Positions 1 through 64,000 of a stretch of DNA of 64,000 nt are shown here, piece after piece. The position numbers and the translations under genes were made by a program. Within the stretch, counting starts at the first letter, position 1; each line of letters opens with the position of its first letter. The stretch comes from Sumerlaeia bacterium (GTDB lineage: Bacteria; Sumerlaeota; Sumerlaeia; SLMS01; JAHLLQ01). Where the stretch lies: positions 1 to 64,000 of the forward strand of contig JAVJSW010000068.1 in the NCBI GenBank assembly GCA_040219255.1, read 5' to 3'. The notes below the pieces were generated by a model. The model did not search any database. It was not told where the DNA came from and worked only from the letters and a program-made list of their open reading frames with translations.

Positions 1-235
1 AACCGCCGCCACATAGCCGTAGGGATCGGCGAGAGGCAGGCTCAGGGCAAACGGAAAGGAGAAAGGAGCGCGAGCGTCCCGCTCGCATTGTCTTACGAAT
101 TCGATACTGCGGGCAGGATGCCCGCTCTCCCTTCATAAGGGTCTCTTCCTCGTTCCAACTCCCCCAACGGCTCCTCGGCCACAGCGGCCATTTCAGGGAC
201 ACGGTCGATCAGCCGCGCACGCACCCAGCCTTGCA

Positions 236-1261
236 TCACTCCTCCTCCGGCAACGGCCCGCTCAAGATCGGCCAGCACGCGGCCCAGGTCGCTTCGTAGT
301 CGGCGAGGGTTTCCCTCAATCGGGCGATGTAACGTGCTTCATAACGAGGAGCCAACTTCATCAGGGTATATCCGTACCCCACCGCTAAAATTCCGGCACC
401 GAGGACACCCAGCAGCGCGCCTGCGGTTCCGACGAAGAAGGTCAGAAGGATCGTGAAAAAGGGTAGAACTACCCCGGCTATACCGATCGCAATCACCCCG
501 AGCAAGCCTTTGATAGATGGCGATGGAGGCGGCACGTCGCCGAGCGCACCCATCCCCTCTGGATGGGTGCGCGCCCGCCGCGCCAATACGCGGGCGTCTG
601 ACGAGACCACCCAGACCATTTCCACTGGTAAGAGCAGGGGGTAGGCCTTCATCAATTGACCCACACTGGCCCCCGTCACCACGACAAGAACCAGCCCGAC
701 GAGCAATGTGAGGGATAAACCGGACAGGTCCGGCCGGAGAAGCCAATAGGCTATTCCGGAAGCGTAGGCCCCGAAGAACAGGCTCAACCAAACTCCGAGA
801 AGAGAGAGCGTCCCAAATTTCTGGCGCGCACGCTGATACGCGACGATGGCCGCCGCACGTTTTCCCGTGAGAGGTATCAGCGTCCACGAGTGCCAAATGC
901 GCGGAGTCCCCGCTGCCACCAAGGCCCCCAGGTCGCTCCATAGCAAACAGGGCATCCCCGCGGGAATCGGTGCAGACTTGATGATCAAGCGCGTCAACGG
1001 GACAACGACGGATGGTATGGCAAACAATATCATCCAGAAGCTAGAGAGGACATCCATCATCGTCAGAGCCAGAGCGGCGAACGGCACCAGCGCGGCGAAG
1101 ACGAGAACCAGCAAGTGCCATTGCCGCCGCGCCCGCTGATAGGTCCACCGCCGATGCTCATCGAACCACTCCACCAACGGGTCCTCCGCCCCCTCGCGAA
1201 TTTCCGGGATGTGCTCGGCCAGGCGGGCGGCGGCTTTGGGCAGAGGGCGGGTCGGTTTCAT
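236..1261 (-). CDS. Polytopic membrane protein, paralog of 1258..2292
   Basis: True start is ATG at 1261 (MKPTRPLPK), overlapping the upstream stop (ATGA). Several hydrophobic segments; C-terminus WPILSGPLPEEE. The 706-aa ORF in the track is an N-terminal over-extension. Confidence 0.8.
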   Translation of the reverse strand: MKPTRPLPKAAARLAEHIPEIREGAEDPLVEWFDEHRRWTYQRARRQWHLLVLVFAALVPFAALALTMMDVLSSFWMILFAIPSVVVPLTRLIIKSAPIPAGMPCLLWSDLGALVAAGTPRIWHSWTLIPLTGKRAAAIVAYQRARQKFGTLSLLGVWLSLFFGAYASGIAYWLLRPDLSGLSLTLLVGLVLVVVTGASVGQLMKAYPLLLPVEMVWVVSSDARVLARRARTHPEGMGALGDVPPPSPSIKGLLGVIAIGIAGVVLPFFTILLTFFVGTAGALLGVLGAGILAVGYGYTLMKLAPRYEARYIARLRETLADYEATWAACWPILSGPLPEEE

Positions 1262-2292
1262 TCCTTCTGCTCCGGCAACGGCCCGCTCAGGATCGGCCAG
1301 CCGATCTGCCACGCGTAGGTGTACTCGGCGAGGAGACGCTGGGCTTTCTCCTGTTCCCCGGGGAACAGGTTCTGGGCCATGTAGCGCCCCGCCGCCCACA
1401 GCGCCACCCAGTCGGCCACGACCAGGATCACGAAAACGGGAAACAGTTTGAGCATGAGGAAAACCGGCGGCAGCAGGTACACCGCGCAGATGATCAGAAA
1501 GAGCAGGCATCCCCAACTGGGGATGGGCCTCTTGTAGAAAAACGCCTCGGTTCCCACAAAGGCCGGGTGCTGGCGGATGCGGCGCAATAGCAGGTTCAAC
1601 TCCTCGGTCATGCCGCCCCGGAATTCCATCAGGCCCACGCATGGGGTCATGCGCCGGGCCATCCAGTAACTCAGCCCCATCAAAATGGCGAAGGCCACTC
1701 CGCCCACCAGATACGGCACCGGCGACTGCGGCCCGTACGGCAGAGGCATCAGAATTGCCGGTAACGTCAGCAAACTGAGGAACACACAAAAGGCGCCCAC
1801 GATCGTTGGGCCGTTGCTTTTCTGGCTCAGAACCTCCCACGCCACAATGCTCGTAGCTCGCTCGGGCGTCAGGGGAAGCAGCGCCCACTCGCGCCATTCC
1901 TGAGGCGCGCCGATCATCACCAGATGGCGGAAACTGCGAAACCGGGTGTAGGGCCTCAGCGATGGTCCGCGACCCTTGCGGCGGCGTTTGGTCACCAGCA
2001 TGTGCGCCACCACCGCCATGGGGATCAGAAGAAAAATCACCGCATTGACCGTCTCCTGCAAATGGGCCGGCAGCAACGCGAAGCCAAACGCCCAGAAAAT
2101 CGCCAGCCCCGCCACGAGCGCGATCAGCGTGGTGTTCTTGCGGAGCAGGTAGCCCGAGGGCCGATCGAACGCCAGCCACATCGCCAGCGGGTCGTTGGCG
2201 CCGTCTTTGGCCTGGGGCAGGGCCCCCATCAACGGCAGCACATGGCCGGGGATCGGTTGCTGAAAACCGGGGGTCGGGCGGGCAAGAGGCAC
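1258..2292 (-). CDS. Polytopic membrane protein (possibly ABC-2 permease-like)
   Basis: 344-aa ORF, GTG start, about 6 hydrophobic segments. DPL..W and W.L.PLT motifs and C-terminal WPILSGPLPE are shared with the downstream paralog. Confidence 0.8.
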   Translation of the reverse strand: MPLARPTPGFQQPIPGHVLPLMGALPQAKDGANDPLAMWLAFDRPSGYLLRKNTTLIALVAGLAIFWAFGFALLPAHLQETVNAVIFLLIPMAVVAHMLVTKRRRKGRGPSLRPYTRFRSFRHLVMIGAPQEWREWALLPLTPERATSIVAWEVLSQKSNGPTIVGAFCVFLSLLTLPAILMPLPYGPQSPVPYLVGGVAFAILMGLSYWMARRMTPCVGLMEFRGGMTEELNLLLRRIRQHPAFVGTEAFFYKRPIPSWGCLLFLIICAVYLLPPVFLMLKLFPVFVILVVADWVALWAAGRYMAQNLFPGEQEKAQRLLAEYTYAWQIGWPILSGPLPEQKE

Positions 2293-2591
2293 GGGGTGGG
2301 GGACCTTTCGGACAAAAACCTGAGCGATTCCCGCCAGGGGGTAAAGATGATTTCATGACAATACCTTCGGCACCCGCGGAAAATTCATTCTGTGGCGTTT
2401 AGGAGCCTCTTGCTCGCCCTCCGCTCGCGACCTTCTGACGCCGAATTCACGTGCCTCGAGGGGGCATCCACAGGAAATTGGAGCCGTCGAAACATTCTCA
2501 GGCTTGATTTCTGGCCGGGCTTTGTTACGCTGCTCGGTTGATTCGAGAGAATCCGGTTCGATTTCCGCCTCAGAAAGTTCCTGAAACGACC

Positions 2592-3383
2592 ATGCGCATG
2601 TCTCCTTTCCTCTCCGCCACGATCGCCGCCGGGGTGCTGCTCTGCGGGGCGCTGGCCCGGGCGGAACAGACTCTCGTCGAGCCGGCCACGGAAGCGGTGG
2701 ATTTCGCCACTTCGCCCTCGGCGCGAATGCTTTCCGTTTCCGGCTACGAAGCCGATCCGGAAATCGCCGAATTATTGGCACCCTACGCCGCCCAGGTCGC
2801 CGTCCTCGAAGCCCCCATCGCCCTCAACGCCCAGGAAATGGACCGCACCATGGCCGGCGATTGGATGGCCGACGTCGTGCGCGAGGCCGCCAGCCAGGCC
2901 CTCGGCGAGGACGTCCACCTCGGCTTTGTCAATCGCGGCGGCGTGCGGACCCTCATGCCCGCCGGCAAGGTCTCGCGCGCCACCATGATGGAAATCATGC
3001 CCTTCGACAACGCCATCGTCGTCTTCACCGTCCCCGGCGACCAGATGCTGCTCCTCGGTTCCATCATCGCCAGCCGCGTGTACTCCTCGCCCGGATTCCC
3101 CATCAGCGAAGGCGCCCGCATCACCGTCGATGATGAGCGCCAATTGGTCGAATTCACCATCGGCGGCGAACCCGTCACTCCCGAGCGCGATTACCTGGTC
3201 GCCACCAGCAGTTACCTCGCCGGAGGCGGCGACAACATGGAACTGCTCAGCGAAGACATGGCGCCGCCGCGTGACACCGGCGTTCTGATCCGCGACGCCA
3301 TGATCGCCCACGCCCTCGCCGTGGCCGAGGCTGGCGGCGAAATCCAGCCCCCCGCCCCCGGCCGCTACGTCCGACCCGAATAA
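2592..3383 (+). CDS. 5'-nucleotidase C-terminal (substrate-binding) domain protein, exported
   Basis: Signal peptide MRMSPFLSATIAAGVLLCGALARA; motifs NRGGVR, EIMPFDN and YLAGGGD of 5_nucleotid_C. Confidence 0.9.
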   Translation: MRMSPFLSATIAAGVLLCGALARAEQTLVEPATEAVDFATSPSARMLSVSGYEADPEIAELLAPYAAQVAVLEAPIALNAQEMDRTMAGDWMADVVREAASQALGEDVHLGFVNRGGVRTLMPAGKVSRATMMEIMPFDNAIVVFTVPGDQMLLLGSIIASRVYSSPGFPISEGARITVDDERQLVEFTIGGEPVTPERDYLVATSSYLAGGGDNMELLSEDMAPPRDTGVLIRDAMIAHALAVAEAGGEIQPPAPGRYVRPE

Positions 3384-3429
3384 CCCGCCGCCACTCCGTA
3401 AGACGCATTTTCTCAAGGAACCACTCCTC

Positions 3430-4362
3430 ATGATGAACCGCCGTTCGTTTCTCCGCAATTCCCTCTTCGCCTTTGGCGGCGCCGCCCTCGCCGGGCCCAT
3501 GGCCCTGGCCCAGGAATCCCGCCCCAGCATGGGCAAACGCCTCATCTTCCTGCACACGAACGACGTCCACTCGCACCTGAATCCGCGCAGCAGCGGCCCC
3601 TACGCGGGCCTCGGCGGCGCCCCCCAGCGCGCCTCCCTCATCAAAGCCATGCGCGCCCGCGCCGCCGCCAATGGCGACGCCCTCCTCGTCGTCGATTGCG
3701 GCGACATTTTCCAGGGCACCCCCTACTTCAACCTCTTCGAGGGCGAACCCGACATCAAAGCCATGAACGCCATGGGCATCCAGGCCTCCACCATCGGCAA
3801 CCACGAGTTCGACGCCGGCATCGAACGCCTCGCCGAAATGGCCCAGCTGGCCGATTTCCCCTTCCTGAACTGCAACTACGATTGGACCGGCACGCCCATG
3901 GAGGGCCTGACGCACGAGAGCGTCGTGCACGAATTCGACGGCCTGCGGGTCGGCCTCCTCGGCGTCGGTATCAGCCTCGACGGTCTCGTCAGCGCCCGCC
4001 TCTACGGCGACACCAAGTACCTCGACCCGGTCGAAAACGCCCGCCGCGTGGCCCGCCGCCTGCGCCAGGACGAAGGCTGCGACTTCGTGGCCTGCATCTC
4101 CCACGCGAGCTTCAGCGGCCGGGGCGACGAACCCGGCGACCGTGACATCGCCCGCGAAGTCCCCGAAATCGACATCGTCATGGGCGGTCACGACCACGAC
4201 CTCTACGACACCCCCCGCCGCATCGAACGCCCCGGCGGCTCCCTCGGCTGGGTCAACCAGGCGGGCTGGGCCGGAACCCACATGGGCATGGTCGCCTTCG
4301 ACGTCTTCGGCCCCGGGCAACGAGAGATGGCCCAAGCCGGGCCGGTGGCGGTGCGAGCGTAG
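3430..4362 (+). CDS. 5'-nucleotidase N-terminal metallophosphoesterase domain protein, Tat-exported
   Basis: Tat motif NRRSFL; HTNDVHSH, DCGD, GNHEFD and GGHDH metal-binding motifs. Confidence 0.92.
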   Translation: MMNRRSFLRNSLFAFGGAALAGPMALAQESRPSMGKRLIFLHTNDVHSHLNPRSSGPYAGLGGAPQRASLIKAMRARAAANGDALLVVDCGDIFQGTPYFNLFEGEPDIKAMNAMGIQASTIGNHEFDAGIERLAEMAQLADFPFLNCNYDWTGTPMEGLTHESVVHEFDGLRVGLLGVGISLDGLVSARLYGDTKYLDPVENARRVARRLRQDEGCDFVACISHASFSGRGDEPGDRDIAREVPEIDIVMGGHDHDLYDTPRRIERPGGSLGWVNQAGWAGTHMGMVAFDVFGPGQREMAQAGPVAVRA

Positions 4363-4536
4363 GGAGGAACCTTTCCCTTTTATCCAAGCCACTCGCGCTC
4401 AAAATTCCCTCCGTCGGCCACTTCGCTCGCCTATCGCCCTTTTTTCCCCGCGATTCCTGCGTTCCCTTGACAGCCTTCCATTTCTGCCCGTTAATAGACC
4501 CCGAGATTCAGGCCGGAGGGCAGTCAGGCATTTCCT

Positions 4537-5415
4537 ATGGCCGTGCAAAACGCGAAAGAGGCGTTCTCCAAGGGCGATATCATCGATATCCTCAAGCAGA
4601 ACGTCTCCCTCTACAAGAACGAACCGGAATTCGTCGACTACATCGTCAACCTGGCGCTGTACCTGATCGATCAAGCCTACGTGATGAGCGGCGAGCGCTC
4701 GAGCGATCTGGAGTCGGTTCTCGAATTCTACGAAAAATCCCGCATCGCCCGCGGAAGCGAAGGCCTCCCCATGCCCCCCGCCCGGCCTCCGCGGCTGGAG
4801 GAAGAAGCCCTCTTCCCTTCCATGGACTCCAGCATCGAAGAGGAAGTTTCCGCTTCGTCCCAGCCCTTCGGCGATGAACCGCCGACCGTCAAGGGTCCTC
4901 TCAAGGACGAGGACGGCGAACCGGCCACGAACAAGTTCTACGCGAAGGGCTTTCAGCCCACCCTCAGAAAAGGCGAAGGCGATGAGGACGAACCCGCCGC
5001 CGACGCCTCCAAAGCCCCACCCCAAGGGCCCGAGGCGTTCGATCCCTTCGATCGTTCCTCCGCCTCGGGGGAAATCCGCAAAGAAGATCCCCCCACCACC
5101 CGCCGCGTCGTCGTCGACCGCCGCTCCCTGATGGCCCCGGGCGCCTACACGCCGGAACCGGAAGGCGGTCTCGTGAAGGATCGCGGCGGCTCGGCGGAAG
5201 AGCGGGTGACCGACAAGATCAATCCGGACCTGGACGCCGACCCGCCAACGCGTAAGCTGAGCCCCCAAATCCAAGTCGATCAGCAAGGCAAAGCCCGTAT
5301 CTACAAGGTTGTGCGTTCCTACAGCGCCCGCGAGGGGGGGAAACTCATTTGCCCCATTTGCGGCACCGACACCAAGAGCCAACCGACCTGTCCGAATTGT
5401 GGCCACATGCTGTAA
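4537..5415 (+). CDS. Hypothetical protein with C-terminal zinc ribbon
   Basis: 292-aa ORF with host-like codon use, acidic/Pro-rich linker and terminal CPICG-x-CPNCG. Confidence 0.75.
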   Translation: MAVQNAKEAFSKGDIIDILKQNVSLYKNEPEFVDYIVNLALYLIDQAYVMSGERSSDLESVLEFYEKSRIARGSEGLPMPPARPPRLEEEALFPSMDSSIEEEVSASSQPFGDEPPTVKGPLKDEDGEPATNKFYAKGFQPTLRKGEGDEDEPAADASKAPPQGPEAFDPFDRSSASGEIRKEDPPTTRRVVVDRRSLMAPGAYTPEPEGGLVKDRGGSAEERVTDKINPDLDADPPTRKLSPQIQVDQQGKARIYKVVRSYSAREGGKLICPICGTDTKSQPTCPNCGHML

Positions 5416-5434
5416 ATCTTTGGCGTGCCTTGAT

Positions 5435-6247
5435 TTACATGCCCTGCCAGGATTCCACATCCGGTTCCTGCCACAGTTCTTCCCCCGGTTCCGGCATTGT
5501 TTCCATCCAATCGCCGTAAATGGGATTGGGCAGGATGAGATATTTGTCGCCGAAGAGTTCGAACGGCCGCGCCGCATCTGGCTCTGGCTCCGGAAAATCG
5601 CCGATCCGGTCGCCGAGATAAAGCACCACCTCCAGCGGTGGCAGCCCCTCGTCCTCCAGACCCTCCCCCACCGCATCGAATCGTGGTTCCTTGAACCCGT
5701 CCAGGCTGATCGGATGGCTGAGTACGGCGTCGTAGGGCAACCCCGCCGCCGTCAGGTTTTCCCGCGTCTCATCGTTCTGAAAAGCCGCCCGGTTCGTCAC
5801 CACCACGATGCGCCCGCCGAGGCTTCGCACTTCTTCCAGGAACGCCTTGGCGGCGGGCAGGGCGGGAGCCTCGCTACGCTGCTGCCAAGCGGTGCGGCCC
5901 AACCCCGAGCCGTTGTCGCCTTCGCGGACTTGCTCGATGTAGTAAGGCAAATTGCTCAGCACCGTCTCATCGGCATCCACGATCACCGCCCATGTACCCG
6001 GCTCGCGGGTGGCGGCGGCTTGCCGGACGCGCTCGGTGGCGACGTTGTAGGCTTGGTGAACCAGCGCCCGGTATTCCGCCGAGGTAGACATAAACTGAAC
6101 GGAGCGAGCGATCTCTGGCGAATTGTCATGGGCGCAATTGGCGGTTGTGAACACCAGGGAAAGGCCGAGCAGAAACGCCAGCCCCGATCGGGACCAGGCG
6201 CGCAGGGCGGGATTTCGAAAAATGGGGCGAGAGGACGAGGACTTCAT
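5435..6247 (-). CDS. HAD-family acid phosphatase (class C / e(P4)-like), probable lipoprotein
   Basis: DADETVLSN, VTNR, GDRIGDF and LPNPIYGDW motifs; hydrophobic leader ending ANC. Start uncertain (6247 or 6265). Confidence 0.88.
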   Translation of the reverse strand: MKSSSSRPIFRNPALRAWSRSGLAFLLGLSLVFTTANCAHDNSPEIARSVQFMSTSAEYRALVHQAYNVATERVRQAAATREPGTWAVIVDADETVLSNLPYYIEQVREGDNGSGLGRTAWQQRSEAPALPAAKAFLEEVRSLGGRIVVVTNRAAFQNDETRENLTAAGLPYDAVLSHPISLDGFKEPRFDAVGEGLEDEGLPPLEVVLYLGDRIGDFPEPEPDAARPFELFGDKYLILPNPIYGDWMETMPEPGEELWQEPDVESWQGM

Positions 6248-6302
6248 ACTCCAGGGGGGAATCAAGACTCGGGCCGGAAAGCCCGAGAGCCGCGTACGGA
6301 CC

Positions 6303-6923
6303 TCAATCTTCCGGCGGAAACAGAACGGCGGCGTCGATCACCACGTCCGGAAATGCCAGCGGGGCGATGCGGCCGTCCTCCGCGAGAGAGAACGACACGC
6401 GGTAGGTCTGGGCCTCTGGATCCGGCGACCGATTGATTTCCAATCTCTTTTCGGGCAGGTTGATAATCCAGTATTCGCAAATGCCCGCCTGCGCATAGAC
6501 TTGTTTTTTCCAGCCACGGTCGGTCTTCAGTGTCGTGTCGCTCACCTCGATCAGAAGCAAGACGTCGGCTGCGGCGGGACCGCGCGATGTGTTTCTCAAC
6601 TTCGACGACACAACGGCAATGTCTGGAGAGAGTTGGGATACGGGTGATAAATCGATGCCACCCTGGATCTCGACCTCGGCTACGCTGCGAGGCAACTTCT
6701 CGAACAAGAGGTAGGAAAGGGTTCGCACGACCCAGCGATGCGGCCCCCCGATCGGTGACATCATCAACAGTTCTCCGTCGTAGAGTTCCAGCCGCTCGTC
6801 GCCGGAAAGGATGCCCGCCTCCTGCATTCGCAGGCATTCGTCGATGGTGAGACGACGGCGCGCCGGCCGCTCCTCAAGGGATAAATCGGATTTGGGGGCG
6901 GTGGGTTGGGCGGTTTGAACCAT
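6303..6923 (-). CDS. Uma2-family endonuclease
   Basis: ELYDGEL..MSP, PDIAVV, LLIEVSDTT, K..YA.AGI.EYWIINL. Confidence 0.92.
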   Translation of the reverse strand: MVQTAQPTAPKSDLSLEERPARRRLTIDECLRMQEAGILSGDERLELYDGELLMMSPIGGPHRWVVRTLSYLLFEKLPRSVAEVEIQGGIDLSPVSQLSPDIAVVSSKLRNTSRGPAAADVLLLIEVSDTTLKTDRGWKKQVYAQAGICEYWIINLPEKRLEINRSPDPEAQTYRVSFSLAEDGRIAPLAFPDVVIDAAVLFPPED

Positions 6924-7123
6924 GGCGGAAATGCTTGGCCTCCGGTAGGGAATCCGTTTACGCGGACTCTATCACACCCCGCGGTTCAGGCAACGTCAAA
7001 TCCGACTCGCGGGGCCCGACATCGCTTGACGTCGAAGCCGATTTGCCCCATCTCTCGGACACGAGCGAATCCGGCGGAAAAGTTGCTTCCATCCGCCCCA
7101 CCCCGTGGAGAGTGCACCAAACC

Positions 7124-8599
7124 ATGCACATTGGCTTTATCACTGCCTACGACATCCGCAGCCCCTATCAGGTGAGCCTGCCGCCGTTGGGCATCGGTTA
7201 CCTGTCGAGCTGGATCAAAAAGCACTGTTGGTGGGCCACGACCAGTTTCCACCATACGGTGGACGAATTGGTCCACGCCAAGCCGGACATTATCGCCGTT
7301 TCCTCCACGACGGAGAATTTCACCGACGCCACCAAGATCGCGACGGAAGCCAAGGACCGCCTCAATGGCGTGCCGGTGGTGCTGGGCGGGATGCACATCA
7401 CCAGTCTTCCCCAGAACCTCCCCGCCGTCTATGACTGCGGCGTCATCGGCGAGGGCGAGCAGACATTCCTGCAGATCGTGCAGCTCTACAAGGACGCGCC
7501 CCGGCCGTCGGTTTCCGACTTCGAGAAAATCAACGGTATCTGCTATCACCGCGACGGCAAAGTGGCCATCAACCCCTCCGCCGACCTGATCAAGGACCTG
7601 GACGATCTGCCCTATCCGGACCGCGAAGTCATCGACCACGGATGGAAGATCCCCTCTCGCGACACGATCCACATGATTTCCAGCCGGGGCTGCCCCTACA
7701 AGTGCAGCTTCTGCTCCTCCTCGCTCCACTGGAAGCGCTTCCGATTCTTCAGCCCGGAATACGTGGCCAAGGAAATCGAGTACCTGCGCGAGCGCTACGA
7801 CCCCGAAATCGTCTACTTTTTCGACGATCTGTTCGTGGGCCACATCGGCCGCTGGCGCAAGATCGTCGAACTGTTCCGCGAACGCGGCCTGCACAAAGGC
7901 ATCCACTTCCGCGCCTACGCCCGCGTGGACCTCGTGACCGAGCAAATGGCCGACGAATTCGCCGAGCTGAACTTCAAGTACATCGACTTCGGTTTCGAAT
8001 CCAACAGCCAGCCGGTCCTCGAATTCCTGACCAAGACCCGCGTGACGCCGGAAGTCAACCAGCGCGCCATCGACTACCTGGCCAAGAATCGCCTTTCCAT
8101 CGGCGCCAACTTCATCATCGGTTCGCCGCCGGAAACGGCCGCGATGCTCGACGAATCCTACGCCTTTGCCGATCACAACCGCGATCATATCGACCGCTGC
8201 TCGGTCGGTCCCCTCCAGCCCCTACCCGGCACCCCGATCTTCAATTACGCCATGCAGAAGGGCCTCGTCAATCCCGACATGGACTGGGGTTATCTCGGCG
8301 TTTCCTACGACAACTTCGACTTCTCCACCTTCCCCTTCATGGCGGAAAACATGACGCCGGACGAGTTCTGGGCCGGATGGACGAAGTTCAACACCTTGTC
8401 CAAGGAAATCAACTACGTCGGCCAGATGCGACGCCTGACCGAGCAGCGCTGGCACCGCGAGCAGGAAATCGCCCGCCTCGAAAGCGAACTCGCCTCCCTC
8501 AAGGGCTCGCGCGTCATCAAAGCCGCCAACTGGGTTCGCGGCCTGCGCCAGCGCGTTCTCGGTCCCGGCGAGGCCACAGGCCAACCGGCCGCCGCGTAA
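7124..8599 (+). CDS. Cobalamin-binding radical SAM protein
   Basis: PPLGIGYL and LGGMH..GEGE B12 domain; SRGCPYKCSFC cluster motif; GFES. Start at MHIGFITAY after GGAG. Confidence 0.92.
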   Translation: MHIGFITAYDIRSPYQVSLPPLGIGYLSSWIKKHCWWATTSFHHTVDELVHAKPDIIAVSSTTENFTDATKIATEAKDRLNGVPVVLGGMHITSLPQNLPAVYDCGVIGEGEQTFLQIVQLYKDAPRPSVSDFEKINGICYHRDGKVAINPSADLIKDLDDLPYPDREVIDHGWKIPSRDTIHMISSRGCPYKCSFCSSSLHWKRFRFFSPEYVAKEIEYLRERYDPEIVYFFDDLFVGHIGRWRKIVELFRERGLHKGIHFRAYARVDLVTEQMADEFAELNFKYIDFGFESNSQPVLEFLTKTRVTPEVNQRAIDYLAKNRLSIGANFIIGSPPETAAMLDESYAFADHNRDHIDRCSVGPLQPLPGTPIFNYAMQKGLVNPDMDWGYLGVSYDNFDFSTFPFMAENMTPDEFWAGWTKFNTLSKEINYVGQMRRLTEQRWHREQEIARLESELASLKGSRVIKAANWVRGLRQRVLGPGEATGQPAAA

Positions 8600-8630
8600 C
8601 GGTCTCGCGCCCGTGACAAACGCTCTCGCC

Positions 8631-8680
8631 GCCCCCACTCTTCAGGTCGAGCGACCGAACAGAGCCGGGGGTTTTTCTTT
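8631..8680 (+). terminator. Possible intrinsic terminator
   Basis: Imperfect GC stem (CCCC..CTCT / AGAG..GGGG) followed by TTTTTCTTT, downstream of the radical SAM gene. Confidence 0.35.
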
Positions 8681-8681
8681 G

Positions 8682-9734
8682 GTGAACGCATTCCGCCCAA
8701 CAGTCATCCTTTCCAGCGCCCTCGCGGGGGCGCTGGCCCTCGGCGCCTGCGGCGGCACCGAACCGGCCCGCCAGACTCAGGCCCCCGTCTTCGCCGCTGC
8801 CGAATCGGAAACCACCTCCACAGAACCAGCGCCCGCCGCGCTCGCTCCCGACGCCACCGATCAACTCCTGGCTCGCTTCGGTCTCAAGGCCACGCCCACG
8901 CCAGCACCCACCCCCGCCCCACCGGTTCTCCGGGGCAAAGCCTTCTTCAAATTGCCGCGCTCGGTGGACCCTTTGGCCGGGCTGGCCATCGAAGTCTACA
9001 AACCCGGCTTCCGCGAAGCGCTCGATCAGCAGGCCCTGGCCGCCGAGCAGATCGAGGAGGAGCTGGATCAGATCGCCCGCAACGGCGAGATCCTCGAACG
9101 CGCCGGGAAAAACCACCGCGTGACCCTGGAGTGGGAGGAACGGGCCCATAACCTCAAGACCCTCAAGTTCGACTTCGACCGCGCCGGATATCGCGATTAT
9201 CGCCTGACGAACCCCTTCGACCCGGACGAGGTGCATCTGCTCGACTGGCATCGCGACCGCCGCTTCGCCATGATGATCTTCGACCGCTACATTTCCCAAT
9301 GCGAGGGCTTCGCCGAAAACGCCGCCCTGCGCCGCGATACGGCGCTGGATGGACTGAACCTGGAACTCTCCGGCGTTCCCGCGTTCCGGCGCCGGGCCAC
9401 CGAGCGGCGCGCGGAGCTGCAATCGCGCCGCGCCCCCTTCCACGAACGCTGGCTCCGCGCATCACAGAAAAGTCACCACTTACGCACGATCCTCACCGAC
9501 GACAAGGGCAACTTCGAATGGCTCGGCAACCCGCCCGGCACGGTGGAAATCATCGCCCACTACCACGACGAACCGACAGGCACCGACGTTTATTGGTTGT
9601 TACCGATAAATTTATCGACTTCACGAGAAGAACAGCTTGTGCTCTCTCAGAGCAATGCGTTATCAATATCACTCTCGGGCGCATCTGATCCCCCCTTTGT
9701 CCTTTCAATGGCGGGCTCCGCAACGGATTCGTAA
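8682..9734 (+). CDS. Hypothetical lipoprotein
   Basis: Probable GTG start; lipobox LGAC after a hydrophobic stretch; Pro/Thr linker; no recognised domain. Confidence 0.7.
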   Translation: MNAFRPTVILSSALAGALALGACGGTEPARQTQAPVFAAAESETTSTEPAPAALAPDATDQLLARFGLKATPTPAPTPAPPVLRGKAFFKLPRSVDPLAGLAIEVYKPGFREALDQQALAAEQIEEELDQIARNGEILERAGKNHRVTLEWEERAHNLKTLKFDFDRAGYRDYRLTNPFDPDEVHLLDWHRDRRFAMMIFDRYISQCEGFAENAALRRDTALDGLNLELSGVPAFRRRATERRAELQSRRAPFHERWLRASQKSHHLRTILTDDKGNFEWLGNPPGTVEIIAHYHDEPTGTDVYWLLPINLSTSREEQLVLSQSNALSISLSGASDPPFVLSMAGSATDS

Positions 9735-9755
9735 ACCAGTCCATGAGGGTGTCGG

Positions 9756-10289
9756 ATGACTTCTCCCATCGAAATACGCCACGAGCGCAGCCGCGTCGGC
9801 AAAGGCCGCAGCGCGCTCAATACGTTCACGGCACATATCCTGGAGCACTGCCTCCAGCAAACCGGCCAGGCCGGCGCTCACCTCAGCATCATGTACTGCG
9901 GCGATGAAGCCATCCGCCGCCTCAACCACCGGTTCCGGGGCATCGACAAAGCCACCGATGTGCTCAGCTTCCCCTCCTACGAACCCGACGAATCCCAGGG
10001 CGGCTCCCACTCCTACGATTTCGGCGAGGACGAAACGCCCCACTTCGGCGATCTCGCCATTTCCCTGCCGACGGTCTTTCGCGAAGCCGCCGAGCAAGGC
10101 AAAGACCCCGTCGATCACATCGCCCTCATGCTGATCCACGGCTACCTCCACCTGCTCGGCTACGACCACGACACGCCCGACCGCGAGGCCCGCATGTGGG
10201 CCGAAACCGATCGCCTCCTGACCGTCCTCGACTCCATCGACAAGCCCCTGGTCCTCCTCGACGACTGGGAAGGCGCCGCCGCCTCCTGA
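9756..10289 (+). CDS. ybeY: rRNA maturation endoribonuclease YbeY
   Basis: LN..FRG.DKATDVLSFP and HGYLHLLGYDH. Confidence 0.97.
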   Translation: MTSPIEIRHERSRVGKGRSALNTFTAHILEHCLQQTGQAGAHLSIMYCGDEAIRRLNHRFRGIDKATDVLSFPSYEPDESQGGSHSYDFGEDETPHFGDLAISLPTVFREAAEQGKDPVDHIALMLIHGYLHLLGYDHDTPDREARMWAETDRLLTVLDSIDKPLVLLDDWEGAAAS

Positions 10290-10294
10290 CCTGC

Positions 10295-10344
10295 GCCCTG
10301 ATCCTTCAAGAAAATTCACCGCGGAGACAGATCGGCACGGAGAC
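10295..10344 (+). repeat. Dispersed repeat, type B end
   Basis: GCCCTGATCCTTCAAGAAAATTCACCGCGGAGAC closely matches GCCCTAATCCTTCAAGAAATCACCGCTGAGAC at 22990. Confidence 0.75.
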
Positions 10345-10435
10345 TTTTCGTGCGAGAGGCTGGCGATCGTCGCATGTTCCAAATCACAAGTCATCGAATA
10401 GGATGATAGATTCAGTCCCCCGGCCGATTCCTTTC

Positions 10436-10474
10436 CTCTCTGTGTAACCTCTCTCCTCTGAGTCCTCTGTGGTT
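10436..10474 (-). repeat. Dispersed ~38-bp repeat, type A, copy 1
   Basis: Reverse complement is AACCACAGAGGACTCAGAGGAGAGAGGTTACACAGAGAG; four more copies in the window. Confidence 0.88.
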
Positions 10475-10585
10475 ATGCACGAGCGACCCTTCGCTTTCCT
10501 CCAAGCCCACGCTTGCTTCCTCCCCGCCCCGCTCGCCATGGTGGGCGAACCTATCCCCTTGTCCATGCAGGAGCGCCCCCCACCC

Positions 10586-11677
10586 ATGACTGACCTGACC
10601 TACACGCCCCCGAAAACCATCGAATGGACCGGTGACGTCTGCCGTTTGCTGGACCAGACGAAATTGCCGGGCGAAGAAACCTACCTGGACATCGCCGACG
10701 AAACCGCGATGTGGGGCGCCATCAAGCGTCTCTCCGTCCGCGGCGCCCCCGCCATCGGCGTCGCCGCCGCCTATGGGCTCTACCTCGGCGCGCGCAACCG
10801 CCAGCCCCAGACCCGCCAGGACGCCATCGCCGCCACACGCGAAGTGGCTGATTACCTGGCCACCAGCCGCCCCACCGCCGTGAACCTGTTCTGGGCCCTG
10901 GACCAATGCCGCAAGGTGGCCGAGGAACGCCCCGCCGAAGCCTCCGCCAGCGACGTCCTCGACGCCCTTCTCAAAGCCGCCAAAGCCATCCACGCCGACG
11001 ACCGCGAACGCTGCGCCGCCATCGCCCGCCATGGCGCCCCGCTGCTCTCGGGCAAGGCCGGCGTGCTGACCCACTGCAACGCCGGCGCCCTGGCCACCGC
11101 GGGCGTCGGCACGGCCCTCGGCGTCATCATCGAGGGAGCCCTGCGCGAAAACGCCGCCATGACCGTCTATGTGGACGAAACACGGCCTCTGCTCCAGGGC
11201 GCCCGCCTGACCGCCTGGGAGCTGAAGAATGCCGGGGTCGCCCATCGCCTCATCGCCGACAACATGGCCGCCACGGCCATGCAGCGCGGGCTCGTCCAAG
11301 CCGTCGTCACCGGCGCCGACCGCATCGCGTCCAACGGCGACAGCGCCAACAAGATAGGCACCATGCCCCTGGCCATCGTGGCCAGGCATTTCAACGTGCC
11401 TTTCTACATCGCCGCCCCCCTCTCCACCGTCGATCTGAGCCTGGGCACGGGCGCCGACATTCCCATCGAAGAACGGGACGGCGAAGAGATTACCTCCATC
11501 CGGGGGCAACAAGTTGCGCCGCTCGGTACATCCACGTTCAATCCTGCATTCGATGTCGTTCCCGCCAGTTTAATCGAAGCCATCGTCACCGAAGTCGGAA
11601 TCGTGCGTAAACCGTTCAGTATCAATCTCCGAAAGGCTTTTGAGGTCGACTTCCGGGGTGGCGAAACCTTGGCGTAA
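10586..11677 (+). CDS. mtnA: Methylthioribose-1-phosphate isomerase
   Basis: LLDQTKLP, VRGAPAIG, RPTAVNL, THCNAGALAT, ETRPLLQGARLT, GADRI, NKIGT. Confidence 0.97.
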   Translation: MTDLTYTPPKTIEWTGDVCRLLDQTKLPGEETYLDIADETAMWGAIKRLSVRGAPAIGVAAAYGLYLGARNRQPQTRQDAIAATREVADYLATSRPTAVNLFWALDQCRKVAEERPAEASASDVLDALLKAAKAIHADDRERCAAIARHGAPLLSGKAGVLTHCNAGALATAGVGTALGVIIEGALRENAAMTVYVDETRPLLQGARLTAWELKNAGVAHRLIADNMAATAMQRGLVQAVVTGADRIASNGDSANKIGTMPLAIVARHFNVPFYIAAPLSTVDLSLGTGADIPIEERDGEEITSIRGQQVAPLGTSTFNPAFDVVPASLIEAIVTEVGIVRKPFSINLRKAFEVDFRGGETLA

Positions 11678-11765
11678 ATGCCGCTGTTTAGGGGGCTTGA
11701 CCGTTCCAAATTGAGACGCCATTTTGTCCTTGGCGCGGGGGGTCTCGGTCCCTAACGTCCTCCTC

Positions 11766-12122
11766 ATGCCACGCCGAGATGGACGCCCCGACAACACACC
11801 ACGCGTCCGCCGCCCTCCAGGGCTTTTTGGAACCCTGTGGCGATTGGGAATCGTTGGTGGCATTCTCTTTGTCCTCGCCGGACTCATTGCCTACGGGCTG
11901 ATTTGGAAGTTCGTGAAAACCCCGGAAGTCGAAGCTCCCGACCTGCTGGCACTGCCCGCGGGTGAGGCTCTCCTTCGCGCTTCCGAAACCGGTTTCGCCC
12001 TCCGCGTCAGCGCGTACGAGCCGAGCGAACAGTTCGAGCCTGGAACCGTGCTGGCACAACGCCCGCCACCAGGCGCCTGGGCAAAGAGTGGGGCGATCAT
12101 CTCGCTGACGGTTTCGGAATAG
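11766..12122 (+). CDS. Single-PASTA-domain membrane protein
   Basis: One TM helix, then VEAPDL...GTVLAQRPPPG...ISLTVS PASTA pattern. Confidence 0.8.
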   Translation: MPRRDGRPDNTPRVRRPPGLFGTLWRLGIVGGILFVLAGLIAYGLIWKFVKTPEVEAPDLLALPAGEALLRASETGFALRVSAYEPSEQFEPGTVLAQRPPPGAWAKSGAIISLTVSE

Positions 12123-12235
12123 CGCGGACCCGCAACGGTCCGCCTCCGGACCGCTCGAGCAGCATCGGGGCTCGCCGCTCTCCCCTCCCAAGGGGAGACG
12201 CCGGCGAGCCCTCTTCTTTTTCCCGAGCAGGCGAA

Positions 12236-12275
12236 CCCTCTGTATAACCCCCGTCCTCTGAGTCCTCTGTGGTTA
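12236..12275 (-). repeat. Dispersed repeat, type A, copy 2
   Basis: Reverse complement is TAACCACAGAGGACTCAGAGGACGGGGGTTATACAGAGGG. Confidence 0.88.
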
Positions 12276-12457
12276 AATGCCAAGAAACCCGGCTCCCCCC
12301 GCCATCTCCCCTTGCCCGCCGCCGCCAAGGAAGCGAAGAAAAAGCGCCACCCCCTCATTTTTCCCTCGACACAGCCCCTCTCTTTTGTTTCGCTTTTGCT
12401 TCGTTGGACCGGAAACGAGCGAGTGCCTCGCAGGCTGGCGCGGGCGGCTTTATTTTG

Positions 12458-12469
12458 GAACACACGTTT
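12458..12469 (+). promoter_or_regulatory. Candidate LexA (SOS) box GAAC-N4-GTTT
   Basis: GAACACACGTTT lies 22 bp upstream of the recA ATG and matches GAAC-N4-GTTY. Confidence 0.45.
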
Positions 12470-12491
12470 TTGACGAATAGGACTTGGCATC

Positions 12492-13592
12492 ATGGCAAAG
12501 GCAACGAAATCCGCCCCGGCGGCAATGAGCGCTTCAGACCGGGAAAAGGCGTTGGAGGCGGCTCTCGCCCAGGTTCGCAAGAACCATGGCGACGGCCTGA
12601 TCCGCCGCTTTAACGACGAGGACACAACGGTGACGGCGGTGATTCCCACCGGCTGCGTCTCGCTCGACCGCGCGCTCGGCACCGGCGGCCTGCCCCGCGG
12701 GCGCATCGTCGAAATCTACGGACCCGAATCGTCGGGCAAGACCACCGTCGCCCTCCACTGCGTCGCCCAGGCCCAGGCCATGGGCGGCGTCGCGGCCTTT
12801 ATCGACGTCGAGCACGCCATCGACCCCAAATACACCCAGGCCCTCGGCGTGAACCTGGACGAACTCCTGATCAGCCAGCCCGACTACGGCGAGCAGGCCC
12901 TCGACATCGTCGAGACGCTGGTGAAGAGCAACTCGGTCGACATCATCGTCCTCGACTCGGTGGCGGCGCTGGTGCCGCGGGCCGAACTCGAAGGCGAAAT
13001 GGGCGACAGCCACGTCGGCGTCCACGCCCGCCTCATGAGCCAGGCGCTGCGCAAACTGACCGGCGCCATCAGCCACGCCAAAACCACCGTGATCTTCATC
13101 AACCAGATCCGCGAAAAAATCGGCGTGATGTTCGGATCCCCGGAAACCACCACCGGCGGACGCGCGCTCAAATTCTACTGCTCCGTCCGTATCGACGTGC
13201 GCCGCATCGGCGCCATCAAGGACGCCGGCGACAACGTAGGCAACCGGGTCAAGTGCCGCATCGTGAAGAACAAGTGCGCCGCGCCCTTCCGCGAGGCGGA
13301 ATTCGACATCATGTTCGGCCAGGGCATCAGCCGCGAAGGCGACCTGGTGGACATGGGCCTGGAAATGAAAATCGTCGATCGCTCCGGCGCCTGGTTCTCC
13401 TACAAGGGCGAACGCCTCGGCCAGGGGCGCGAGAACGCGAAGACCTTCCTGCGCGAGAACCCGGACATCCGCGCCCGCATCGAAGCGGAAGTCCGCGAAT
13501 CGATCGGCATCGCTCCCGTCAAGGGCGGCGATCCCGACGAAGCGGTGACGGACGACGACGACGCGGGTTCGAGCGGCAACGGGCGAAAGTAA
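12492..13592 (+). CDS. recA: Recombinase RecA
   Basis: GPESSGKTT Walker [31 protein letters not shown]. Confidence 0.99.
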
Positions 13593-13781
13593 AGGGAAAT
13601 CCCTCGGCGGGACGGAAACGCGCTTCCTGGCGTTGCAAGGCGGCAACGCCCGGTGGCAGTATCGCCGGTCCGTCCGGATGCGAACCCGCCGGGAATGGCT
13701 CAGGGGCGCCCCTTGCGGACTGGCACCCATTTGGCACTCAGGCGGTGCCGCTCTGCTGACTATCCCGTTTTAGGACCTGCT

Positions 13782-15008
13782 TTGACCGCCGAACCGCACG
13801 TTTCCACCGACCAATCCCTGCCCCGGGCCCTCAATGGCGCGCCCCTGCCGCCCGAGGGCTCCACGATGCGCTTGTGCCGCATCGCCACGGAGGACAACCC
13901 CCTGACCCTGGAGGGTGGCTCGCGCATCGGCCCGGTGGATATCGCCTTCGAAACCTACGGGACGCTCAACGAGGAGGGCTCGAACGCGATCCTGGTCTTT
14001 CACGCGTTCAGCGGATCGCCCCACGCCGCCGGTTTCGACCCCGTCGGACCCGGCAACGGGCTCTGGACCGAGGAGAATCATCAGGGCTGGTGGGACGATT
14101 TCATCGGCCCAGGCAAAGCGCTCGACACGCGCCGTTACTGTGTCATCTGCATGAACTTCCTGGGCGGTTGCTACGGCTCGACGGGCCCGATGTCGCCCAA
14201 CCCGGAGGACCCGGACCGCAAGCCCTATGGCTGGAACTTCCCCTTCATGAGCATCGGCGACATCGTGGACAGCCAGGTGGCGGTGCTCGATCTCTTGGGC
14301 GTGAAGCAGTTGGCGGCGATCCTGGGCGGCAGCATGGGCGGGCTCTGCGTGCTGGATTTCGCGGCGCGCTATCCCGAGCGGGTGCGCTGCGTGATCCCCA
14401 TCGCCACCGGTTTCCGCGCCACGGTGCTGACGAAGACCTTCAATTTCGAGCAGATCCTGGCGATCGAGACGGACCCGAACTTCAAGAGCGGGAACTATTA
14501 CGACGGACCCCGTCCGGATTTCGGCCTGATGCTGGCCCGCATGATCCAGCACAAAACCTTCTTCTCCCTGCAAGTCATCGAGCGCCGCGCCAAAAATACC
14601 ATCGTCCAACCGGGCGATGTGCTCTCGTGCTATGAACTGCGCCATCAGGTGGAAAGCTACCTGCTGCATCAGGGCCGGAAATTCGTGAAGCGCTTCGACG
14701 CGAACAGCTACCTGCGGATCATCGCCGCCTGGCAGTCCTTCGATCTGCCAAAGGAAGTGGCCGGCGGCAACTCCGCCGAGACGCTGCGGCGCTGCAAGGG
14801 CCAGAAGTGGATCTTGTTCTCCATTGACTCGGACGTCTGTTTCTTCCCCGACGAGCAGGCGGAGATCGAGGCCGCCCTGAAAGCCAACGGCGTCGCCCAT
14901 CAGTACATCACGGTCCACAGCGATAAAGGCCACGATTCGTTCCTGCTGGAACCGCACCTCTACGCGCCACATATCAACTACGCCCTGTCCGACTTGATGG
15001 AGGGCTGA
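13782..15008 (+). CDS. metX: Homoserine O-acetyltransferase
   Basis: FETYGTLN, GWWDDFIGPGKALDT, GGSMGG nucleophile, RFDANSY, GHDSFLLE. Start codon uncertain (TTG 13782). Confidence 0.92.
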   Translation: MTAEPHVSTDQSLPRALNGAPLPPEGSTMRLCRIATEDNPLTLEGGSRIGPVDIAFETYGTLNEEGSNAILVFHAFSGSPHAAGFDPVGPGNGLWTEENHQGWWDDFIGPGKALDTRRYCVICMNFLGGCYGSTGPMSPNPEDPDRKPYGWNFPFMSIGDIVDSQVAVLDLLGVKQLAAILGGSMGGLCVLDFAARYPERVRCVIPIATGFRATVLTKTFNFEQILAIETDPNFKSGNYYDGPRPDFGLMLARMIQHKTFFSLQVIERRAKNTIVQPGDVLSCYELRHQVESYLLHQGRKFVKRFDANSYLRIIAAWQSFDLPKEVAGGNSAETLRRCKGQKWILFSIDSDVCFFPDEQAEIEAALKANGVAHQYITVHSDKGHDSFLLEPHLYAPHINYALSDLMEG

Positions 15009-15126
15009 GGGCCGAATCGCGGCACATTCCAGAGCTTGATTCTCTGCCCCTGGCCTTCTCAGGGTGAATAACCATCACGGCCAAGGCGTAGGGCCGTGAC
15101 ACCTGTGACCGACTGCGGGGGGGCCA

Positions 15127-15762
15127 ATGGGCGATCGAACTTTTTTGCCAGCCGTACCCCGTTTCGCCATCGGAGCCTTCGCCCTGATGGCGCTGGTGAT
15201 GGGCATTCAGATGGCCTGCCACAAACCCCCGCTGCGCGAGGCGGGCCCGTTCCCCGAGCCGGTGCAGCGCGACTTGGCGGAATCGGTGGAGCTGCCGGCG
15301 CCGCCGGGCTACGCCATCACGGGTCTCGCCGAGTACACGGTCGAGGCCCTGATCGTCAGCCGGTCTCGTTATCGGCACGACCGCGAGGCGGAGCTGGCGC
15401 CGGTGGATTTGCTGCTGGCGTGGGGGCCCCTGACGCGCGAGCCGAACCTGACTGGCATCCGGTGGAGCCAGGGCGGGCGATGGGGTCAGTTCCGCTATGA
15501 GTACGGCACGTTGACCGTGGACCAGCGCGAGATCGAGCAGTGCAGCGCCAACACGCACATCATTCCGGCCTGGGGCGACGAGGCCCTGCGCGGCGAATTG
15601 CTGTCGCTGCGGCGGGGCGACGCGGTGCGGCTCGAGGGGTATCTGGTGCGGGTGCGGGCGACGGACGGCAACTGGCAGTGGAATTCGTCGCGGCGGCGCA
15701 CCGACACGGGGTCCGGGGCTTGCGAAGTCTTTTACGTGACGGGCTGGACCTACCTGAACTGA
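15127..15762 (+). CDS. Conserved hypothetical exported/lipoprotein
   Basis: Hydrophobic leader ending MAC; APVDLLLAWG, SANTHIIPA and RTDTGSGACEV look like a conserved hypothetical family. Confidence 0.75.
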   Translation: MGDRTFLPAVPRFAIGAFALMALVMGIQMACHKPPLREAGPFPEPVQRDLAESVELPAPPGYAITGLAEYTVEALIVSRSRYRHDREAELAPVDLLLAWGPLTREPNLTGIRWSQGGRWGQFRYEYGTLTVDQREIEQCSANTHIIPAWGDEALRGELLSLRRGDAVRLEGYLVRVRATDGNWQWNSSRRRTDTGSGACEVFYVTGWTYLN

Positions 15763-15810
15763 TCGCGGCGCAGCGACAAAGCCCCGAAGACCCGTCCCAC
15801 AGGAAAGCCC

Positions 15811-15945
15811 ATGCTCTTCGACTCCAGCTTCATCGGCTCAGCGCTTGGCGGCCTCGCCTGCTTCGGGGTGATCGTGTTTTGTGTGCTGGCGGTTTGGGGT
15901 TGGGACCGGGCCCGGGGGAGGGAAGGACACGACGAAAATGAGTAG
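15811..15945 (+). CDS. Small single-TM protein (44 aa), not in ORF track
   Basis: AGGAAAG RBS, then MLFDSSFIGSALGGLACFGVIVFCVLAVWGWDRARGREGHDENE*. Confidence 0.55.
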   Translation: MLFDSSFIGSALGGLACFGVIVFCVLAVWGWDRARGREGHDENE

Positions 15946-16015
15946 CTGCGGAGGGCGCGGTCGCCAGAAGTAACGAAACAAGAAGCCCCGCCAGAGAACC
16001 GGCGGGGCGAAGACA

Positions 16016-16456
16016 TCAGACTTTCTGTTTGGCGGTCCGGGGCCTGCGGGTTTCGGGCTTCTTGCGATTGTGGGCGAGGGCGGCGTTGAGTTCGCGGATG
16101 CGTTCGTCGCGTTCGGCGATGGCTTCGCTCATTTCGCGAAGGCGGCTTTCCAGGAGGCGATGGGGGGGATTTTCCGCGGAGGCGGGGTGAGTCGATTCGA
16201 GCGGCTGGCGCTCGGTCATGCGCATCGCCGCCGCCGCCAAGCCAAAGAGGGCGCGGAGTTCATCGTCGGAGGCGTCGAGAAAGCGGCCCAGGTAGAAGGC
16301 CATGTCGGGCGTCGTGGCGAGGGCGATGAAACGGTCCTCGGCGCGGCGCAGGTCGAGAGGGTTCTTCGGCGAGGGGTCTTGTGAGGCGGGCGCTTTTTCC
16401 TGTTCATTGTGGAACGGTTGGCGGCAGAGAGAGAACGTTGAGGCGGCGGATTTCAC
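16016..16456 (-). CDS. Hypothetical protein with C-terminal coiled coil
   Basis: 146-aa ORF; LREMSEAIAERDERIRELNAAL heptads and a basic tail. Start uncertain. Confidence 0.55.
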   Translation of the reverse strand: MKSAASTFSLCRQPFHNEQEKAPASQDPSPKNPLDLRRAEDRFIALATTPDMAFYLGRFLDASDDELRALFGLAAAAMRMTERQPLESTHPASAENPPHRLLESRLREMSEAIAERDERIRELNAALAHNRKKPETRRPRTAKQKV

Positions 16457-16773
16457 GGGTCAAGTAACCTCCGGGACAGGGTAGGGCAGAGTATATATTG
16501 GGTCGGAGAGCTGGAATTTCTAAGGTTAGCGGTAGCTGTTGGGAGCATCCCCGGGTGCCCAACTCTCGCGTCGGCACGGACGGAACCTCTTATAAAGCCT
16601 TTTCCTATGCAACCGGATTCCGTGTCACGATTTTCTTTTTGGTGTCATTAGGTAAACTATCGTTGACTAATAGCGCTTTCGCCCGCTATCCGATTTTTCC
16701 GCAACCCAGCCTCGACACGGCTTGGCTGTGACGGCCATAGTCCGCCGCCTTATGATGCTCGAATGCGAGAGGA

Positions 16774-19700
16774 ATGCCTAACTCGATGGCCCACGCTCCG
16801 GAACCCGAATCTGTTGAAAAAGTTGAAGATGCGACCGCCGATTCGCCCGGCGGGATGGACACGGCGGACCCGCCGGATAGGACCGAGGGTGCGGAAGACG
16901 CGGTGGCCGGCGATGGCGATTCGGAGCCCGGGCCGGAGTCTTCCAGAGAACCGGAAGCGGTTGCCGGCGTGGCCTCTGACGCGACCGATTCGGACGATCC
17001 GGAGGAGGACGGGGAGCGGCCACCGAACGAGCCGGAGAATCCGGATTTGCGCAGCTTCCGGGCGTTGGCGGCGATTTTCCTTCAGGGCGATTTCGTCGGC
17101 AATGTGGTCCGTTCGCTGATTATGCTGATGATGGGCGCCACGGTCCTGGGTTTCGAGGACCATAGCGACCGTAACCGGACGCTGCTCCACTTGGCGGCGA
17201 CGGTTCCGTGGGTTCTTCTGTCGGTCATGGGCGGCCATCTGGCGGATCGCTTCTCGAAGCGCAGCATTGTGGTGTGGGCGAAATCCGCCGAGATCGTGCT
17301 GATGCTTCTGCTGGCGCTGACGGTGTCCATGAACGTCGCTCATTCGAATTTCTGGTTTGTCAGTCTGATCGTGGTCTTCCTGCTCAGTTGCCAGACGGCG
17401 CTGCATTCGCCGGCGCGGGTCGGCCTGATCGCCGAACTGCTTCCCGAGCGGCGCCTCTCCTGGGCCTTTGGCGTGCAGGAAGGCCTGACCATCGTCGGGT
17501 TCCTGGCGGGAACCATCCTGGCCGGGTGGTATCACGGGTCCTACTCCGAGTCATTGCCGTTGCTGGCGCTCTTTCTCGCCGGGGTGTCGCTCTGCGGGCT
17601 GATCCTTTCGCTGGTGATTTCTCCCATGCCGGCGGCCGAACCCCATCGCCGAATCCACCTCTTCGATGTGGAGCAATTCACGGCGAATTGGAATGAAATC
17701 TATCATCACAAGGGACTGCGTTGGACGTCTCTTGGGACTGTCTTGTGGTGGTGCATGGCGACCCTCACCGGAATCACGGTGTATAAATATGGTCAGGACT
17801 ACCTGGCATTGGGGTCCGTTGGCACAACGATGCTTCTCATCTGTGTCGGGGTCGGGATCGCGAGCGGCAGTCTGGCGGCGGGCTACCTGTCCCGGGGCCA
17901 GATCGAGGTTGGCCTGGTCCCCTTGGGCGGCATCTTCTCCGCCCTGTCGCTGCTTCTGATGTATGTGGCGATGCAACTGGATGGTCAGGTCGTGCTGGGA
18001 TGCGTGTTCCTGACGCTCACCGGATTCTTCGCGGGCTGGTTCCTTGTGCCGCTGAGGGCATACGTGCTGCACAATACCCACCCGGAAACGCGGGGCGGAA
18101 TTCTGGGGGTCATCAATTTCCTGCAGTTCAGCGCGGTGGCGTTGTCTGGCCTCTTGTATTGGGTGCTGACGGACTTCGCGGAAGTTCAGGCACCAACGGT
18201 CTTCCTCTTTATCGGCCTGTGCTTCCTGGTGATTGGCTTCATCAGCCTCAAGTTGATCCCGGAAGCCGGGGTGCGGTGCGCGTTGCTTTTGCTGACGCGG
18301 GCGGTGTACCGGATGACGGTGCGGGGCGAGGAGAAGGTACCGGCGAAGGGCGGGGCGCTGCTGGTGAGCAACCACGTGTCGTTCGCGGACGCGCTGTTAT
18401 TACTGGCGGCGACGCACCGGGCGCCGCGCTTCGTGATCTTCGAGGACATGTACGAGAAACCGCTGGTGAAGCCGTTGGCGAAGCTGGCGAACTGCATTCC
18501 GATTTCGACGAAAATGCCGGCGCGCGAGGTGCTCAAGCGGCTTCATGAAGCGAGCCAGGCGCTGCGCGACGGGGACCTGGTGGTGATTTTCGCCGAGGGC
18601 CAACTGACCCGCACGGGCAACCTGCTGCCGTTTCGCCGGGGTCTGGAGCGCATCATGAAGGACGTGGAGAACGTCCCCATCATCCCGACGCATCTGGACC
18701 GTCTCTGGGGTTCGATCTTCAGCTTTAGCGGCGGCACGTTCTTCCGGAAGCTGCCGGGACGGATTCCTCATCCGGCCACGGTGAGCTTCGGCGAGCCGAT
18801 GCCGGGGGACACGCCGGCGTGGAAGGTGCGCCGCGCGGTGCAGCGGCTGGAAAGCGACGCCTGGGAAGAGCGCAAGACGGATGCGCCGCTGCTGCACCGG
18901 GCGGCGATTCGGGGGATGCGGCAACGGCCCCGGTTCGTTTCCGCGGCGGATCACAACACGGTCGAAGGCCTGCCGAACTGGAAGCTGCTGACGGGCATCG
19001 TGGCGATGGCGCGGGTGCTGCGCGAGGACTGGCGCGGCCAGGACATGGTGGGCATCTGTCTGCCGCCGAGCATCGCCGGGGTGCTGGTCAATTTCGCGGC
19101 GATGCTGAGCGGCAAGGTGCCGGTGAATCTGAATTACACGGCGCCAGGTACGTTCGAGAAAATCAAAGAGCTGTGCGAGCTGAAGACGGTCGTGACGTCG
19201 CGGGCTTTCATGGAGAAGCTGCCGCTTGATTTCCCCTGCGACGTGATTTACGCCGAGGACTTGAAAGAGCGCGTCACGAAGCCGGTGCGGCTGCGGGCCA
19301 TGATCGACGGGCTGCTGTGCCCGGTGCGGGTGCTCGAGCGCAGCCTGGGCGCGCCGCGCAAACGGTCGGTGGACGATCTGGCGACGATCATTTTCAGCAG
19401 CGGCTCCACGGGCATGCCGAAGGGCGTTCAGCTTTCGCACTGGAACATCCAATCGAACTACGAAGCGGTGGCGCAGATCTTCAAGCTGAGCCACGAGGAC
19501 GGGATCCTGGGGGCGCTGCCGTTCTTTCACAGCTTCGGGTTCACGGTGACGCTGGGGATGCCGTTCGCGATCGGAGTGCGGGCGGTGTATTATCCGAATC
19601 CGGTGGACGCGCGGGCGATCGGTTCCCTGGTCGAGAGGCACAAGCTGACGATGATCGTGGCCACGCCGACGTTCTATCAGACCTATAACCGGCGCGTGGA

Positions 19701-20463
19701 GCCGGGCGAGTTCGGAAGTCTGCGCATCGTGGTGGCGGGGGCGGAGAAGCTGCGCGACGCGGTGGCGCGGGATTTCAAAGCCAAGTTCGGCATCGAGATC
19801 CTGGAGGGCTACGGCTGTACGGAATGTGCGCCGGTGGTCACGGTGAACACGCCAAGCCACCGGGAAGCGGGAATCTATCAGGTCGGGCACCGGCCGGGCA
19901 CCGTCGGCCATCCCATGCCGGGGGTCAGCATCCGGATCCTGGACACGGAAACCGGCCAGGAGTGCGATCCAGACAAGCCGGGTCTGCTTTACGTCAAGGG
20001 CCCGAACGTGATGTCGGGCTACCTGAAGCGCGACGACCTGACGGCGGAGGTGTTGAAGGACGGCTGGTATTCGACCGGCGACGTGGCGGTGATGGAGGAG
20101 GACGGCTTTATCCGCATCACGGACCGGCTGTCGCGGTTTAGCAAGATCGGCGGCGAGATGGTGCCCCACATCAAGGTGGAAGAGGCCCTGCAAGCGGTTT
20201 TGGATCAGAGCGACCGCGTTTTCGCCGTGACCGGTGTGGAAGACCCCGGCAAGGGCGAGAAGCTGGCGGTCCTCTACACCTGCAAGGACGAGGAGATGGA
20301 GACGGCTCTGAAGGGAATCAAGGGAACCGATTTGCCGAACTTGTGGATTCCCAAGCGTGGCGATTGCCACCGGGTGGACGAATTGCCGATGCTGGGGTCG
20401 GGAAAGCTGGACCTGAAGCTGATCAAGTCGGTGGCGGCGGAGCGCTGCAACGCCGTCAGTTAG
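16774..20463 (+). CDS. aas: LplT-like MFS + 2-acyl-GPE acyltransferase + acyl-ACP synthetase fusion
   Basis: MFS (GHLADRFSKR), acyltransferase (SNHVSFAD, FAEG) and AMP-binding domain (FSSGSTGMPKG, EGYGCTE, TGD, RFSKIGGEMV). Confidence 0.95.
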   Translation: MPNSMAHAPEPESVEKVEDATADSPGGMDTADPPDRTEGAEDAVAGDGDSEPGPESSREPEAVAGVASDATDSDDPEEDGERPPNEPENPDLRSFRALAAIFLQGDFVGNVVRSLIMLMMGATVLGFEDHSDRNRTLLHLAATVPWVLLSVMGGHLADRFSKRSIVVWAKSAEIVLMLLLALTVSMNVAHSNFWFVSLIVVFLLSCQTALHSPARVGLIAELLPERRLSWAFGVQEGLTIVGFLAGTILAGWYHGSYSESLPLLALFLAGVSLCGLILSLVISPMPAAEPHRRIHLFDVEQFTANWNEIYHHKGLRWTSLGTVLWWCMATLTGITVYKYGQDYLALGSVGTTMLLICVGVGIASGSLAAGYLSRGQIEVGLVPLGGIFSALSLLLMYVAMQLDGQVVLGCVFLTLTGFFAGWFLVPLRAYVLHNTHPETRGGILGVINFLQFSAVALSGLLYWVLTDFAEVQAPTVFLFIGLCFLVIGFISLKLIPEAGVRCALLLLTRAVYRMTVRGEEKVPAKGGALLVSNHVSFADALLLLAATHRAPRFVIFEDMYEKPLVKPLAKLANCIPISTKMPAREVLKRLHEASQALRDGDLVVIFAEGQLTRTGNLLPFRRGLERIMKDVENVPIIPTHLDRLWGSIFSFSGGTFFRKLPGRIPHPATVSFGEPMPGDTPAWKVRRAVQRLESDAWEERKTDAPLLHRAAIRGMRQRPRFVSAADHNTVEGLPNWKLLTGIVAMARVLREDWRGQDMVGICLPPSIAGVLVNFAAMLSGKVPVNLNYTAPGTFEKIKELCELKTVVTSRAFMEKLPLDFPCDVIYAEDLKERVTKPVRLRAMIDGLLCPVRVLERSLGAPRKRSVDDLATIIFSSGSTGMPKGVQLSHWNIQSNYEAVAQIFKLSHEDGILGALPFFHSFGFTVTLGMPFAIGVRAVYYPNPVDARAIGSLVERHKLTMIVATPTFYQTYNRRVEPGEFGSLRIVVAGAEKLRDAVARDFKAKFGIEILEGYGCTECAPVVTVNTPSHREAGIYQVGHRPGTVGHPMPGVSIRILDTETGQECDPDKPGLLYVKGPNVMSGYLKRDDLTAEVLKDGWYSTGDVAVMEEDGFIRITDRLSRFSKIGGEMVPHIKVEEALQAVLDQSDRVFAVTGVEDPGKGEKLAVLYTCKDEEMETALKGIKGTDLPNLWIPKRGDCHRVDELPMLGSGKLDLKLIKSVAAERCNAVS

Positions 20464-20681
20464 GCCGTCCCGGGCAGAATGTCGAAGATCACCGCCCCGA
20501 CCAGCAGCCCAAGAAGGACCGCCACGGTGAGGCCGACAGCGAGGCCGCGGTTCCAATTGCTGGCCGGTTCGGCTTTGGTCAGGCCCGCGGAGGCGGTTTT
20601 CCCCAGCGTGCCGGCGAGGTTCCAGATGATGAGCGATACGATGAAGATGGCGAAGACGGCGAGAAAGATATAAAACATCAT
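20460..20681 (-). CDS. Small two-TM membrane protein
   Basis: AAGGA RBS before MMFYIFLAVFAIFIV; two hydrophobic segments; stop overlaps the aas stop. Confidence 0.65.
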   Translation of the reverse strand: MMFYIFLAVFAIFIVSLIIWNLAGTLGKTASAGLTKAEPASNWNRGLAVGLTVAVLLGLLVGAVIFDILPGTA

Positions 20682-20818
20682 GATTGTCCTTGGCCCTTTG
20701 CGGCGAACGATCGCCGCCAAAGAGCAGCGTTCTTATTGAGAACGTATGCGCAAGAGCCGTGCACAGTTTCCGCCGGGGCGGCGATTTTTTCCTCAGGACA
20801 GGCGTAATAGAAAGGAAT

Positions 20819-21253
20819 TCAAGGGTTGCCGTCGGCCTTATTTTCCGAAACACCGCCCTCGTAGCGGCGCTGAGTGCGGATCAGGATCGCCGAGCCCCGG
20901 GCGATGACCTTGGGTTCGGCGTCTTCGTCTGCGCGAAGTGAGACGGTGGCTTCGCCGTACAGGACGGTGCGCCCGGCGCGCGGGACGCGGCCTTCGACGG
21001 TGATGATGCCTTCGCGGGCGGAACCGAGATAGGTGATGTCGAGGTGGGAAGTGAGGGCGACCTCGCGCTCCAGGTCCAGATAGCCGTTCGCCGCCCGCCC
21101 CAGCGTATCGTCGACCAACGCGGCCACGATGCCGCCATGGAGCACGCCGAGGCGCTGGAGCAACTCGGGCCGCATGATGAGGCGCTGCTCGACATGGCCG
21201 GGCTCGACGATGAGGAATTCGGCGCCGAGGAACTCGAAAAAACGATCACGCAT
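20819..21253 (-). CDS. PaaI-family thioesterase
   Basis: GVLHGGIVAALVDD hotdog motif and LDITYL. Confidence 0.9.
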   Translation of the reverse strand: MRDRFFEFLGAEFLIVEPGHVEQRLIMRPELLQRLGVLHGGIVAALVDDTLGRAANGYLDLEREVALTSHLDITYLGSAREGIITVEGRVPRAGRTVLYGEATVSLRADEDAEPKVIARGSAILIRTQRRYEGGVSENKADGNP

Positions 21254-21260
21254 GGGGGAT

Positions 21261-21298
21261 AACCACAGAGGGCTCAGAGGTTGGAGTTTCACTGAGGG
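21261..21298 (+). repeat. Dispersed repeat, type A, copy 3 (degenerate)
   Basis: AACCACAGAGGGCTCAGAGGTTGGAGTTTCACTGAGGG. Confidence 0.78.
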
Positions 21299-21306
21299 GG
21301 TAAAGT

Positions 21307-21387
21307 AATTGGCCGCGGATGAATAAGATAAATCAGATTGTTTTCAAAACCTTTGATCCTATTCATCCCATTCATCGGCGGCTAATT
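21307..21387. repeat. Inverted-repeat element with 9-bp-period arms (type C)
   Basis: AATTGGCCGCGGATGAATAAGATAAATCAGAT ... ATCCTATTCATCCCATTCATCGGCGGCTAATT. Confidence 0.8.
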
Positions 21388-21391
21388 TCTA

Positions 21392-22831
21392 TCACGACAC
21401 CGCGTTGGCGACGATATCGCGGAGCTGGATGAGGCCGTACTTGGTGACGTTCATGAATTCGCGGGGGGTGGAAACGCCTTTCAAGGTGCGCATGATGAAG
21501 GCGGGGCGCATGTAGAACTGGCGCAGACCCCGGGTGCGGAGCTTGGCCAGGTCCTTCTTGGAAATCTTCATCGTGCCCATGGCGGGTTCGCCGTAGGCTT
21601 CGCGGGGGATGATGCCGTCGGGCAGGAGGCCTTTCTCCACCGCTTCTTTATAGAGCGCGGTGCCGGGGAAGGGATAGGGGTAGAAGATTTCGAGGAAGTC
21701 GGGATCGACCGCTTTGGCGAATTCGATGTCCTTCTTCAGGGCTGCTTCGTCGTCGTCGGGCAGGCCGAAGAGGAGGTACATGCTGCGCTTGATGCCGGCT
21801 TCGCGGGTGATGCGCAGGGCGTGGTGGGCTTGTTCGACGGTGGCTTTGCCGCCCTTGTTGATAGCGATCAGGGCGTCGTCGTCGCCCTTTTCGACGCCAA
21901 AGGCGATGATCCAGCAGCCCGCCTCGCGCATCGGCCCGAGGACTTCCTCGGTGATGGTATCGACGCGGCTGTTGCAGGCCCAGGAGATGTCGAGTTTTTC
22001 CTCGAGAATGCGCTCGCAGAGCGTGCGGACCCACTTCTTGTTTTGGGTGAAGAGGTCGCTGCGGAAGAGAAAGTTGCGGATGCCGTACGTCTCGACGCAC
22101 TGCTTGATTTCGCCGATGACGTTTTCGACGCTGCGATAGCGATTCACGAGGCCGCTGACCTGGTTCGCGAGGCAATAGGTGCAGGAGAACGGACAACCGC
22201 GGTTCGTGACCAGGGTGGTCTGCATTTCGTCCGTATCGGGCCGGCGATAGAGCGCGTTGTTCGTCAGGTGGCGGGCCGGATAGGGGATGTCGTCGAGGTT
22301 TTTGGGCAGTTCGCGGTCCGGATTGCGGACGATGCGGCCGTCGGCGTCGCGCCAGGTCAGGCCGTGGATTTCCGCCGTGGGGCGGCCCTCGCCCAGCTCC
22401 AGGCAGGTGAACTCGTACTCGCCGCGCAGCGCCAGGTCGAGCGACGGGTGCTCGGTCATGGCGCGCATGTCGAGCGTGTTGAAGTGGGCGCCTTTGGCGA
22501 TCGTCGTGCAGTCCGGCAGAACCTTCTTGATCAAGTCCGATGCCTTCATGTCGTCCTCGAAGGACGGCGTGGTGATCGACATGATGACGATGTCGGGGGC
22601 GAATTCCCGAAGGTCGCTTTCGAGGCGTGCCCAGCCCCAATCCTCCGCCGGATAATCGGTCAGGCGGCACTCGGCGCCGGCCTTCTCGAAGCAGGCGGCG
22701 GCGTACATCAGGTCCGTCGGCGGACGGAGAGCCACGGTGCGGAGCTTCTCAATGGGCGTTTGGCATCGGTCTTCGCGGATAAAGCGGCCGGTGGGGGGAA
22801 CGATGCAAAAGACGCGTTCGGGTTTGTTCAT
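21392..22831 (-). CDS. Cobalamin-binding radical SAM protein (HpnJ-like)
   Basis: B12 domain (RPPTDL, KGAH, RGEYE); NRGCPFSCTYC; WACNSRVD; FGVE. Confidence 0.9.
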   Translation of the reverse strand: MNKPERVFCIVPPTGRFIREDRCQTPIEKLRTVALRPPTDLMYAAACFEKAGAECRLTDYPAEDWGWARLESDLREFAPDIVIMSITTPSFEDDMKASDLIKKVLPDCTTIAKGAHFNTLDMRAMTEHPSLDLALRGEYEFTCLELGEGRPTAEIHGLTWRDADGRIVRNPDRELPKNLDDIPYPARHLTNNALYRRPDTDEMQTTLVTNRGCPFSCTYCLANQVSGLVNRYRSVENVIGEIKQCVETYGIRNFLFRSDLFTQNKKWVRTLCERILEEKLDISWACNSRVDTITEEVLGPMREAGCWIIAFGVEKGDDDALIAINKGGKATVEQAHHALRITREAGIKRSMYLLFGLPDDDEAALKKDIEFAKAVDPDFLEIFYPYPFPGTALYKEAVEKGLLPDGIIPREAYGEPAMGTMKISKKDLAKLRTRGLRQFYMRPAFIMRTLKGVSTPREFMNVTKYGLIQLRDIVANAVS

Positions 22832-22989
22832 GGCGAAGGGGCGGGAGATGTCCTTGGGTCATTGGCCTGGAGAATCGAGGACCCAGGCTGTCGGTTGAGG
22901 ACGCTAGGAGGAAGAGGTGGGCTCGTCAAGCGAAGGGAGAAGCGGGGCGAGCGTTGGCGGCCCGTGTGATGCGAGCCTGCCCCACGGCC

Positions 22990-23036
22990 GCCCTAATCCT
23001 TCAAGAAATCACCGCTGAGACGCGGAAAACGCAGAG
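22990..23036 (+). repeat. Dispersed repeat, type B end
   Basis: GCCCTAATCCTTCAAGAAATCACCGCTGAGACGCGGAAAACGCAGAG; matches 10295. Confidence 0.75.
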
Positions 23037-23273
23037 CTAGATGGCGCTTTTGAAGTTAGCCGGAACCACCGGCAGGCCTCGGTTCCTGGCTGGATGACCG
23101 GGAAACGGCGGCCGATTCTTTTGAAAAGTGCTTATCCATGCAGGAAATTGCCAGATTTGCCGCGACTTTGGTTGGGCCTGGCAAGTATTCGGATTTCGGA
23201 TTCATTTGCAGATTTCTTCTTTCGTTCGACTTAAAGCAGGCAACTCACTTTCCTGACCACACCTTTCAAATGA

Positions 23274-23312
23274 TCTCTGTGGAACCTCTGTCCTCCGTGC
23301 CCTCTGTGGTGA
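23274..23312 (-). repeat. Dispersed repeat, type A, copy 4
   Basis: Reverse complement is TCACCACAGAGGGCACGGAGGACAGAGGTTCCACAGAGA. Confidence 0.85.
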
Positions 23313-23424
23313 AGGATCGCGGCCACGGCCGAATCGGATCGGCGAAAAGCCTTGCATTGGCGCCGCCAATGGGTAGTTTTCCAGCCCCGCGCGACATGCG
23401 GGAGTGTGAGGAGACGGTGCCGTC

Positions 23425-23700
23425 ATGGCGACAACATTGCCCCGGGAACTGCTCGACATCCTGATTTGCCCGGAAACGCGCGCCCCGCTGGTGGTGGATG
23501 CGCAGGGGCATCTGGTCTCCACCGATGCGGCTTGCCGCCGGCGCTACAGCGTCGAGGACGGCATTCCGAACATGCTGATCGAGGACGCGGAGGTGCTGAG
23601 CGAGAGCGAGCACGCCGAGGTTCTCGCCTGGGCGAAGGCGAATCCCGACGCTCAGCCGGCAGCGACACGCGCCGCATGGAAATCCGCCGGGGCCAACTGA
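23425..23700 (+). CDS. Trm112-family protein
   Basis: LLDILICPETRAPL ... YSVEDGIPNMLIEDA. Confidence 0.9.
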   Translation: MATTLPRELLDILICPETRAPLVVDAQGHLVSTDAACRRRYSVEDGIPNMLIEDAEVLSESEHAEVLAWAKANPDAQPAATRAAWKSAGAN

Positions 23701-23796
23701 GCCGCCACCGAGTGAGCCTCCGGCAAAGTCTTACATCCCCCCAGGCCTTCGCCCGTCGAAAACCGTGGGCCGCAACAAACACCGAGGATTTGTCTC

Positions 23797-24168
23797 ATGA
23801 AGCAAGACATCCACCCCAAGTACGGTCGCGTCATTTTCCGCGACATCAACACCGGAGACCAATGGATTGGTTCCTCCACCAAGCTGAACGGAAAGCTGGA
23901 GACGATGGACGGCGAAGAACTGCCCGTCGTGCCGTTGGACATCAGTTCGCAGAGCCACCCGTTCTACACTGGCAAGGGCAACTTCCTGGATACGGAAGGC
24001 CGCATCGACCGCTTCAAGAAGCGCTTTGCCGCGCCGGTGAAGGGCAAGAAGGCGACGAAGGCCGAGAAGGCCGCCAACCGCGCGAAGGCCGAGGAGGAAG
24101 CTCCCTCGACCGAGGAAGCCCCCGCCGCCGAAGGCGCCGTGGCCGCGGAAGAAACTCCCGCCGAGTAA
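23797..24168 (+). CDS. rpmE2: 50S ribosomal protein L31, type B (Cys-free)
   Basis: [32 protein letters not shown]; Ala/Lys/Glu tail. Confidence 0.95.
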
Positions 24169-24199
24169 GTCGCCGGCTTGGCGATCAAGCAGGAATGAG

Positions 24200-24240
24200 G
24201 AACGGCGCCCCTGAGAGTGGGGGCGCCGTTCTTGCGTTTT
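24200..24240 (+). terminator. Intrinsic terminator
   Basis: GAACGGCGCCCC-loop-GGGGCGCCGTTC perfect 12-bp stem plus T-rich tail, between convergent genes. Confidence 0.85.
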
Positions 24241-24263
24241 GGGTATGCTTCAGTGTTCCGTTC

Positions 24264-26792
24264 TTACCAGCTCAGCACCCACGCGCTCGCGCTGTAGGGC
24301 TGGTCTTTGATGACGAGGGAGCCCTTGCGCAGGGCGACATCTTTGGCGGTGGCGTTGAGGAGGGCGAGGGATTCGAAGCGCGAGGGCTCGCCCCAGGCTT
24401 TGGGCAATTGGACGGTCAGGTCGCCGCTATCGGGCTTGCGGGCGAGGGAGACGACGACGACTTCTTCGGGCGCGACGCGGGCGTAGACGAGGCGTTCGGC
24501 GTCCATGTGCAGCGGCACCAGCCATCCGCGGCGCAGGGCGACGCTGTCGTGGCGGGCCTTGGCCCAGGCGGCGACGTGCTCGAAGGTGGCGCTCTGGTAT
24601 GCGTTCCAATCCGCTTCGGGGATCATCATGCGGCGGTTGTCGGGATCGTGGGCGCCGGTCAGACCGATTTCATCACCGTAGTACACCAGCGGCATGCCGG
24701 GGATGGTCATCAGGTAGGCGAAGGCGAGCTTGATTTTCTCGTAACTTTGCGGGTCGTCCACCTGGGGGGCGTCTTCGCTGAAGGCGAGGAACTTGGCCTT
24801 TTGATCGTCGAAGGGCACGTCTTTGTCGGCGTAGCCCATGAAGCGGGGGAAATCGTGGTTGCCGATGAGGGGGCTCATGGTGGCGGCGAGGGGGTATTCG
24901 CGCTGGCTGGCGAGGAGGGCTTCGCCGACGGAGTCGAGGCCGCCGGTTTCACGTGAAAAGGCTTCGCGGGTGGGCCAGAAGAGGGGGAAGTCGAACTGGC
25001 CATCGAGGAGTTCGGGGCCGACGAATTCGTTGATGGTGCCTCGGCTGGCGATGCTCTCGCCGACTTGGTAGAGGCGTTTGTTCTGAGGCTTGGCGATTTC
25101 GGTGATGAGTTTTTCGGTGAGGCGCTCCCAGAAGACAAGCGGCACGTGCTTCACCGCGTCGTGGCGGAAGCCATCGGCGCCGGTTTCCTGAAGCCACCAG
25201 ACACCCACGTCGGTCATTTTCTCGACCAGGTCGGGATGATCCGGATAGTTGAGAGAAGGCAGGAAGGTGTCGAACCAGGTGGTGAAGGGATGGGCGTCGA
25301 ACTGGCGGATGTTCTTGGAGCCGTCGGGCAGTTCGAGGGGAACGATCCAGTCGGGGTTGGTTTCGAGCATGGGGTGCTCTTGGTGGACGTGGTTGCTGAC
25401 GAAGTCGAGGAGGACGGCGCGCGATTGGCTGTGGGCGGTGGCGACGGTTTCTTTGAGTTCTTCGAGGGTTCCGAAGCGCGGGTCCGTTTCCTGGTTCCGG
25501 GTGGGCCAATAGCCGTGGTAGCCGGTGAAGTGCTCCTTGGGCGGCATGGCGTCCTGCCAAGCGCCATCGGGCTGCTTGTTGACGGGGGACAGCCACAGGC
25601 TCGTGATGCCGAGGCGGTCGAAGTAGCCTTCGTTGAGGGCCTGGGTGACGCCGGCGAAATCGCCGCCCTTGAAGTTCCCCTGGTGCTTGAGGTTCGGGTC
25701 CTGAACCGGGGCGTCGTTCTCCGGGTCGGCGTTACGGAAGCGGTCGACGACGACGTAGTAGAGGATGTCGTCCTTAGGCGCGCGGGGGGCGTGGGAGAAA
25801 TCGAAGGGGCGGGTGATGGAGCCCCGGCGTCCGTCGTTGGTGACGGCGACGAGGGTGACGAATTGCTCGGGCCCCCACTTGTCTTTGGGCACATCGAGGC
25901 GCACCACGCCGGTGACGGGGTTGACCTGGAAGCCATCGTCCACGGGGGCGTTGTTGACCAGGAGGAGCATGTGGCTGGATTCGAGGCGCGAGGGCGTGGT
26001 GAGGGAAACGCGAAAGCCGCCCTGGGGCCCGACGCCGGGGGCGTTGGCGGGTAGCATGGCGATTTCCAGGGGTTCCTTGGGAGCTTCGCCGTCGCCGAGG
26101 GGCGCGACGGTGAGCTTGGAGTTGGCGTAGCCGCCTTCGGAAATGGTATTCGGATTGTCCGGATCCATGATCCAGTTTCCATCGACTACGAATTTATAGG
26201 GGTAATCGCCGGCCGGCAGGGAAAGCGTGGCGGTATAGGTGCTGTCGCCATCGGAGTCGGTGAGGGTATCGCGGCCGGGGGTCCAGCCGTTGAAGGGGCC
26301 GGCGATGGAAACGGAATCGGGGGCTTTGCCCTTGTGTGAATAGGTCACCTCGACCTTGGGCATGGGGGAGACGGTGAGGGGAACGGCGACTTCGTAGGTG
26401 CCGCCGCCTTCGAGTTGCAGGTCGGCGATCAGGAGGCCCTGGCCGTTGGCGGATTCGTCGCTGTGGACGCGGAGGGCGGCGGGGGACTGGCCCGAGGCGA
26501 GGCGCACGCCACCGAGGTCGCCGGAGAGGCGGAGGCCGCGGAAGCCGATGGCGGGCCGGGGGGCGGCGTGGAGGAAATCGACGGTGCCGCTCTCGCCGGA
26601 GACGATGGTCAGGGGTTGGAGGGGAATGGGGACTTGGCTCGGGGCCCAGACGGGGCCGGTGGCCGGGCGGGTTTGCGGAGAGACCGGCATGGTGGCGGGG
26701 CGGGATTGGGCGTCGCAGGCCATGGGCAAAGCGGCCGCCCCCGCCAGGAGCGAAACCGCAAAGAGACGTTGCGGGCTGGATTGGGTTTTCAT
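24264..26792 (-). CDS. GH13 alpha-amylase family lipoprotein with CBM48-like glycogen-binding domain
   Basis: Leader ending PMAC; AGPFNGW..YKFVVDGNW CBM; YHGYW, DFVSNH, GFRHDAVKH, VGES, GNHD, YYGDEIG. Confidence 0.93.
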   Translation of the reverse strand: MKTQSSPQRLFAVSLLAGAAALPMACDAQSRPATMPVSPQTRPATGPVWAPSQVPIPLQPLTIVSGESGTVDFLHAAPRPAIGFRGLRLSGDLGGVRLASGQSPAALRVHSDESANGQGLLIADLQLEGGGTYEVAVPLTVSPMPKVEVTYSHKGKAPDSVSIAGPFNGWTPGRDTLTDSDGDSTYTATLSLPAGDYPYKFVVDGNWIMDPDNPNTISEGGYANSKLTVAPLGDGEAPKEPLEIAMLPANAPGVGPQGGFRVSLTTPSRLESSHMLLLVNNAPVDDGFQVNPVTGVVRLDVPKDKWGPEQFVTLVAVTNDGRRGSITRPFDFSHAPRAPKDDILYYVVVDRFRNADPENDAPVQDPNLKHQGNFKGGDFAGVTQALNEGYFDRLGITSLWLSPVNKQPDGAWQDAMPPKEHFTGYHGYWPTRNQETDPRFGTLEELKETVATAHSQSRAVLLDFVSNHVHQEHPMLETNPDWIVPLELPDGSKNIRQFDAHPFTTWFDTFLPSLNYPDHPDLVEKMTDVGVWWLQETGADGFRHDAVKHVPLVFWERLTEKLITEIAKPQNKRLYQVGESIASRGTINEFVGPELLDGQFDFPLFWPTREAFSRETGGLDSVGEALLASQREYPLAATMSPLIGNHDFPRFMGYADKDVPFDDQKAKFLAFSEDAPQVDDPQSYEKIKLAFAYLMTIPGMPLVYYGDEIGLTGAHDPDNRRMMIPEADWNAYQSATFEHVAAWAKARHDSVALRRGWLVPLHMDAERLVYARVAPEEVVVVSLARKPDSGDLTVQLPKAWGEPSRFESLALLNATAKDVALRKGSLVIKDQPYSASAWVLSW

Positions 26793-26888
26793 GGGAGGTT
26801 CGTCGCTCGGAAAGGATGTGAAATGGCTCCTAAGACATTGCGGCCCGCAATCGGCGGCGTCAAGCTTGGGCGGAGGATGGAAGCCCCC

Positions 26889-27093
26889 CGCCCATGATCG
26901 CCCGCGCCCGCCAGTGCATCGCCGACGTGAGAGACAACCCGCTGGTGCGGGCGACCTCGCCGTTTCGGACGTGGTGGGGAAGGATGTGGGTGGCGGTGCT
27001 GGCGGTTGGGTGCTTGGGGGTTGGGATATTTTGCGTGGGGTGTTTTGTGGCCGATGTGCGGCAGGGGGGGATCGAAAACTATCGAGCCTATTT
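26889..27093 (+). repeat. 5' conserved block of tandem duplication (second copy at 28564..28768)
   Basis: CGCCCATGATCGC...AACTATCGAGCCTATTT repeated at offset 1675; first ~95 bp nearly identical. Confidence 0.92.
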
Positions 27094-28453
27094 CCACCCC
27101 ATTTATGTGAAGTATATCCTTTGGCTCCCGATCGTGTTCGGCGCGGCTGTATTTCTGGCCATGGCAGCAATCTGGAACAGGTGGAAGGATCGGCTGGAGG
27201 AGATCGGGCTGACGGAGACGAGGGCCGGGGAAGCCGCCTGCGGGCTGCTCTTTTGGCCGGTGGCGTTGGCGGGGTTCTGCGCGGCGTTTCTGATAGCGCC
27301 GCTGGTGTTGGCTTCCTCAACCCCCTACATGGTGTTTCGCGGGCGCCATGAAGCCATCGAGTTCTTTTTGATTCTCCATTCGGCGTCTGAGTTTTCTCAC
27401 CACGCAATCAATATGACGATGGGGATCTCGGCGGGAGTTCTGGTTGCTAGCCTGGATTGGGCAAGGCTGTTCACGAAAGCATTCATTTTCTTCGCTTTCT
27501 CTTTTTTATTTTACTATGCCTTGTCGATTCTTGTGCCCGAAGTCACACATTTTTTCCCTGATACTCTGATCATGTTCCTGATTCTGGAAGCCATCCTCTT
27601 TGTCTCTGTGATCTTGGCCCTCGCTTGCTTCGTCATCCCCCTATGCCTGCTTGCGTTCCATTCCTTTCGCGCTCTCGTGCTCAGCCGCCTCGACCCGGTC
27701 CGTTTCGAAATGAACTCCTTTCGCGGCATGCGCCGGAGCTGGAATGCGATGGACAAAGCCAAGCGCGTGGCGAAGGTGGAGAGGTGGAAACCCTTGAGAC
27801 GGACGGGCTGGAACACCGGATCCGCCATAGCCATTTCCGTCGTCTTCGCCGGCTTCTGCCCTCTCTTGTTTCAAATGGAGGATGCGACCGGTCTTCTCTT
27901 GGTTTTTTCTTTTGTCCTTGCATCCTGTTTCTCGCTCTCGATCTTTTCTTCAAAGAGCGTGCTTCTGGCGGGAACCAGTAACGGCCTTTGGCGATTTGAT
28001 CTCTATTTACTTCTGAGTTGCTTTACTCTCTTGCTTTTTTTTCAAATGGATTACCTGGATCTACGCTTTCATATCCTTCAACTTATCATCGCTTTCTTGG
28101 TGCTTTCTTTTCCGTACTTTCTCTTGCTGTCGGCTTACCTTTACGCTCTCTTCGCCGGTCCGTCTGAGAAACGACTTCTTCTGTTGGGAGCCTTGTCCTT
28201 GGTTGGGGCGCAGGCCTTCTTGTGGGTGCTTTACAACGGTCTCGTGGCCTGTGGTGCGGATGCTGCTTTCGCGCTGAAAATCCAAATCGAGGCCCTCATT
28301 TCCTCCTCCATCGCCCTCTTCTTCTCGGGCCCGATCCTCCTCCCCCTCTGCATTCACTACATCCACCGCCGCCACTTCGCCGGAGCCAACCCTGGCGACA
28401 TCGTCCGGATTCATCGCGGCAAATCGGAGGTCCTCCCATGCCCCGTTTCCTAA
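26894..28453 (+). CDS. Polytopic membrane protein, copy 1 (519 aa)
   Basis: About 12 hydrophobic segments; NPLVR and RLEEIGLT motifs; paralog of 28569..30128. Confidence 0.85.
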   Translation: MIARARQCIADVRDNPLVRATSPFRTWWGRMWVAVLAVGCLGVGIFCVGCFVADVRQGGIENYRAYFHPIYVKYILWLPIVFGAAVFLAMAAIWNRWKDRLEEIGLTETRAGEAACGLLFWPVALAGFCAAFLIAPLVLASSTPYMVFRGRHEAIEFFLILHSASEFSHHAINMTMGISAGVLVASLDWARLFTKAFIFFAFSFLFYYALSILVPEVTHFFPDTLIMFLILEAILFVSVILALACFVIPLCLLAFHSFRALVLSRLDPVRFEMNSFRGMRRSWNAMDKAKRVAKVERWKPLRRTGWNTGSAIAISVVFAGFCPLLFQMEDATGLLLVFSFVLASCFSLSIFSSKSVLLAGTSNGLWRFDLYLLLSCFTLLLFFQMDYLDLRFHILQLIIAFLVLSFPYFLLLSAYLYALFAGPSEKRLLLLGALSLVGAQAFLWVLYNGLVACGADAAFALKIQIEALISSSIALFFSGPILLPLCIHYIHRRHFAGANPGDIVRIHRGKSEVLPCPVS

Positions 28454-28525
28454 TCCTCGGTACCGGCCCTCTGATCGACGAAGCGGGCGCCCGGCAGGTG
28501 TCGGGGCAGTGTTTGCGGACGGTGC
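28328..28525 (+). repeat. 3' conserved block of tandem duplication (second copy at 30003..30200)
   Basis: GGCCCGATCCTCCTCCCCCTCTGC...GTTTGCGGACGGTGC repeated at offset 1675, running into the start of the glycosyltransferase. Confidence 0.92.
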
Positions 28526-28572
28526 GGCCGGCCTGTCCCATTCTGCGCAGAGGAGATACAAGCCGCCCATGA
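28438..28572 (+). pseudogene. Duplicated N-terminal fragment of the glycosyltransferase (44 aa)
   Basis: MPRFLILGTGPLIDEAGARQVSGQCLRTV is identical to the start of the 30113 gene; its TGA overlaps the ATG at 28569. Confidence 0.85.
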
Positions 28573-30128
28573 TCGCTCGCGCCCGCCTGTGCATCGCCGA
28601 CGTGAGAGACAACCCGCTGGTGCGGGCGACCTCGCCGTTTCGGACGTGGTGGGGAAGGATGGGGGTGGTGCTGCTGGGGGTTGGGTGTTTGGGGGTGGGG
28701 ATGTTTTGTGCGGGGTGTTTTGTCGCCGATGTGCGGCATGGCGGGATCGGAAACTATCGAGCCTATTTTTGGATTGCTTCTATTGACTTCACACGTTGGT
28801 TGCCCATGTTTATTGGAGCAGCCGTCTTTCTATCAGTCTTGGCCAAATTGCACAAGTGGATGGGACGGCTGGAGGAAATCGGCATGACCAGAATGAGCGC
28901 TGGGGAGGTTGTCCTGGGGCTGTTGTTTTGGCCGGTGTTCATAGCGGCGGTTTCTGGGCTTCTATTGATACTGGCGCTTCTCTTGTTTCGCATTACTCCG
29001 ATTGTCGCCCTTCGTTCGAGGTACGATCTCACCTTACTTGGGCTTACTTTTCAATTCGCCATGGAATTTATAGATCTATTTTTCCCAATCGCGATCGGCA
29101 TACTCGTGGGACTGCTTGTGGCGATTTTCGATCAAGTGCATACCGCAGTTAGACTTGTTGTATTTCTTGTATTGTCTTATCTCGTAGTCGATATGGCCTG
29201 GTGGTTGACGCCAGATTTCGATCCTGCCGTTCCGTCAGATCCCGCCTACATCGGCTTGTTGACTCTCATGGGAGGAATCGGTATACTTTGGCTCTTTCTG
29301 GCGTTGGTCATTCCGCTAATCGTGCTGGCCTGCTTTCTGTTCCAAGTCGCCTCCATCAACCGCCTGCGTCCAACCGTCATGGAGCGACACTTCTTTCGCG
29401 GACAAAGACAAGCATGGAAAGAATTGCCGACGCGAGTGCGCGCCCAGAAGCTAAGGCACTGGAAGACAGCCCAGAAAGTCTCCTGGAACTGGCGAGGCAT
29501 GGCAGCGATATCCGTGCTCTTATCCGGGTTTTGCCTGTTTGTACGAAATACCCAGCAAGATTTCTGGCTTCTGCTAGACTTCTCCTTGGTACTCTCAGCA
29601 TGTTTTATCTTATCAATTTTTGCAAGGCAGACCACTTTTATGGCAGGGACTGCAAAAGGGGTGTGGCGCCCTGAGCTCATTTTCGTATTATTGCTTTTTT
29701 GCACCGTTTTTTATTTAAAATTCAATAGATCTACAATTGCCCAGGACGGAATAGACCTTTTATTAACCATATTAGTTTCATCTTTTGCATTCTTCTTCGT
29801 CTTATCAAGCTACCTTTTTGCTGCTTTTGCCAACACCGCTGCTAAAATTTTTTTAGCAGCGGTGGCATTGTCGATTCCGGCGACATATTACGCATTGCAA
29901 CTCGTCGTGTTGAACCTGATTTTCCTAGGGTTTGATGAGTATCTGGCCGAAAGATTTGCGCGCCAGATCTCAGGTTCCATCGCCACTGCCCTTTTCCTCT
30001 CCGGCCCGATCCTCCTCCCCCTCTGCATTCACTACATCCACCGCCGCCACTTCGCCGGTGCCAACGCCGGCGACATCGTGCGGATTCATCGCGGCAAGTC
30101 GGAGGTCCTCCCATGCCCCGTTTCCTAA
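28569..30128 (+). CDS. Polytopic membrane protein, copy 2 (519 aa)
   Basis: GAGGAG upstream; same start and end peptides as copy 1; AT-rich core. Confidence 0.85.
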   Translation: MIARARLCIADVRDNPLVRATSPFRTWWGRMGVVLLGVGCLGVGMFCAGCFVADVRHGGIGNYRAYFWIASIDFTRWLPMFIGAAVFLSVLAKLHKWMGRLEEIGMTRMSAGEVVLGLLFWPVFIAAVSGLLLILALLLFRITPIVALRSRYDLTLLGLTFQFAMEFIDLFFPIAIGILVGLLVAIFDQVHTAVRLVVFLVLSYLVVDMAWWLTPDFDPAVPSDPAYIGLLTLMGGIGILWLFLALVIPLIVLACFLFQVASINRLRPTVMERHFFRGQRQAWKELPTRVRAQKLRHWKTAQKVSWNWRGMAAISVLLSGFCLFVRNTQQDFWLLLDFSLVLSACFILSIFARQTTFMAGTAKGVWRPELIFVLLLFCTVFYLKFNRSTIAQDGIDLLLTILVSSFAFFFVLSSYLFAAFANTAAKIFLAAVALSIPATYYALQLVVLNLIFLGFDEYLAERFARQISGSIATALFLSGPILLPLCIHYIHRRHFAGANAGDIVRIHRGKSEVLPCPVS

Positions 30129-31525
30129 TCCTCGGTACCGGTCCACTCATCGACGAAGCGGGCGCCCGGCAGGTGTCGGGGCAGTGTTTGCGGACGGTGC
30201 ATTTTGTGCGGCCGATGCGGGCGGCGGGGCATGAGGTGCGGCTGCTGACGGTGCCGATTCCGGGGGCGGAGGACGCCAGGGCGGGACGGTTGGAGACGGC
30301 AGATGGGATTGTGTACGAGGCCTTGGCGTCGCACGGGCAGGACGCGGCGCTGGCGAGGCTCCGTGAGGTGCTGGCGGCGGAGGCGTTCGACGGCGCCGTG
30401 GGTATCAATGCGTATCCGGCTTACCTGCTGGCGCGGGCACTGGCGGGGCGGGGGCTGCCGCTGTGGGCGGATCTGAACGGGTGGACGATGGCCGAGGGTC
30501 AGACGCGGGCGGCGCTAGTGGGGCACGATGGCGACATGCCGCATTTCTGGCGCCTGGAGGCGGAGGTGCTGCTGCGGGCCGACCGGTTTTCGACGGTGAG
30601 CGAACGCCAGGGCGATGCCCTTTACGGCGAGCTGGCGATGGTGGGACGGTTGAATCGGCACACCTTCGATCATCCCTTCGCGGCCCCGGTGCCAAACGCG
30701 GTGCATGCGTTGTACGCGGGGCTGGAGCGGAGCGCGGATTTGCCCGCCTGCCTGGCGGGGCGCGGCATCGCGGCGGACGCGCCGCTGATTCTGTGGAGCG
30801 GCGGGTTCAACACCTGGACGGACGCGGGACTGCTGACGGAGGCGCTGGCGCGGGTGCTCGAAACCGTGCCCGAGTCTCATTTCGTGGCCACTGGGGGCGC
30901 GGTGACGGGGCACGACGACACGACCTACCGGAGGTTCCGCGAGATGGCGGCGGAGCGGCTGCCTGCCGGGCGGGTGCATTTGCTGGGGTGGGTGCCGATC
31001 GAGGACGTGGTGGCGCTGCACGCGCGGGCGGACGTGGGACTGAACGTGGACGCGCCGAACACGGAGACGCGCTTTGGGGCCCGCAACCGGCTGACGAACA
31101 TGATGGGCGCGGGAATGGCGGTGGTGACGACGGCGGGGACGGAGATCGCGGCCTGGATCGCGGAGCGGGACGCCGGGTGGGTGGTGGCGCCGCGGGATGC
31201 GGAGGCGCTGGGCGGGGCGATGGCGGAGGCGTTGACCGGCCGCGATTTGGCGAGAGCGCGGGCCCAGCGCGGCCAGCGGGCCGCACGCGAGGCCTTTGCC
31301 CCGGAAGCGACGTTGACGCCTTTCCTGTCGTGGTGCGAGAAGCCGGAGTGCGCTCCAGACCGCGCCGAAGGCCCGGCCAATCCGCTTGCGGAATGGACCC
31401 GTTTGCAGGCTGATGGAGCGGTGGAAGGATTGTTGCTCGACCGGGCTTCGCTGCGCAATTTGCGGGCGAAGTGGCCGTTGCGCCTCTGGCGCGCGGCGAA
31501 GGGAAAATTCGGGCGGCGGTCCTGA
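30113..31525 (+). CDS. Glycosyltransferase, GT4-like (GT-B fold)
   Basis: ADRFSTVSERQ, LWSGGFNTW.D, LLGWVP, RNRL..MMGAG..VVTT.GTE. Confidence 0.88.
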   Translation: MPRFLILGTGPLIDEAGARQVSGQCLRTVHFVRPMRAAGHEVRLLTVPIPGAEDARAGRLETADGIVYEALASHGQDAALARLREVLAAEAFDGAVGINAYPAYLLARALAGRGLPLWADLNGWTMAEGQTRAALVGHDGDMPHFWRLEAEVLLRADRFSTVSERQGDALYGELAMVGRLNRHTFDHPFAAPVPNAVHALYAGLERSADLPACLAGRGIAADAPLILWSGGFNTWTDAGLLTEALARVLETVPESHFVATGGAVTGHDDTTYRRFREMAAERLPAGRVHLLGWVPIEDVVALHARADVGLNVDAPNTETRFGARNRLTNMMGAGMAVVTTAGTEIAAWIAERDAGWVVAPRDAEALGGAMAEALTGRDLARARAQRGQRAAREAFAPEATLTPFLSWCEKPECAPDRAEGPANPLAEWTRLQADGAVEGLLLDRASLRNLRAKWPLRLWRAAKGKFGRRS

Positions 31526-31581
31526 CCGATAGAGGCATATTATAGGCAAACACTCGCGCGTGAGGGAGTTGAACTTTGCGG

Positions 31582-33480
31582 ATGCGTCAAGCGATCAAGA
31601 GAACACTGAACCGGGTCAGCGGGGTGGCAGGGGCCGCGCTGCTGCTGAGCGCTCTGGCGGGTTCGGCCCGCGCGCAATTGCCCGGCACCCAGGCCTACTA
31701 CACCGATCCCTGGCGCCCCGATCCGGGCGTGGCGGTGGCCACGGTGGGACCGGAAACGATTTCGGAGGCCGACGTGTACGTCTGGCAATTGATGGTGGGG
31801 GCGGACGCGCTGGTGGTGAAAGACTGGGGCGAGGCGGAGCCGGGCACGAACGACGCGCAGTTGCTGGCGCTGGAGCGCGCGGTGCGTCAGATGCTGGAGT
31901 ACCGGTTGCTGGCGGAAACGCCGGAGGCGCGCCAGGGTCTGGGCGATTCCGCTGCGGAGAAGGGCGCCCGGACGTACTTCGACGCGGTGTCGGAATGGCT
32001 CTTCGCCGACGAAATCGTGGCGCCGAAGCTGAGAATCGACGAAGCCGACGTGGCGCTCTACTACCGCACGAACATCGCGACGGGGGCCGAGACGGGCACG
32101 GGGGCGTTCGGGGCCGCACCGGCCCGGCTGGTGGTGCGGCGTCTGCGGGTGCCCTACGATCAGCCGGTGTCGGAAGATTCGCGGGCCCGGGCGCGCCAGA
32201 CCGCCGGGTTCCTGTCGGCCCAGGCCCAGCGGCGCGGCGGGTTGAGGCCGCTGCTGGAGATCAACCCGCAGTTCGTCGTCGATCCGCTGCCCGAGGGTTC
32301 GCGCGAAATCACCGTGGGTCAGCGGGAAATCAACCCCCTGGTCGAGCAAGTGGCCCTCGGCCTGGAGGAAGGCGAGGTGAGCCGGCCGGTGTCGCTGCCG
32401 GACGCGGTGGTGCTGGTGGAATTGGTGAGCCGCATCGAGAATCCGGCGCCTTCCATCGAGGAAGTGGCGCCGGAGATTCGCCGCATCCTGCGCAAGGGGC
32501 TGATTTGGTCCCAGACGTCTTATCGGCTGGGCGAGGAATTTCGCAATGCCCGCCCCATCAATCGGGTGCATCTGCTCCCGTTCATGAGCGGCGACACGGA
32601 ATTGTACCGCGTTCGGGATTTTCGGATGACCAATGAGGAATTCGCCGACTTCGCGCCGGAAATCGCCGCGCTGGTGATGAACGAGGGGACGGTGCCGTTG
32701 CCCGTGGTGGGCGTGGTCGCCGATTGGGTACGGGGCGAAGTGCTGAATCAGACGGTCGAGCGCTCCGGTGTCGCGGCGGGCGATCCTCGCTTCGCCGCGG
32801 CGCGGGTGATGGCGGATGACCTGGTTCTGGGAACGCAGGCGCTGCGCGTGTTACGGGCGCAGGTAAAGCCCACGACGGAGGAAGTGGCGGCCTACGCCCT
32901 GGAGAACCGCGACGCTCTCTACCCGCCGACCCAGAAGGGCATTTGGCGGATGACCCTGGCGCCGCAGGAAAGCGCGGCCCTCTCGGCGGCGGAGCAGGCG
33001 CGGCTCGCGGCCTTGATGGAGCTTTACCTGCGGGGGTTGCTTCAGGACGCGAAGCGCCTCCTGGCAGAGCGCGCGGAGTTGACCGGACCGGGGGCTTTTC
33101 TGGTGCCGCAGGCGGTCGTCGATCGCCTGCCCCAGCCTCCCGACGACCGTTATCGGCGGACCATGGAATTCGTCGCGGATCTGGACCCGCGGGCGGCCCG
33201 CGAGCAACTCGGTTTCGACGTGGCGGGTTTGACGCCGGGCCAGTTCTCCGAGCCGCTCCGGCGGCCCGACGGCAGCTTCACGGTGTATTATGTGGCCTCC
33301 GAGGTTCAGCGCCCCGCCCCGGCCCCCAAGGCATTGGAAGCGCTGGCGCGGCGAGAGCTGGTGCAAGAGCGGGCCCGGGGGGCGGCGTTGGAAGAGTTGG
33401 CGGACATGGAGATCGAGGGGCGGCTGCGCTTTAATTTCCCCACCGCTGGAATAAGCCTTGCCAACATGACGGCAGAATAA
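31582..33480 (+). CDS. Exported SurA/PrsA-like chaperone with degenerate parvulin domains
   Basis: Signal peptide ending ARA; VATVGPETIS; two LEEGEVSRPV / LTPGQFSEPL parvulin-type segments. Confidence 0.65.
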   Translation: MRQAIKRTLNRVSGVAGAALLLSALAGSARAQLPGTQAYYTDPWRPDPGVAVATVGPETISEADVYVWQLMVGADALVVKDWGEAEPGTNDAQLLALERAVRQMLEYRLLAETPEARQGLGDSAAEKGARTYFDAVSEWLFADEIVAPKLRIDEADVALYYRTNIATGAETGTGAFGAAPARLVVRRLRVPYDQPVSEDSRARARQTAGFLSAQAQRRGGLRPLLEINPQFVVDPLPEGSREITVGQREINPLVEQVALGLEEGEVSRPVSLPDAVVLVELVSRIENPAPSIEEVAPEIRRILRKGLIWSQTSYRLGEEFRNARPINRVHLLPFMSGDTELYRVRDFRMTNEEFADFAPEIAALVMNEGTVPLPVVGVVADWVRGEVLNQTVERSGVAAGDPRFAAARVMADDLVLGTQALRVLRAQVKPTTEEVAAYALENRDALYPPTQKGIWRMTLAPQESAALSAAEQARLAALMELYLRGLLQDAKRLLAERAELTGPGAFLVPQAVVDRLPQPPDDRYRRTMEFVADLDPRAAREQLGFDVAGLTPGQFSEPLRRPDGSFTVYYVASEVQRPAPAPKALEALARRELVQERARGAALEELADMEIEGRLRFNFPTAGISLANMTAE

Positions 33481-33528
33481 ACATAAAGATAAATCTTGTC
33501 ACAAAAGGAGCCCGCCGGGACGGTCGCC

Positions 33529-34059
33529 ATGAGCCCCTCCGACCACTCGAAATGGCAGGCTGGAGGACGCACGGCCTCTGGCCGCGGCGCCTGGGGACGG
33601 TTGGCGCCGCGGACGCGCCGGGTGGTGGCCTGTGGCGTGGGGGCTCTGCTGCTGGGGGCGGTGGTGCTGATATCCGTCTTTCTGCTCCGCGCCTATCGGT
33701 TCGAGAAATGGGCGGTTCGCGACGCGGTGGAGCTCAAACCCTACGAGCACGTTCTCTATTCGGTCCATTCGGACGCGGCGACGGATCGGCAGTTGCCGGC
33801 GGCGCTACTGGACGGGCTGGACGGTCCGGACCGGGTCGTTCTGGCGGAAACGGCTCGTGGGCGCCTGGCGATTCATGTGTCGCGCAGCGACTACCGGGCG
33901 GATTGGGACGGCACCGGCCTTTGGGTGAAGGTGTATCTGGAAACGCGTCATCCATCGAATCCGGCGGTGACCAAGGCGGTGAAGGTGCTGAATCATTTGG
34001 AGCAGCAGCCAAACGGCCAGTGGTACGTCGCCGAGACGAGGGCGCTGACGATTCCTTAG
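33529..34059 (+). CDS. Hypothetical single-TM protein
   Basis: One TM helix plus a soluble domain. Start uncertain (33496 or 33529). Confidence 0.65.
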   Translation: MSPSDHSKWQAGGRTASGRGAWGRLAPRTRRVVACGVGALLLGAVVLISVFLLRAYRFEKWAVRDAVELKPYEHVLYSVHSDAATDRQLPAALLDGLDGPDRVVLAETARGRLAIHVSRSDYRADWDGTGLWVKVYLETRHPSNPAVTKAVKVLNHLEQQPNGQWYVAETRALTIP

Positions 34060-34385
34060 CGTTCGCCGCCGCCGAGCAATGCCGTCCTCACATCCGGCGA
34101 CCGCCAAAGGCGCATGGCCAGGTAGATCAGCGTCACTAGATTGCCCAACAGCAAAAGCCCCAGGGCCCAGATCGGCACCGTCCAGCGGGGCCGTTCGATC
34201 GCGCCGATCCAGGCGATCACGAACAGAAACCCCAGATACAAATCGATCGTCGCCACCCACCCCCAGCGATAATCGAGCAGCGCGCCGAAGCCGGCGAGGA
34301 CGTCCGATTCGGCGGACGCCCAGACGATGGAGCCGGTGAAGCCAGCCGCCAAAGACAAACAGATGAGGAGGAGAAGGTGGCGCAT
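34056..34385 (-). CDS. DUF1475-like membrane protein
   Basis: WGWVATIDLYLGF..WI..ER..W...LLGNL..YL pattern. Confidence 0.75.
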   Translation of the reverse strand: MRHLLLLICLSLAAGFTGSIVWASAESDVLAGFGALLDYRWGWVATIDLYLGFLFVIAWIGAIERPRWTVPIWALGLLLLGNLVTLIYLAMRLWRSPDVRTALLGGGER

Positions 34386-34431
34386 GGCAGAGGGAGAGTC
34401 CTTTTCGAGACAGAAAGTGGAGAGAACAAAA

Positions 34432-34467
34432 AAACGACCAAATCAATCAAATCGTTCAATTCGTTCA
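34432..34467. promoter_or_regulatory. Four tandem 9-bp direct repeats, candidate operator
   Basis: AAACGACCA AATCAATCA AATCGTTCA ATTCGTTCA in the divergent promoter region upstream of the HTH-B12 regulator. Confidence 0.55.
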
Positions 34468-34567
34468 AAAACCTCTTGCCAGGATCGGGCCACTCATGAT
34501 GACCTCCTTTCGTCAGGCCCCAGGGGTTGATCCCGAATGGCGGCCTATTGATTGGTACGATTGATTG

Positions 34568-35482
34568 ATGTCCGATTGGCTTCACAGAACTCCAGCAGAG
34601 GACCGGTTGCTGACCTCGCGCGAAGTAGCCCAAGCGCTGGGCGTAAGCGAGTCCTCGGCGAAGAGATGGGCCGACAGCGGTCAGATTCCTGTGACGCGAA
34701 CTCTGGGGGGACACCGGCGCATTCGACTGTCCGATGCGATCCGGTTCATCAGAGATAAGCGGCTTCCGTTGGCGCGCCCCGATTTGCTCGGGCTGCCGGC
34801 GGGAGCCACTTCTTTTTCCGCCGCGGCCACGCCATGGGCCGCGCTGCGCGACGCTCTCCTGGCGGGCGATGAGGAGCGGGCCCTCGAGTCGATCTTCTCC
34901 GCGTTTCTGGATGGCGACCCGCTGGCCGAAATCGCCGATGGTCTGATTTCTCCCGCCATGGAGCATCTGGGTACTCTCTGGGCCCATTCGCCCGATGGCA
35001 TCCTGGTCGAGCACCGGGCCTTCGACATCGTGATGAGGGCGCTGCGCCGGATTCAGGACTTGCTGCCACGGCCGGCCCCAGGTGCACCCGTGGCGGTGGG
35101 GGGCGCTCCACCAGGCGACGTCTATACGATGCCGAGTCTTTGTGCCTCCCTCGTCTTTCAGGAGGCTGGCTTTCGAGCCATCAATCTCGGGGCGCAAACC
35201 CCCTGGGAGACATTGATCTTGGCGTGCCGGCAGTACGGCCCCAGGGCGGTGTGGCTTTCCTTTTCGACGGAACGGGAAAACGGCGAGGACACGATTGCAT
35301 CTTTACGCCGCCTGGCCCGCGAGGGTAGAAAGTCCGGGGCCATCGTCTATTGCGGCGGGGCCGCGATGCCCGAAGCGATCGAGAAAATGAAGCCCGAGAA
35401 CATCCAACCCCTTCGCCGGTTGGCGGAGTTGGAGTCGCACCTGAAGTCCGGTGGCGAACCGAGGGAAAGGAGCCGAGTTTGA
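34568..35482 (+). CDS. Transcriptional regulator: BldC/excisionase-type HTH plus CarH-like B12-binding domains
   Basis: LLTSREVA...KRWAD.G...RTLGGHRR; W-x9-EH (WAHSPDGILVEH); NLGAQTP, AVWLS and GG Rossmann motifs. Confidence 0.85.
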   Translation: MSDWLHRTPAEDRLLTSREVAQALGVSESSAKRWADSGQIPVTRTLGGHRRIRLSDAIRFIRDKRLPLARPDLLGLPAGATSFSAAATPWAALRDALLAGDEERALESIFSAFLDGDPLAEIADGLISPAMEHLGTLWAHSPDGILVEHRAFDIVMRALRRIQDLLPRPAPGAPVAVGGAPPGDVYTMPSLCASLVFQEAGFRAINLGAQTPWETLILACRQYGPRAVWLSFSTERENGEDTIASLRRLAREGRKSGAIVYCGGAAMPEAIEKMKPENIQPLRRLAELESHLKSGGEPRERSRV

Positions 35483-36252
35483 AACGGTCCGAATATTTCC
35501 ACGAACGTGTTATCTGGATCACCGGGGCATCGTCGGGGATCGGCGCCGCCTGTGCGCGGCTCTTCGCGAAGGAAGGCGCCCGCATCGCCCTCTCGGCCCG
35601 CAGCGGGGACAAGTTGGCCCAGTTGGCCGATGAAATCGGGGGCGGCGATTGCTTGGTTCTGCCGTTCGATGTGACCGACCGCGAAGCAAACCACCGAGCC
35701 GTGGCGGCGATCCGCGAACGTTTCGGCGGCCTGGACACGGCGTTCTTCAACGCGGGCACATGGAAGCCTATGGATTTGCCCCATTTCGATCCTCGGGATT
35801 TCGACAAGACTTTTCAAGTCAACGTGATGGGGATGGTCAACGGCATCGAAGCGGCCCTGCCGGAACTGGAAAAATCGGAGCGCGGACATCTTGTGGGAAT
35901 GTCGAGTTCGGTGGCCTATCGCGGGATTCCGCGAGCCGAGGCGTATTGCGCTTCGAAGGCCGCAACCCGCGCCCTCTTGCAGGCTCTGCGCTGCCAGCTC
36001 AAACCGCGCGGGGTGCCAGTCTCCATCGTCCTGCCAGGGTTTGTGAAATCTCCCCTGACGGAAACCAACGATTTCGACATGCCTTTCCTCATGGAGACAG
36101 AGGATGCGGCCCGCAAGATCGCCATCGGTATGGCACGGTATCGCGGCGAAATCGCCTTTCCATGGCAGATGATCGCGATATTCCGCCTGCTCGCTTTGCT
36201 GCCCGATTCTCTCTACACATCCATGATGGCGAAGAAGGTGGTTCGCGGATGA
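35479..36252 (+). CDS. SDR family oxidoreductase
   Basis: TGASSGIG, NAG, YCASK, PGFVKSPLT..NDFDMPF; TTG start overlaps the upstream stop, with AGGAG RBS. Confidence 0.92.
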   Translation: MKRSEYFHERVIWITGASSGIGAACARLFAKEGARIALSARSGDKLAQLADEIGGGDCLVLPFDVTDREANHRAVAAIRERFGGLDTAFFNAGTWKPMDLPHFDPRDFDKTFQVNVMGMVNGIEAALPELEKSERGHLVGMSSSVAYRGIPRAEAYCASKAATRALLQALRCQLKPRGVPVSIVLPGFVKSPLTETNDFDMPFLMETEDAARKIAIGMARYRGEIAFPWQMIAIFRLLALLPDSLYTSMMAKKVVRG

Positions 36253-37508
36253 AAATCGCCATCGTCGGGGGGGGAATTTCGGGTCTGGTTTGCGCCTATC
36301 TGTTGCATGAAGAGCACGAAATCGTTCTCTTCGAAGCCAACGATTATGTCGGCGGACACACCAATACAATCGATGTCGAACGTGCCAGTGGAAGTGTCGA
36401 CGCGGTCGACACCGGTTTCATCGTTTTCAATGATTGGACCTATCCGAACTTCATCCGTCTTCTCGATCGCCTCGGCGTGGAGTCGCAGGATTCCAGCATG
36501 AGCTTTAGCGTCCGTTGCGAGAAGACCGGGCTCGAGTATAACGGAACCTCTCTCGACGCACTCTTCACGCAGCGGCGAAATCTCTTGCGTCCGCGCTTCT
36601 TGCGAATGATCCGCGACATCCTGCGCTTCAATAAAGAATCCGTGGAAAGCCTCGATTCTGGCGGATTGGACGATGGCATCAGTCTAATGGATTATGTTCG
36701 TCGGAATCGCTACTCCGACGCGTTCATCGAATACTATTTGATCCCCATCGGCTCTTCGATTTGGTCTTCGGATCCTCGTAACTTCGGTGTGATTCCAGCC
36801 CGCTTCTTTGTGGCTTTCCTTCGCAATCATGGCATGCTGACGGTCGATGCACGGCCGACTTGGCGAGTTGTCAAAGGGGGATCTCGACAGTATGTCCGCA
36901 GACTGCTGGACTTCTTCGGCGACCGGGTCCGCACAAGTTGCCCCGTTATGGAAGTTCGCCGAAGTGACAAGAGTGTCACGGTGACGACCGATCAACACGG
37001 AGCGGAGGAATACGATCATCTGATTTTCGCCAGCCACAGCAATCAATCCCTGCGAATGCTCGCCGACGCCACGGCCGCGGAGAAAACGATTCTGTCGGCG
37101 ATTCCGTATCAAGCCAACGATACAGTCCTCCACACCGATTCAAGTATTCTGCCTCGCCGGAAGAAGGCCTGGGCGTCATGGAACTATCACAGGCTGAGCC
37201 AAGATCGGAACCAGGTGGCTTTGACTTACAACATGAATATCTTGCAATCGTTGTCGACGGACAGAACGTATTGCGTCACGCTGAATCATCGCGAAGCGGT
37301 GGATCGGAGCGCGATCCTGAAAGAATTCGTCTATCACCATCCCGTCTATACCTCTGACTCGACACGGGCTCAGGATCGCTGGGAGGAAATTTCCGGTGTT
37401 GATCGGACGCACTATTGCGGCGCCTATTGGGGGAACGGCTTTCACGAAGACGGCGTCAACAGCGCGCTGCGCGTTTGTGACTTCTTCGGCAAGTCGCTCG
37501 TTCAATGA
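36249..37508 (+). CDS. FAD-dependent oxidoreductase (amine oxidase-like, cfa-cluster type)
   Basis: MKIAIVGGGISG, GGHTNT, VDTGFIVFN..TYPNF, GAYWGNGFHEDG. Confidence 0.93.
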   Translation: MKIAIVGGGISGLVCAYLLHEEHEIVLFEANDYVGGHTNTIDVERASGSVDAVDTGFIVFNDWTYPNFIRLLDRLGVESQDSSMSFSVRCEKTGLEYNGTSLDALFTQRRNLLRPRFLRMIRDILRFNKESVESLDSGGLDDGISLMDYVRRNRYSDAFIEYYLIPIGSSIWSSDPRNFGVIPARFFVAFLRNHGMLTVDARPTWRVVKGGSRQYVRRLLDFFGDRVRTSCPVMEVRRSDKSVTVTTDQHGAEEYDHLIFASHSNQSLRMLADATAAEKTILSAIPYQANDTVLHTDSSILPRRKKAWASWNYHRLSQDRNQVALTYNMNILQSLSTDRTYCVTLNHREAVDRSAILKEFVYHHPVYTSDSTRAQDRWEEISGVDRTHYCGAYWGNGFHEDGVNSALRVCDFFGKSLVQ

Positions 37509-38338
37509 AAAGCGCGCTCTACCTGGGATGGATCAGACATCGGAGAGAGGCTGTCATTGAGCATGCCTTTCGGTACAATCTCTTCATGGTTTATCTCGAT
37601 CTCGCGGAAATCGATCGCTTCCTTTCGTTGACTCCGCTGTGGTCCGCATTCCGGTGGGCGCCGGCCCGGTTCGACCGTCGCGACTACCATGGGCCTGCGA
37701 GCCTGCCGCTGGATGAAGCGGTCCGCCAAACGGTGGAGCGGGAAGCCGGACGAAAGCCTGGCGGGCCGATCCGTCTTCTGACCCACTTCCGCTACTTCGG
37801 TTATCTGTTCAATCCGGTCAGCTTCTATTTCTGTTACGATGCGGCCGATGAGCGGGTCGAATTTATTCTGGCGGAGATCACCAATACCCCTTGGAAAGAG
37901 CGCCACAGTTATGTTCTCGTTCCCGGCAAGACAGCGTCGCCAGGGAGCGTGATGCGCTTCGAAATGGCCAAGACCTTCCATGTCTCGCCGTTCCTTCCAA
38001 TGGAACAAATTTACCATTGGACATTTTCCGAACCCTCGGACCGTCTTCTGGTTCATATGGAGAACTATGAGGAAGACCGTTGCGTTTTCGATGCCACGTT
38101 GTCGATGTCTCGCAAAGAAATTACGCCCCGCGTTCTCAATCTCACTCTTTTGACCTATCCCTTCATGACCGCCAAAGTCATCGTAGGGATTTATTGGAAC
38201 GCGTTGAAGTTGAAGTGGAAGGGGGCTCGATTCTACCCCCATCCAGATCCCGATCTATTGCAGGAGGACAGCCCATGTCCGAGTCCATTGTCCCACAACC
38301 AGCCACCATCCAAACACCTTCCCGAAACGACTGGATGA
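37505..38338 (+). CDS. DUF1365 family protein
   Basis: HRR..HAFRY, GYLFNPVSFYFC, EITNTPWKERH.Y, KTFHVSPF. Confidence 0.93.
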   Translation: MKSALYLGWIRHRREAVIEHAFRYNLFMVYLDLAEIDRFLSLTPLWSAFRWAPARFDRRDYHGPASLPLDEAVRQTVEREAGRKPGGPIRLLTHFRYFGYLFNPVSFYFCYDAADERVEFILAEITNTPWKERHSYVLVPGKTASPGSVMRFEMAKTFHVSPFLPMEQIYHWTFSEPSDRLLVHMENYEEDRCVFDATLSMSRKEITPRVLNLTLLTYPFMTAKVIVGIYWNALKLKWKGARFYPHPDPDLLQEDSPCPSPLSHNQPPSKHLPETTG

Positions 38339-39552
38339 ACGGCCTTTTCAAGAAGGCGATCCTTAAGGCCTTGTCTCAATTGCAATGGGGCCGTATCGTC
38401 CTCGTCGAATCATTGGAAACACATTCCCTTGGTTCCGCAGATGTGGGCCCGAACGTGCAGCTCACGGTCCACAATGACCGGTTTTATGAAAGCGTCGCCT
38501 TGCGGGGTTCTGTCGGTGCGGGTGAATCGTATATGGCTGGCGACTGGACGTGCTCAAATTTGACGGAGCTGACTCGAATATTCGTCCGGAACTACGACGT
38601 CCTGAACCAAGTCGACTCGTCCTGGCTGAACAGTCTTAGCCGCGAGGTCCTGCGGCTATATCACCGCATGCGCTCGAATACCCGAAGCGGCAGCCGCAAA
38701 AACATCGCGGCCCATTACGATCTGGGGAACGACTTCTATTCGCTGTTTCTGGATGAGACGATGACCTATTCGGCTGGCCTTTTCGCCACGCCGGAATCAA
38801 CGCTCAAGGAGGCTTCCGTCGCCAAGTTGGATCGCATTTGCAAAAAGCTCGACCTTCGACCGTCGGATCATTTGCTAGAAATCGGCACCGGGTGGGGGAG
38901 TTTCGCTTTGCATGCCGCCAGGCACTACGGTTGCCGCGTGACGACAACGACCATTTCCGGCGAGCAATATGCCTATGCGAAGACTCTCATCGAGAAGGAA
39001 GGTCTGACCGATCAAGTCAATCTCTTGCTGTCCGATTACCGCGACCTGAACGGACAGTTCGACAAAATTGCCTCGATCGAAATGATCGAAGCCGTTGGAT
39101 GGCGGTATTATCGAACGTTCATGAAGAAGTGCTGCGACTTGCTTGCTTCCGACGGGTTGCTGGCCATGCAGGCAATCACCATTCAAGATCAATACTATGA
39201 TAGCGCAAGGAAATCGGTGGACTTCATCCAGCGCTACATTTTCCCCGGCTGCTGCATTCCCTCCACCACCGCGCTCATCGACGCGGCAACATCGGCGTCC
39301 CAACTCAAACTGTCTCACTTCGAAGACATGACGCCCCACTACGCCCGGACGCTTGCCACATGGCGGGAACGGTTTCTGGCCCGGCAGGAGGATGTGCGGG
39401 CTCTCGGATTCGGGGACGAATTCATCCGCATGTGGGAATTCTATCTGTGTTATTGCGAGGGCGGTTTCACGGAAAGACACATTGGATCCGTACAAATGCT
39501 GTTCGCCAAACGCGACAATCGCCGCGCTCCCATCCTTGCCCCAATTCAATGA
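38275..39552 (+). CDS. cfa: Cyclopropane-fatty-acyl-phospholipid synthase family methyltransferase
   Basis: AGGAGG RBS; NIAAHYDLGNDFY, LEIGTGWG, SIEMIEAVG, FIQRYIFPG, WEFYLCYCEGGF. Confidence 0.93.
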   Translation: MSESIVPQPATIQTPSRNDWMNGLFKKAILKALSQLQWGRIVLVESLETHSLGSADVGPNVQLTVHNDRFYESVALRGSVGAGESYMAGDWTCSNLTELTRIFVRNYDVLNQVDSSWLNSLSREVLRLYHRMRSNTRSGSRKNIAAHYDLGNDFYSLFLDETMTYSAGLFATPESTLKEASVAKLDRICKKLDLRPSDHLLEIGTGWGSFALHAARHYGCRVTTTTISGEQYAYAKTLIEKEGLTDQVNLLLSDYRDLNGQFDKIASIEMIEAVGWRYYRTFMKKCCDLLASDGLLAMQAITIQDQYYDSARKSVDFIQRYIFPGCCIPSTTALIDAATSASQLKLSHFEDMTPHYARTLATWRERFLARQEDVRALGFGDEFIRMWEFYLCYCEGGFTERHIGSVQMLFAKRDNRRAPILAPIQ

Positions 39553-40109
39553 AACGATCCGACCTGATCAACGCGGCGGGATTCCAAGCCGGATGGTGGC
39601 TGACGATCTTGGGGGCGGCCCACGGACTCCCGTGGCTGGGGCCGCTAGCAGTGTTTCCTCTAATCGGCCTGCATCTCGTCTATTTCTCGTCCCGCCCGCG
39701 AAGCGAGTTGGCCTTTATCAGCCTTTGCACGGCGGCCGGTTTCGCCATCGATTCCGCCATTTTTGCCGCTGGTATCGCACAAGCAACGAATCCCATGGTT
39801 CCCGGTTGGCCCATATGTCCGCTCTGGCTATTGGGATTGTGGTTTCTCTTTCCCGCAACGCTTAGCTACTCGCTTGGCTGGCTTATCGGACGCCCGTTGC
39901 TTCAGGTCCTCTTCGGAGCCTTCGGCGGAGCGACGTCCTATATCGCAGGCGTCCAACTGGGCGCGCTTTCATTTCCCTCCGGATGGTGGGCCGGCGCGCT
40001 GACGTATGCCATCGTCTGGAGCTTTCTTCTGCCCGCTCTCTACGCATTGTCCGGGTGGCTGAGTCCTCTTTCAGAGCCGGTTCTTGATGGTCCGAATGAG
40101 GCCGCCTAG
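39549..40109 (+). CDS. DUF2878 family membrane protein
   Basis: NAAGFQAGW, PLWLLGLW..F..TL..SL.WL, GAFGG..SY.AG. Confidence 0.88.
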   Translation: MKRSDLINAAGFQAGWWLTILGAAHGLPWLGPLAVFPLIGLHLVYFSSRPRSELAFISLCTAAGFAIDSAIFAAGIAQATNPMVPGWPICPLWLLGLWFLFPATLSYSLGWLIGRPLLQVLFGAFGGATSYIAGVQLGALSFPSGWWAGALTYAIVWSFLLPALYALSGWLSPLSEPVLDGPNEAA

Positions 40110-40484
40110 AACGGGCACTCGCTCGTAAATCAGCTTTCCCAGATCGAAATAGTCGTGGTGGTAGATGATCTTGTCGCCGAACTCCAGATAGCTCGCCCCG
40201 GGCACTTGCACGGTTTCTTTCGGCTTGAGCTTTCCATGGCGCAAATGCATCACCCAACACAATGTCGCCGCATTGCCAGAAGCGATCTCATGCGTAAATT
40301 CAAACCGGCATTCCTCGACCCCATCATAGAGGTCGCGGAAATAGGCCTTCAGATTTTCCAAGCCCTGGATCTCCTTCACGGGATCGACAAATCGAATCGC
40401 GGGATCATACAACTCATCGGCCAGATTCACATTCGTGGCATCGAGTTGGTTATAGATGGTCTTGAATCGGTCAATAGGGGTCAT
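40071..40484 (-). CDS. SnoaL/NTF2-like protein
   Basis: GAGG RBS; LY...IRFVDP, G..NL..YF, HHDYFD.G..IYERVPVLG. Confidence 0.88.
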   Translation of the reverse strand: MTPIDRFKTIYNQLDATNVNLADELYDPAIRFVDPVKEIQGLENLKAYFRDLYDGVEECRFEFTHEIASGNAATLCWVMHLRHGKLKPKETVQVPGASYLEFGDKIIYHHDYFDLGKLIYERVPVLGGLIRTIKNRL

Positions 40485-40656
40485 TCCTCGTCCTTTCGCG
40501 GCGCGGGTCGCCGCGCCATTCTGATGGGAGCACGCGGCGGGCCAACTCTTGCTGGCGGTGTTGGGCCTTGCCAAGCCCCCCTCCCCTGGCACATGGTCTT
40601 TCCCCCGTTCAGACCGCAAGGCCGGGCGGCCAAACCGACGACGAAAGCGACCCCCG

Positions 40657-41812
40657 ATGGCTGGAGCCACGCACACCCTGTCCGATACGATTTCCACGCT
40701 CGAGGCCATCGCCGCGGCCTGCGAGCAGAACCGGAGGTGTCTTTGACTTTGCTGGCAAACACCAGCAAATCGAAGCCCTGGAAGTCGAAACGCAGCATCC
40801 CGAATTCTGGAACGACAACGACCGCGCCCAGGAAACGATGCGCAAGATCAATGAATTGAAGGCTGTCGTTGAGCCATGGGAAGCGCTGGAAAGCGAAGCC
40901 CGCGAGAATCTGGAAATGGCGCATTTGCTCAAAGAAGAAAGCGCCGACGACACGGGAGACGACGCGGTGTCGCTGGCCGAGCTGACCAACGAGTTGGAGA
41001 AGCGCCACGAAAAGCTGGAAATCGAGGCCATGCTCTCCGACGAGGAAGACCGGCTGAATTGCTACCTGCAGATCCAGGCCGGCGCCGGCGGCACGGAAGC
41101 CCAGGACTGGGCGCAAATCCTGATGCGCATGTACATGCGATGGGCCGAACGCAAAGGCTTCAAGGTCGAAGTGGTGGATGTGTCCGAGGGCACGGAAGCG
41201 GGCATCCAGAGCGCTGAACTGCACATCGAAGGCTACAACGCCTACGGACTTCTGAAGGCGGAGAACGGCACCCACCGCCTCGTCCGCATCAGCCCCTACA
41301 ACGCCCAGGGCAAGCGCCAGACCTCCTTCGCCGCCGTCTTCGCCAGCCCCGAGGTGGACGATCAGATCGAAATCGACATCGGCGTGAAGGACAAGGACTG
41401 GCGCATCGACACCTTCCGCGCCAGCGGCAAGGGCGGCCAGAAGGTCAACAAGACCTCCTCGGCGGTGCGCGTCGTGCACTTTCCCACGAACACGATCGTC
41501 AGTTGCCAGAACGAGCGCTCGTTTCACCAGAACCGCGACCTGGCCTTTCAGATTCTGCGTTCGCGCCTGTACCAACTCGAGTTGGACAAACGCAACGCGG
41601 TGCGCCAGGCGAAGGAAGCGGAGAAGAGCGACATCAATTTCGGCAGCGCCATCCGCAGCTACATCCTGCAGCCCTACACGCTGGTTCGCGACGAACGGAG
41701 CGCTATCAAAGTCACCGACGCCCACGCCGTTCTCGACGGCGATCTGGACGAATTGATCGAGGGCTACCTGAAGATGAAGCAGACGAACCAGACCGGTATC
41801 GGAGCGGGTTAG
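40657..41812 (+). CDS. prfB: Peptide chain release factor 2 (programmed +1 frameshift)
   Basis: The short ORF MAGATH...RRCL* joins the +1 frame at CTT TGA C (40741-40747); GAGGTEAQDW, SPY and GGQ motifs. Confidence 0.97.
40733..40747 (+). promoter_or_regulatory. prfB frameshift site with internal Shine-Dalgarno
   Basis: GGAGGTGT CTT TGA C, the canonical RF2 autoregulatory signal. Confidence 0.95.
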
Positions 41813-42810
41813 GACGGCGCCTTTTCGAAGTCGCCGGACCGCAGGGAAATGGCCGGCAGTTCCTCCTCCTTGCGGCTCGCCCGCTCGTCCAGCCACTCTT
41901 CCAGTTTGGGCGACAGCATCTGGAAGAGCTCTCGCATGGCGGGGGTTACGATCTTGTCCTCGCGCATCAGGATGCCGACCTCGGTACTGCCCACCGAGTC
42001 CGCCAGGTTCAGGATTTCCAGTTCCCGGCGATTGTTCACCAGGGCCGTTTCCGGAACGATGCCGACGCCCATGCCGGCTTCCACATAGCAGCAAATGATT
42101 TCCGAATTCGTCGTGATCATCCGCACGTTGTCGTGATGGGCGATCTTGCGCCGGTGGAACGCCGCGTCCACCCGGGCGCGGTCGTCGCGCCGGCTCATGT
42201 CGTGGATCAGCATGATCAGCGGGTGCCCGGACAAATCCTCCAGCGTCACCTTCTCTTTCGCCCCCAGCGGATGGCCCTTCGGCGCGATGCCGATCAGTTT
42301 GGAACGCTTCCAGACAGTGTACTCCAGGCCCGATCCTTCCGGCGGATGGGTGCCGATGCCGAAATCGATCTCGCCCCTCCGCACCATGGCTTCCACTTCC
42401 TCGGGGTTGGCGGCTCGCATTTCGATCTGCATGTCTGGATAGCGATCGGCGAATTCCTTGAGGGGCTCGACGATGCGGTGCAGGATCACCAGTTCGGTGG
42501 CGGCGAAGGCCAGCCGCGATTGTCCCAGCGAGTGGAACATCGTGCGCCACTGGCGGATGCGCTGATGGAATTCGATGGCTTCTTTCAGGAATAGATTGCC
42601 CTCGCGGGTCAGCGTCACGTGAACGGCTCCGGGCGAGCGGTTGTACAGCGTCACTCCAAGTTCTTTTTCGAGGGACTTGATCCGGTACTGGAGCGTTTCC
42701 GGCGTCACATAGTCGTCCTCGTCCGAGTCGAAGTAGAGCATTTCCGCAGCCCGGGCGAAGTTTCCGTGACGGCTCAAATAGATGATGGCTTCCAACTGTT
42801 TGTGGTTCAT
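41809..42810 (-). CDS. LysR-family transcriptional regulator
   Basis: MNHKQLE..GNFARAAE..IKSLEKELGVTLYNR..LTREG; GEIDFGI; VEAGMGVGIVP. Confidence 0.9.
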   Translation of the reverse strand: MNHKQLEAIIYLSRHGNFARAAEMLYFDSDEDDYVTPETLQYRIKSLEKELGVTLYNRSPGAVHVTLTREGNLFLKEAIEFHQRIRQWRTMFHSLGQSRLAFAATELVILHRIVEPLKEFADRYPDMQIEMRAANPEEVEAMVRRGEIDFGIGTHPPEGSGLEYTVWKRSKLIGIAPKGHPLGAKEKVTLEDLSGHPLIMLIHDMSRRDDRARVDAAFHRRKIAHHDNVRMITTNSEIICCYVEAGMGVGIVPETALVNNRRELEILNLADSVGSTEVGILMREDKIVTPAMRELFQMLSPKLEEWLDERASRKEEELPAISLRSGDFEKAPS

Positions 42811-43011
42811 GGCACAGCTCGGTGAGGAAAGTTTCTTGGAGGATAACTGGGCTTTTCCACAGGCGCTCGCAATCGTTCCAGGAAAAAACACCTCCTCTTA
42901 AGCGATTTTTGAGGCCCGCACAATCGATAGGTTGTCTTTTGGCCTCCCGCTCCATACAAATCCCATCCTAACAGCCCCTCGAATGGGACTCCTCAAGCGA
43001 AGGACGGCCGA

Positions 43012-44568
43012 GTGACCACCGAAAGCGCCGAACAGCCCCGCCGCGCCGCCACTCTCGCCGAGGCGTTTTTGCCCCTCGCCGCCGTGGCGATTCTCTTGCC
43101 TGTGGGTTACGGCGTCCTCGGCCTCAACGTCGAAGTGCTTCTCATCGCCGCCGCCGTCATCGCCGGATTGGTCGGTCTTCGGCTCGGTTATACCTATCGC
43201 GAGATGCAGGACGGTATCAACGAAACGCTGCACAAGAGCATGACCGCCCTTCTGATCGTCATCGTGGTCGGGGCGCTGATCGCCGCATGGATCGCCTGTG
43301 GCACGATCCCGATGCTGATTTACTACGGCCTCAAGATCATCGCGCCCCAGTTCCTCCTGGTGACCGCCTGCATCGTTTGCAGCCTGGTTTCGCTGATGAC
43401 CGGTACCTCCTGGGGAACGGTCGGCACGGTGGGACTGGCGCTGATGGGAATCGCCCATGGCATGGGTTATCCCCTCGCCCCCGCCGCAGGAGCCATCATC
43501 GCCGGGGCCTATTTCGGCGATAAGCTCTCCCTCTTCTCCGACACCACGAACCTCGCCCCCGCGGCGGCCAAGACCAACATCTACGATCACGTCGGGCACA
43601 TGATCTGGACCACGGCGCCAGCCTATGTGGTGGGGCTTGTGATCTACCTGTTCCTGGGCCTGGGCCATGCCGGCAACGGCGCCAGCGACCAGGTCCGAGA
43701 ACTCTCCGAAGGCCTCGCCGCCACCTTCCGCATCACTGGCCTGTGGGCCATTCCGCTCGCCATTCCGCCGGTGATTACGCTGGGCGCGGCAGTCATGAAA
43801 AAGCCGGTTATTCCTTCAATGTTGTTGTCCTGCGTGGTGGCGTGGGTTCTGGCTGTCGCGATTCAGGGCGACGCGCCCATCGCCCGTCCCTACGTCACCG
43901 CCGACCGCGTGGAATTCGCCAACGCCCAGACCTACGGCGCGCTCTTTGGCGAAGGGGAAATCGCCGCCGTGCGAGACAAGCTGCAACTCGACAGTTGGAC
44001 GCTCTTCCACCCGCTGTGGGCCATGGTGAAGGGGTACGAAATCAAGACCGGTACCGCGTCGGTGGATGCGCTCCTCTCTCGCGGCGGCATGATTTCCATG
44101 ATGGACACCTTTCTGCTGGCCCTGACGGCGTTCGCTTTCGCCGGGATTCTCAGCGTCACCGGCATGCTCAAGACCATCCTCGACGCGCTCCTCAAGCTCG
44201 CTTCGACCACTGGCCGGCTGGTTCTCTCCACGGCTTTGTCCTGCATGACCATCGCGCTCTGCACGGGCAGCAGCTATCTCTCGATTCTGCTGCCCGGCGA
44301 ACTCTTCGCCCCCGCCTACCGCGAGCGCGGTCTGGCCGCCAAGAACCTGTCCCGAACCACGGAAGACTGCGGCACCGTGATCGTGCCCCTCATTCCCTGG
44401 AGCGTCGCCGGTGCCTACATGTCCGGTATCCTCGGCGTCCCCGTCCTCTCCTACGCGCCCTTCGCCTTCATGTGCTACCTCGGTGCCGTGTTCGCCGTTC
44501 TTTACGGCTTCACCGGCTTCAAAATCGCCCCCCGCGTCAAAGACGATGAAACCCAGACTGGAAGCTGA
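43012..44568 (+). CDS. nhaC: NhaC-family Na+/H+ antiporter
   Basis: TGTSWGTVGTVG, GAYFGDKLS..SDTTNLA, LSRGGM, LSRTTED.GT..LIPW. Confidence 0.93.
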   Translation: MTTESAEQPRRAATLAEAFLPLAAVAILLPVGYGVLGLNVEVLLIAAAVIAGLVGLRLGYTYREMQDGINETLHKSMTALLIVIVVGALIAAWIACGTIPMLIYYGLKIIAPQFLLVTACIVCSLVSLMTGTSWGTVGTVGLALMGIAHGMGYPLAPAAGAIIAGAYFGDKLSLFSDTTNLAPAAAKTNIYDHVGHMIWTTAPAYVVGLVIYLFLGLGHAGNGASDQVRELSEGLAATFRITGLWAIPLAIPPVITLGAAVMKKPVIPSMLLSCVVAWVLAVAIQGDAPIARPYVTADRVEFANAQTYGALFGEGEIAAVRDKLQLDSWTLFHPLWAMVKGYEIKTGTASVDALLSRGGMISMMDTFLLALTAFAFAGILSVTGMLKTILDALLKLASTTGRLVLSTALSCMTIALCTGSSYLSILLPGELFAPAYRERGLAAKNLSRTTEDCGTVIVPLIPWSVAGAYMSGILGVPVLSYAPFAFMCYLGAVFAVLYGFTGFKIAPRVKDDETQTGS

Positions 44569-44575
44569 TCGATCG

Positions 44576-45742
44576 ATGCAGACCACCCAATTATTGTCCA
44601 CCTGCCAGGCCCTGCTGGAAACGCCCACCGCTCCGTTTCAGGAACGGTGGCTGGCGAACACGTTGCGCGGCCTCTTGAACGGCGTCGCGGGGCTTTCGAT
44701 CCAGCAGGACCGCTGGGGCAATATCGCCGCTCGACTCGATCCGCCCAGCCAATCGCCCGCCGCCGCGGCCGAACCCCTCGTCCTCGTCGCCCACATGGAC
44801 CACCCGGGCTTCGTGCTCGACGGCCCCAAGCGCGCCAGCCGCCTGCTGAGCGGCACCTTCGAGGGCCGCGTCTTCGACGAGTACTTCGAAGGCTCACCTG
44901 CCGTGCGCATCTATCGCACCGCCAACGATCCCGGCGTCCCCGGCCGGGTGCGCGAATACAGCGAACGGGGCGGCGCCGACGACAACCGCTCCGTCGTCAT
45001 CGAAGCCGAGGAACCCGTCAGCGAAGCCGTCCTGGCCATGTGGGACGTGGAGCCCTACGCCCTGCGCGATGGCCTGATCCGCGGCCGGGCCTGCGACGAT
45101 CTGTGCGGCGTGGCGGCGATCGTGGAAGCCCTGCGCCAACTCGCAACTAACCCTGGCGCCCTGGCGTGCCCGGTGATCGGGCTCTTCACGCGGGCCGAGG
45201 AAACGGGCTTCTGCGGCGCGCTGCTGCTCGCCAGCAGCCCCGAACGCGAGGCCATGCTGCCCCTCGACTCCGCCGTCATCTCCGTCGAAATCAGCAGCCT
45301 GCGCCCCGGCATGAGCCTCGGCGAAGGCGCCATCTTGCGCGTCGGCGACAAAGCCGGCTCCTTCGACTCGGAACTCCTGGGCCGCCTCTGGGGCAGCCTG
45401 CTCGGCGACGATGGCATGACGCCCCGCCTGCCGGTGCACCGGGCGCTGATGGACGGCGGCACCTGCGAAGCCACCGCGTTTATCGCCCAAGGTTATCGCT
45501 CCGCCGGGGTCTGCGCCCCCGTCGTCAACTACCACAACATGATCGCCGAGCGCCCCGGTCATGTCGCGGCCGAGGTCGTCTCCGCCAGCGACCTGCAAGC
45601 CCTGAGCGACATGATGGTCGTCTTTGGCCGTCATCTGGCTCCGACCACGGTGCATCGCGAGCAGTTGCGCGGGCGAATGGAGATCCTCGCCGACCGGGGC
45701 AGGCGCCGCCTCAACCCCGGTGGCGACGCCTCCTCCGCCTAG
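44576..45742 (+). CDS. M20/M28/M42-family metallopeptidase
   Basis: AHMDH, RACDD, RAEE, GGTCEA, NYHN. Confidence 0.85.
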   Translation: MQTTQLLSTCQALLETPTAPFQERWLANTLRGLLNGVAGLSIQQDRWGNIAARLDPPSQSPAAAAEPLVLVAHMDHPGFVLDGPKRASRLLSGTFEGRVFDEYFEGSPAVRIYRTANDPGVPGRVREYSERGGADDNRSVVIEAEEPVSEAVLAMWDVEPYALRDGLIRGRACDDLCGVAAIVEALRQLATNPGALACPVIGLFTRAEETGFCGALLLASSPEREAMLPLDSAVISVEISSLRPGMSLGEGAILRVGDKAGSFDSELLGRLWGSLLGDDGMTPRLPVHRALMDGGTCEATAFIAQGYRSAGVCAPVVNYHNMIAERPGHVAAEVVSASDLQALSDMMVVFGRHLAPTTVHREQLRGRMEILADRGRRRLNPGGDASSA

Positions 45743-45830
45743 GCCCATTTTGTCGACAAGTTTTCAACGCGCTGCCGAGAAGGAGTGCTTGAGAAAAAAG
45801 AAAACCCAAACCCCACGGAGGAACCCTCCC

Positions 45831-46979
45831 ATGAACAAGACCCTTTTCACCCTCGCCCTGGCCACCGGCCTTGGCGCAACCGCCGCCATGGCGCAAACCG
45901 TCACCGAACTGACCACCGAAGCCGAAATCAACGTCGTCCTCGGCGGCTCCGATGATTTCCGCCCCAGCGGCTCGGCCGTCAGCGCCGTTGGCGAAGTGTT
46001 CTTCATCAACCGCGGACCCGCCAACGAAGTCCTGATGCGCTACACGCCCGGGTCAGACACCCTGGAAGTCATCGCCGACGCCGACGCCATGTTCGCCGCC
46101 ATCGACGCCGTGAACACGGACAACGGCGCCACCGCCTTCAACCCCCGCCAGCTCGAAATCGCCGCCGACGGCGACCTCATCGTCCTCGGCTTCGCCTCCG
46201 GCGCCACCGCCGACGCCGTGGTCTCGGTCTCCAACTCGACCAGCCCAACCATCACCGTAGTTTACGCCCCCGTGGGCGCGGCCACCGATTCCGTGCTCGA
46301 CGGCAGCAACGGCCTCACCGTGCTCGGCAACACCGCTTATGTGACGGTGGATCAGGCGAACGGTTCGGAAAACGCCGTCTTCTCCATCGACACCAACACA
46401 GCCCTCGCCACGCCGAACAAGATCGTCGCCGGCACCGACATGGCCACGCTCTTCCCCGCTATCACCGACACCGCCGGCAATCTGGCCATCAACGACCTGA
46501 CCACCGACGGCACCGATCTGCTGGGCATCGTCAGCAACACCGCCGACGCCCCCGACGCGATCGTCCGCATCACCACCGCGGGCGTGATTTCCGAGGAAGT
46601 TCCGGCCAGTGAAGTCATCGCCGACCTCGCCGCCATCGACGCGTCCGTAACCGACGTGGGCTACGGCGCGATCACCCTCGATGGCACGGGCCGCGTGGTT
46701 CTGGCCAATGGGTTCGGCGATGGTTCCTTCGACGAAGGCTTCCTGTTCGTGGACATCTCTGGCGCCACCTCCTCCACCACCGGCCTCACCGGCGATGAAC
46801 TCGCCGCGTTGATCGGGCTGACGTCGCCGGACTTGCCGCTCGTGCGCTCGGACACCATCTCCTACGACAACACCAACATGCGGCTTATCTTCGGCCATGA
46901 CGCCACCGGCTTCGAAGGCATGTACGCCCTCGAAAGCGTCAACACCGCCGACGTCGAAGGCTGGGACCTCTACAACTAA
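45831..46979 (+). CDS. Secreted acidic beta-rich protein of unknown function
   Basis: GGAGG RBS; signal peptide ending AMA; Thr/Asp/Ala-rich; ends TADVEGWDLYN. Confidence 0.85.
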   Translation: MNKTLFTLALATGLGATAAMAQTVTELTTEAEINVVLGGSDDFRPSGSAVSAVGEVFFINRGPANEVLMRYTPGSDTLEVIADADAMFAAIDAVNTDNGATAFNPRQLEIAADGDLIVLGFASGATADAVVSVSNSTSPTITVVYAPVGAATDSVLDGSNGLTVLGNTAYVTVDQANGSENAVFSIDTNTALATPNKIVAGTDMATLFPAITDTAGNLAINDLTTDGTDLLGIVSNTADAPDAIVRITTAGVISEEVPASEVIADLAAIDASVTDVGYGAITLDGTGRVVLANGFGDGSFDEGFLFVDISGATSSTTGLTGDELAALIGLTSPDLPLVRSDTISYDNTNMRLIFGHDATGFEGMYALESVNTADVEGWDLYN

Positions 46980-47019
46980 GACATTCCCCCACCACATCTT
47001 TCCGCAACGGAAAGGGGAC

Positions 47020-47068
47020 AAAGGGTCCGGGGCAGACCGTTCGCGGTTTGTCCCGGCTCTTTATTTTG
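47020..47068 (+). terminator. Intrinsic terminator
   Basis: CCGGGGCAGACCG-TTCG-CGGTTTGTCCCGG stem followed by CTCTTTATTTT. Confidence 0.75.
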
Positions 47069-47154
47069 AAAGCGAATTGTCAGCCTTGCGGACGACGGAG
47101 CTGGCGTGTTTTTTGTCAATGACAATTCCTCGCCGCGAGGTGCCCAACGCTCCC

Positions 47155-48210
47155 ATGCTCCGACGCTCCCTTCTTCTCCTTCTCCTGCTGGCCGCCAGCG
47201 CCTTCTCACCCGCCCTGGCCAAGCGCACCAGCGACACCCTGACCTGGACCGATGCCCGCGAACTGACCCTGGAAGGCATGGGCTGGGACGATCCCGACAC
47301 GCCCTTTTCCCGCCTCCCCACCCGCGCCAAGGACGATGTCACCACGTCGGTCTGGTGGCTGTCGCACCACAGCGCCGGCGTCGCGGTCCGCTTCCTGAGC
47401 GACAGCCCGGAAATCTGGGCCGATTGGGACGGCGGCGGCGCCATGGTCCACATGCCCCGCACCGGCGTCAGCGGCCTCGACCTCTACCACCGCGGCGCGG
47501 ACGAGGAGTGGAAGTGGGTCGCCCTGGGCAAACCGGACACGACGCGGACGACCAAGAAACTCTCCAACGCTCCCACCACCGGCACCCTTGAGTACCTGCT
47601 CTTCCTGCCGCTCTACGAGTCCACCGACACCATGCGCATCGGCACCGTACCCGGCAGCACCATCACCCCCGCCCCGCCGCGCCAGGACCCGCCGCTCGTT
47701 TTCTACGGCACGTCGATCACCCAGGGCGGCTGCGCGTCCCGCCCCGGCATGGCGCATGTGGCGATCCTGGGGCGCTGGCTCGACCGCGAGACCATCAACC
47801 TCGGCTTCTCCGGCTCGGGCCAGATGGAAATAGCCATCGCCGAATTGCTCGGCGAAATCGACGCGTCGGTTTACGCACTCGAGGCCCTGCCCAACATGAC
47901 CGACACTCTGGTGGCCGAGCGCGTCGCGCCCTTTGTCCGCCGCCTGCGCGAGCTGCGCCCCGATACCCCGATCCTCCTCATCGAGCACTGCCTCTTTCCC
48001 ACGGACCACCCGCGCAACGTCCTTTACCGCAGCATTTACAACGATCTGCGCGCCGAGGGCATCATGGACCTGCACTACCTGGCCAACACCGGGTTCCTGG
48101 AAGGCCGCGAGGAGGCGACCGTCGATGGCATCCACCCGACGGACCTGGGCTTTTTCTGGATGGCCGAGGCGTATGAGGCGCCGCTGCGGTCGCTGCTGGC
48201 GATTCCGTGA
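47155..48210 (+). CDS. SGNH/GDSL hydrolase with N-terminal GxDLY domain, exported
   Basis: Signal peptide; SGLDLY; YGTSITQG, NLGFSGSG, DGIHPTDLG. Confidence 0.92.
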   Translation: MLRRSLLLLLLLAASAFSPALAKRTSDTLTWTDARELTLEGMGWDDPDTPFSRLPTRAKDDVTTSVWWLSHHSAGVAVRFLSDSPEIWADWDGGGAMVHMPRTGVSGLDLYHRGADEEWKWVALGKPDTTRTTKKLSNAPTTGTLEYLLFLPLYESTDTMRIGTVPGSTITPAPPRQDPPLVFYGTSITQGGCASRPGMAHVAILGRWLDRETINLGFSGSGQMEIAIAELLGEIDASVYALEALPNMTDTLVAERVAPFVRRLRELRPDTPILLIEHCLFPTDHPRNVLYRSIYNDLRAEGIMDLHYLANTGFLEGREEATVDGIHPTDLGFFWMAEAYEAPLRSLLAIP

Positions 48211-48216
48211 GGCACC

Positions 48217-50466
48217 CTACTTTTTCTTTCCCCGCAGCGCATTCGTGAACCAGTTCCCGCCGCCTTCCTTCTTGGCCGGTTTGGGGTCTTCGCGGTGGGC
48301 GGGCGCTCCACCGCCGCGCTGAGGGGGCGCCGAGGGATTGGCCTTCATCGAAAGGGCGATCCGTTTGCGCGGGATGTCCACTTCCATCACGGTGACATGG
48401 ACTTTCTGGCGGACTTTCACCACGTCGCCGGGGTCCTTGACGAAGTGATCGGCCAGTTGGCTGACGTGGACCAAGCCGTCCTGGTGCACGCCTAAATCGA
48501 CGAAAGCCCCGAACTTCGTAACGTTCGTCACAATCCCCGGCAGCTTCATCCCGACCTTCAGGTCCTTGATGTCGTGCACGGATTCGTCGAAAGCGAAGGC
48601 CTCGAAGGCGGCGCGCGGATCGCGGCCCGGTTTGGCCAGCTCCTCCAGGATGTCCTCGAGCGTCGGTAACCCGACCTTGTCCGTCACATAGCGCTTCAAA
48701 TCGATCCCCGCCCGACGCTTCGGATCGGTCATCAGATCCGCCACGGAACACCCCGCGTCCTTGGCCATTTGCTGGACGATGGGGTAGCTCTCCGGGTGGA
48801 CGGCGGACGCATCGAGCGGGTTCTTGGCCCCGCGAACGCGCAGGAACCCGGCGCTCTGCTCGAAGGCCTTCGGCCCCAGCCGCTTGACCTTTTTCAGCTC
48901 GGCGCGGCTCGTGAAGGCTCCATTCTCGTTGCGGTATTCCACGATGTTTTTCGCCAGCGTCGGCCCCAGCCCCGACACGTAGGTCAGCAGTTCCTTGCTC
49001 GCCGTGTTGACCTCGACGCCGACGCCGTTCACGCAGCTCATCACCGTGTCGTCGAGCGACCGCCGCAGCGCCGGCTGATCGACATCGTGTTGGTATTGCC
49101 CGACCCCGATGGATTTCGGGTCGATTTTCACCAGTTCCGCCAGCGGGTCCATCAGGCGCCGGCCAATGCTGACGGCGCCGCGCACCGTGACGTCCTTCTG
49201 CGGAAACTCTTCCCGGGCCACGTCCGACGCCGAGTAAATCGACGCTCCCGCTTCGTCCACCATCATCACTGTCTGTGGCAGCCCAAGCCCCCGCACGAAC
49301 GTTTCCGTCTCGCGGCTCGCCGTGCCATTGCCGATGGCAATGGCGTCCAGCTTGTGCTTCTGGCACAGGTCGCGCAACACGCGGCCCGCCTCCTCCTGCT
49401 TCCGGCCCTCGCCCAGTGTCGGGTAGATCACCGTGTCGTCGAGCAGCTTGCCCTGCGCATCCAGCACGACAACCTTGCAGCCGGTGCGGAAACCGGGGTC
49501 GATGGCCAGAACGCGCTTCTGGCCCAGCGGCGGCGCCAGCAGCAGTTCCCGCAGATTCGACACGAACACGCGGATCGCCTCTTCATCCGCGCGTTTCTTG
49601 AGTTCCGTGCGCATTTCGTTTTCCATCGAAGGCGCCAGCAGCCGCTTGAACCCATCCTTCACCGCCAGGGAAACCTGCTCCGACGCCGGACCCCGGCCCG
49701 ACACGAACTGCCGCGCCAGCGCCTGCTCCGCCTCGGCCTCCGGCGGCGTCACGGCCAGCTTCAGCACGCCCTCGTTCTCGCCCCGGAACATCGCCAGCAA
49801 CCGGTGAGACGGCGCCTTGTCCAGCGGCTCGCTCCATTCGAAGTAATCGCGGAACTTGGCGCCTTCCTCTTCCTTGCCCTTCGCCACCGTGCTGCCCAGG
49901 GTCGCCTTCGTGCGATAGAGGCCGCGCATACGCTCGCGTGCCGTTTTGTCCTCGGCCACGCGCTCGGCGATGATGTCGCGGGCCCCGGCCAGGGCGTCCT
50001 CCACCGAGGCCACGTCCTTCTCCGCGCTCACGAACTTCACCGCGAGGGCCTCTACTTTCCCTCCGCCATCCTGCGCCAGGAGCGCGTCGGCCAGCGGTTC
50101 CAGCCCCTTCTCGCGAGCGATCGTCGCCCGCGTCCGGCGCTTCGGCCGATAGGGAAGGTAAATGTCCTCCAGCTCCGTCAGCGACCGCGCCGCCTCCACC
50201 TTGGCCCGCAACTCCGGCGTCAAGAGGTCCCGCTCCTCCAGCGAAGCCAGGATCGCCTCGCGCCGCTTGTCCAGCTCCGCCAACTGCTCCAGTCGGTCGC
50301 GAATCGCCGTGATCGCCACCTCGTCCAGAAGGCCCGTCGCTTCCTTGCGGTACCGCGCGATAAACGGCACCGTGCCGCCCTCCGCCAGCAACCCTGCCGT
50401 CGCCGCCACCTGCTCGGTGCGAATGCCGAGTTCCTTGGCGATCAGTTGGTGGTACGTGTGCGACAT
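48217..50466 (-). CDS. tex: Tex family RNA-binding transcription accessory protein
   Basis: TVPFIARYRKE, DPGFRTGCK, EAGASIYSAS, IGVGQYQHD, C-terminal S1 domain. Confidence 0.97.
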   Translation of the reverse strand: MSHTYHQLIAKELGIRTEQVAATAGLLAEGGTVPFIARYRKEATGLLDEVAITAIRDRLEQLAELDKRREAILASLEERDLLTPELRAKVEAARSLTELEDIYLPYRPKRRTRATIAREKGLEPLADALLAQDGGGKVEALAVKFVSAEKDVASVEDALAGARDIIAERVAEDKTARERMRGLYRTKATLGSTVAKGKEEEGAKFRDYFEWSEPLDKAPSHRLLAMFRGENEGVLKLAVTPPEAEAEQALARQFVSGRGPASEQVSLAVKDGFKRLLAPSMENEMRTELKKRADEEAIRVFVSNLRELLLAPPLGQKRVLAIDPGFRTGCKVVVLDAQGKLLDDTVIYPTLGEGRKQEEAGRVLRDLCQKHKLDAIAIGNGTASRETETFVRGLGLPQTVMMVDEAGASIYSASDVAREEFPQKDVTVRGAVSIGRRLMDPLAELVKIDPKSIGVGQYQHDVDQPALRRSLDDTVMSCVNGVGVEVNTASKELLTYVSGLGPTLAKNIVEYRNENGAFTSRAELKKVKRLGPKAFEQSAGFLRVRGAKNPLDASAVHPESYPIVQQMAKDAGCSVADLMTDPKRRAGIDLKRYVTDKVGLPTLEDILEELAKPGRDPRAAFEAFAFDESVHDIKDLKVGMKLPGIVTNVTKFGAFVDLGVHQDGLVHVSQLADHFVKDPGDVVKVRQKVHVTVMEVDIPRKRIALSMKANPSAPPQRGGGAPAHREDPKPAKKEGGGNWFTNALRGKKK

Positions 50467-50605
50467 GGGCGTGGCCTCTTCCGGGAGCGTTCGATGCGGC
50501 GGCGGGGCATCGGAAACCCCCTCCGCCAAAGCCACCATTATCCGGCGCCCGGGGAGGGGGTGGTCAAATGGGATCGGGAGTGACGGGTGGGACGCCGCCC
50601 TTCTT

Positions 50606-50644
50606 TACCACAGAGGACTCAGAGGACAGAGGTTGCACAGAGAG
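50606..50644 (+). repeat. Dispersed repeat, type A, copy 5
   Basis: TACCACAGAGGACTCAGAGGACAGAGGTTGCACAGAGAG. Confidence 0.88.
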
Positions 50645-50659
50645 TAAGGGGAACAGGGG

Positions 50660-50890
50660 CTACTCCGCTACGGGTGGTCCGCTCTCGGCTGAAATCCGCC
50701 GCATTCCCTCGATCAGTTCTTCCACCGGACGATCCGCGAAGATTTCGCGGCGCTCCTCGGTCCAGTTGCCCAAACCGAGTCCGAGTTGCCGGAGAAACCG
50801 AGCCCTGCCAACGATACCCAGCTCTCGCGAGAGGAGTTCGAGGCCCGTCTGGACGATTTCGTTGGGAGACATGTCTCTTGTTTGAATCAT
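50660..50890 (-). CDS. Small antitoxin-like hypothetical protein
   Basis: GGAG RBS; GLELLSRELG..G.ARFLRQ...G.GNWT.ER resembles small partners of PIN-domain toxins. Confidence 0.65.
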   Translation of the reverse strand: MIQTRDMSPNEIVQTGLELLSRELGIVGRARFLRQLGLGLGNWTEERREIFADRPVEELIEGMRRISAESGPPVAE

Positions 50891-50935
50891 CGGTGCTATC
50901 TCCAGAGACACCTGCAAGAGTGGGGACAGGGCGCC

Positions 50936-51199
50936 TTATTCACTTTGATGGCCAATCGACTCAAGGAGACGAGGGATGCTCAAGTCCTCGTCGATCAACG
51001 GCCAATGGATTCCATAGCCTCCCGGAGACAATTCCATCGCGGCACGCTCGGCATCCGAAGCGCTAGCCAAACGAGTGGAACACTCGGCCCAGGGAATGGA
51101 AACGGAGGCACCGTCTTTGAGATGCAATTCAAGGCAGTTGGCCGTGGCCGAGCAATTGGCTGCGAGGCTTGTGGGGGAAAGGCTGGCATTAGTCTTCAT
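50936..51199 (-). CDS. DUF2442 family protein
   Basis: L.DG...SIP.....RL..AS..ER..ELS..GYGIHWP.IDEDLS. Confidence 0.88.
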   Translation of the reverse strand: MKTNASLSPTSLAANCSATANCLELHLKDGASVSIPWAECSTRLASASDAERAAMELSPGGYGIHWPLIDEDLSIPRLLESIGHQSE

Positions 51200-51443
51200 T
51201 GCCGAAGTACTCCTCCCAAGTTGTCACAATCAAATCAAAATGGTCGAAAAGAATTTTGCGAATCTCACGCCTCAATCTGAGCGTGAGATTGTGAGAGTAT
51301 TCTTCCGCCAGATCGTACTCGTCAACCAAGACCCAGAATTTGCACTCTGCGTCCCCTTTGCGTGCATGAACAGGGACGGGCTCATTTCCTTCGTTGCTGT
51401 AGAAGAAGACACGCCATCCAAGTAGAGTGAGGACTGTGGGCAT
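51189..51443 (-). CDS. DUF4160 family protein
   Basis: GAGG RBS; MPTVL...GWR.FFYSNE..EP..VH..KG..ECKFW...W.EYF. Confidence 0.88.
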   Translation of the reverse strand: MPTVLTLLGWRVFFYSNEGNEPVPVHARKGDAECKFWVLVDEYDLAEEYSHNLTLRLRREIRKILFDHFDLIVTTWEEYFGNED

Positions 51444-51465
51444 TGTCTTACACCTCGCCCACAAC

Positions 51466-54050
<2,585 letters not shown>

Positions 54051-54259
54051 GGACTGCTCCTGGGCTGGATTTCTCTGAGCGAAATAAAAGCAAATCACCC
54101 CCTTGGCAGTCAAGCCCGAATTCGCTAAGGTTTCGCATCTTCTTCGCGGAGGCCCAACTCCCATGCCCGGCACCTACATCACCCCCCCGAGACTCTTGTC
54201 ACTTCAAGCGCCGATTTCGGCTTCCGCCCGCCCCGCGCCCTGCGCTAACCCCTCATCCC

Positions 54260-55432
54260 ATGCTGTCCTCGCTCCCCGCACCACTCTTCTTCGCGCTCAA
54301 CGCCTTTCTGGCCAGCGTCGCCTTGTGCGGGGCGTTCGTCTGGTTCTACAACCGGGCGCTCTGCCGCATGCACGAGAGCCTCATCAAGAAAGTCATGGCC
54401 CTCGTGCTCTTGCCCGGCGGGTGTTTGCTGGGGCTTTGGGTGGGGTGGATTCTTACCCGTGATCAAGCCACCACCGCCGCCGACCCTTGCGATTGTCCCT
54501 GGCTGGGGTACTTGCCAACTTGGGGAGCCTTCATCTGCCTTGCCTACGGAATAACCGGATTCCAGAAGTGGCGCCTCGCCCGCCCCTCCACCCTCGAACG
54601 CCTCCCGCCCTTCGAGCCCGGTATCAACTGGGCCGCCATGACGGGCTGGCGCGGGGTGTTGCTCAGGATTCTGGCGCCCATCAATGGCGTCACCCGGTTG
54701 CGGATTCATCGGCGCGAGCTGTGGATCGAGGACTTGCCCGCCGCCTTCGACGGCTACAAGATCGTCCACGTCACCGATTTCCACATCCACAAGACCCTGA
54801 CCTTCGACTGGTTCGACTACGTGGTTGATCGGGCCAACGGCGAGGCCCCGGATCTGATGCTCTATGGCGGCGATTTCATCAGCAAACCGCCCCACATCCC
54901 CGACATTCCCCGCGTCATGAGCCGCCTCTCGGCCCCCGACGGCGTGTGGTTTGTGCGCGGGAATCATGACTTCTGGCGCAGCCCCCACCGCATCACGCGC
55001 CTGGCGCGAGAGTCGGGCATGCGGCTCCTCGACAACCGCGCCGTCACCATCGCGCGCGGCGCCCAGGCCATCGCCCTCATAGGGATCGAAGATCCCTATG
55101 TTCGATTGAGACCGGAAGACTTACGCGAATTGTCCAGAGGCCTGCCGCCCGTCCGCATCGGCATGGTCCACGCCCCCGACGCCTTCGTCCAAGCCGAGGC
55201 TCTCGGGTGCCAGGTTGCCATCGCCGGCCACACCCACGGCGGTCAAATCCGCCTGCCATTCTTTGGCACCACCATCAGCAGCACCGCCGCCGGATCGCTC
55301 GTCGCCAGCGGCCCCGGCCGCGTCGGCGACATGCTCACCATCACCAGCAACGGCGCCGGGGCCTTCATGCCTCTCCGGGTGCTGTGTCCGCCGGAGATGG
55401 TGGTGCTGACGCTGAGGCGGGGGCGCGAGTAG
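54260..55432 (+). CDS. Membrane-anchored metallophosphoesterase (YkuE-like)
   Basis: Three TM helices; TDFH, GGDF, GNHD, GHTHGGQ. Confidence 0.92.
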   Translation: MLSSLPAPLFFALNAFLASVALCGAFVWFYNRALCRMHESLIKKVMALVLLPGGCLLGLWVGWILTRDQATTAADPCDCPWLGYLPTWGAFICLAYGITGFQKWRLARPSTLERLPPFEPGINWAAMTGWRGVLLRILAPINGVTRLRIHRRELWIEDLPAAFDGYKIVHVTDFHIHKTLTFDWFDYVVDRANGEAPDLMLYGGDFISKPPHIPDIPRVMSRLSAPDGVWFVRGNHDFWRSPHRITRLARESGMRLLDNRAVTIARGAQAIALIGIEDPYVRLRPEDLRELSRGLPPVRIGMVHAPDAFVQAEALGCQVAIAGHTHGGQIRLPFFGTTISSTAAGSLVASGPGRVGDMLTITSNGAGAFMPLRVLCPPEMVVLTLRRGRE

Positions 55433-55721
55433 AGGCGCCCCTCCGGCACCACAAGCCCAGCCCCAGCCCCGTCCCGATGCCCAGGCCCAGAACGATCAGG
55501 GCGCTCCACACGCTGGCGAAGCCGACCAGGGCGAGAACCAGATTATGGACGCCCCAGAGCAGCAGCAGGAGCGGCCCGGACAGGCCGAGGACAATAATCT
55601 CACGGCGGGCCAACTGTTTCGCGAGCCACCGCCTTCCCAGCTTCGCCGCCATCGGCGTCACCACCGCCATCACGGCCAGGCCAATCGTCAGAAAAGTGGT
55701 GTTCAACAAAATCGACAGCAC
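55365..55721 (-). CDS. Small membrane protein
   Basis: GTG start just after the upstream stop; three hydrophobic segments; 3' end overlaps the convergent gene. Confidence 0.6.
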   Translation of the reverse strand: MLSILLNTTFLTIGLAVMAVVTPMAAKLGRRWLAKQLARREIIVLGLSGPLLLLLWGVHNLVLALVGFASVWSALIVLGLGIGTGLGLGLWCRRGASTRAPASASAPPSPADTAPGEA

Positions 55722-55727
55722 GCGGTC

Positions 55728-56030
55728 CTAGTCCCAATACTTGCGATGAAAAAGCCGCTCGCCCAGCAGCGTCCAATTCGACGGCTGAAAACGCGGCGAA
55801 GGGAGTGAACTCCGCTTCTGTAAGAGACCCAAGCCAATTCCTTCGAACGTCGGCAGATTGACCCACTGGTAGCGGTCGCGCGCTTTCTCACCCAATTCCT
55901 GCATCAGAAACCGGGGCCCCCGCCATTTGCAGTTTTCGTCGTTCGTATCGTGCAGCAGGATCAACCCGTCCTCGCGCAGCCGCGCATCGATGGCCTCGAA
56001 GTCCGTCCAGGCACCTTCTCTCCAATAGTT
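55728..56030 (-). pseudogene. C-terminal fragment of a class I SAM methyltransferase (Methyltransf_24-like)
   Basis: EGAWTDF....LREDGLILLHDT is present, but the upstream SAM-binding and DGDH motifs are absent and there is no room for them before accA. Confidence 0.6.
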
Positions 56031-56199
56031 GTGTCGTCGAGCGGGAATCGCCACGCGGCGCGCAGCCGTTTTATCAGATGGGGGCGGTGTCATTTCCCTG
56101 AATCCCCTTGGCCTCCTCCCCGCCCCCGCGCTACACACGCGCCATTGAATGCTCCCGAGTTGGAGCGATCCGCCTAGCCATGCCCAGAGGACGCCACCG

Positions 56200-57162
56200 A
56201 TGACCACCCAAGCCTTCGATTTCGAGCAGCCCATCGTCGATCAGGAAGAAAAGCTCAAAGAGCTGCGGGCGCGCTCGGAAGACGGCGACGAACAGGCCCG
56301 CGCGGACCTCGAAGCGGGCGAGGCGGAGTTGACGCGAATCAAGGAAGAGGTCTATGCGGGCCTGACCCCTTGGCAGCGCGTGCTCTTCGCGCGCCATAAG
56401 GATCGCCCCCGCGCCCCCGATTTTATCGCGGGCCTCTGCACCGAATTCATCGAACTCCACGGCGACCGCAATTTCGGCGACGATCAGGCCGTCATCACCG
56501 GCACGGCCCGTTTCCGGGGCCAGGCCGTCGCCGTCATCGGCCAGGCCAAAGGCAAGGACACGCGCGAGAACGTGACGCGCAATTTCGGCATGATGCACCC
56601 CGAGGGTTATCGCAAAGCCCTGCGTGTGATGCGTCTCGCCCACAAATTCAAGATGCCGATCCTGATTTTCGTCGATACCCCCGGCGCCTATCCGGGCCTC
56701 GGCGCCGAAGAGCGCGGCCAAGCGGAAGCCATCGCCTACAACATTCAGGAAATGATGGGCCTGGAAGTGCCCATCGTCATGACCGTCATCGGCGAAGGCG
56801 CCAGCGGCGGCGCCCTCGGCGTGGGTCTGGCGGACCGCGTGCTGATGCTGGAAAACGCCTGGTACTGCGTGATTTCGCCGGAGGGCTGCGCCGCCATTCT
56901 CTTCCGCGACGCCAGCCACGCCCCCCGCGCGGCGGAGGTCCTCAAGCTCACCGCCAGCGACCTGCTCGACCTCGGCGTCATCGACGAAATCATTCCCGAA
57001 CCCCTCGGCGGCGCCCACCGCCACCCCCAGCAAGCCTTTGCCAACGTGGGCGACGCGATCGAGAAAAACCTGAAAGACCTGGGCGCGCTGAAACTGGAGA
57101 AGCTGATCGACGAGCGCTTCGAAAAATTCCGCCGCATGGGGACCTACCGCGAGCTGGAGTGA
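56200..57162 (+). CDS. accA: Acetyl-CoA carboxylase carboxyltransferase alpha subunit
   Basis: FDFEQPI, ELHGDR, NFGM.HPEGYRKA, DTPGAYPG, GEGASGGA, VISPEGCA. Confidence 0.98.
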   Translation: MTTQAFDFEQPIVDQEEKLKELRARSEDGDEQARADLEAGEAELTRIKEEVYAGLTPWQRVLFARHKDRPRAPDFIAGLCTEFIELHGDRNFGDDQAVITGTARFRGQAVAVIGQAKGKDTRENVTRNFGMMHPEGYRKALRVMRLAHKFKMPILIFVDTPGAYPGLGAEERGQAEAIAYNIQEMMGLEVPIVMTVIGEGASGGALGVGLADRVLMLENAWYCVISPEGCAAILFRDASHAPRAAEVLKLTASDLLDLGVIDEIIPEPLGGAHRHPQQAFANVGDAIEKNLKDLGALKLEKLIDERFEKFRRMGTYRELE

Positions 57163-57364
57163 GACCCGCGGGTCAGGAACCCCCCACCGGGACTTCGCGC
57201 CCCGAAGCGACGGCCGCCTCCCCGTCTCCCCCCTGGTTCTTCGAGTATTCAGCGGGGTGGCTGGAATGCCCCCCCTCGGCGCTTGACCACCCGGCGCCGG
57301 TTTGCGCACACTCCCCGTCTCATCATTCCCCGCCCGAGGATCGAGCATCACCGTGACCGCCACC

Positions 57365-58819
57365 ATGACCGAATACGAAGCGATTATTGGATTCGAGGTC
57401 CACACCGAACTGAAGACCGAGTCCAAGATGTGGTGCGGCTGTCCCACCACCTTCGGCCAACCCACCAACACCCAGGTCTGCCCCGTCTGCCTCGGCATGC
57501 CGGGCTCGCTGCCGGTCATCAATCGGAAAGCCTACGAAATCGCCCTCGGCGTGGCGCTGGCGCTGAACTGCAAGATTCCCGAGCGCATGTCCTTCGACCG
57601 CAAGAACTACTACTATCCGGACCTGCCGAAGAACTACCAGATCAGCCAGGAGTACGAACCGCTGGGCCGCGATGGGCGCTTCGAATTCACCATGCCCGAT
57701 GGCTCGATTCATTCCGTCGGCATCCACAACATCCACCTGGAAGAAGACGCCGGCAAGAACATCCACCCCGAAGGCCGCGCCCACGTCGATTACTCGCTGG
57801 TCGATCTGAACCGCGCTGGCACGCCGCTGCTCGAAATCGTCTCGACCCCCGACATCCGCACCAAGGAAGAGGCCGAAGGCTTCATGCGCGGCATGAAGGC
57901 CCTCCTGGAGTACCTCGACGCCTCGGAAGCCAAAATGCAGGAAGGCCGCCTGCGCTTCGAACTCAACATCTCCATGCGGCCCAAGGGCACCGACATCCTC
58001 AATCCCCGCATCGAGGTCAAAAACCTCAACTCCATCTCCACTGTGCTCAAGTGCATCGACGCGGAAATCGAGCGCCAGGGCGAAGTGTACGCCAACGGCG
58101 GCACCGTCGATCCGGAAACCCGCCTCTGGGACGAAGCCAAATTCGAAACCCGCGCCATGCGCAGCAAAGAAACCAGCTTCGACTACCGCTACTTTCCCGA
58201 GCCCGACCTTGTGGACATCGAGATCACCGAAGACATGCGCCGCCGCGTGCGGGACTCGCTGCCCGAACTGCCCGCCGCCAAGCTCCGCCGCTTCGTCGAG
58301 GACTACGGCCTCTCCGAATACGATGCGGGCGTCCTGACGGGAACCCTCGCCATGGCGGAGTACTACGAATCCGCCGTCCGCGCCCACAACAACCCCAAGG
58401 CCATCGCCAACTGGGTGACGAACGAAATGGCCCGCCGGCTGAACGAAATGGGCGAGGACGCCACCGCCGCCGACTTTCCCGTGAAGCCGGGCGCTCTGGC
58501 CGAACTCGTCCAGATGATCGACGACGGCGCCATCACCAGCAAAATCGCCAAGGACGTCTATCCCCTCATGCTCGAGGAAGGCAAAATGCCATCCGCGATC
58601 GTGGAGGAAAAGGGCCTCAAGCCCATGGACGACAGCGCGCTCGGCCCGATCATCGACGACGTGATCGCCAAAAACGAGAAGATGGCCGCCGACGTCCGAG
58701 CCGGCAAAATGAAAGCCATCGGCGGCCTGATGGGCCAAGTCATGAAAGCCACCGGCGGCAAAGCCAACCCGAAGACCGTGCAGGACGAATTGAAGAAGCG
58801 GCTGGCCCCGGAAGCATGA
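57365..58819 (+). CDS. gatB: Asp/Glu-tRNA amidotransferase subunit B
   Basis: IGFEVHTEL, RKNYYYPDLPKNYQISQ, HLEEDAGK, DLNRAGTPL, YRYFPEPDL, GQVMK..GKANP. Confidence 0.98.
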   Translation: MTEYEAIIGFEVHTELKTESKMWCGCPTTFGQPTNTQVCPVCLGMPGSLPVINRKAYEIALGVALALNCKIPERMSFDRKNYYYPDLPKNYQISQEYEPLGRDGRFEFTMPDGSIHSVGIHNIHLEEDAGKNIHPEGRAHVDYSLVDLNRAGTPLLEIVSTPDIRTKEEAEGFMRGMKALLEYLDASEAKMQEGRLRFELNISMRPKGTDILNPRIEVKNLNSISTVLKCIDAEIERQGEVYANGGTVDPETRLWDEAKFETRAMRSKETSFDYRYFPEPDLVDIEITEDMRRRVRDSLPELPAAKLRRFVEDYGLSEYDAGVLTGTLAMAEYYESAVRAHNNPKAIANWVTNEMARRLNEMGEDATAADFPVKPGALAELVQMIDDGAITSKIAKDVYPLMLEEGKMPSAIVEEKGLKPMDDSALGPIIDDVIAKNEKMAADVRAGKMKAIGGLMGQVMKATGGKANPKTVQDELKKRLAPEA

Positions 58820-59589
58820 CCAAGCCCGCACTCCTCCTCGCCCGCCTCGATGCCATCGCCGCCTCCCTCGCCGCGCGGCCGGATGCTTTAGCGTTGCTGG
58901 GGTTGGGCTCCGTGGGGCGGGAACGTGAACGGCTCGACGCCTACTCCGACCTCGATTTTTTTGTCCTCGTGTCGGAGGGCGCGAAGGGGCGTTACGTCCA
59001 AAACCTCGATTGGCTCACAGAGATCCGCCCCGTCGTGTTCCAGTTTCAGAACACCGCCGATGGGTACAAGCTGCTCTTTGACGATGGCGTGTTTTGTGAA
59101 TTCGCGGTCTTCGAATTGTCTGAACTCGGCCAAATTCCCTATTCTCCCGGGCACATCGTCTGGAAACGCGAAGAGGTACCGGACAGTGTCGCCACGCCGG
59201 CCGTGCCCATGCCCGCGCCGCCCGCCAAGCCCGATGTGGACTGGGCTTTGGGCGAAGCGTTGACCAATCTTTATGTCGGTTTGGGGCGTTACCGGCGCGG
59301 CGAGAAACTCTCGGCGTTCAAGTTCGTGCAGAGCTACGCGCTGGATCGCGTGGTGGACCTGGCGAATATCGTTTTCGCGGAAAACGACGCCGCCCAGCGC
59401 GACCGCTTCGACCGCGAGCGCCGCATCGAGGCGCGCCTCCCCGGCGTCGAGGACCTGCTCGCCTCGCTGGCCCTCGGCTACGCCCGCACCCCCGAAGCGG
59501 CCTTGGCGATCCTGGACTTCCTCGAAGCCCGCTTCGAGGTCAACGCGGCGCTCGCGGAGGAAATCCGGCGCCTGGCGAACTCCACTTAA
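58816..59589 (+). CDS. Pol-beta-superfamily nucleotidyltransferase (LinB/AadK-like)
   Basis: LGS.G....D.YSDLDF motif plus a helical C-terminal domain; ATGA-coupled to gatB. Confidence 0.75.
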   Translation: MTKPALLLARLDAIAASLAARPDALALLGLGSVGRERERLDAYSDLDFFVLVSEGAKGRYVQNLDWLTEIRPVVFQFQNTADGYKLLFDDGVFCEFAVFELSELGQIPYSPGHIVWKREEVPDSVATPAVPMPAPPAKPDVDWALGEALTNLYVGLGRYRRGEKLSAFKFVQSYALDRVVDLANIVFAENDAAQRDRFDRERRIEARLPGVEDLLASLALGYARTPEAALAILDFLEARFEVNAALAEEIRRLANST

Positions 59590-59749
59590 CCCTATGACAG
59601 GTCCGTGTGGCACGAGTGTCCCGCCCGTGTCCGGCGGCGGTTTCTCTCAAAGAACCCACTCCGCGCCTGCTCTGTGAAGAGCCGCCGTCCGCCCACGGAA
59701 TCAAGCGTGGGCGGACGGGTGGCTGGTCTCGGGCGGAAGGACCGCCGCC

Positions 59750-61237
59750 TTACTCCGTCATCGCCTCGCGCATCATCTCGCCCCACACCGCGTAGCCGTC
59801 GCGGTTCATGTGGAGGCCGTCGGTGGTGAGGTCTTCGGGCAGGAGGCCGTCTTCGCCGACCAACGCTTTCCAGACATCGACGACCGGGAAGCCTTTTTCT
59901 TTGGCGAGGTTTTTCAGCTCTTCGTTGTAGGCGCGGGTGGCGTCGGCCAGATGGGCGTAGCGGCCGCTCACCGGGGCGCAGGTCACGACGTGGATCTTCG
60001 TGTCCGGCAGGTTGGCCCGTAGCGCTGTCAGGATTTCGTCGTATTCCTCGATCATGCGGGCGATGGAGGGCTCGCCGCCCTGGGCGCGCACGCCAAGGTC
60101 GTTGCGGCCGTTCTTGATAAAGAGGAAGTCCGGCGCGATGTCGAAGGCGCTGGCGTTGAGCCGGTGCGAGACCCCCCGGCTGGTGATGCCGAGCCGGTCG
60201 GCGGAAATGCCCCGGTCGAAGACGCGATAGCCATAATCGGTCAGAAATTCCTCAGGGAAACCCTCCGCGCTCGAGGAGCCGAGCAGCACCACGGTGGGGC
60301 TGCTGGCGATGTCGGCGTCCAGTTCCCACTGGGCGTTCTCGTCCACGAACCGGTTCATGCGGGCGTAGTAGTGGTTGAACCACTTGGGCGCGTTGGCGTC
60401 GGCGGCCAGCAGGTTGGCCTGGTGGAAATTGAGGTGCTGGGGCAGGTGCTCCCGCCAGTAATCCCAGGTGTGGCCGCCGGGGAATTCGCGCCAGATGTGG
60501 GGCACGCCCAGGTCCGTCAGGCGGTCGTGGAACTGGCGGTTGTCGCCGATGGCGGCAGTGTCGCTGGTGCCGCTGTCAAAGAGCAGGGCGATGTCCGTGT
60601 CCTGGAACGCGGGGGCGAGGTGCCAGGCCGAGTTGTCCTCCCAGGACTCGGTGTTTTCCTCATAGCTGCCCAGCCGGCCCAGCATGTGCCATTTGTCCGG
60701 GTGGTTCGTGATGTTCAGGATGCCCGACAGTGATGACGCCGACGCGAAGGTGTCCGGGTGTTTCGCGGCGAGGGTCATGGCGCCGTGGCCGCCCATGCTC
60801 AGGCCCATGATGCCGCGGCCTTCGCGCGTGCCGGTCGTGGGGAACATGCGGTCGATCAGGGGGATCAGCTCGCCGATCATGTACGACTCGTATTGAGAGT
60901 CCTTCTCGATGGGGCTGTCGAGGTACCAGCCGAATTCCCCGCCGTCGGGAAAGACCAGGATCAGGCGATAGTCGGCGGCGCGCTCGATGATGTCGGTTTG
61001 CGAGGGCCAATCGCGGTTCGACCCCCATGCGCCATGCAGTACGTAGAGCACCGGCATGGGCTTTTCGTCCGTGGCCGAGGCGGGCAGATAGACCTCGAAG
61101 GTTTGCTCGCGCTGCAGGGCGGGGCTGTAGTGGTTGATGATAAGGTGTTCAGGCGTCTGGGTCTGCGCCGCGACCCAGTTGGCCGCGAGGACGAACGCGC
61201 AGAGGAGACTGAGAAAGTGAGGGCGATACGTGATCAT
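59750..61237 (-). CDS. Exported alpha/beta esterase fused to an SGNH/GDSL domain
   Basis: Signal peptide; LYVLHG, GLSMGG, GGHTW; then LLGSS, GISAD, GRND, DGLH. Confidence 0.9.
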   Translation of the reverse strand: MITYRPHFLSLLCAFVLAANWVAAQTQTPEHLIINHYSPALQREQTFEVYLPASATDEKPMPVLYVLHGAWGSNRDWPSQTDIIERAADYRLILVFPDGGEFGWYLDSPIEKDSQYESYMIGELIPLIDRMFPTTGTREGRGIMGLSMGGHGAMTLAAKHPDTFASASSLSGILNITNHPDKWHMLGRLGSYEENTESWEDNSAWHLAPAFQDTDIALLFDSGTSDTAAIGDNRQFHDRLTDLGVPHIWREFPGGHTWDYWREHLPQHLNFHQANLLAADANAPKWFNHYYARMNRFVDENAQWELDADIASSPTVVLLGSSSAEGFPEEFLTDYGYRVFDRGISADRLGITSRGVSHRLNASAFDIAPDFLFIKNGRNDLGVRAQGGEPSIARMIEEYDEILTALRANLPDTKIHVVTCAPVSGRYAHLADATRAYNEELKNLAKEKGFPVVDVWKALVGEDGLLPEDLTTDGLHMNRDGYAVWGEMMREAMTE

Positions 61238-61371
61238 GAATAAGCGTCCCGAATTTTGAGGGATTTTGTATGCAACTGATTGCATGAGGAATTCCAGAGC
61301 GCAAGCCCAGCCACTCTCTGGATTCTCCGAAAATCACCGCTGGGGCGCTGGGATGGTTGGTCGAGGGAATT

Positions 61372-61487
61372 GCCACGGATGGGCACGGATATGCTTTCGA
61401 TTTCTTTGTTCAGACAGACAACCACTCCCAGCCGCCGGAAACAAGGGTCCGTAAACCATCCGAATCCAATCTGTGAAAATCCGTGGC
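61372..61487. repeat. Inverted-repeat element with periodic arms (type D)
   Basis: GCCACGGATGGGCACGGAT ... ATCTGTGAAAATCCGTGGC. Confidence 0.72.
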
Positions 61488-61568
61488 CACCATTCCTCAC
61501 CTTGCGTTGACGGCACGACTTCACGAGGCATGCTGTCCTCCTGGATCGCCATTCCGGGGACCGACGCC

Positions 61569-62411
61569 ATGCCGCTCCGCTTCGCCTATCGCACGTGCGC
61601 CTGCGCGCTTCATCGGCTCGAGGACGCCCTCGAACTGATCGCCGAAGCGGATTACGACGGCGTTTGCCTTTGCGTCGATTTTCCCCACTTCGATCCCTTC
61701 GCCGATCACTTCGAGGGCCGGGCGCGGGCGCTGGCGATGCGGCTCGAGACGCTGGGCCTGGCGCTGGTGATCGAGGCCCGGCAGCGCTTTCTGCTGAACC
61801 CCGCCGCGCCCTTCGAACCGACCCTGATTTCCGCTGAATCGCCCGGCCGCAGCACCGCCCAACGTTATCTGGCCCGTTGCCTGAAACTGGCGGCCTTGAT
61901 CCGCGCCGAGGGGGTGCGGGTCGCGTCCGGCGTGGTGCCGCCCGGGATGCCGCCGGAGGAGGCGCGGGTGCTGCTGGCCGAGAACTTCGAAACCATGATG
62001 GCCGCCGCCCGCCGCGGCCGGATCAAGGTTTCCGTCATGCCGGAAGCGGGCGCCCTGATCGACTCGGTCGAACAGTGGAAATGGCTCGAGAAAGCCGCCC
62101 GGGGCCATTCGCTCGCCTTCGATGTGGCGCTGGCGCACGCCACGGACGAGCACGCGCCGGAGGAAACGATTTGCGAGCTGGCGCCCCGTATCGGCTCGGT
62201 CACGCTGGCCGACAGCCTCCACGGCAACCCGGAGGCCCTGCCGCCCGGCCAAGGCGGGGCGGATCTAGTGGCAGTGCTGGCGGCGCTGGAGGAAATCGGC
62301 TTCGGCGGCCTGGTATGCGTAGGGCTTTCTTCCCAGAGCGAAACCGCCCACCGCGCCATTCCGGAGACACTGAGGATGCTGAAATCGCTCCAGCGGCGCA
62401 GCGACCAGTAG
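61569..62411 (+). CDS. Sugar-phosphate isomerase/epimerase TIM-barrel protein (degenerate)
   Basis: LEDAL..IA...YDGV, HFDPF, EPTLIS, LPPGQG..D...L.AL..IGF.G pattern. Confidence 0.78.
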   Translation: MPLRFAYRTCACALHRLEDALELIAEADYDGVCLCVDFPHFDPFADHFEGRARALAMRLETLGLALVIEARQRFLLNPAAPFEPTLISAESPGRSTAQRYLARCLKLAALIRAEGVRVASGVVPPGMPPEEARVLLAENFETMMAAARRGRIKVSVMPEAGALIDSVEQWKWLEKAARGHSLAFDVALAHATDEHAPEETICELAPRIGSVTLADSLHGNPEALPPGQGGADLVAVLAALEEIGFGGLVCVGLSSQSETAHRAIPETLRMLKSLQRRSDQ

Positions 62412-62449
62412 CGGCGGCTCTTCGCACGGAGACCTCAGACCCACCCATC

Positions 62450-63160
62450 ATGCCCTTCCTGACCGCCGACTGGCGCCACATTCTCCTCATCACCTACGAG
62501 GTCGCGCCCGATCGCCTCGCGCCCTACTGTCCCCAGGGCGTTGAGCCCGAGATCGCTCGCGGCGGCCGGGCCTATTGCAGCCTGGTGGCCTTCGACTTCC
62601 TCAACACGCGGGTGCTGGGTGTGAAATGGCCGGGCCACGTGAACTTTCCCGAATTCAACCTGCGGTTCTATGTCACCTCCAACGGCCAGCGCGGCGTCGT
62701 TTTCGTGCGCGAGTTGGTGCCCCAGCCGATCACCTGTGCCATGGCGCGCGTGCTCTATAACGAACCCTATTCTCCCGCCCGCTTCCGGCGGCGCCTCGAC
62801 CGCGAGGCTGGACTCATCAAGTACAGCCACGACGTCATCTTGCGCGGCACGACCCATCACGTTTCCGTCGAAGCGGAGGACGCGCCCTTCGAACCCGCGC
62901 CGGACAGCGCCGAGCACTTCTTCAAGGAGCAAAGCTGGGGCTTCGGCCAACGGCGTAGCGGCACGCCCCTGGCCTATCGTGTGGATCATCCGACTTGGCG
63001 CGTGTACCCGGTCCGGAGCTGGAGCTCCCGCGTCGATTGGGGCGCTCTTTACGGCCCGGCCTGGGTGGACATGGCGGGTGCTGAGCCAGAAAACGTGACC
63101 TTTGCCGAGGGCTCCGCCGTCACCGTTTCGCCCTGGCGAGGTTTGCCGGGGAAGGCATGA
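62450..63160 (+). CDS. DUF2071 (YqjF) family protein
   Basis: FLTADWR, SLVAF.F, FPEFNLRFYV, RGVVF, AR..YNEPY, VDHPTW. Confidence 0.9.
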   Translation: MPFLTADWRHILLITYEVAPDRLAPYCPQGVEPEIARGGRAYCSLVAFDFLNTRVLGVKWPGHVNFPEFNLRFYVTSNGQRGVVFVRELVPQPITCAMARVLYNEPYSPARFRRRLDREAGLIKYSHDVILRGTTHHVSVEAEDAPFEPAPDSAEHFFKEQSWGFGQRRSGTPLAYRVDHPTWRVYPVRSWSSRVDWGALYGPAWVDMAGAEPENVTFAEGSAVTVSPWRGLPGKA

Positions 63161-63181
63161 TCCGCCGCAACACCTCGCCGG

Positions 63182-63817
63182 CTAATACGTCGTCGCGTAC
63201 AAACCGCCCGTGCGTTCCATCCAGTCGGCGATGCGTTCCACCGCGCCGCCGATGTCGTTGTCCGAGACATCGACCGTCAAAGTCCGCAGCCGAGACTCGC
63301 CCACAAGGCAGTCCATGAGGCGCTGCTCTTCGATGAAAACATCGAGTGAGTCGTATTGACTCGGGTTGCCCGAGACTTTCAGGCGCCGTTCGCGGGCGGC
63401 GGCGAAGGAATCGGGCGAGCGCCGGCAGTAAATGAGACGGAAATCCAGGGCGGCGAGGCGATCCTCGAGCCAGCGGAAGTCGAGGTCTTTGCCCCGGTTG
63501 GTCAGTTGGAACGACCGCGTGGCGATGTGGAAACGGTCGACGATCCAGGAATAGTAGCGCTGAAGTTCGAAGAGGCGCATCCAGGTGGCGTAGGTTTCCA
63601 TCGCCATGGCTTCTTCTTCGGGATTGAAATTGATCAGCCCCCGGCCCCAGGGAAAGTTCGAGAAGGCGCACCATTCGCCGGAGACGACGGGCGAGTGGTA
63701 GCGGTATTTGCGGGGACCGACGAGGCGGGGATGCTCGTTGAGGGCGAAGGCGATATCGGTCTTGAAGGTCAGGCGGGTGCCTTCGAGGATGATTTTCGGA
63801 ACCAGTTTTCCACCCAT
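63182..63817 (-). CDS. Hypothetical P-loop / nucleotide kinase-like protein
   Basis: IILEGTRLTFKT (variant P-loop) and IVDRFH (DR motif of dNMP kinases). Confidence 0.65.
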   Translation of the reverse strand: MGGKLVPKIILEGTRLTFKTDIAFALNEHPRLVGPRKYRYHSPVVSGEWCAFSNFPWGRGLINFNPEEEAMAMETYATWMRLFELQRYYSWIVDRFHIATRSFQLTNRGKDLDFRWLEDRLAALDFRLIYCRRSPDSFAAARERRLKVSGNPSQYDSLDVFIEEQRLMDCLVGESRLRTLTVDVSDNDIGGAVERIADWMERTGGLYATTY

Positions 63818-64000
63818 GGCGGTGCGTGCCCCCTTTCGGTTTGGAGCGGTCGAATCACCCGGCATTGAGACTGGTGCGCCGGGGCGAGGGCAACAAGTCC
63901 CCTCCTTCGCCGCAGGTCATAATCGGCGGCTGGGGAATTTCGCCGCGATGGACGGTCGATGGGTTCACGCGCTGAATTTCGAAGGGAGGGTTTGCCGGCG

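Follow-up and report, generated by a model that had tools for sequence, protein, structure and literature searches.

RAYT genes typically have their own REPs on either side, and Y1 transposition is not expected to give target-site duplications. Duplications of 8-9 bp are typical of DDE transposases. The ORF-bearing intervening sequences of 23S rRNA genes and the GxxExxY/four-helix-bundle cassettes contain a small ORF and inverted repeats, with no recognisable transposase. Ty3 and TRE5-A are eukaryotic RNA-mediated retrotransposons that integrate at a fixed distance near Pol III genes, tethered by transcription factors; to our knowledge, promoter-tethered integration is so far known only from eukaryotic retroelements. 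In the passages cited here, the REPIN/RAYT system consists of REP doublets and a single-copy Y1 transposase (PMC3116915, PMC3337134). The entry for GxxExxY/PDDEXK_3 in a survey of PD-(D/E)XK proteins gives its function as 'Unknown' and notes 'multiple transfers' (PMC3424549). Our literature search found no paper on GxxExxY/word-array elements.

The window analysed here is a 64,000-nt stretch of a Sumerlaeia bacterium genome (GCA_040219255.1, contig JAVJSW010000068.1, positions 1 to 64,000). A first-pass annotation had noted five intergenic copies of a repeat in it. When up to two mismatches were allowed, the core pattern ACCACAGAGGRCWCRGAGG matched the window exactly five times, at these copies and with 0 mismatches in each; 0.01 matches were expected by chance from shuffles, and five matches were reached in 0/100 shuffles. 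As shown in Table 1, the copies are scattered over 40 kb on both strands without regular spacing, in line with the earlier statement that they are not CRISPR repeats. Rfam searches gave only a TPP riboswitch at the gathering threshold in the whole window and 0 matches at E<=1 in 22950-23400, thus the arm matched no Rfam family in either search.

Table 1. Repeat arms, associated elements and -35-like boxes in the window.
Feature	Position	Strand	Basis	Remarks
B-like partner arm	10296..10344	+	sequence inspection	~178-bp gene-less element
A-type arm	10438..10473	-	sequence inspection; nhmmer E 5e-12	four CACNGAG-like words; core 10455-10473 (pattern search)
-35-like box TTGCTT	10513..10518	+		39 nt past outer end of arm 10438-10473; upstream of mtnA
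Solo A-type arm	12236..12273	-	sequence inspection; nhmmer E 2e-7	upstream of recA; core 12255-12273 (pattern search)
-35-like box TTGCCC	12312..12317	+		38 nt past arm 12236-12273
A-type arm	21262..21297	+	sequence inspection; nhmmer E 3e-5	inner (3') half degenerate; core 21262-21280 (pattern search)
Small separate hairpin	21311..21383	.	sequence inspection	CCGCGGATGAAT word class; beside A arm 21262-21297 (nested)
Target-site duplication, left copy	22982..22990	+		9-bp, CCACGGCCG
MITE-like 332-bp element	22991..23322	-	alignment of 20 copies
A arm of the 332-bp element	23275..23310	-	sequence inspection	core 23292-23310 (pattern search)
Target-site duplication, right copy	23323..23331	+		CCACGGCCG
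-35-like box TTGCAT	23352..23357	+		20 nt past duplication; upstream of Trm112-like gene and rpmE (L31)
-35-like box TTGACC	50562..50567	-		39 nt past arm 50607-50642
Solo A-type arm	50607..50642	+	sequence inspection; nhmmer E 1e-13	upstream of tex (minus strand); core 50607-50625 (pattern search)
Hairpin	61373..61487	.		CACGGAT word class, CCACGGATGGGCACGGAT ... ATCTGTGAAAATCCGTGG; between divergent genes

The copies are A arms, lineage-specific arrays of 36-38 bp with 3-4 CACNGAG-like words ~9 bp apart. The genome contained 93 A arms (nhmmer, E<0.01) and 61 B-type arms (fuzzy search), and a word-agnostic detector reported 633 arrays vs 162 in the shuffled genome. Between gene calls lay 142/156 CRCNGAK arrays; gene positions were taken from the crude gene calling of this analysis, so start codons are approximate. 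Strict neighbouring arrays 20-450 bp apart formed 26 (+,-) pairs, 1 (-,+) pair and 1 same-strand pair, which agrees with the inverted pairing remarked on earlier. Such pairs are inward-facing inverted repeats flanking 40-300 bp of non-coding DNA, distant arms enclose ordinary chromosomal genes, and no evidence of arms moving gene cassettes was found; the 'gene-cassette mobilisation' of the first-pass annotation is therefore not borne out. A single arm is non-palindromic as had been stated, and the statement that the copies are not hairpins was half right: it holds for a single arm but not for the hairpin-type element of which the arm is one half. In most doublets the interior is not related to that of the others.

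The window arms have the build of GxxExxY word-array cassette arms (3-4 direct 7-nt words, 8-10-bp period, inverted). The window elements are gene-less, hence no GxxExxY gene lies between their arrays. The partner arm at 10296-10344 faces the A arm beside it inward and has the outer module CCCTGATCCTTCAAGAAAATTCACC first, followed by CGCGGAG/CACGGAG words, a layout shared with the 61 B-type arms of the genome. It begins 7 nt past the stop codon (10287-10289) of ybeY, whose product was named by Pfam search. On the other side, MtnA of relatives aligns only from residue ~35-47 of the gene call onward, so the true mtnA start is probably farther downstream. The 'related ends' listed earlier were all present: 10319 and 23012 fall in partner arms (CGCNGAG words) of 10438-10473 and 23275-23310, and 21313 and 61373 are left arms of the two separate GGAT/GATGAAT-class hairpins.

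The element at 22991-23322 has a B-like arm on the left (CGCTGAG/CGCGGAA/CGCAGAG words) and on the right an A arm followed by the outer module GAAGGATCGCGG. It belongs to a 332-bp subfamily with inverted ends made up of CCSYRATCCTTCA...CACC and word arrays. There are 11 close copies with a conserved interior, and pairwise identity is 86% vs 33% in the flanks. Target-site duplications of 8-9 bp (at least 7/8 identical) were found in 9/20 copies vs 10/380 mismatched-flank controls. At least this one subfamily has multiplied through a cut-and-insert reaction in which 8-9 bp of the target are duplicated, and the repeats are thus ends of elements that have transposed. Being short, non-coding and multi-copy, with terminal inverted repeats and target-site duplications, the subfamily is MITE-like. 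No conserved reading frame was seen when the aligned copies were read by eye, single-base indels shifting the frame.

In the relatives G025/G034, one 233-bp array-bearing insertion has a 10-bp duplication (GGAWAAAGAG), the site being empty in the other species. No target-site duplications were found in 26 generic arm pairs or in 52 armed GxxExxY cassettes (best match mean 4.0 vs 3.8 in controls; none at least 7/8), so the duplication signal comes from one subfamily and one insertion in another genus. The exact A arm was absent from 40/40 relatives, indicating that the arm positions are not ancestral. It occurred as 6 singletons in the scanned species-representative genome collection.

The strongest regularity, missed by the first-pass annotation, is that the arms keep a fixed distance and polarity to promoters. 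TTGAC occurred 30-44 nt past the outer end of 21/93 A arms, vs 0/93 on the opposite strand. The relaxed box TTG[AC][CAT]N was found beyond the outer end of 43/93 A arms; newly reported here, the outer end of these arms lies 38-40 nt upstream of this TTGAC -35-like box, which stands on the outer side, downstream of the arm. The box was present at 40/71 start-facing arms vs 3/22 stop-facing arms, at a median of 80 nt from the called start codon. Genome-wide, sense-strand TTGAC peaks 60-140 nt upstream of start codons, with which the A-arm boxes agree. In the 332-bp family the target duplication falls between arm and box. Other arms showed no such coupling (B 6/61, CACGGAG 4/40, CGCNGAG 6/47). 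A canonical -10 was not seen after the box (TANNNT in 3/43), and a scan with the sigma-70 consensus called none of the boxed sites. An exception is the arm at 21262-21297, which has no -35-like box; from its outer end to the start called for a thioesterase gene the distance is 8 nt.

The fixed distance and polarity could reflect host regulation, the A arm being an upstream binding-site array, at about -75 to -112, for a global transcription factor touching RNA polymerase. Spread on a mobile element would then be secondary, and the spacing would come from selection for function and not from targeting. Arms that carry the 12-nt outer module known from the 332-bp family and arms that lack it have the same 38-40-nt spacing, which fits this explanation and suggests that the word array itself is the reference point for the distance. 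However, the genes downstream have no function in common (mtnA, recA, tex, Trm112-like/L31), 22/93 arms face gene ends, and cassette and hairpin arms are built alike without the coupling. The rarity of the exact arm (0/40 relatives and the 6 singletons) and the presence of the spacing already in recent insertions with duplications also argue against host regulation, which we consider unlikely.

Pfam searches of the window proteins, in two sets (15 + 41), matched 0/56 crude gene calls to a recombinase or transposase family, as the first-pass annotation had stated for recombinases. The genome has 4 DDE_Tnp_1, 2 rve and 2 Y1_Tnp matches and 0 Transposase_mut matches. CRCNGAK arrays were found at the ends of none of the 6 transposase-family loci inspected (2 Y1_Tnp, 2/4 DDE_Tnp_1, 2 rve), the other 2 DDE_Tnp_1 matches being at contig ends. 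No transposase-like gene was found within (+,-) arm pairs 0.3-4 kb apart, and the 92%-complete assembly gave no autonomous parent sharing these ends. These results bear on the explanation that the arms are ends of a conventional DDE IS making 8-9-bp staggered cuts, with GxxExxY as a frequent passenger. The 332-bp subfamily resembles MITEs of DDE insertion sequences in its short non-coding copies, inverted repeats and duplication length, and the genome has the DDE_Tnp_1 and rve matches. But with the six inspected loci lacking arrays, Transposase_mut unmatched, arm pairs free of transposase-like genes and the arrays co-occurring with GxxExxY cassettes that have the same word, an ordinary MITE is improbable. 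Unlike such MITEs, the elements have a multi-word array at each end and no parent IS was found; their insertions are polar, with a constant distance to -35 boxes.

Movement of the doublets by a Y1 (HUH) transposase via single-stranded hairpins, as in REPIN/RAYT, would fit the inverted doublets of a short repeat and the two Y1_Tnp matches. In both systems short intergenic inverted doublets (here 26 (+,-) vs 1 (-,+)) far exceed in number the low-copy gene of an enzyme, which the same repeats bracket, and the sequence populations are lineage-specific. However, the arms here are direct 7-nt word arrays with an 8-10-bp period and not small palindromes, the bracketed gene encodes PD-(D/E)XK-fold GxxExxY and not a Y1 transposase, most doublet interiors are unrelated, and one subfamily has 8-9-bp target duplications, unexpected for Y1 transposition. 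Neither Y1 match has arrays within 3 kb, so no Y1 gene is flanked by the repeats, and this mechanism is very improbable. One Y1 locus (C68:109262-109921) has a gene call and the one on C56 has none. Equally remote is an RNA-level role, in which long stems of paired arms in read-through transcripts serve for termination, stabilisation or RNase III processing and mobility is incidental: 30/34 stop-facing B arms lie 0-56 nt past stop codons, and in the 332-bp element the strand running from B to A, unlike the other one (z = 0.1), has a better fold than its shuffles (z = -2.7), but Rfam gave no match and the target duplications and -35 box spacing are left unexplained, so that it may be an added effect instead of a true rival.

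The link with GxxExxY nuclease genes, which the first-pass annotation had named, was recovered. In this genome (G000), inverted arrays bracket 4/5 GxxExxY (PF13366/TIGR04256) genes, the words of the four sets being CACGGAG, CGCNGAG, GCAAAGG and CGCAGATGAAT. The gene at C35:23797-24189 is bracketed by the word class of the hairpin at 21311-21383. Gene-less hairpins of the same genome have arms near-identical to those of the CACGGAG and CGCNGAG cassettes. In relatives, inverted 20-mers (at least 16/20) were present at 52/89 GxxExxY loci (37 genomes) vs 22/400 controls. At least 3 further CACNGAG arrays occurred in 11/12 genomes with a CACNGAG-armed cassette vs 6/27 without (Fisher 7e-5), the compared genomes being kin and not independent. 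The PF13366-less relatives (5/5) had 0 arrays. Six relatives have at least 3 arrays, yet no matching cassette among the fetched loci. No GxxExxY gene with CACAGAG arms was found in the 92%-complete assembly, the nearest having CACGGAG arms, and hmmsearch of the interiors of gene-less elements found no GxxExxY remnants.

E28, D68 and K80 never vary among 30 GxxExxY sequences, and E78 hardly does. The predicted structure (pLDDT 96) has its best fold matches with restriction-endonuclease-like proteins, Cas4, BpuSI, BglII and Hjc (Z 8.0-6.4), and Foldseek gave E of at least 7.5e-3. Conserved residues and model together fit a PD-(D/E)XK nuclease fold with a D...E-x-K core. By correlation alone, GxxExxY is the leading candidate enzyme.

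On balance we lean towards reading the five repeats as A arms, each an array of four CACNGAG-like words and one of the two terminal inverted repeats of a small gene-less non-autonomous element, with GxxExxY as the likeliest trans protein and with promoter-coupled insertion or survival. The word arrays would offer several landing sites to a trans-supplied protein; this protein, most likely GxxExxY, would pair both arms and cut a staggered target. Insertion, or the survival of insertions, would be coupled to the promoter-upstream region, so that the element sits between the stop codon of the upstream gene and the promoter of the next. The suggestion of an undescribed trans-acting system survives in this form: a mobile system that is apparently undescribed and dependent on a trans factor, with the repeats as its sites. 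As in the 23S rRNA intervening sequences and cassettes, inverted repeats in host DNA flank a small ORF, with no recognisable transposase; different from these, the window copies are ORF-less and intergenic, and PF05635 had no match in the genome.

A bolder and rather doubtful possibility is an element class whose word-array ends are read by the 124-aa PD-(D/E)XK GxxExxY as sole mobilising enzyme, one lineage integrating position-specifically, with fixed polarity and ~20 bp ahead of -35 boxes of the sigma-70 type. If true, bacteria would have a counterpart of promoter-tethered integration. Fixed distance and polarity to the transcription start region are shared with Ty3 and TRE5-A; unlike these, the element here is bacterial DNA, and its tethering, if any, is hypothetical.

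The very large GxxExxY/PDDEXK_3 family would gain a function if shown to mobilise the arms, and a new transposition chemistry would then be approachable using a single small protein and a site of 36 bp. The elements allow promoter-coupled insertion to be tested in bacteria, and their promoter-proximal position could let them rewire or insulate housekeeping transcription (recA, tex, mtnA, rpmE). Once the arms are recognised, some 150 intergenic sites in each genome of the lineage can be kept from mis-annotation. The sole cargo seen between arms was the GxxExxY gene; the span C35:23041-24216 also has a second gene call, of 224 aa.

The five ~38-bp repeats reported by the first-pass annotation were recovered exactly: their core pattern matches those five places of the window without a single mismatch, against 0.01 matches expected from shuffles, and the related ends listed at 10319, 23012, 21313 and 61373 are all present in the sequence. 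The genome under study (G000) is a 92% complete draft of 5.35 Mb in 83 contigs, with 63.6% G+C; the window corresponds to its contig C68, positions 1-64000. The RecA protein has its nearest neighbour, at 73% identity, in a Candidatus Sumerlaeia MAG. An nhmmer profile built from the first 48 copies detected 93 A arms in it (36-38-bp arrays of CACNGAG-like words) at E<0.01. The shorter partner array, the B arm (TCACCACAGAGYCACAGAGGRCACAGAG), is present in 61 copies. The features are collected in the table below.

Coordinates of word-array elements and nearby features (positions without a contig name are those of the window)
Feature	Location	Strand	Remark
Inverted arm pair	10296-10344 and 10438-10473		sequence read
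Second arm pair	22991-23322		sequence read
Direct repeat CCACGGCCG at 332-bp element	22982-22990 and 23323-23331
Solo arms	12236-12273 and 50607-50642		sequence read
Arm adjoining separate GATGAAT-class hairpin	21262-21297 (arm), 21311-21383 (hairpin)		sequence read
CACGGAT-class hairpin	61373-61487		sequence read
Degenerate B-like arm	61330-61356	+	AAAATCACCGCTGGGGCGCTGGGATGGTTGG; immediately left of CACGGAT hairpin
B arm examples	C28:10354-10395; C30:66569-66600; C45:560-594
GxxExxY cassette	C35:25547-25972		three CACGGAG words; arms 22/22 identical; gene at 25571-25945
GxxExxY cassette	C59:7331-7764		CGCNGAG arms
GxxExxY cassette	C46		GCAAAGG arms
GxxExxY cassette	C35:23797-24189		CGCAGATGAAT arms
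Fifth GxxExxY paralogue	C49:77675-78067		lacks both arms; IDVFD in place of ELK (E-x-K motif)
Nearly perfect 135-bp palindrome	C1:80-214		CGCNGAG arms
Two to three CGCNGAG-class hairpin elements	C46:30224-30534		nested or tandem
TPP riboswitch	53512-53638	-	RF00059, 59.5 bits; upstream of thiC (51466-53421)
Uma2-family putative restriction endonuclease	6303-6923	-	PF05685, PD-(D/E)XK-type; no adjacent arrays

A detector independent of the word itself (three 7-mers, each at least 6/7 alike, spaced 8-10 bp) found 633 arrays in G000 against 162 in the shuffled genome. The CRCNGAK form accounts for 156 of the 633, and 142 of these 156 lie outside the genes called by our own crude gene caller; GCAAAGG and GATGAAT words form smaller classes. 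A 7-mer over-representation analysis did not single out the array words. Strict arrays with a neighbour at 20-450 bp form 26 inward-facing inverted pairs (+,-), versus one (-,+) pair and one same-strand pair. The DNA between paired arms is 40-300 bp long, non-coding, unlike from pair to pair and, by eye, richer in A+T. Conservation is weak over the 25 nt just inside B arms (GAGAtt.TTG.t.ttattGgagTT). In GxxExxY cassettes the last word runs straight into the start codon (CACGGAGATG, CGCTGAGATG). The block inside B arms may be what is left of a cassette 5′ end, or else a binding site in sub-terminal position.

Five genes of the GxxExxY nuclease family (PF13366/TIGR04256) are present in G000. Inverted arrays directly bracket four of them, with a different word at each; the fifth could be a copy that has decayed or been domesticated. 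The CACGGAG arm also occurs on eight gene-less hairpins of the genome and the CGCNGAG arm on at least four. Across the class, PF13366 is present in 36 of 41 genomes and a degenerate triple CACNGAG array in 22 (matches to the reversed control pattern number 0 to 3 per genome), and all five genomes without PF13366 are also without arrays. We scored 89 GxxExxY genes at 80 PF13366 loci fetched from relatives and the five loci of G000. An inverted flanking 20-mer alike at 16 or more of 20 positions was found at 52 of the 89 genes, compared with 22 of 400 pairings of flanks from different loci. Of the 12 genomes with a CACNGAG-armed cassette, 11 carry at least three further CACNGAG arrays; of the 27 that lack such a cassette, 6 do (Fisher 7e-5, a value that overstates the case because the compared genomes are kin; G008 and G020, whose PF13366 matches were not fetched, are excluded). 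Two observations count against the link: the 92% complete assembly of G000 holds no CACAGAG-armed GxxExxY cassette, and among the fetched loci of six array-bearing genomes there is no matching cassette. The interiors of gene-less elements contained no GxxExxY remnants.

No arrays were found at the ends of the six transposase-family loci read in G000 (two Y1_Tnp, two rve and two of four DDE_Tnp_1, the other two of the four being at contig ends), and Transposase_mut and PF05635 had no match in this genome. The predicted structure of GxxExxY (pLDDT 96) is a minimal restriction-endonuclease-like fold, whose best structural matches (Z 8.0-6.4) are all PD-(D/E)XK proteins; a search of solved structures by sequence returned no match. 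Residues E28, D68 and K80 are invariant among the 30 sequences compared and E78 is nearly so. From co-location and co-occurrence only, we infer that GxxExxY would bind or cut the arms.

Twenty A arms align beyond the arm into longer sequence. Eleven are close copies of a MITE-like 332-bp element, with 86% pairwise identity inside versus 33% in the left flank; of the other nine, one is a deletion derivative and eight are diverged members of comparable length. Flanking direct repeats matching at 7 or more of 8 bases were found at 9 of the 20 extended copies versus 10 of 380 mismatched pairs. Neither the 26 generic arm pairs nor the 52 armed GxxExxY cassettes gave a signal of target duplication. 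Three loci of the congeners G025 and G034 were set side by side, and the result is drawn from two. At the first, G034 (C36:13950-14182) contains a 233-bp insertion with CACGAAT arrays, flanked by a 10-bp duplication, and G025 (C65) has the single-copy empty site. At the second, an orthologous hairpin is conserved except for a 148-bp internal rearrangement (G034, C38:1355-1678; G025, C25:32170-32345). The extra segment in G034 contains the right flank duplicated in inverse orientation, along with part of an arm, which points to a rearrangement involving the arms.

None of 40 relatives has the exact A arm; in the genome_contigs collection, which takes one genome from each species, it appears six times, always as a singleton. 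In the 13 relatives' loci fetched for comparison with the 10296-10473 element, ybeY never adjoins mtnA and no arrays lie upstream of mtnA. Contigs from the one DNA sequencing run that contains half of the sampled sequence words are fragments that break at the element, and none spans an empty site; no RNA run containing these words was found.

The placement of the A arm is coupled to promoters, which is a new observation here. Its outer end points towards a gene start for 71 of the 93 arms, with gene starts approximate as called by our crude caller. TTGAC lies 30-44 nt beyond the outer end (mode 38-40) at 21 of the 93 arms and never on the opposite strand, and it is almost absent elsewhere within 110 nt beyond the arm. 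The relaxed box TTG[AC][CAT]N was found at that distance for 43 of the 93, comprising 40 of 71 start-facing versus 3 of 22 stop-facing arms; the median distance from box to called start codon is 80 nt by the same caller. Genome-wide, sense-strand TTGAC is most frequent 60-140 nt before start codons, with an A/T-richer patch about 24-29 nt after it; TTGAC therefore behaves as the -35 element of this organism. A canonical -10 follows the box in only 3 of 43 cases, and a sigma-70 consensus scan of positions 10000-24000 called none of the boxes. The coupling is absent for B arms (6/61), CACGGAG arms (4/40) and CGCNGAG arms (6/47). B arms more often face a stop codon (34 versus 26), and the distance to it is no more than 56 nt in 30 of the 34. 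Outward from the arm, the 332-bp family shows a 12-nt outer module, the 8-9-bp duplication, a further stretch of about 18-20 nt and then the box. Since the duplication lies between element and box, the box is target DNA, outside the element.

The first-pass annotation had read the repeats as sites of a gene-cassette mobilisation system. What stands of this reading is that the repeats are ends of a mobile system that depends on functions supplied in trans and is linked to GxxExxY; the shuttling of cassettes was not borne out, only ordinary chromosomal genes lying between distant arms. REPIN/RAYT systems and MITEs are the nearest known analogues, and the arm elements differ from both in their arm architecture, associated enzyme fold and promoter-coupled placement. 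Literature searches found no published description of a GxxExxY/word-array system, and nonanucleotide repeats with Geobacter gave no literature match. The excerpts of Aklujkar 2010 (PMC2996986) treat multicopy intergenic sequences in general terms only. In one paper that names GxxExxY the single mention concerns a gene neighbourhood only, and in another PDDEXK_3/PF13366 is an entry in a classification table.

Inward of the solo arm (50607-50642) are two small ORFs, 50660-50872 (-) and 51189-51443 (-), one a DUF4160 gene and the other matching no Pfam family; they may correspond to the small TA-like genes that the first annotation mentions. The 534-aa ORF at 23352-24956 (+) is probably spurious, and a Trm112-like gene (23437-23700) and rpmE/L31 (23797-24168) lie inside it.
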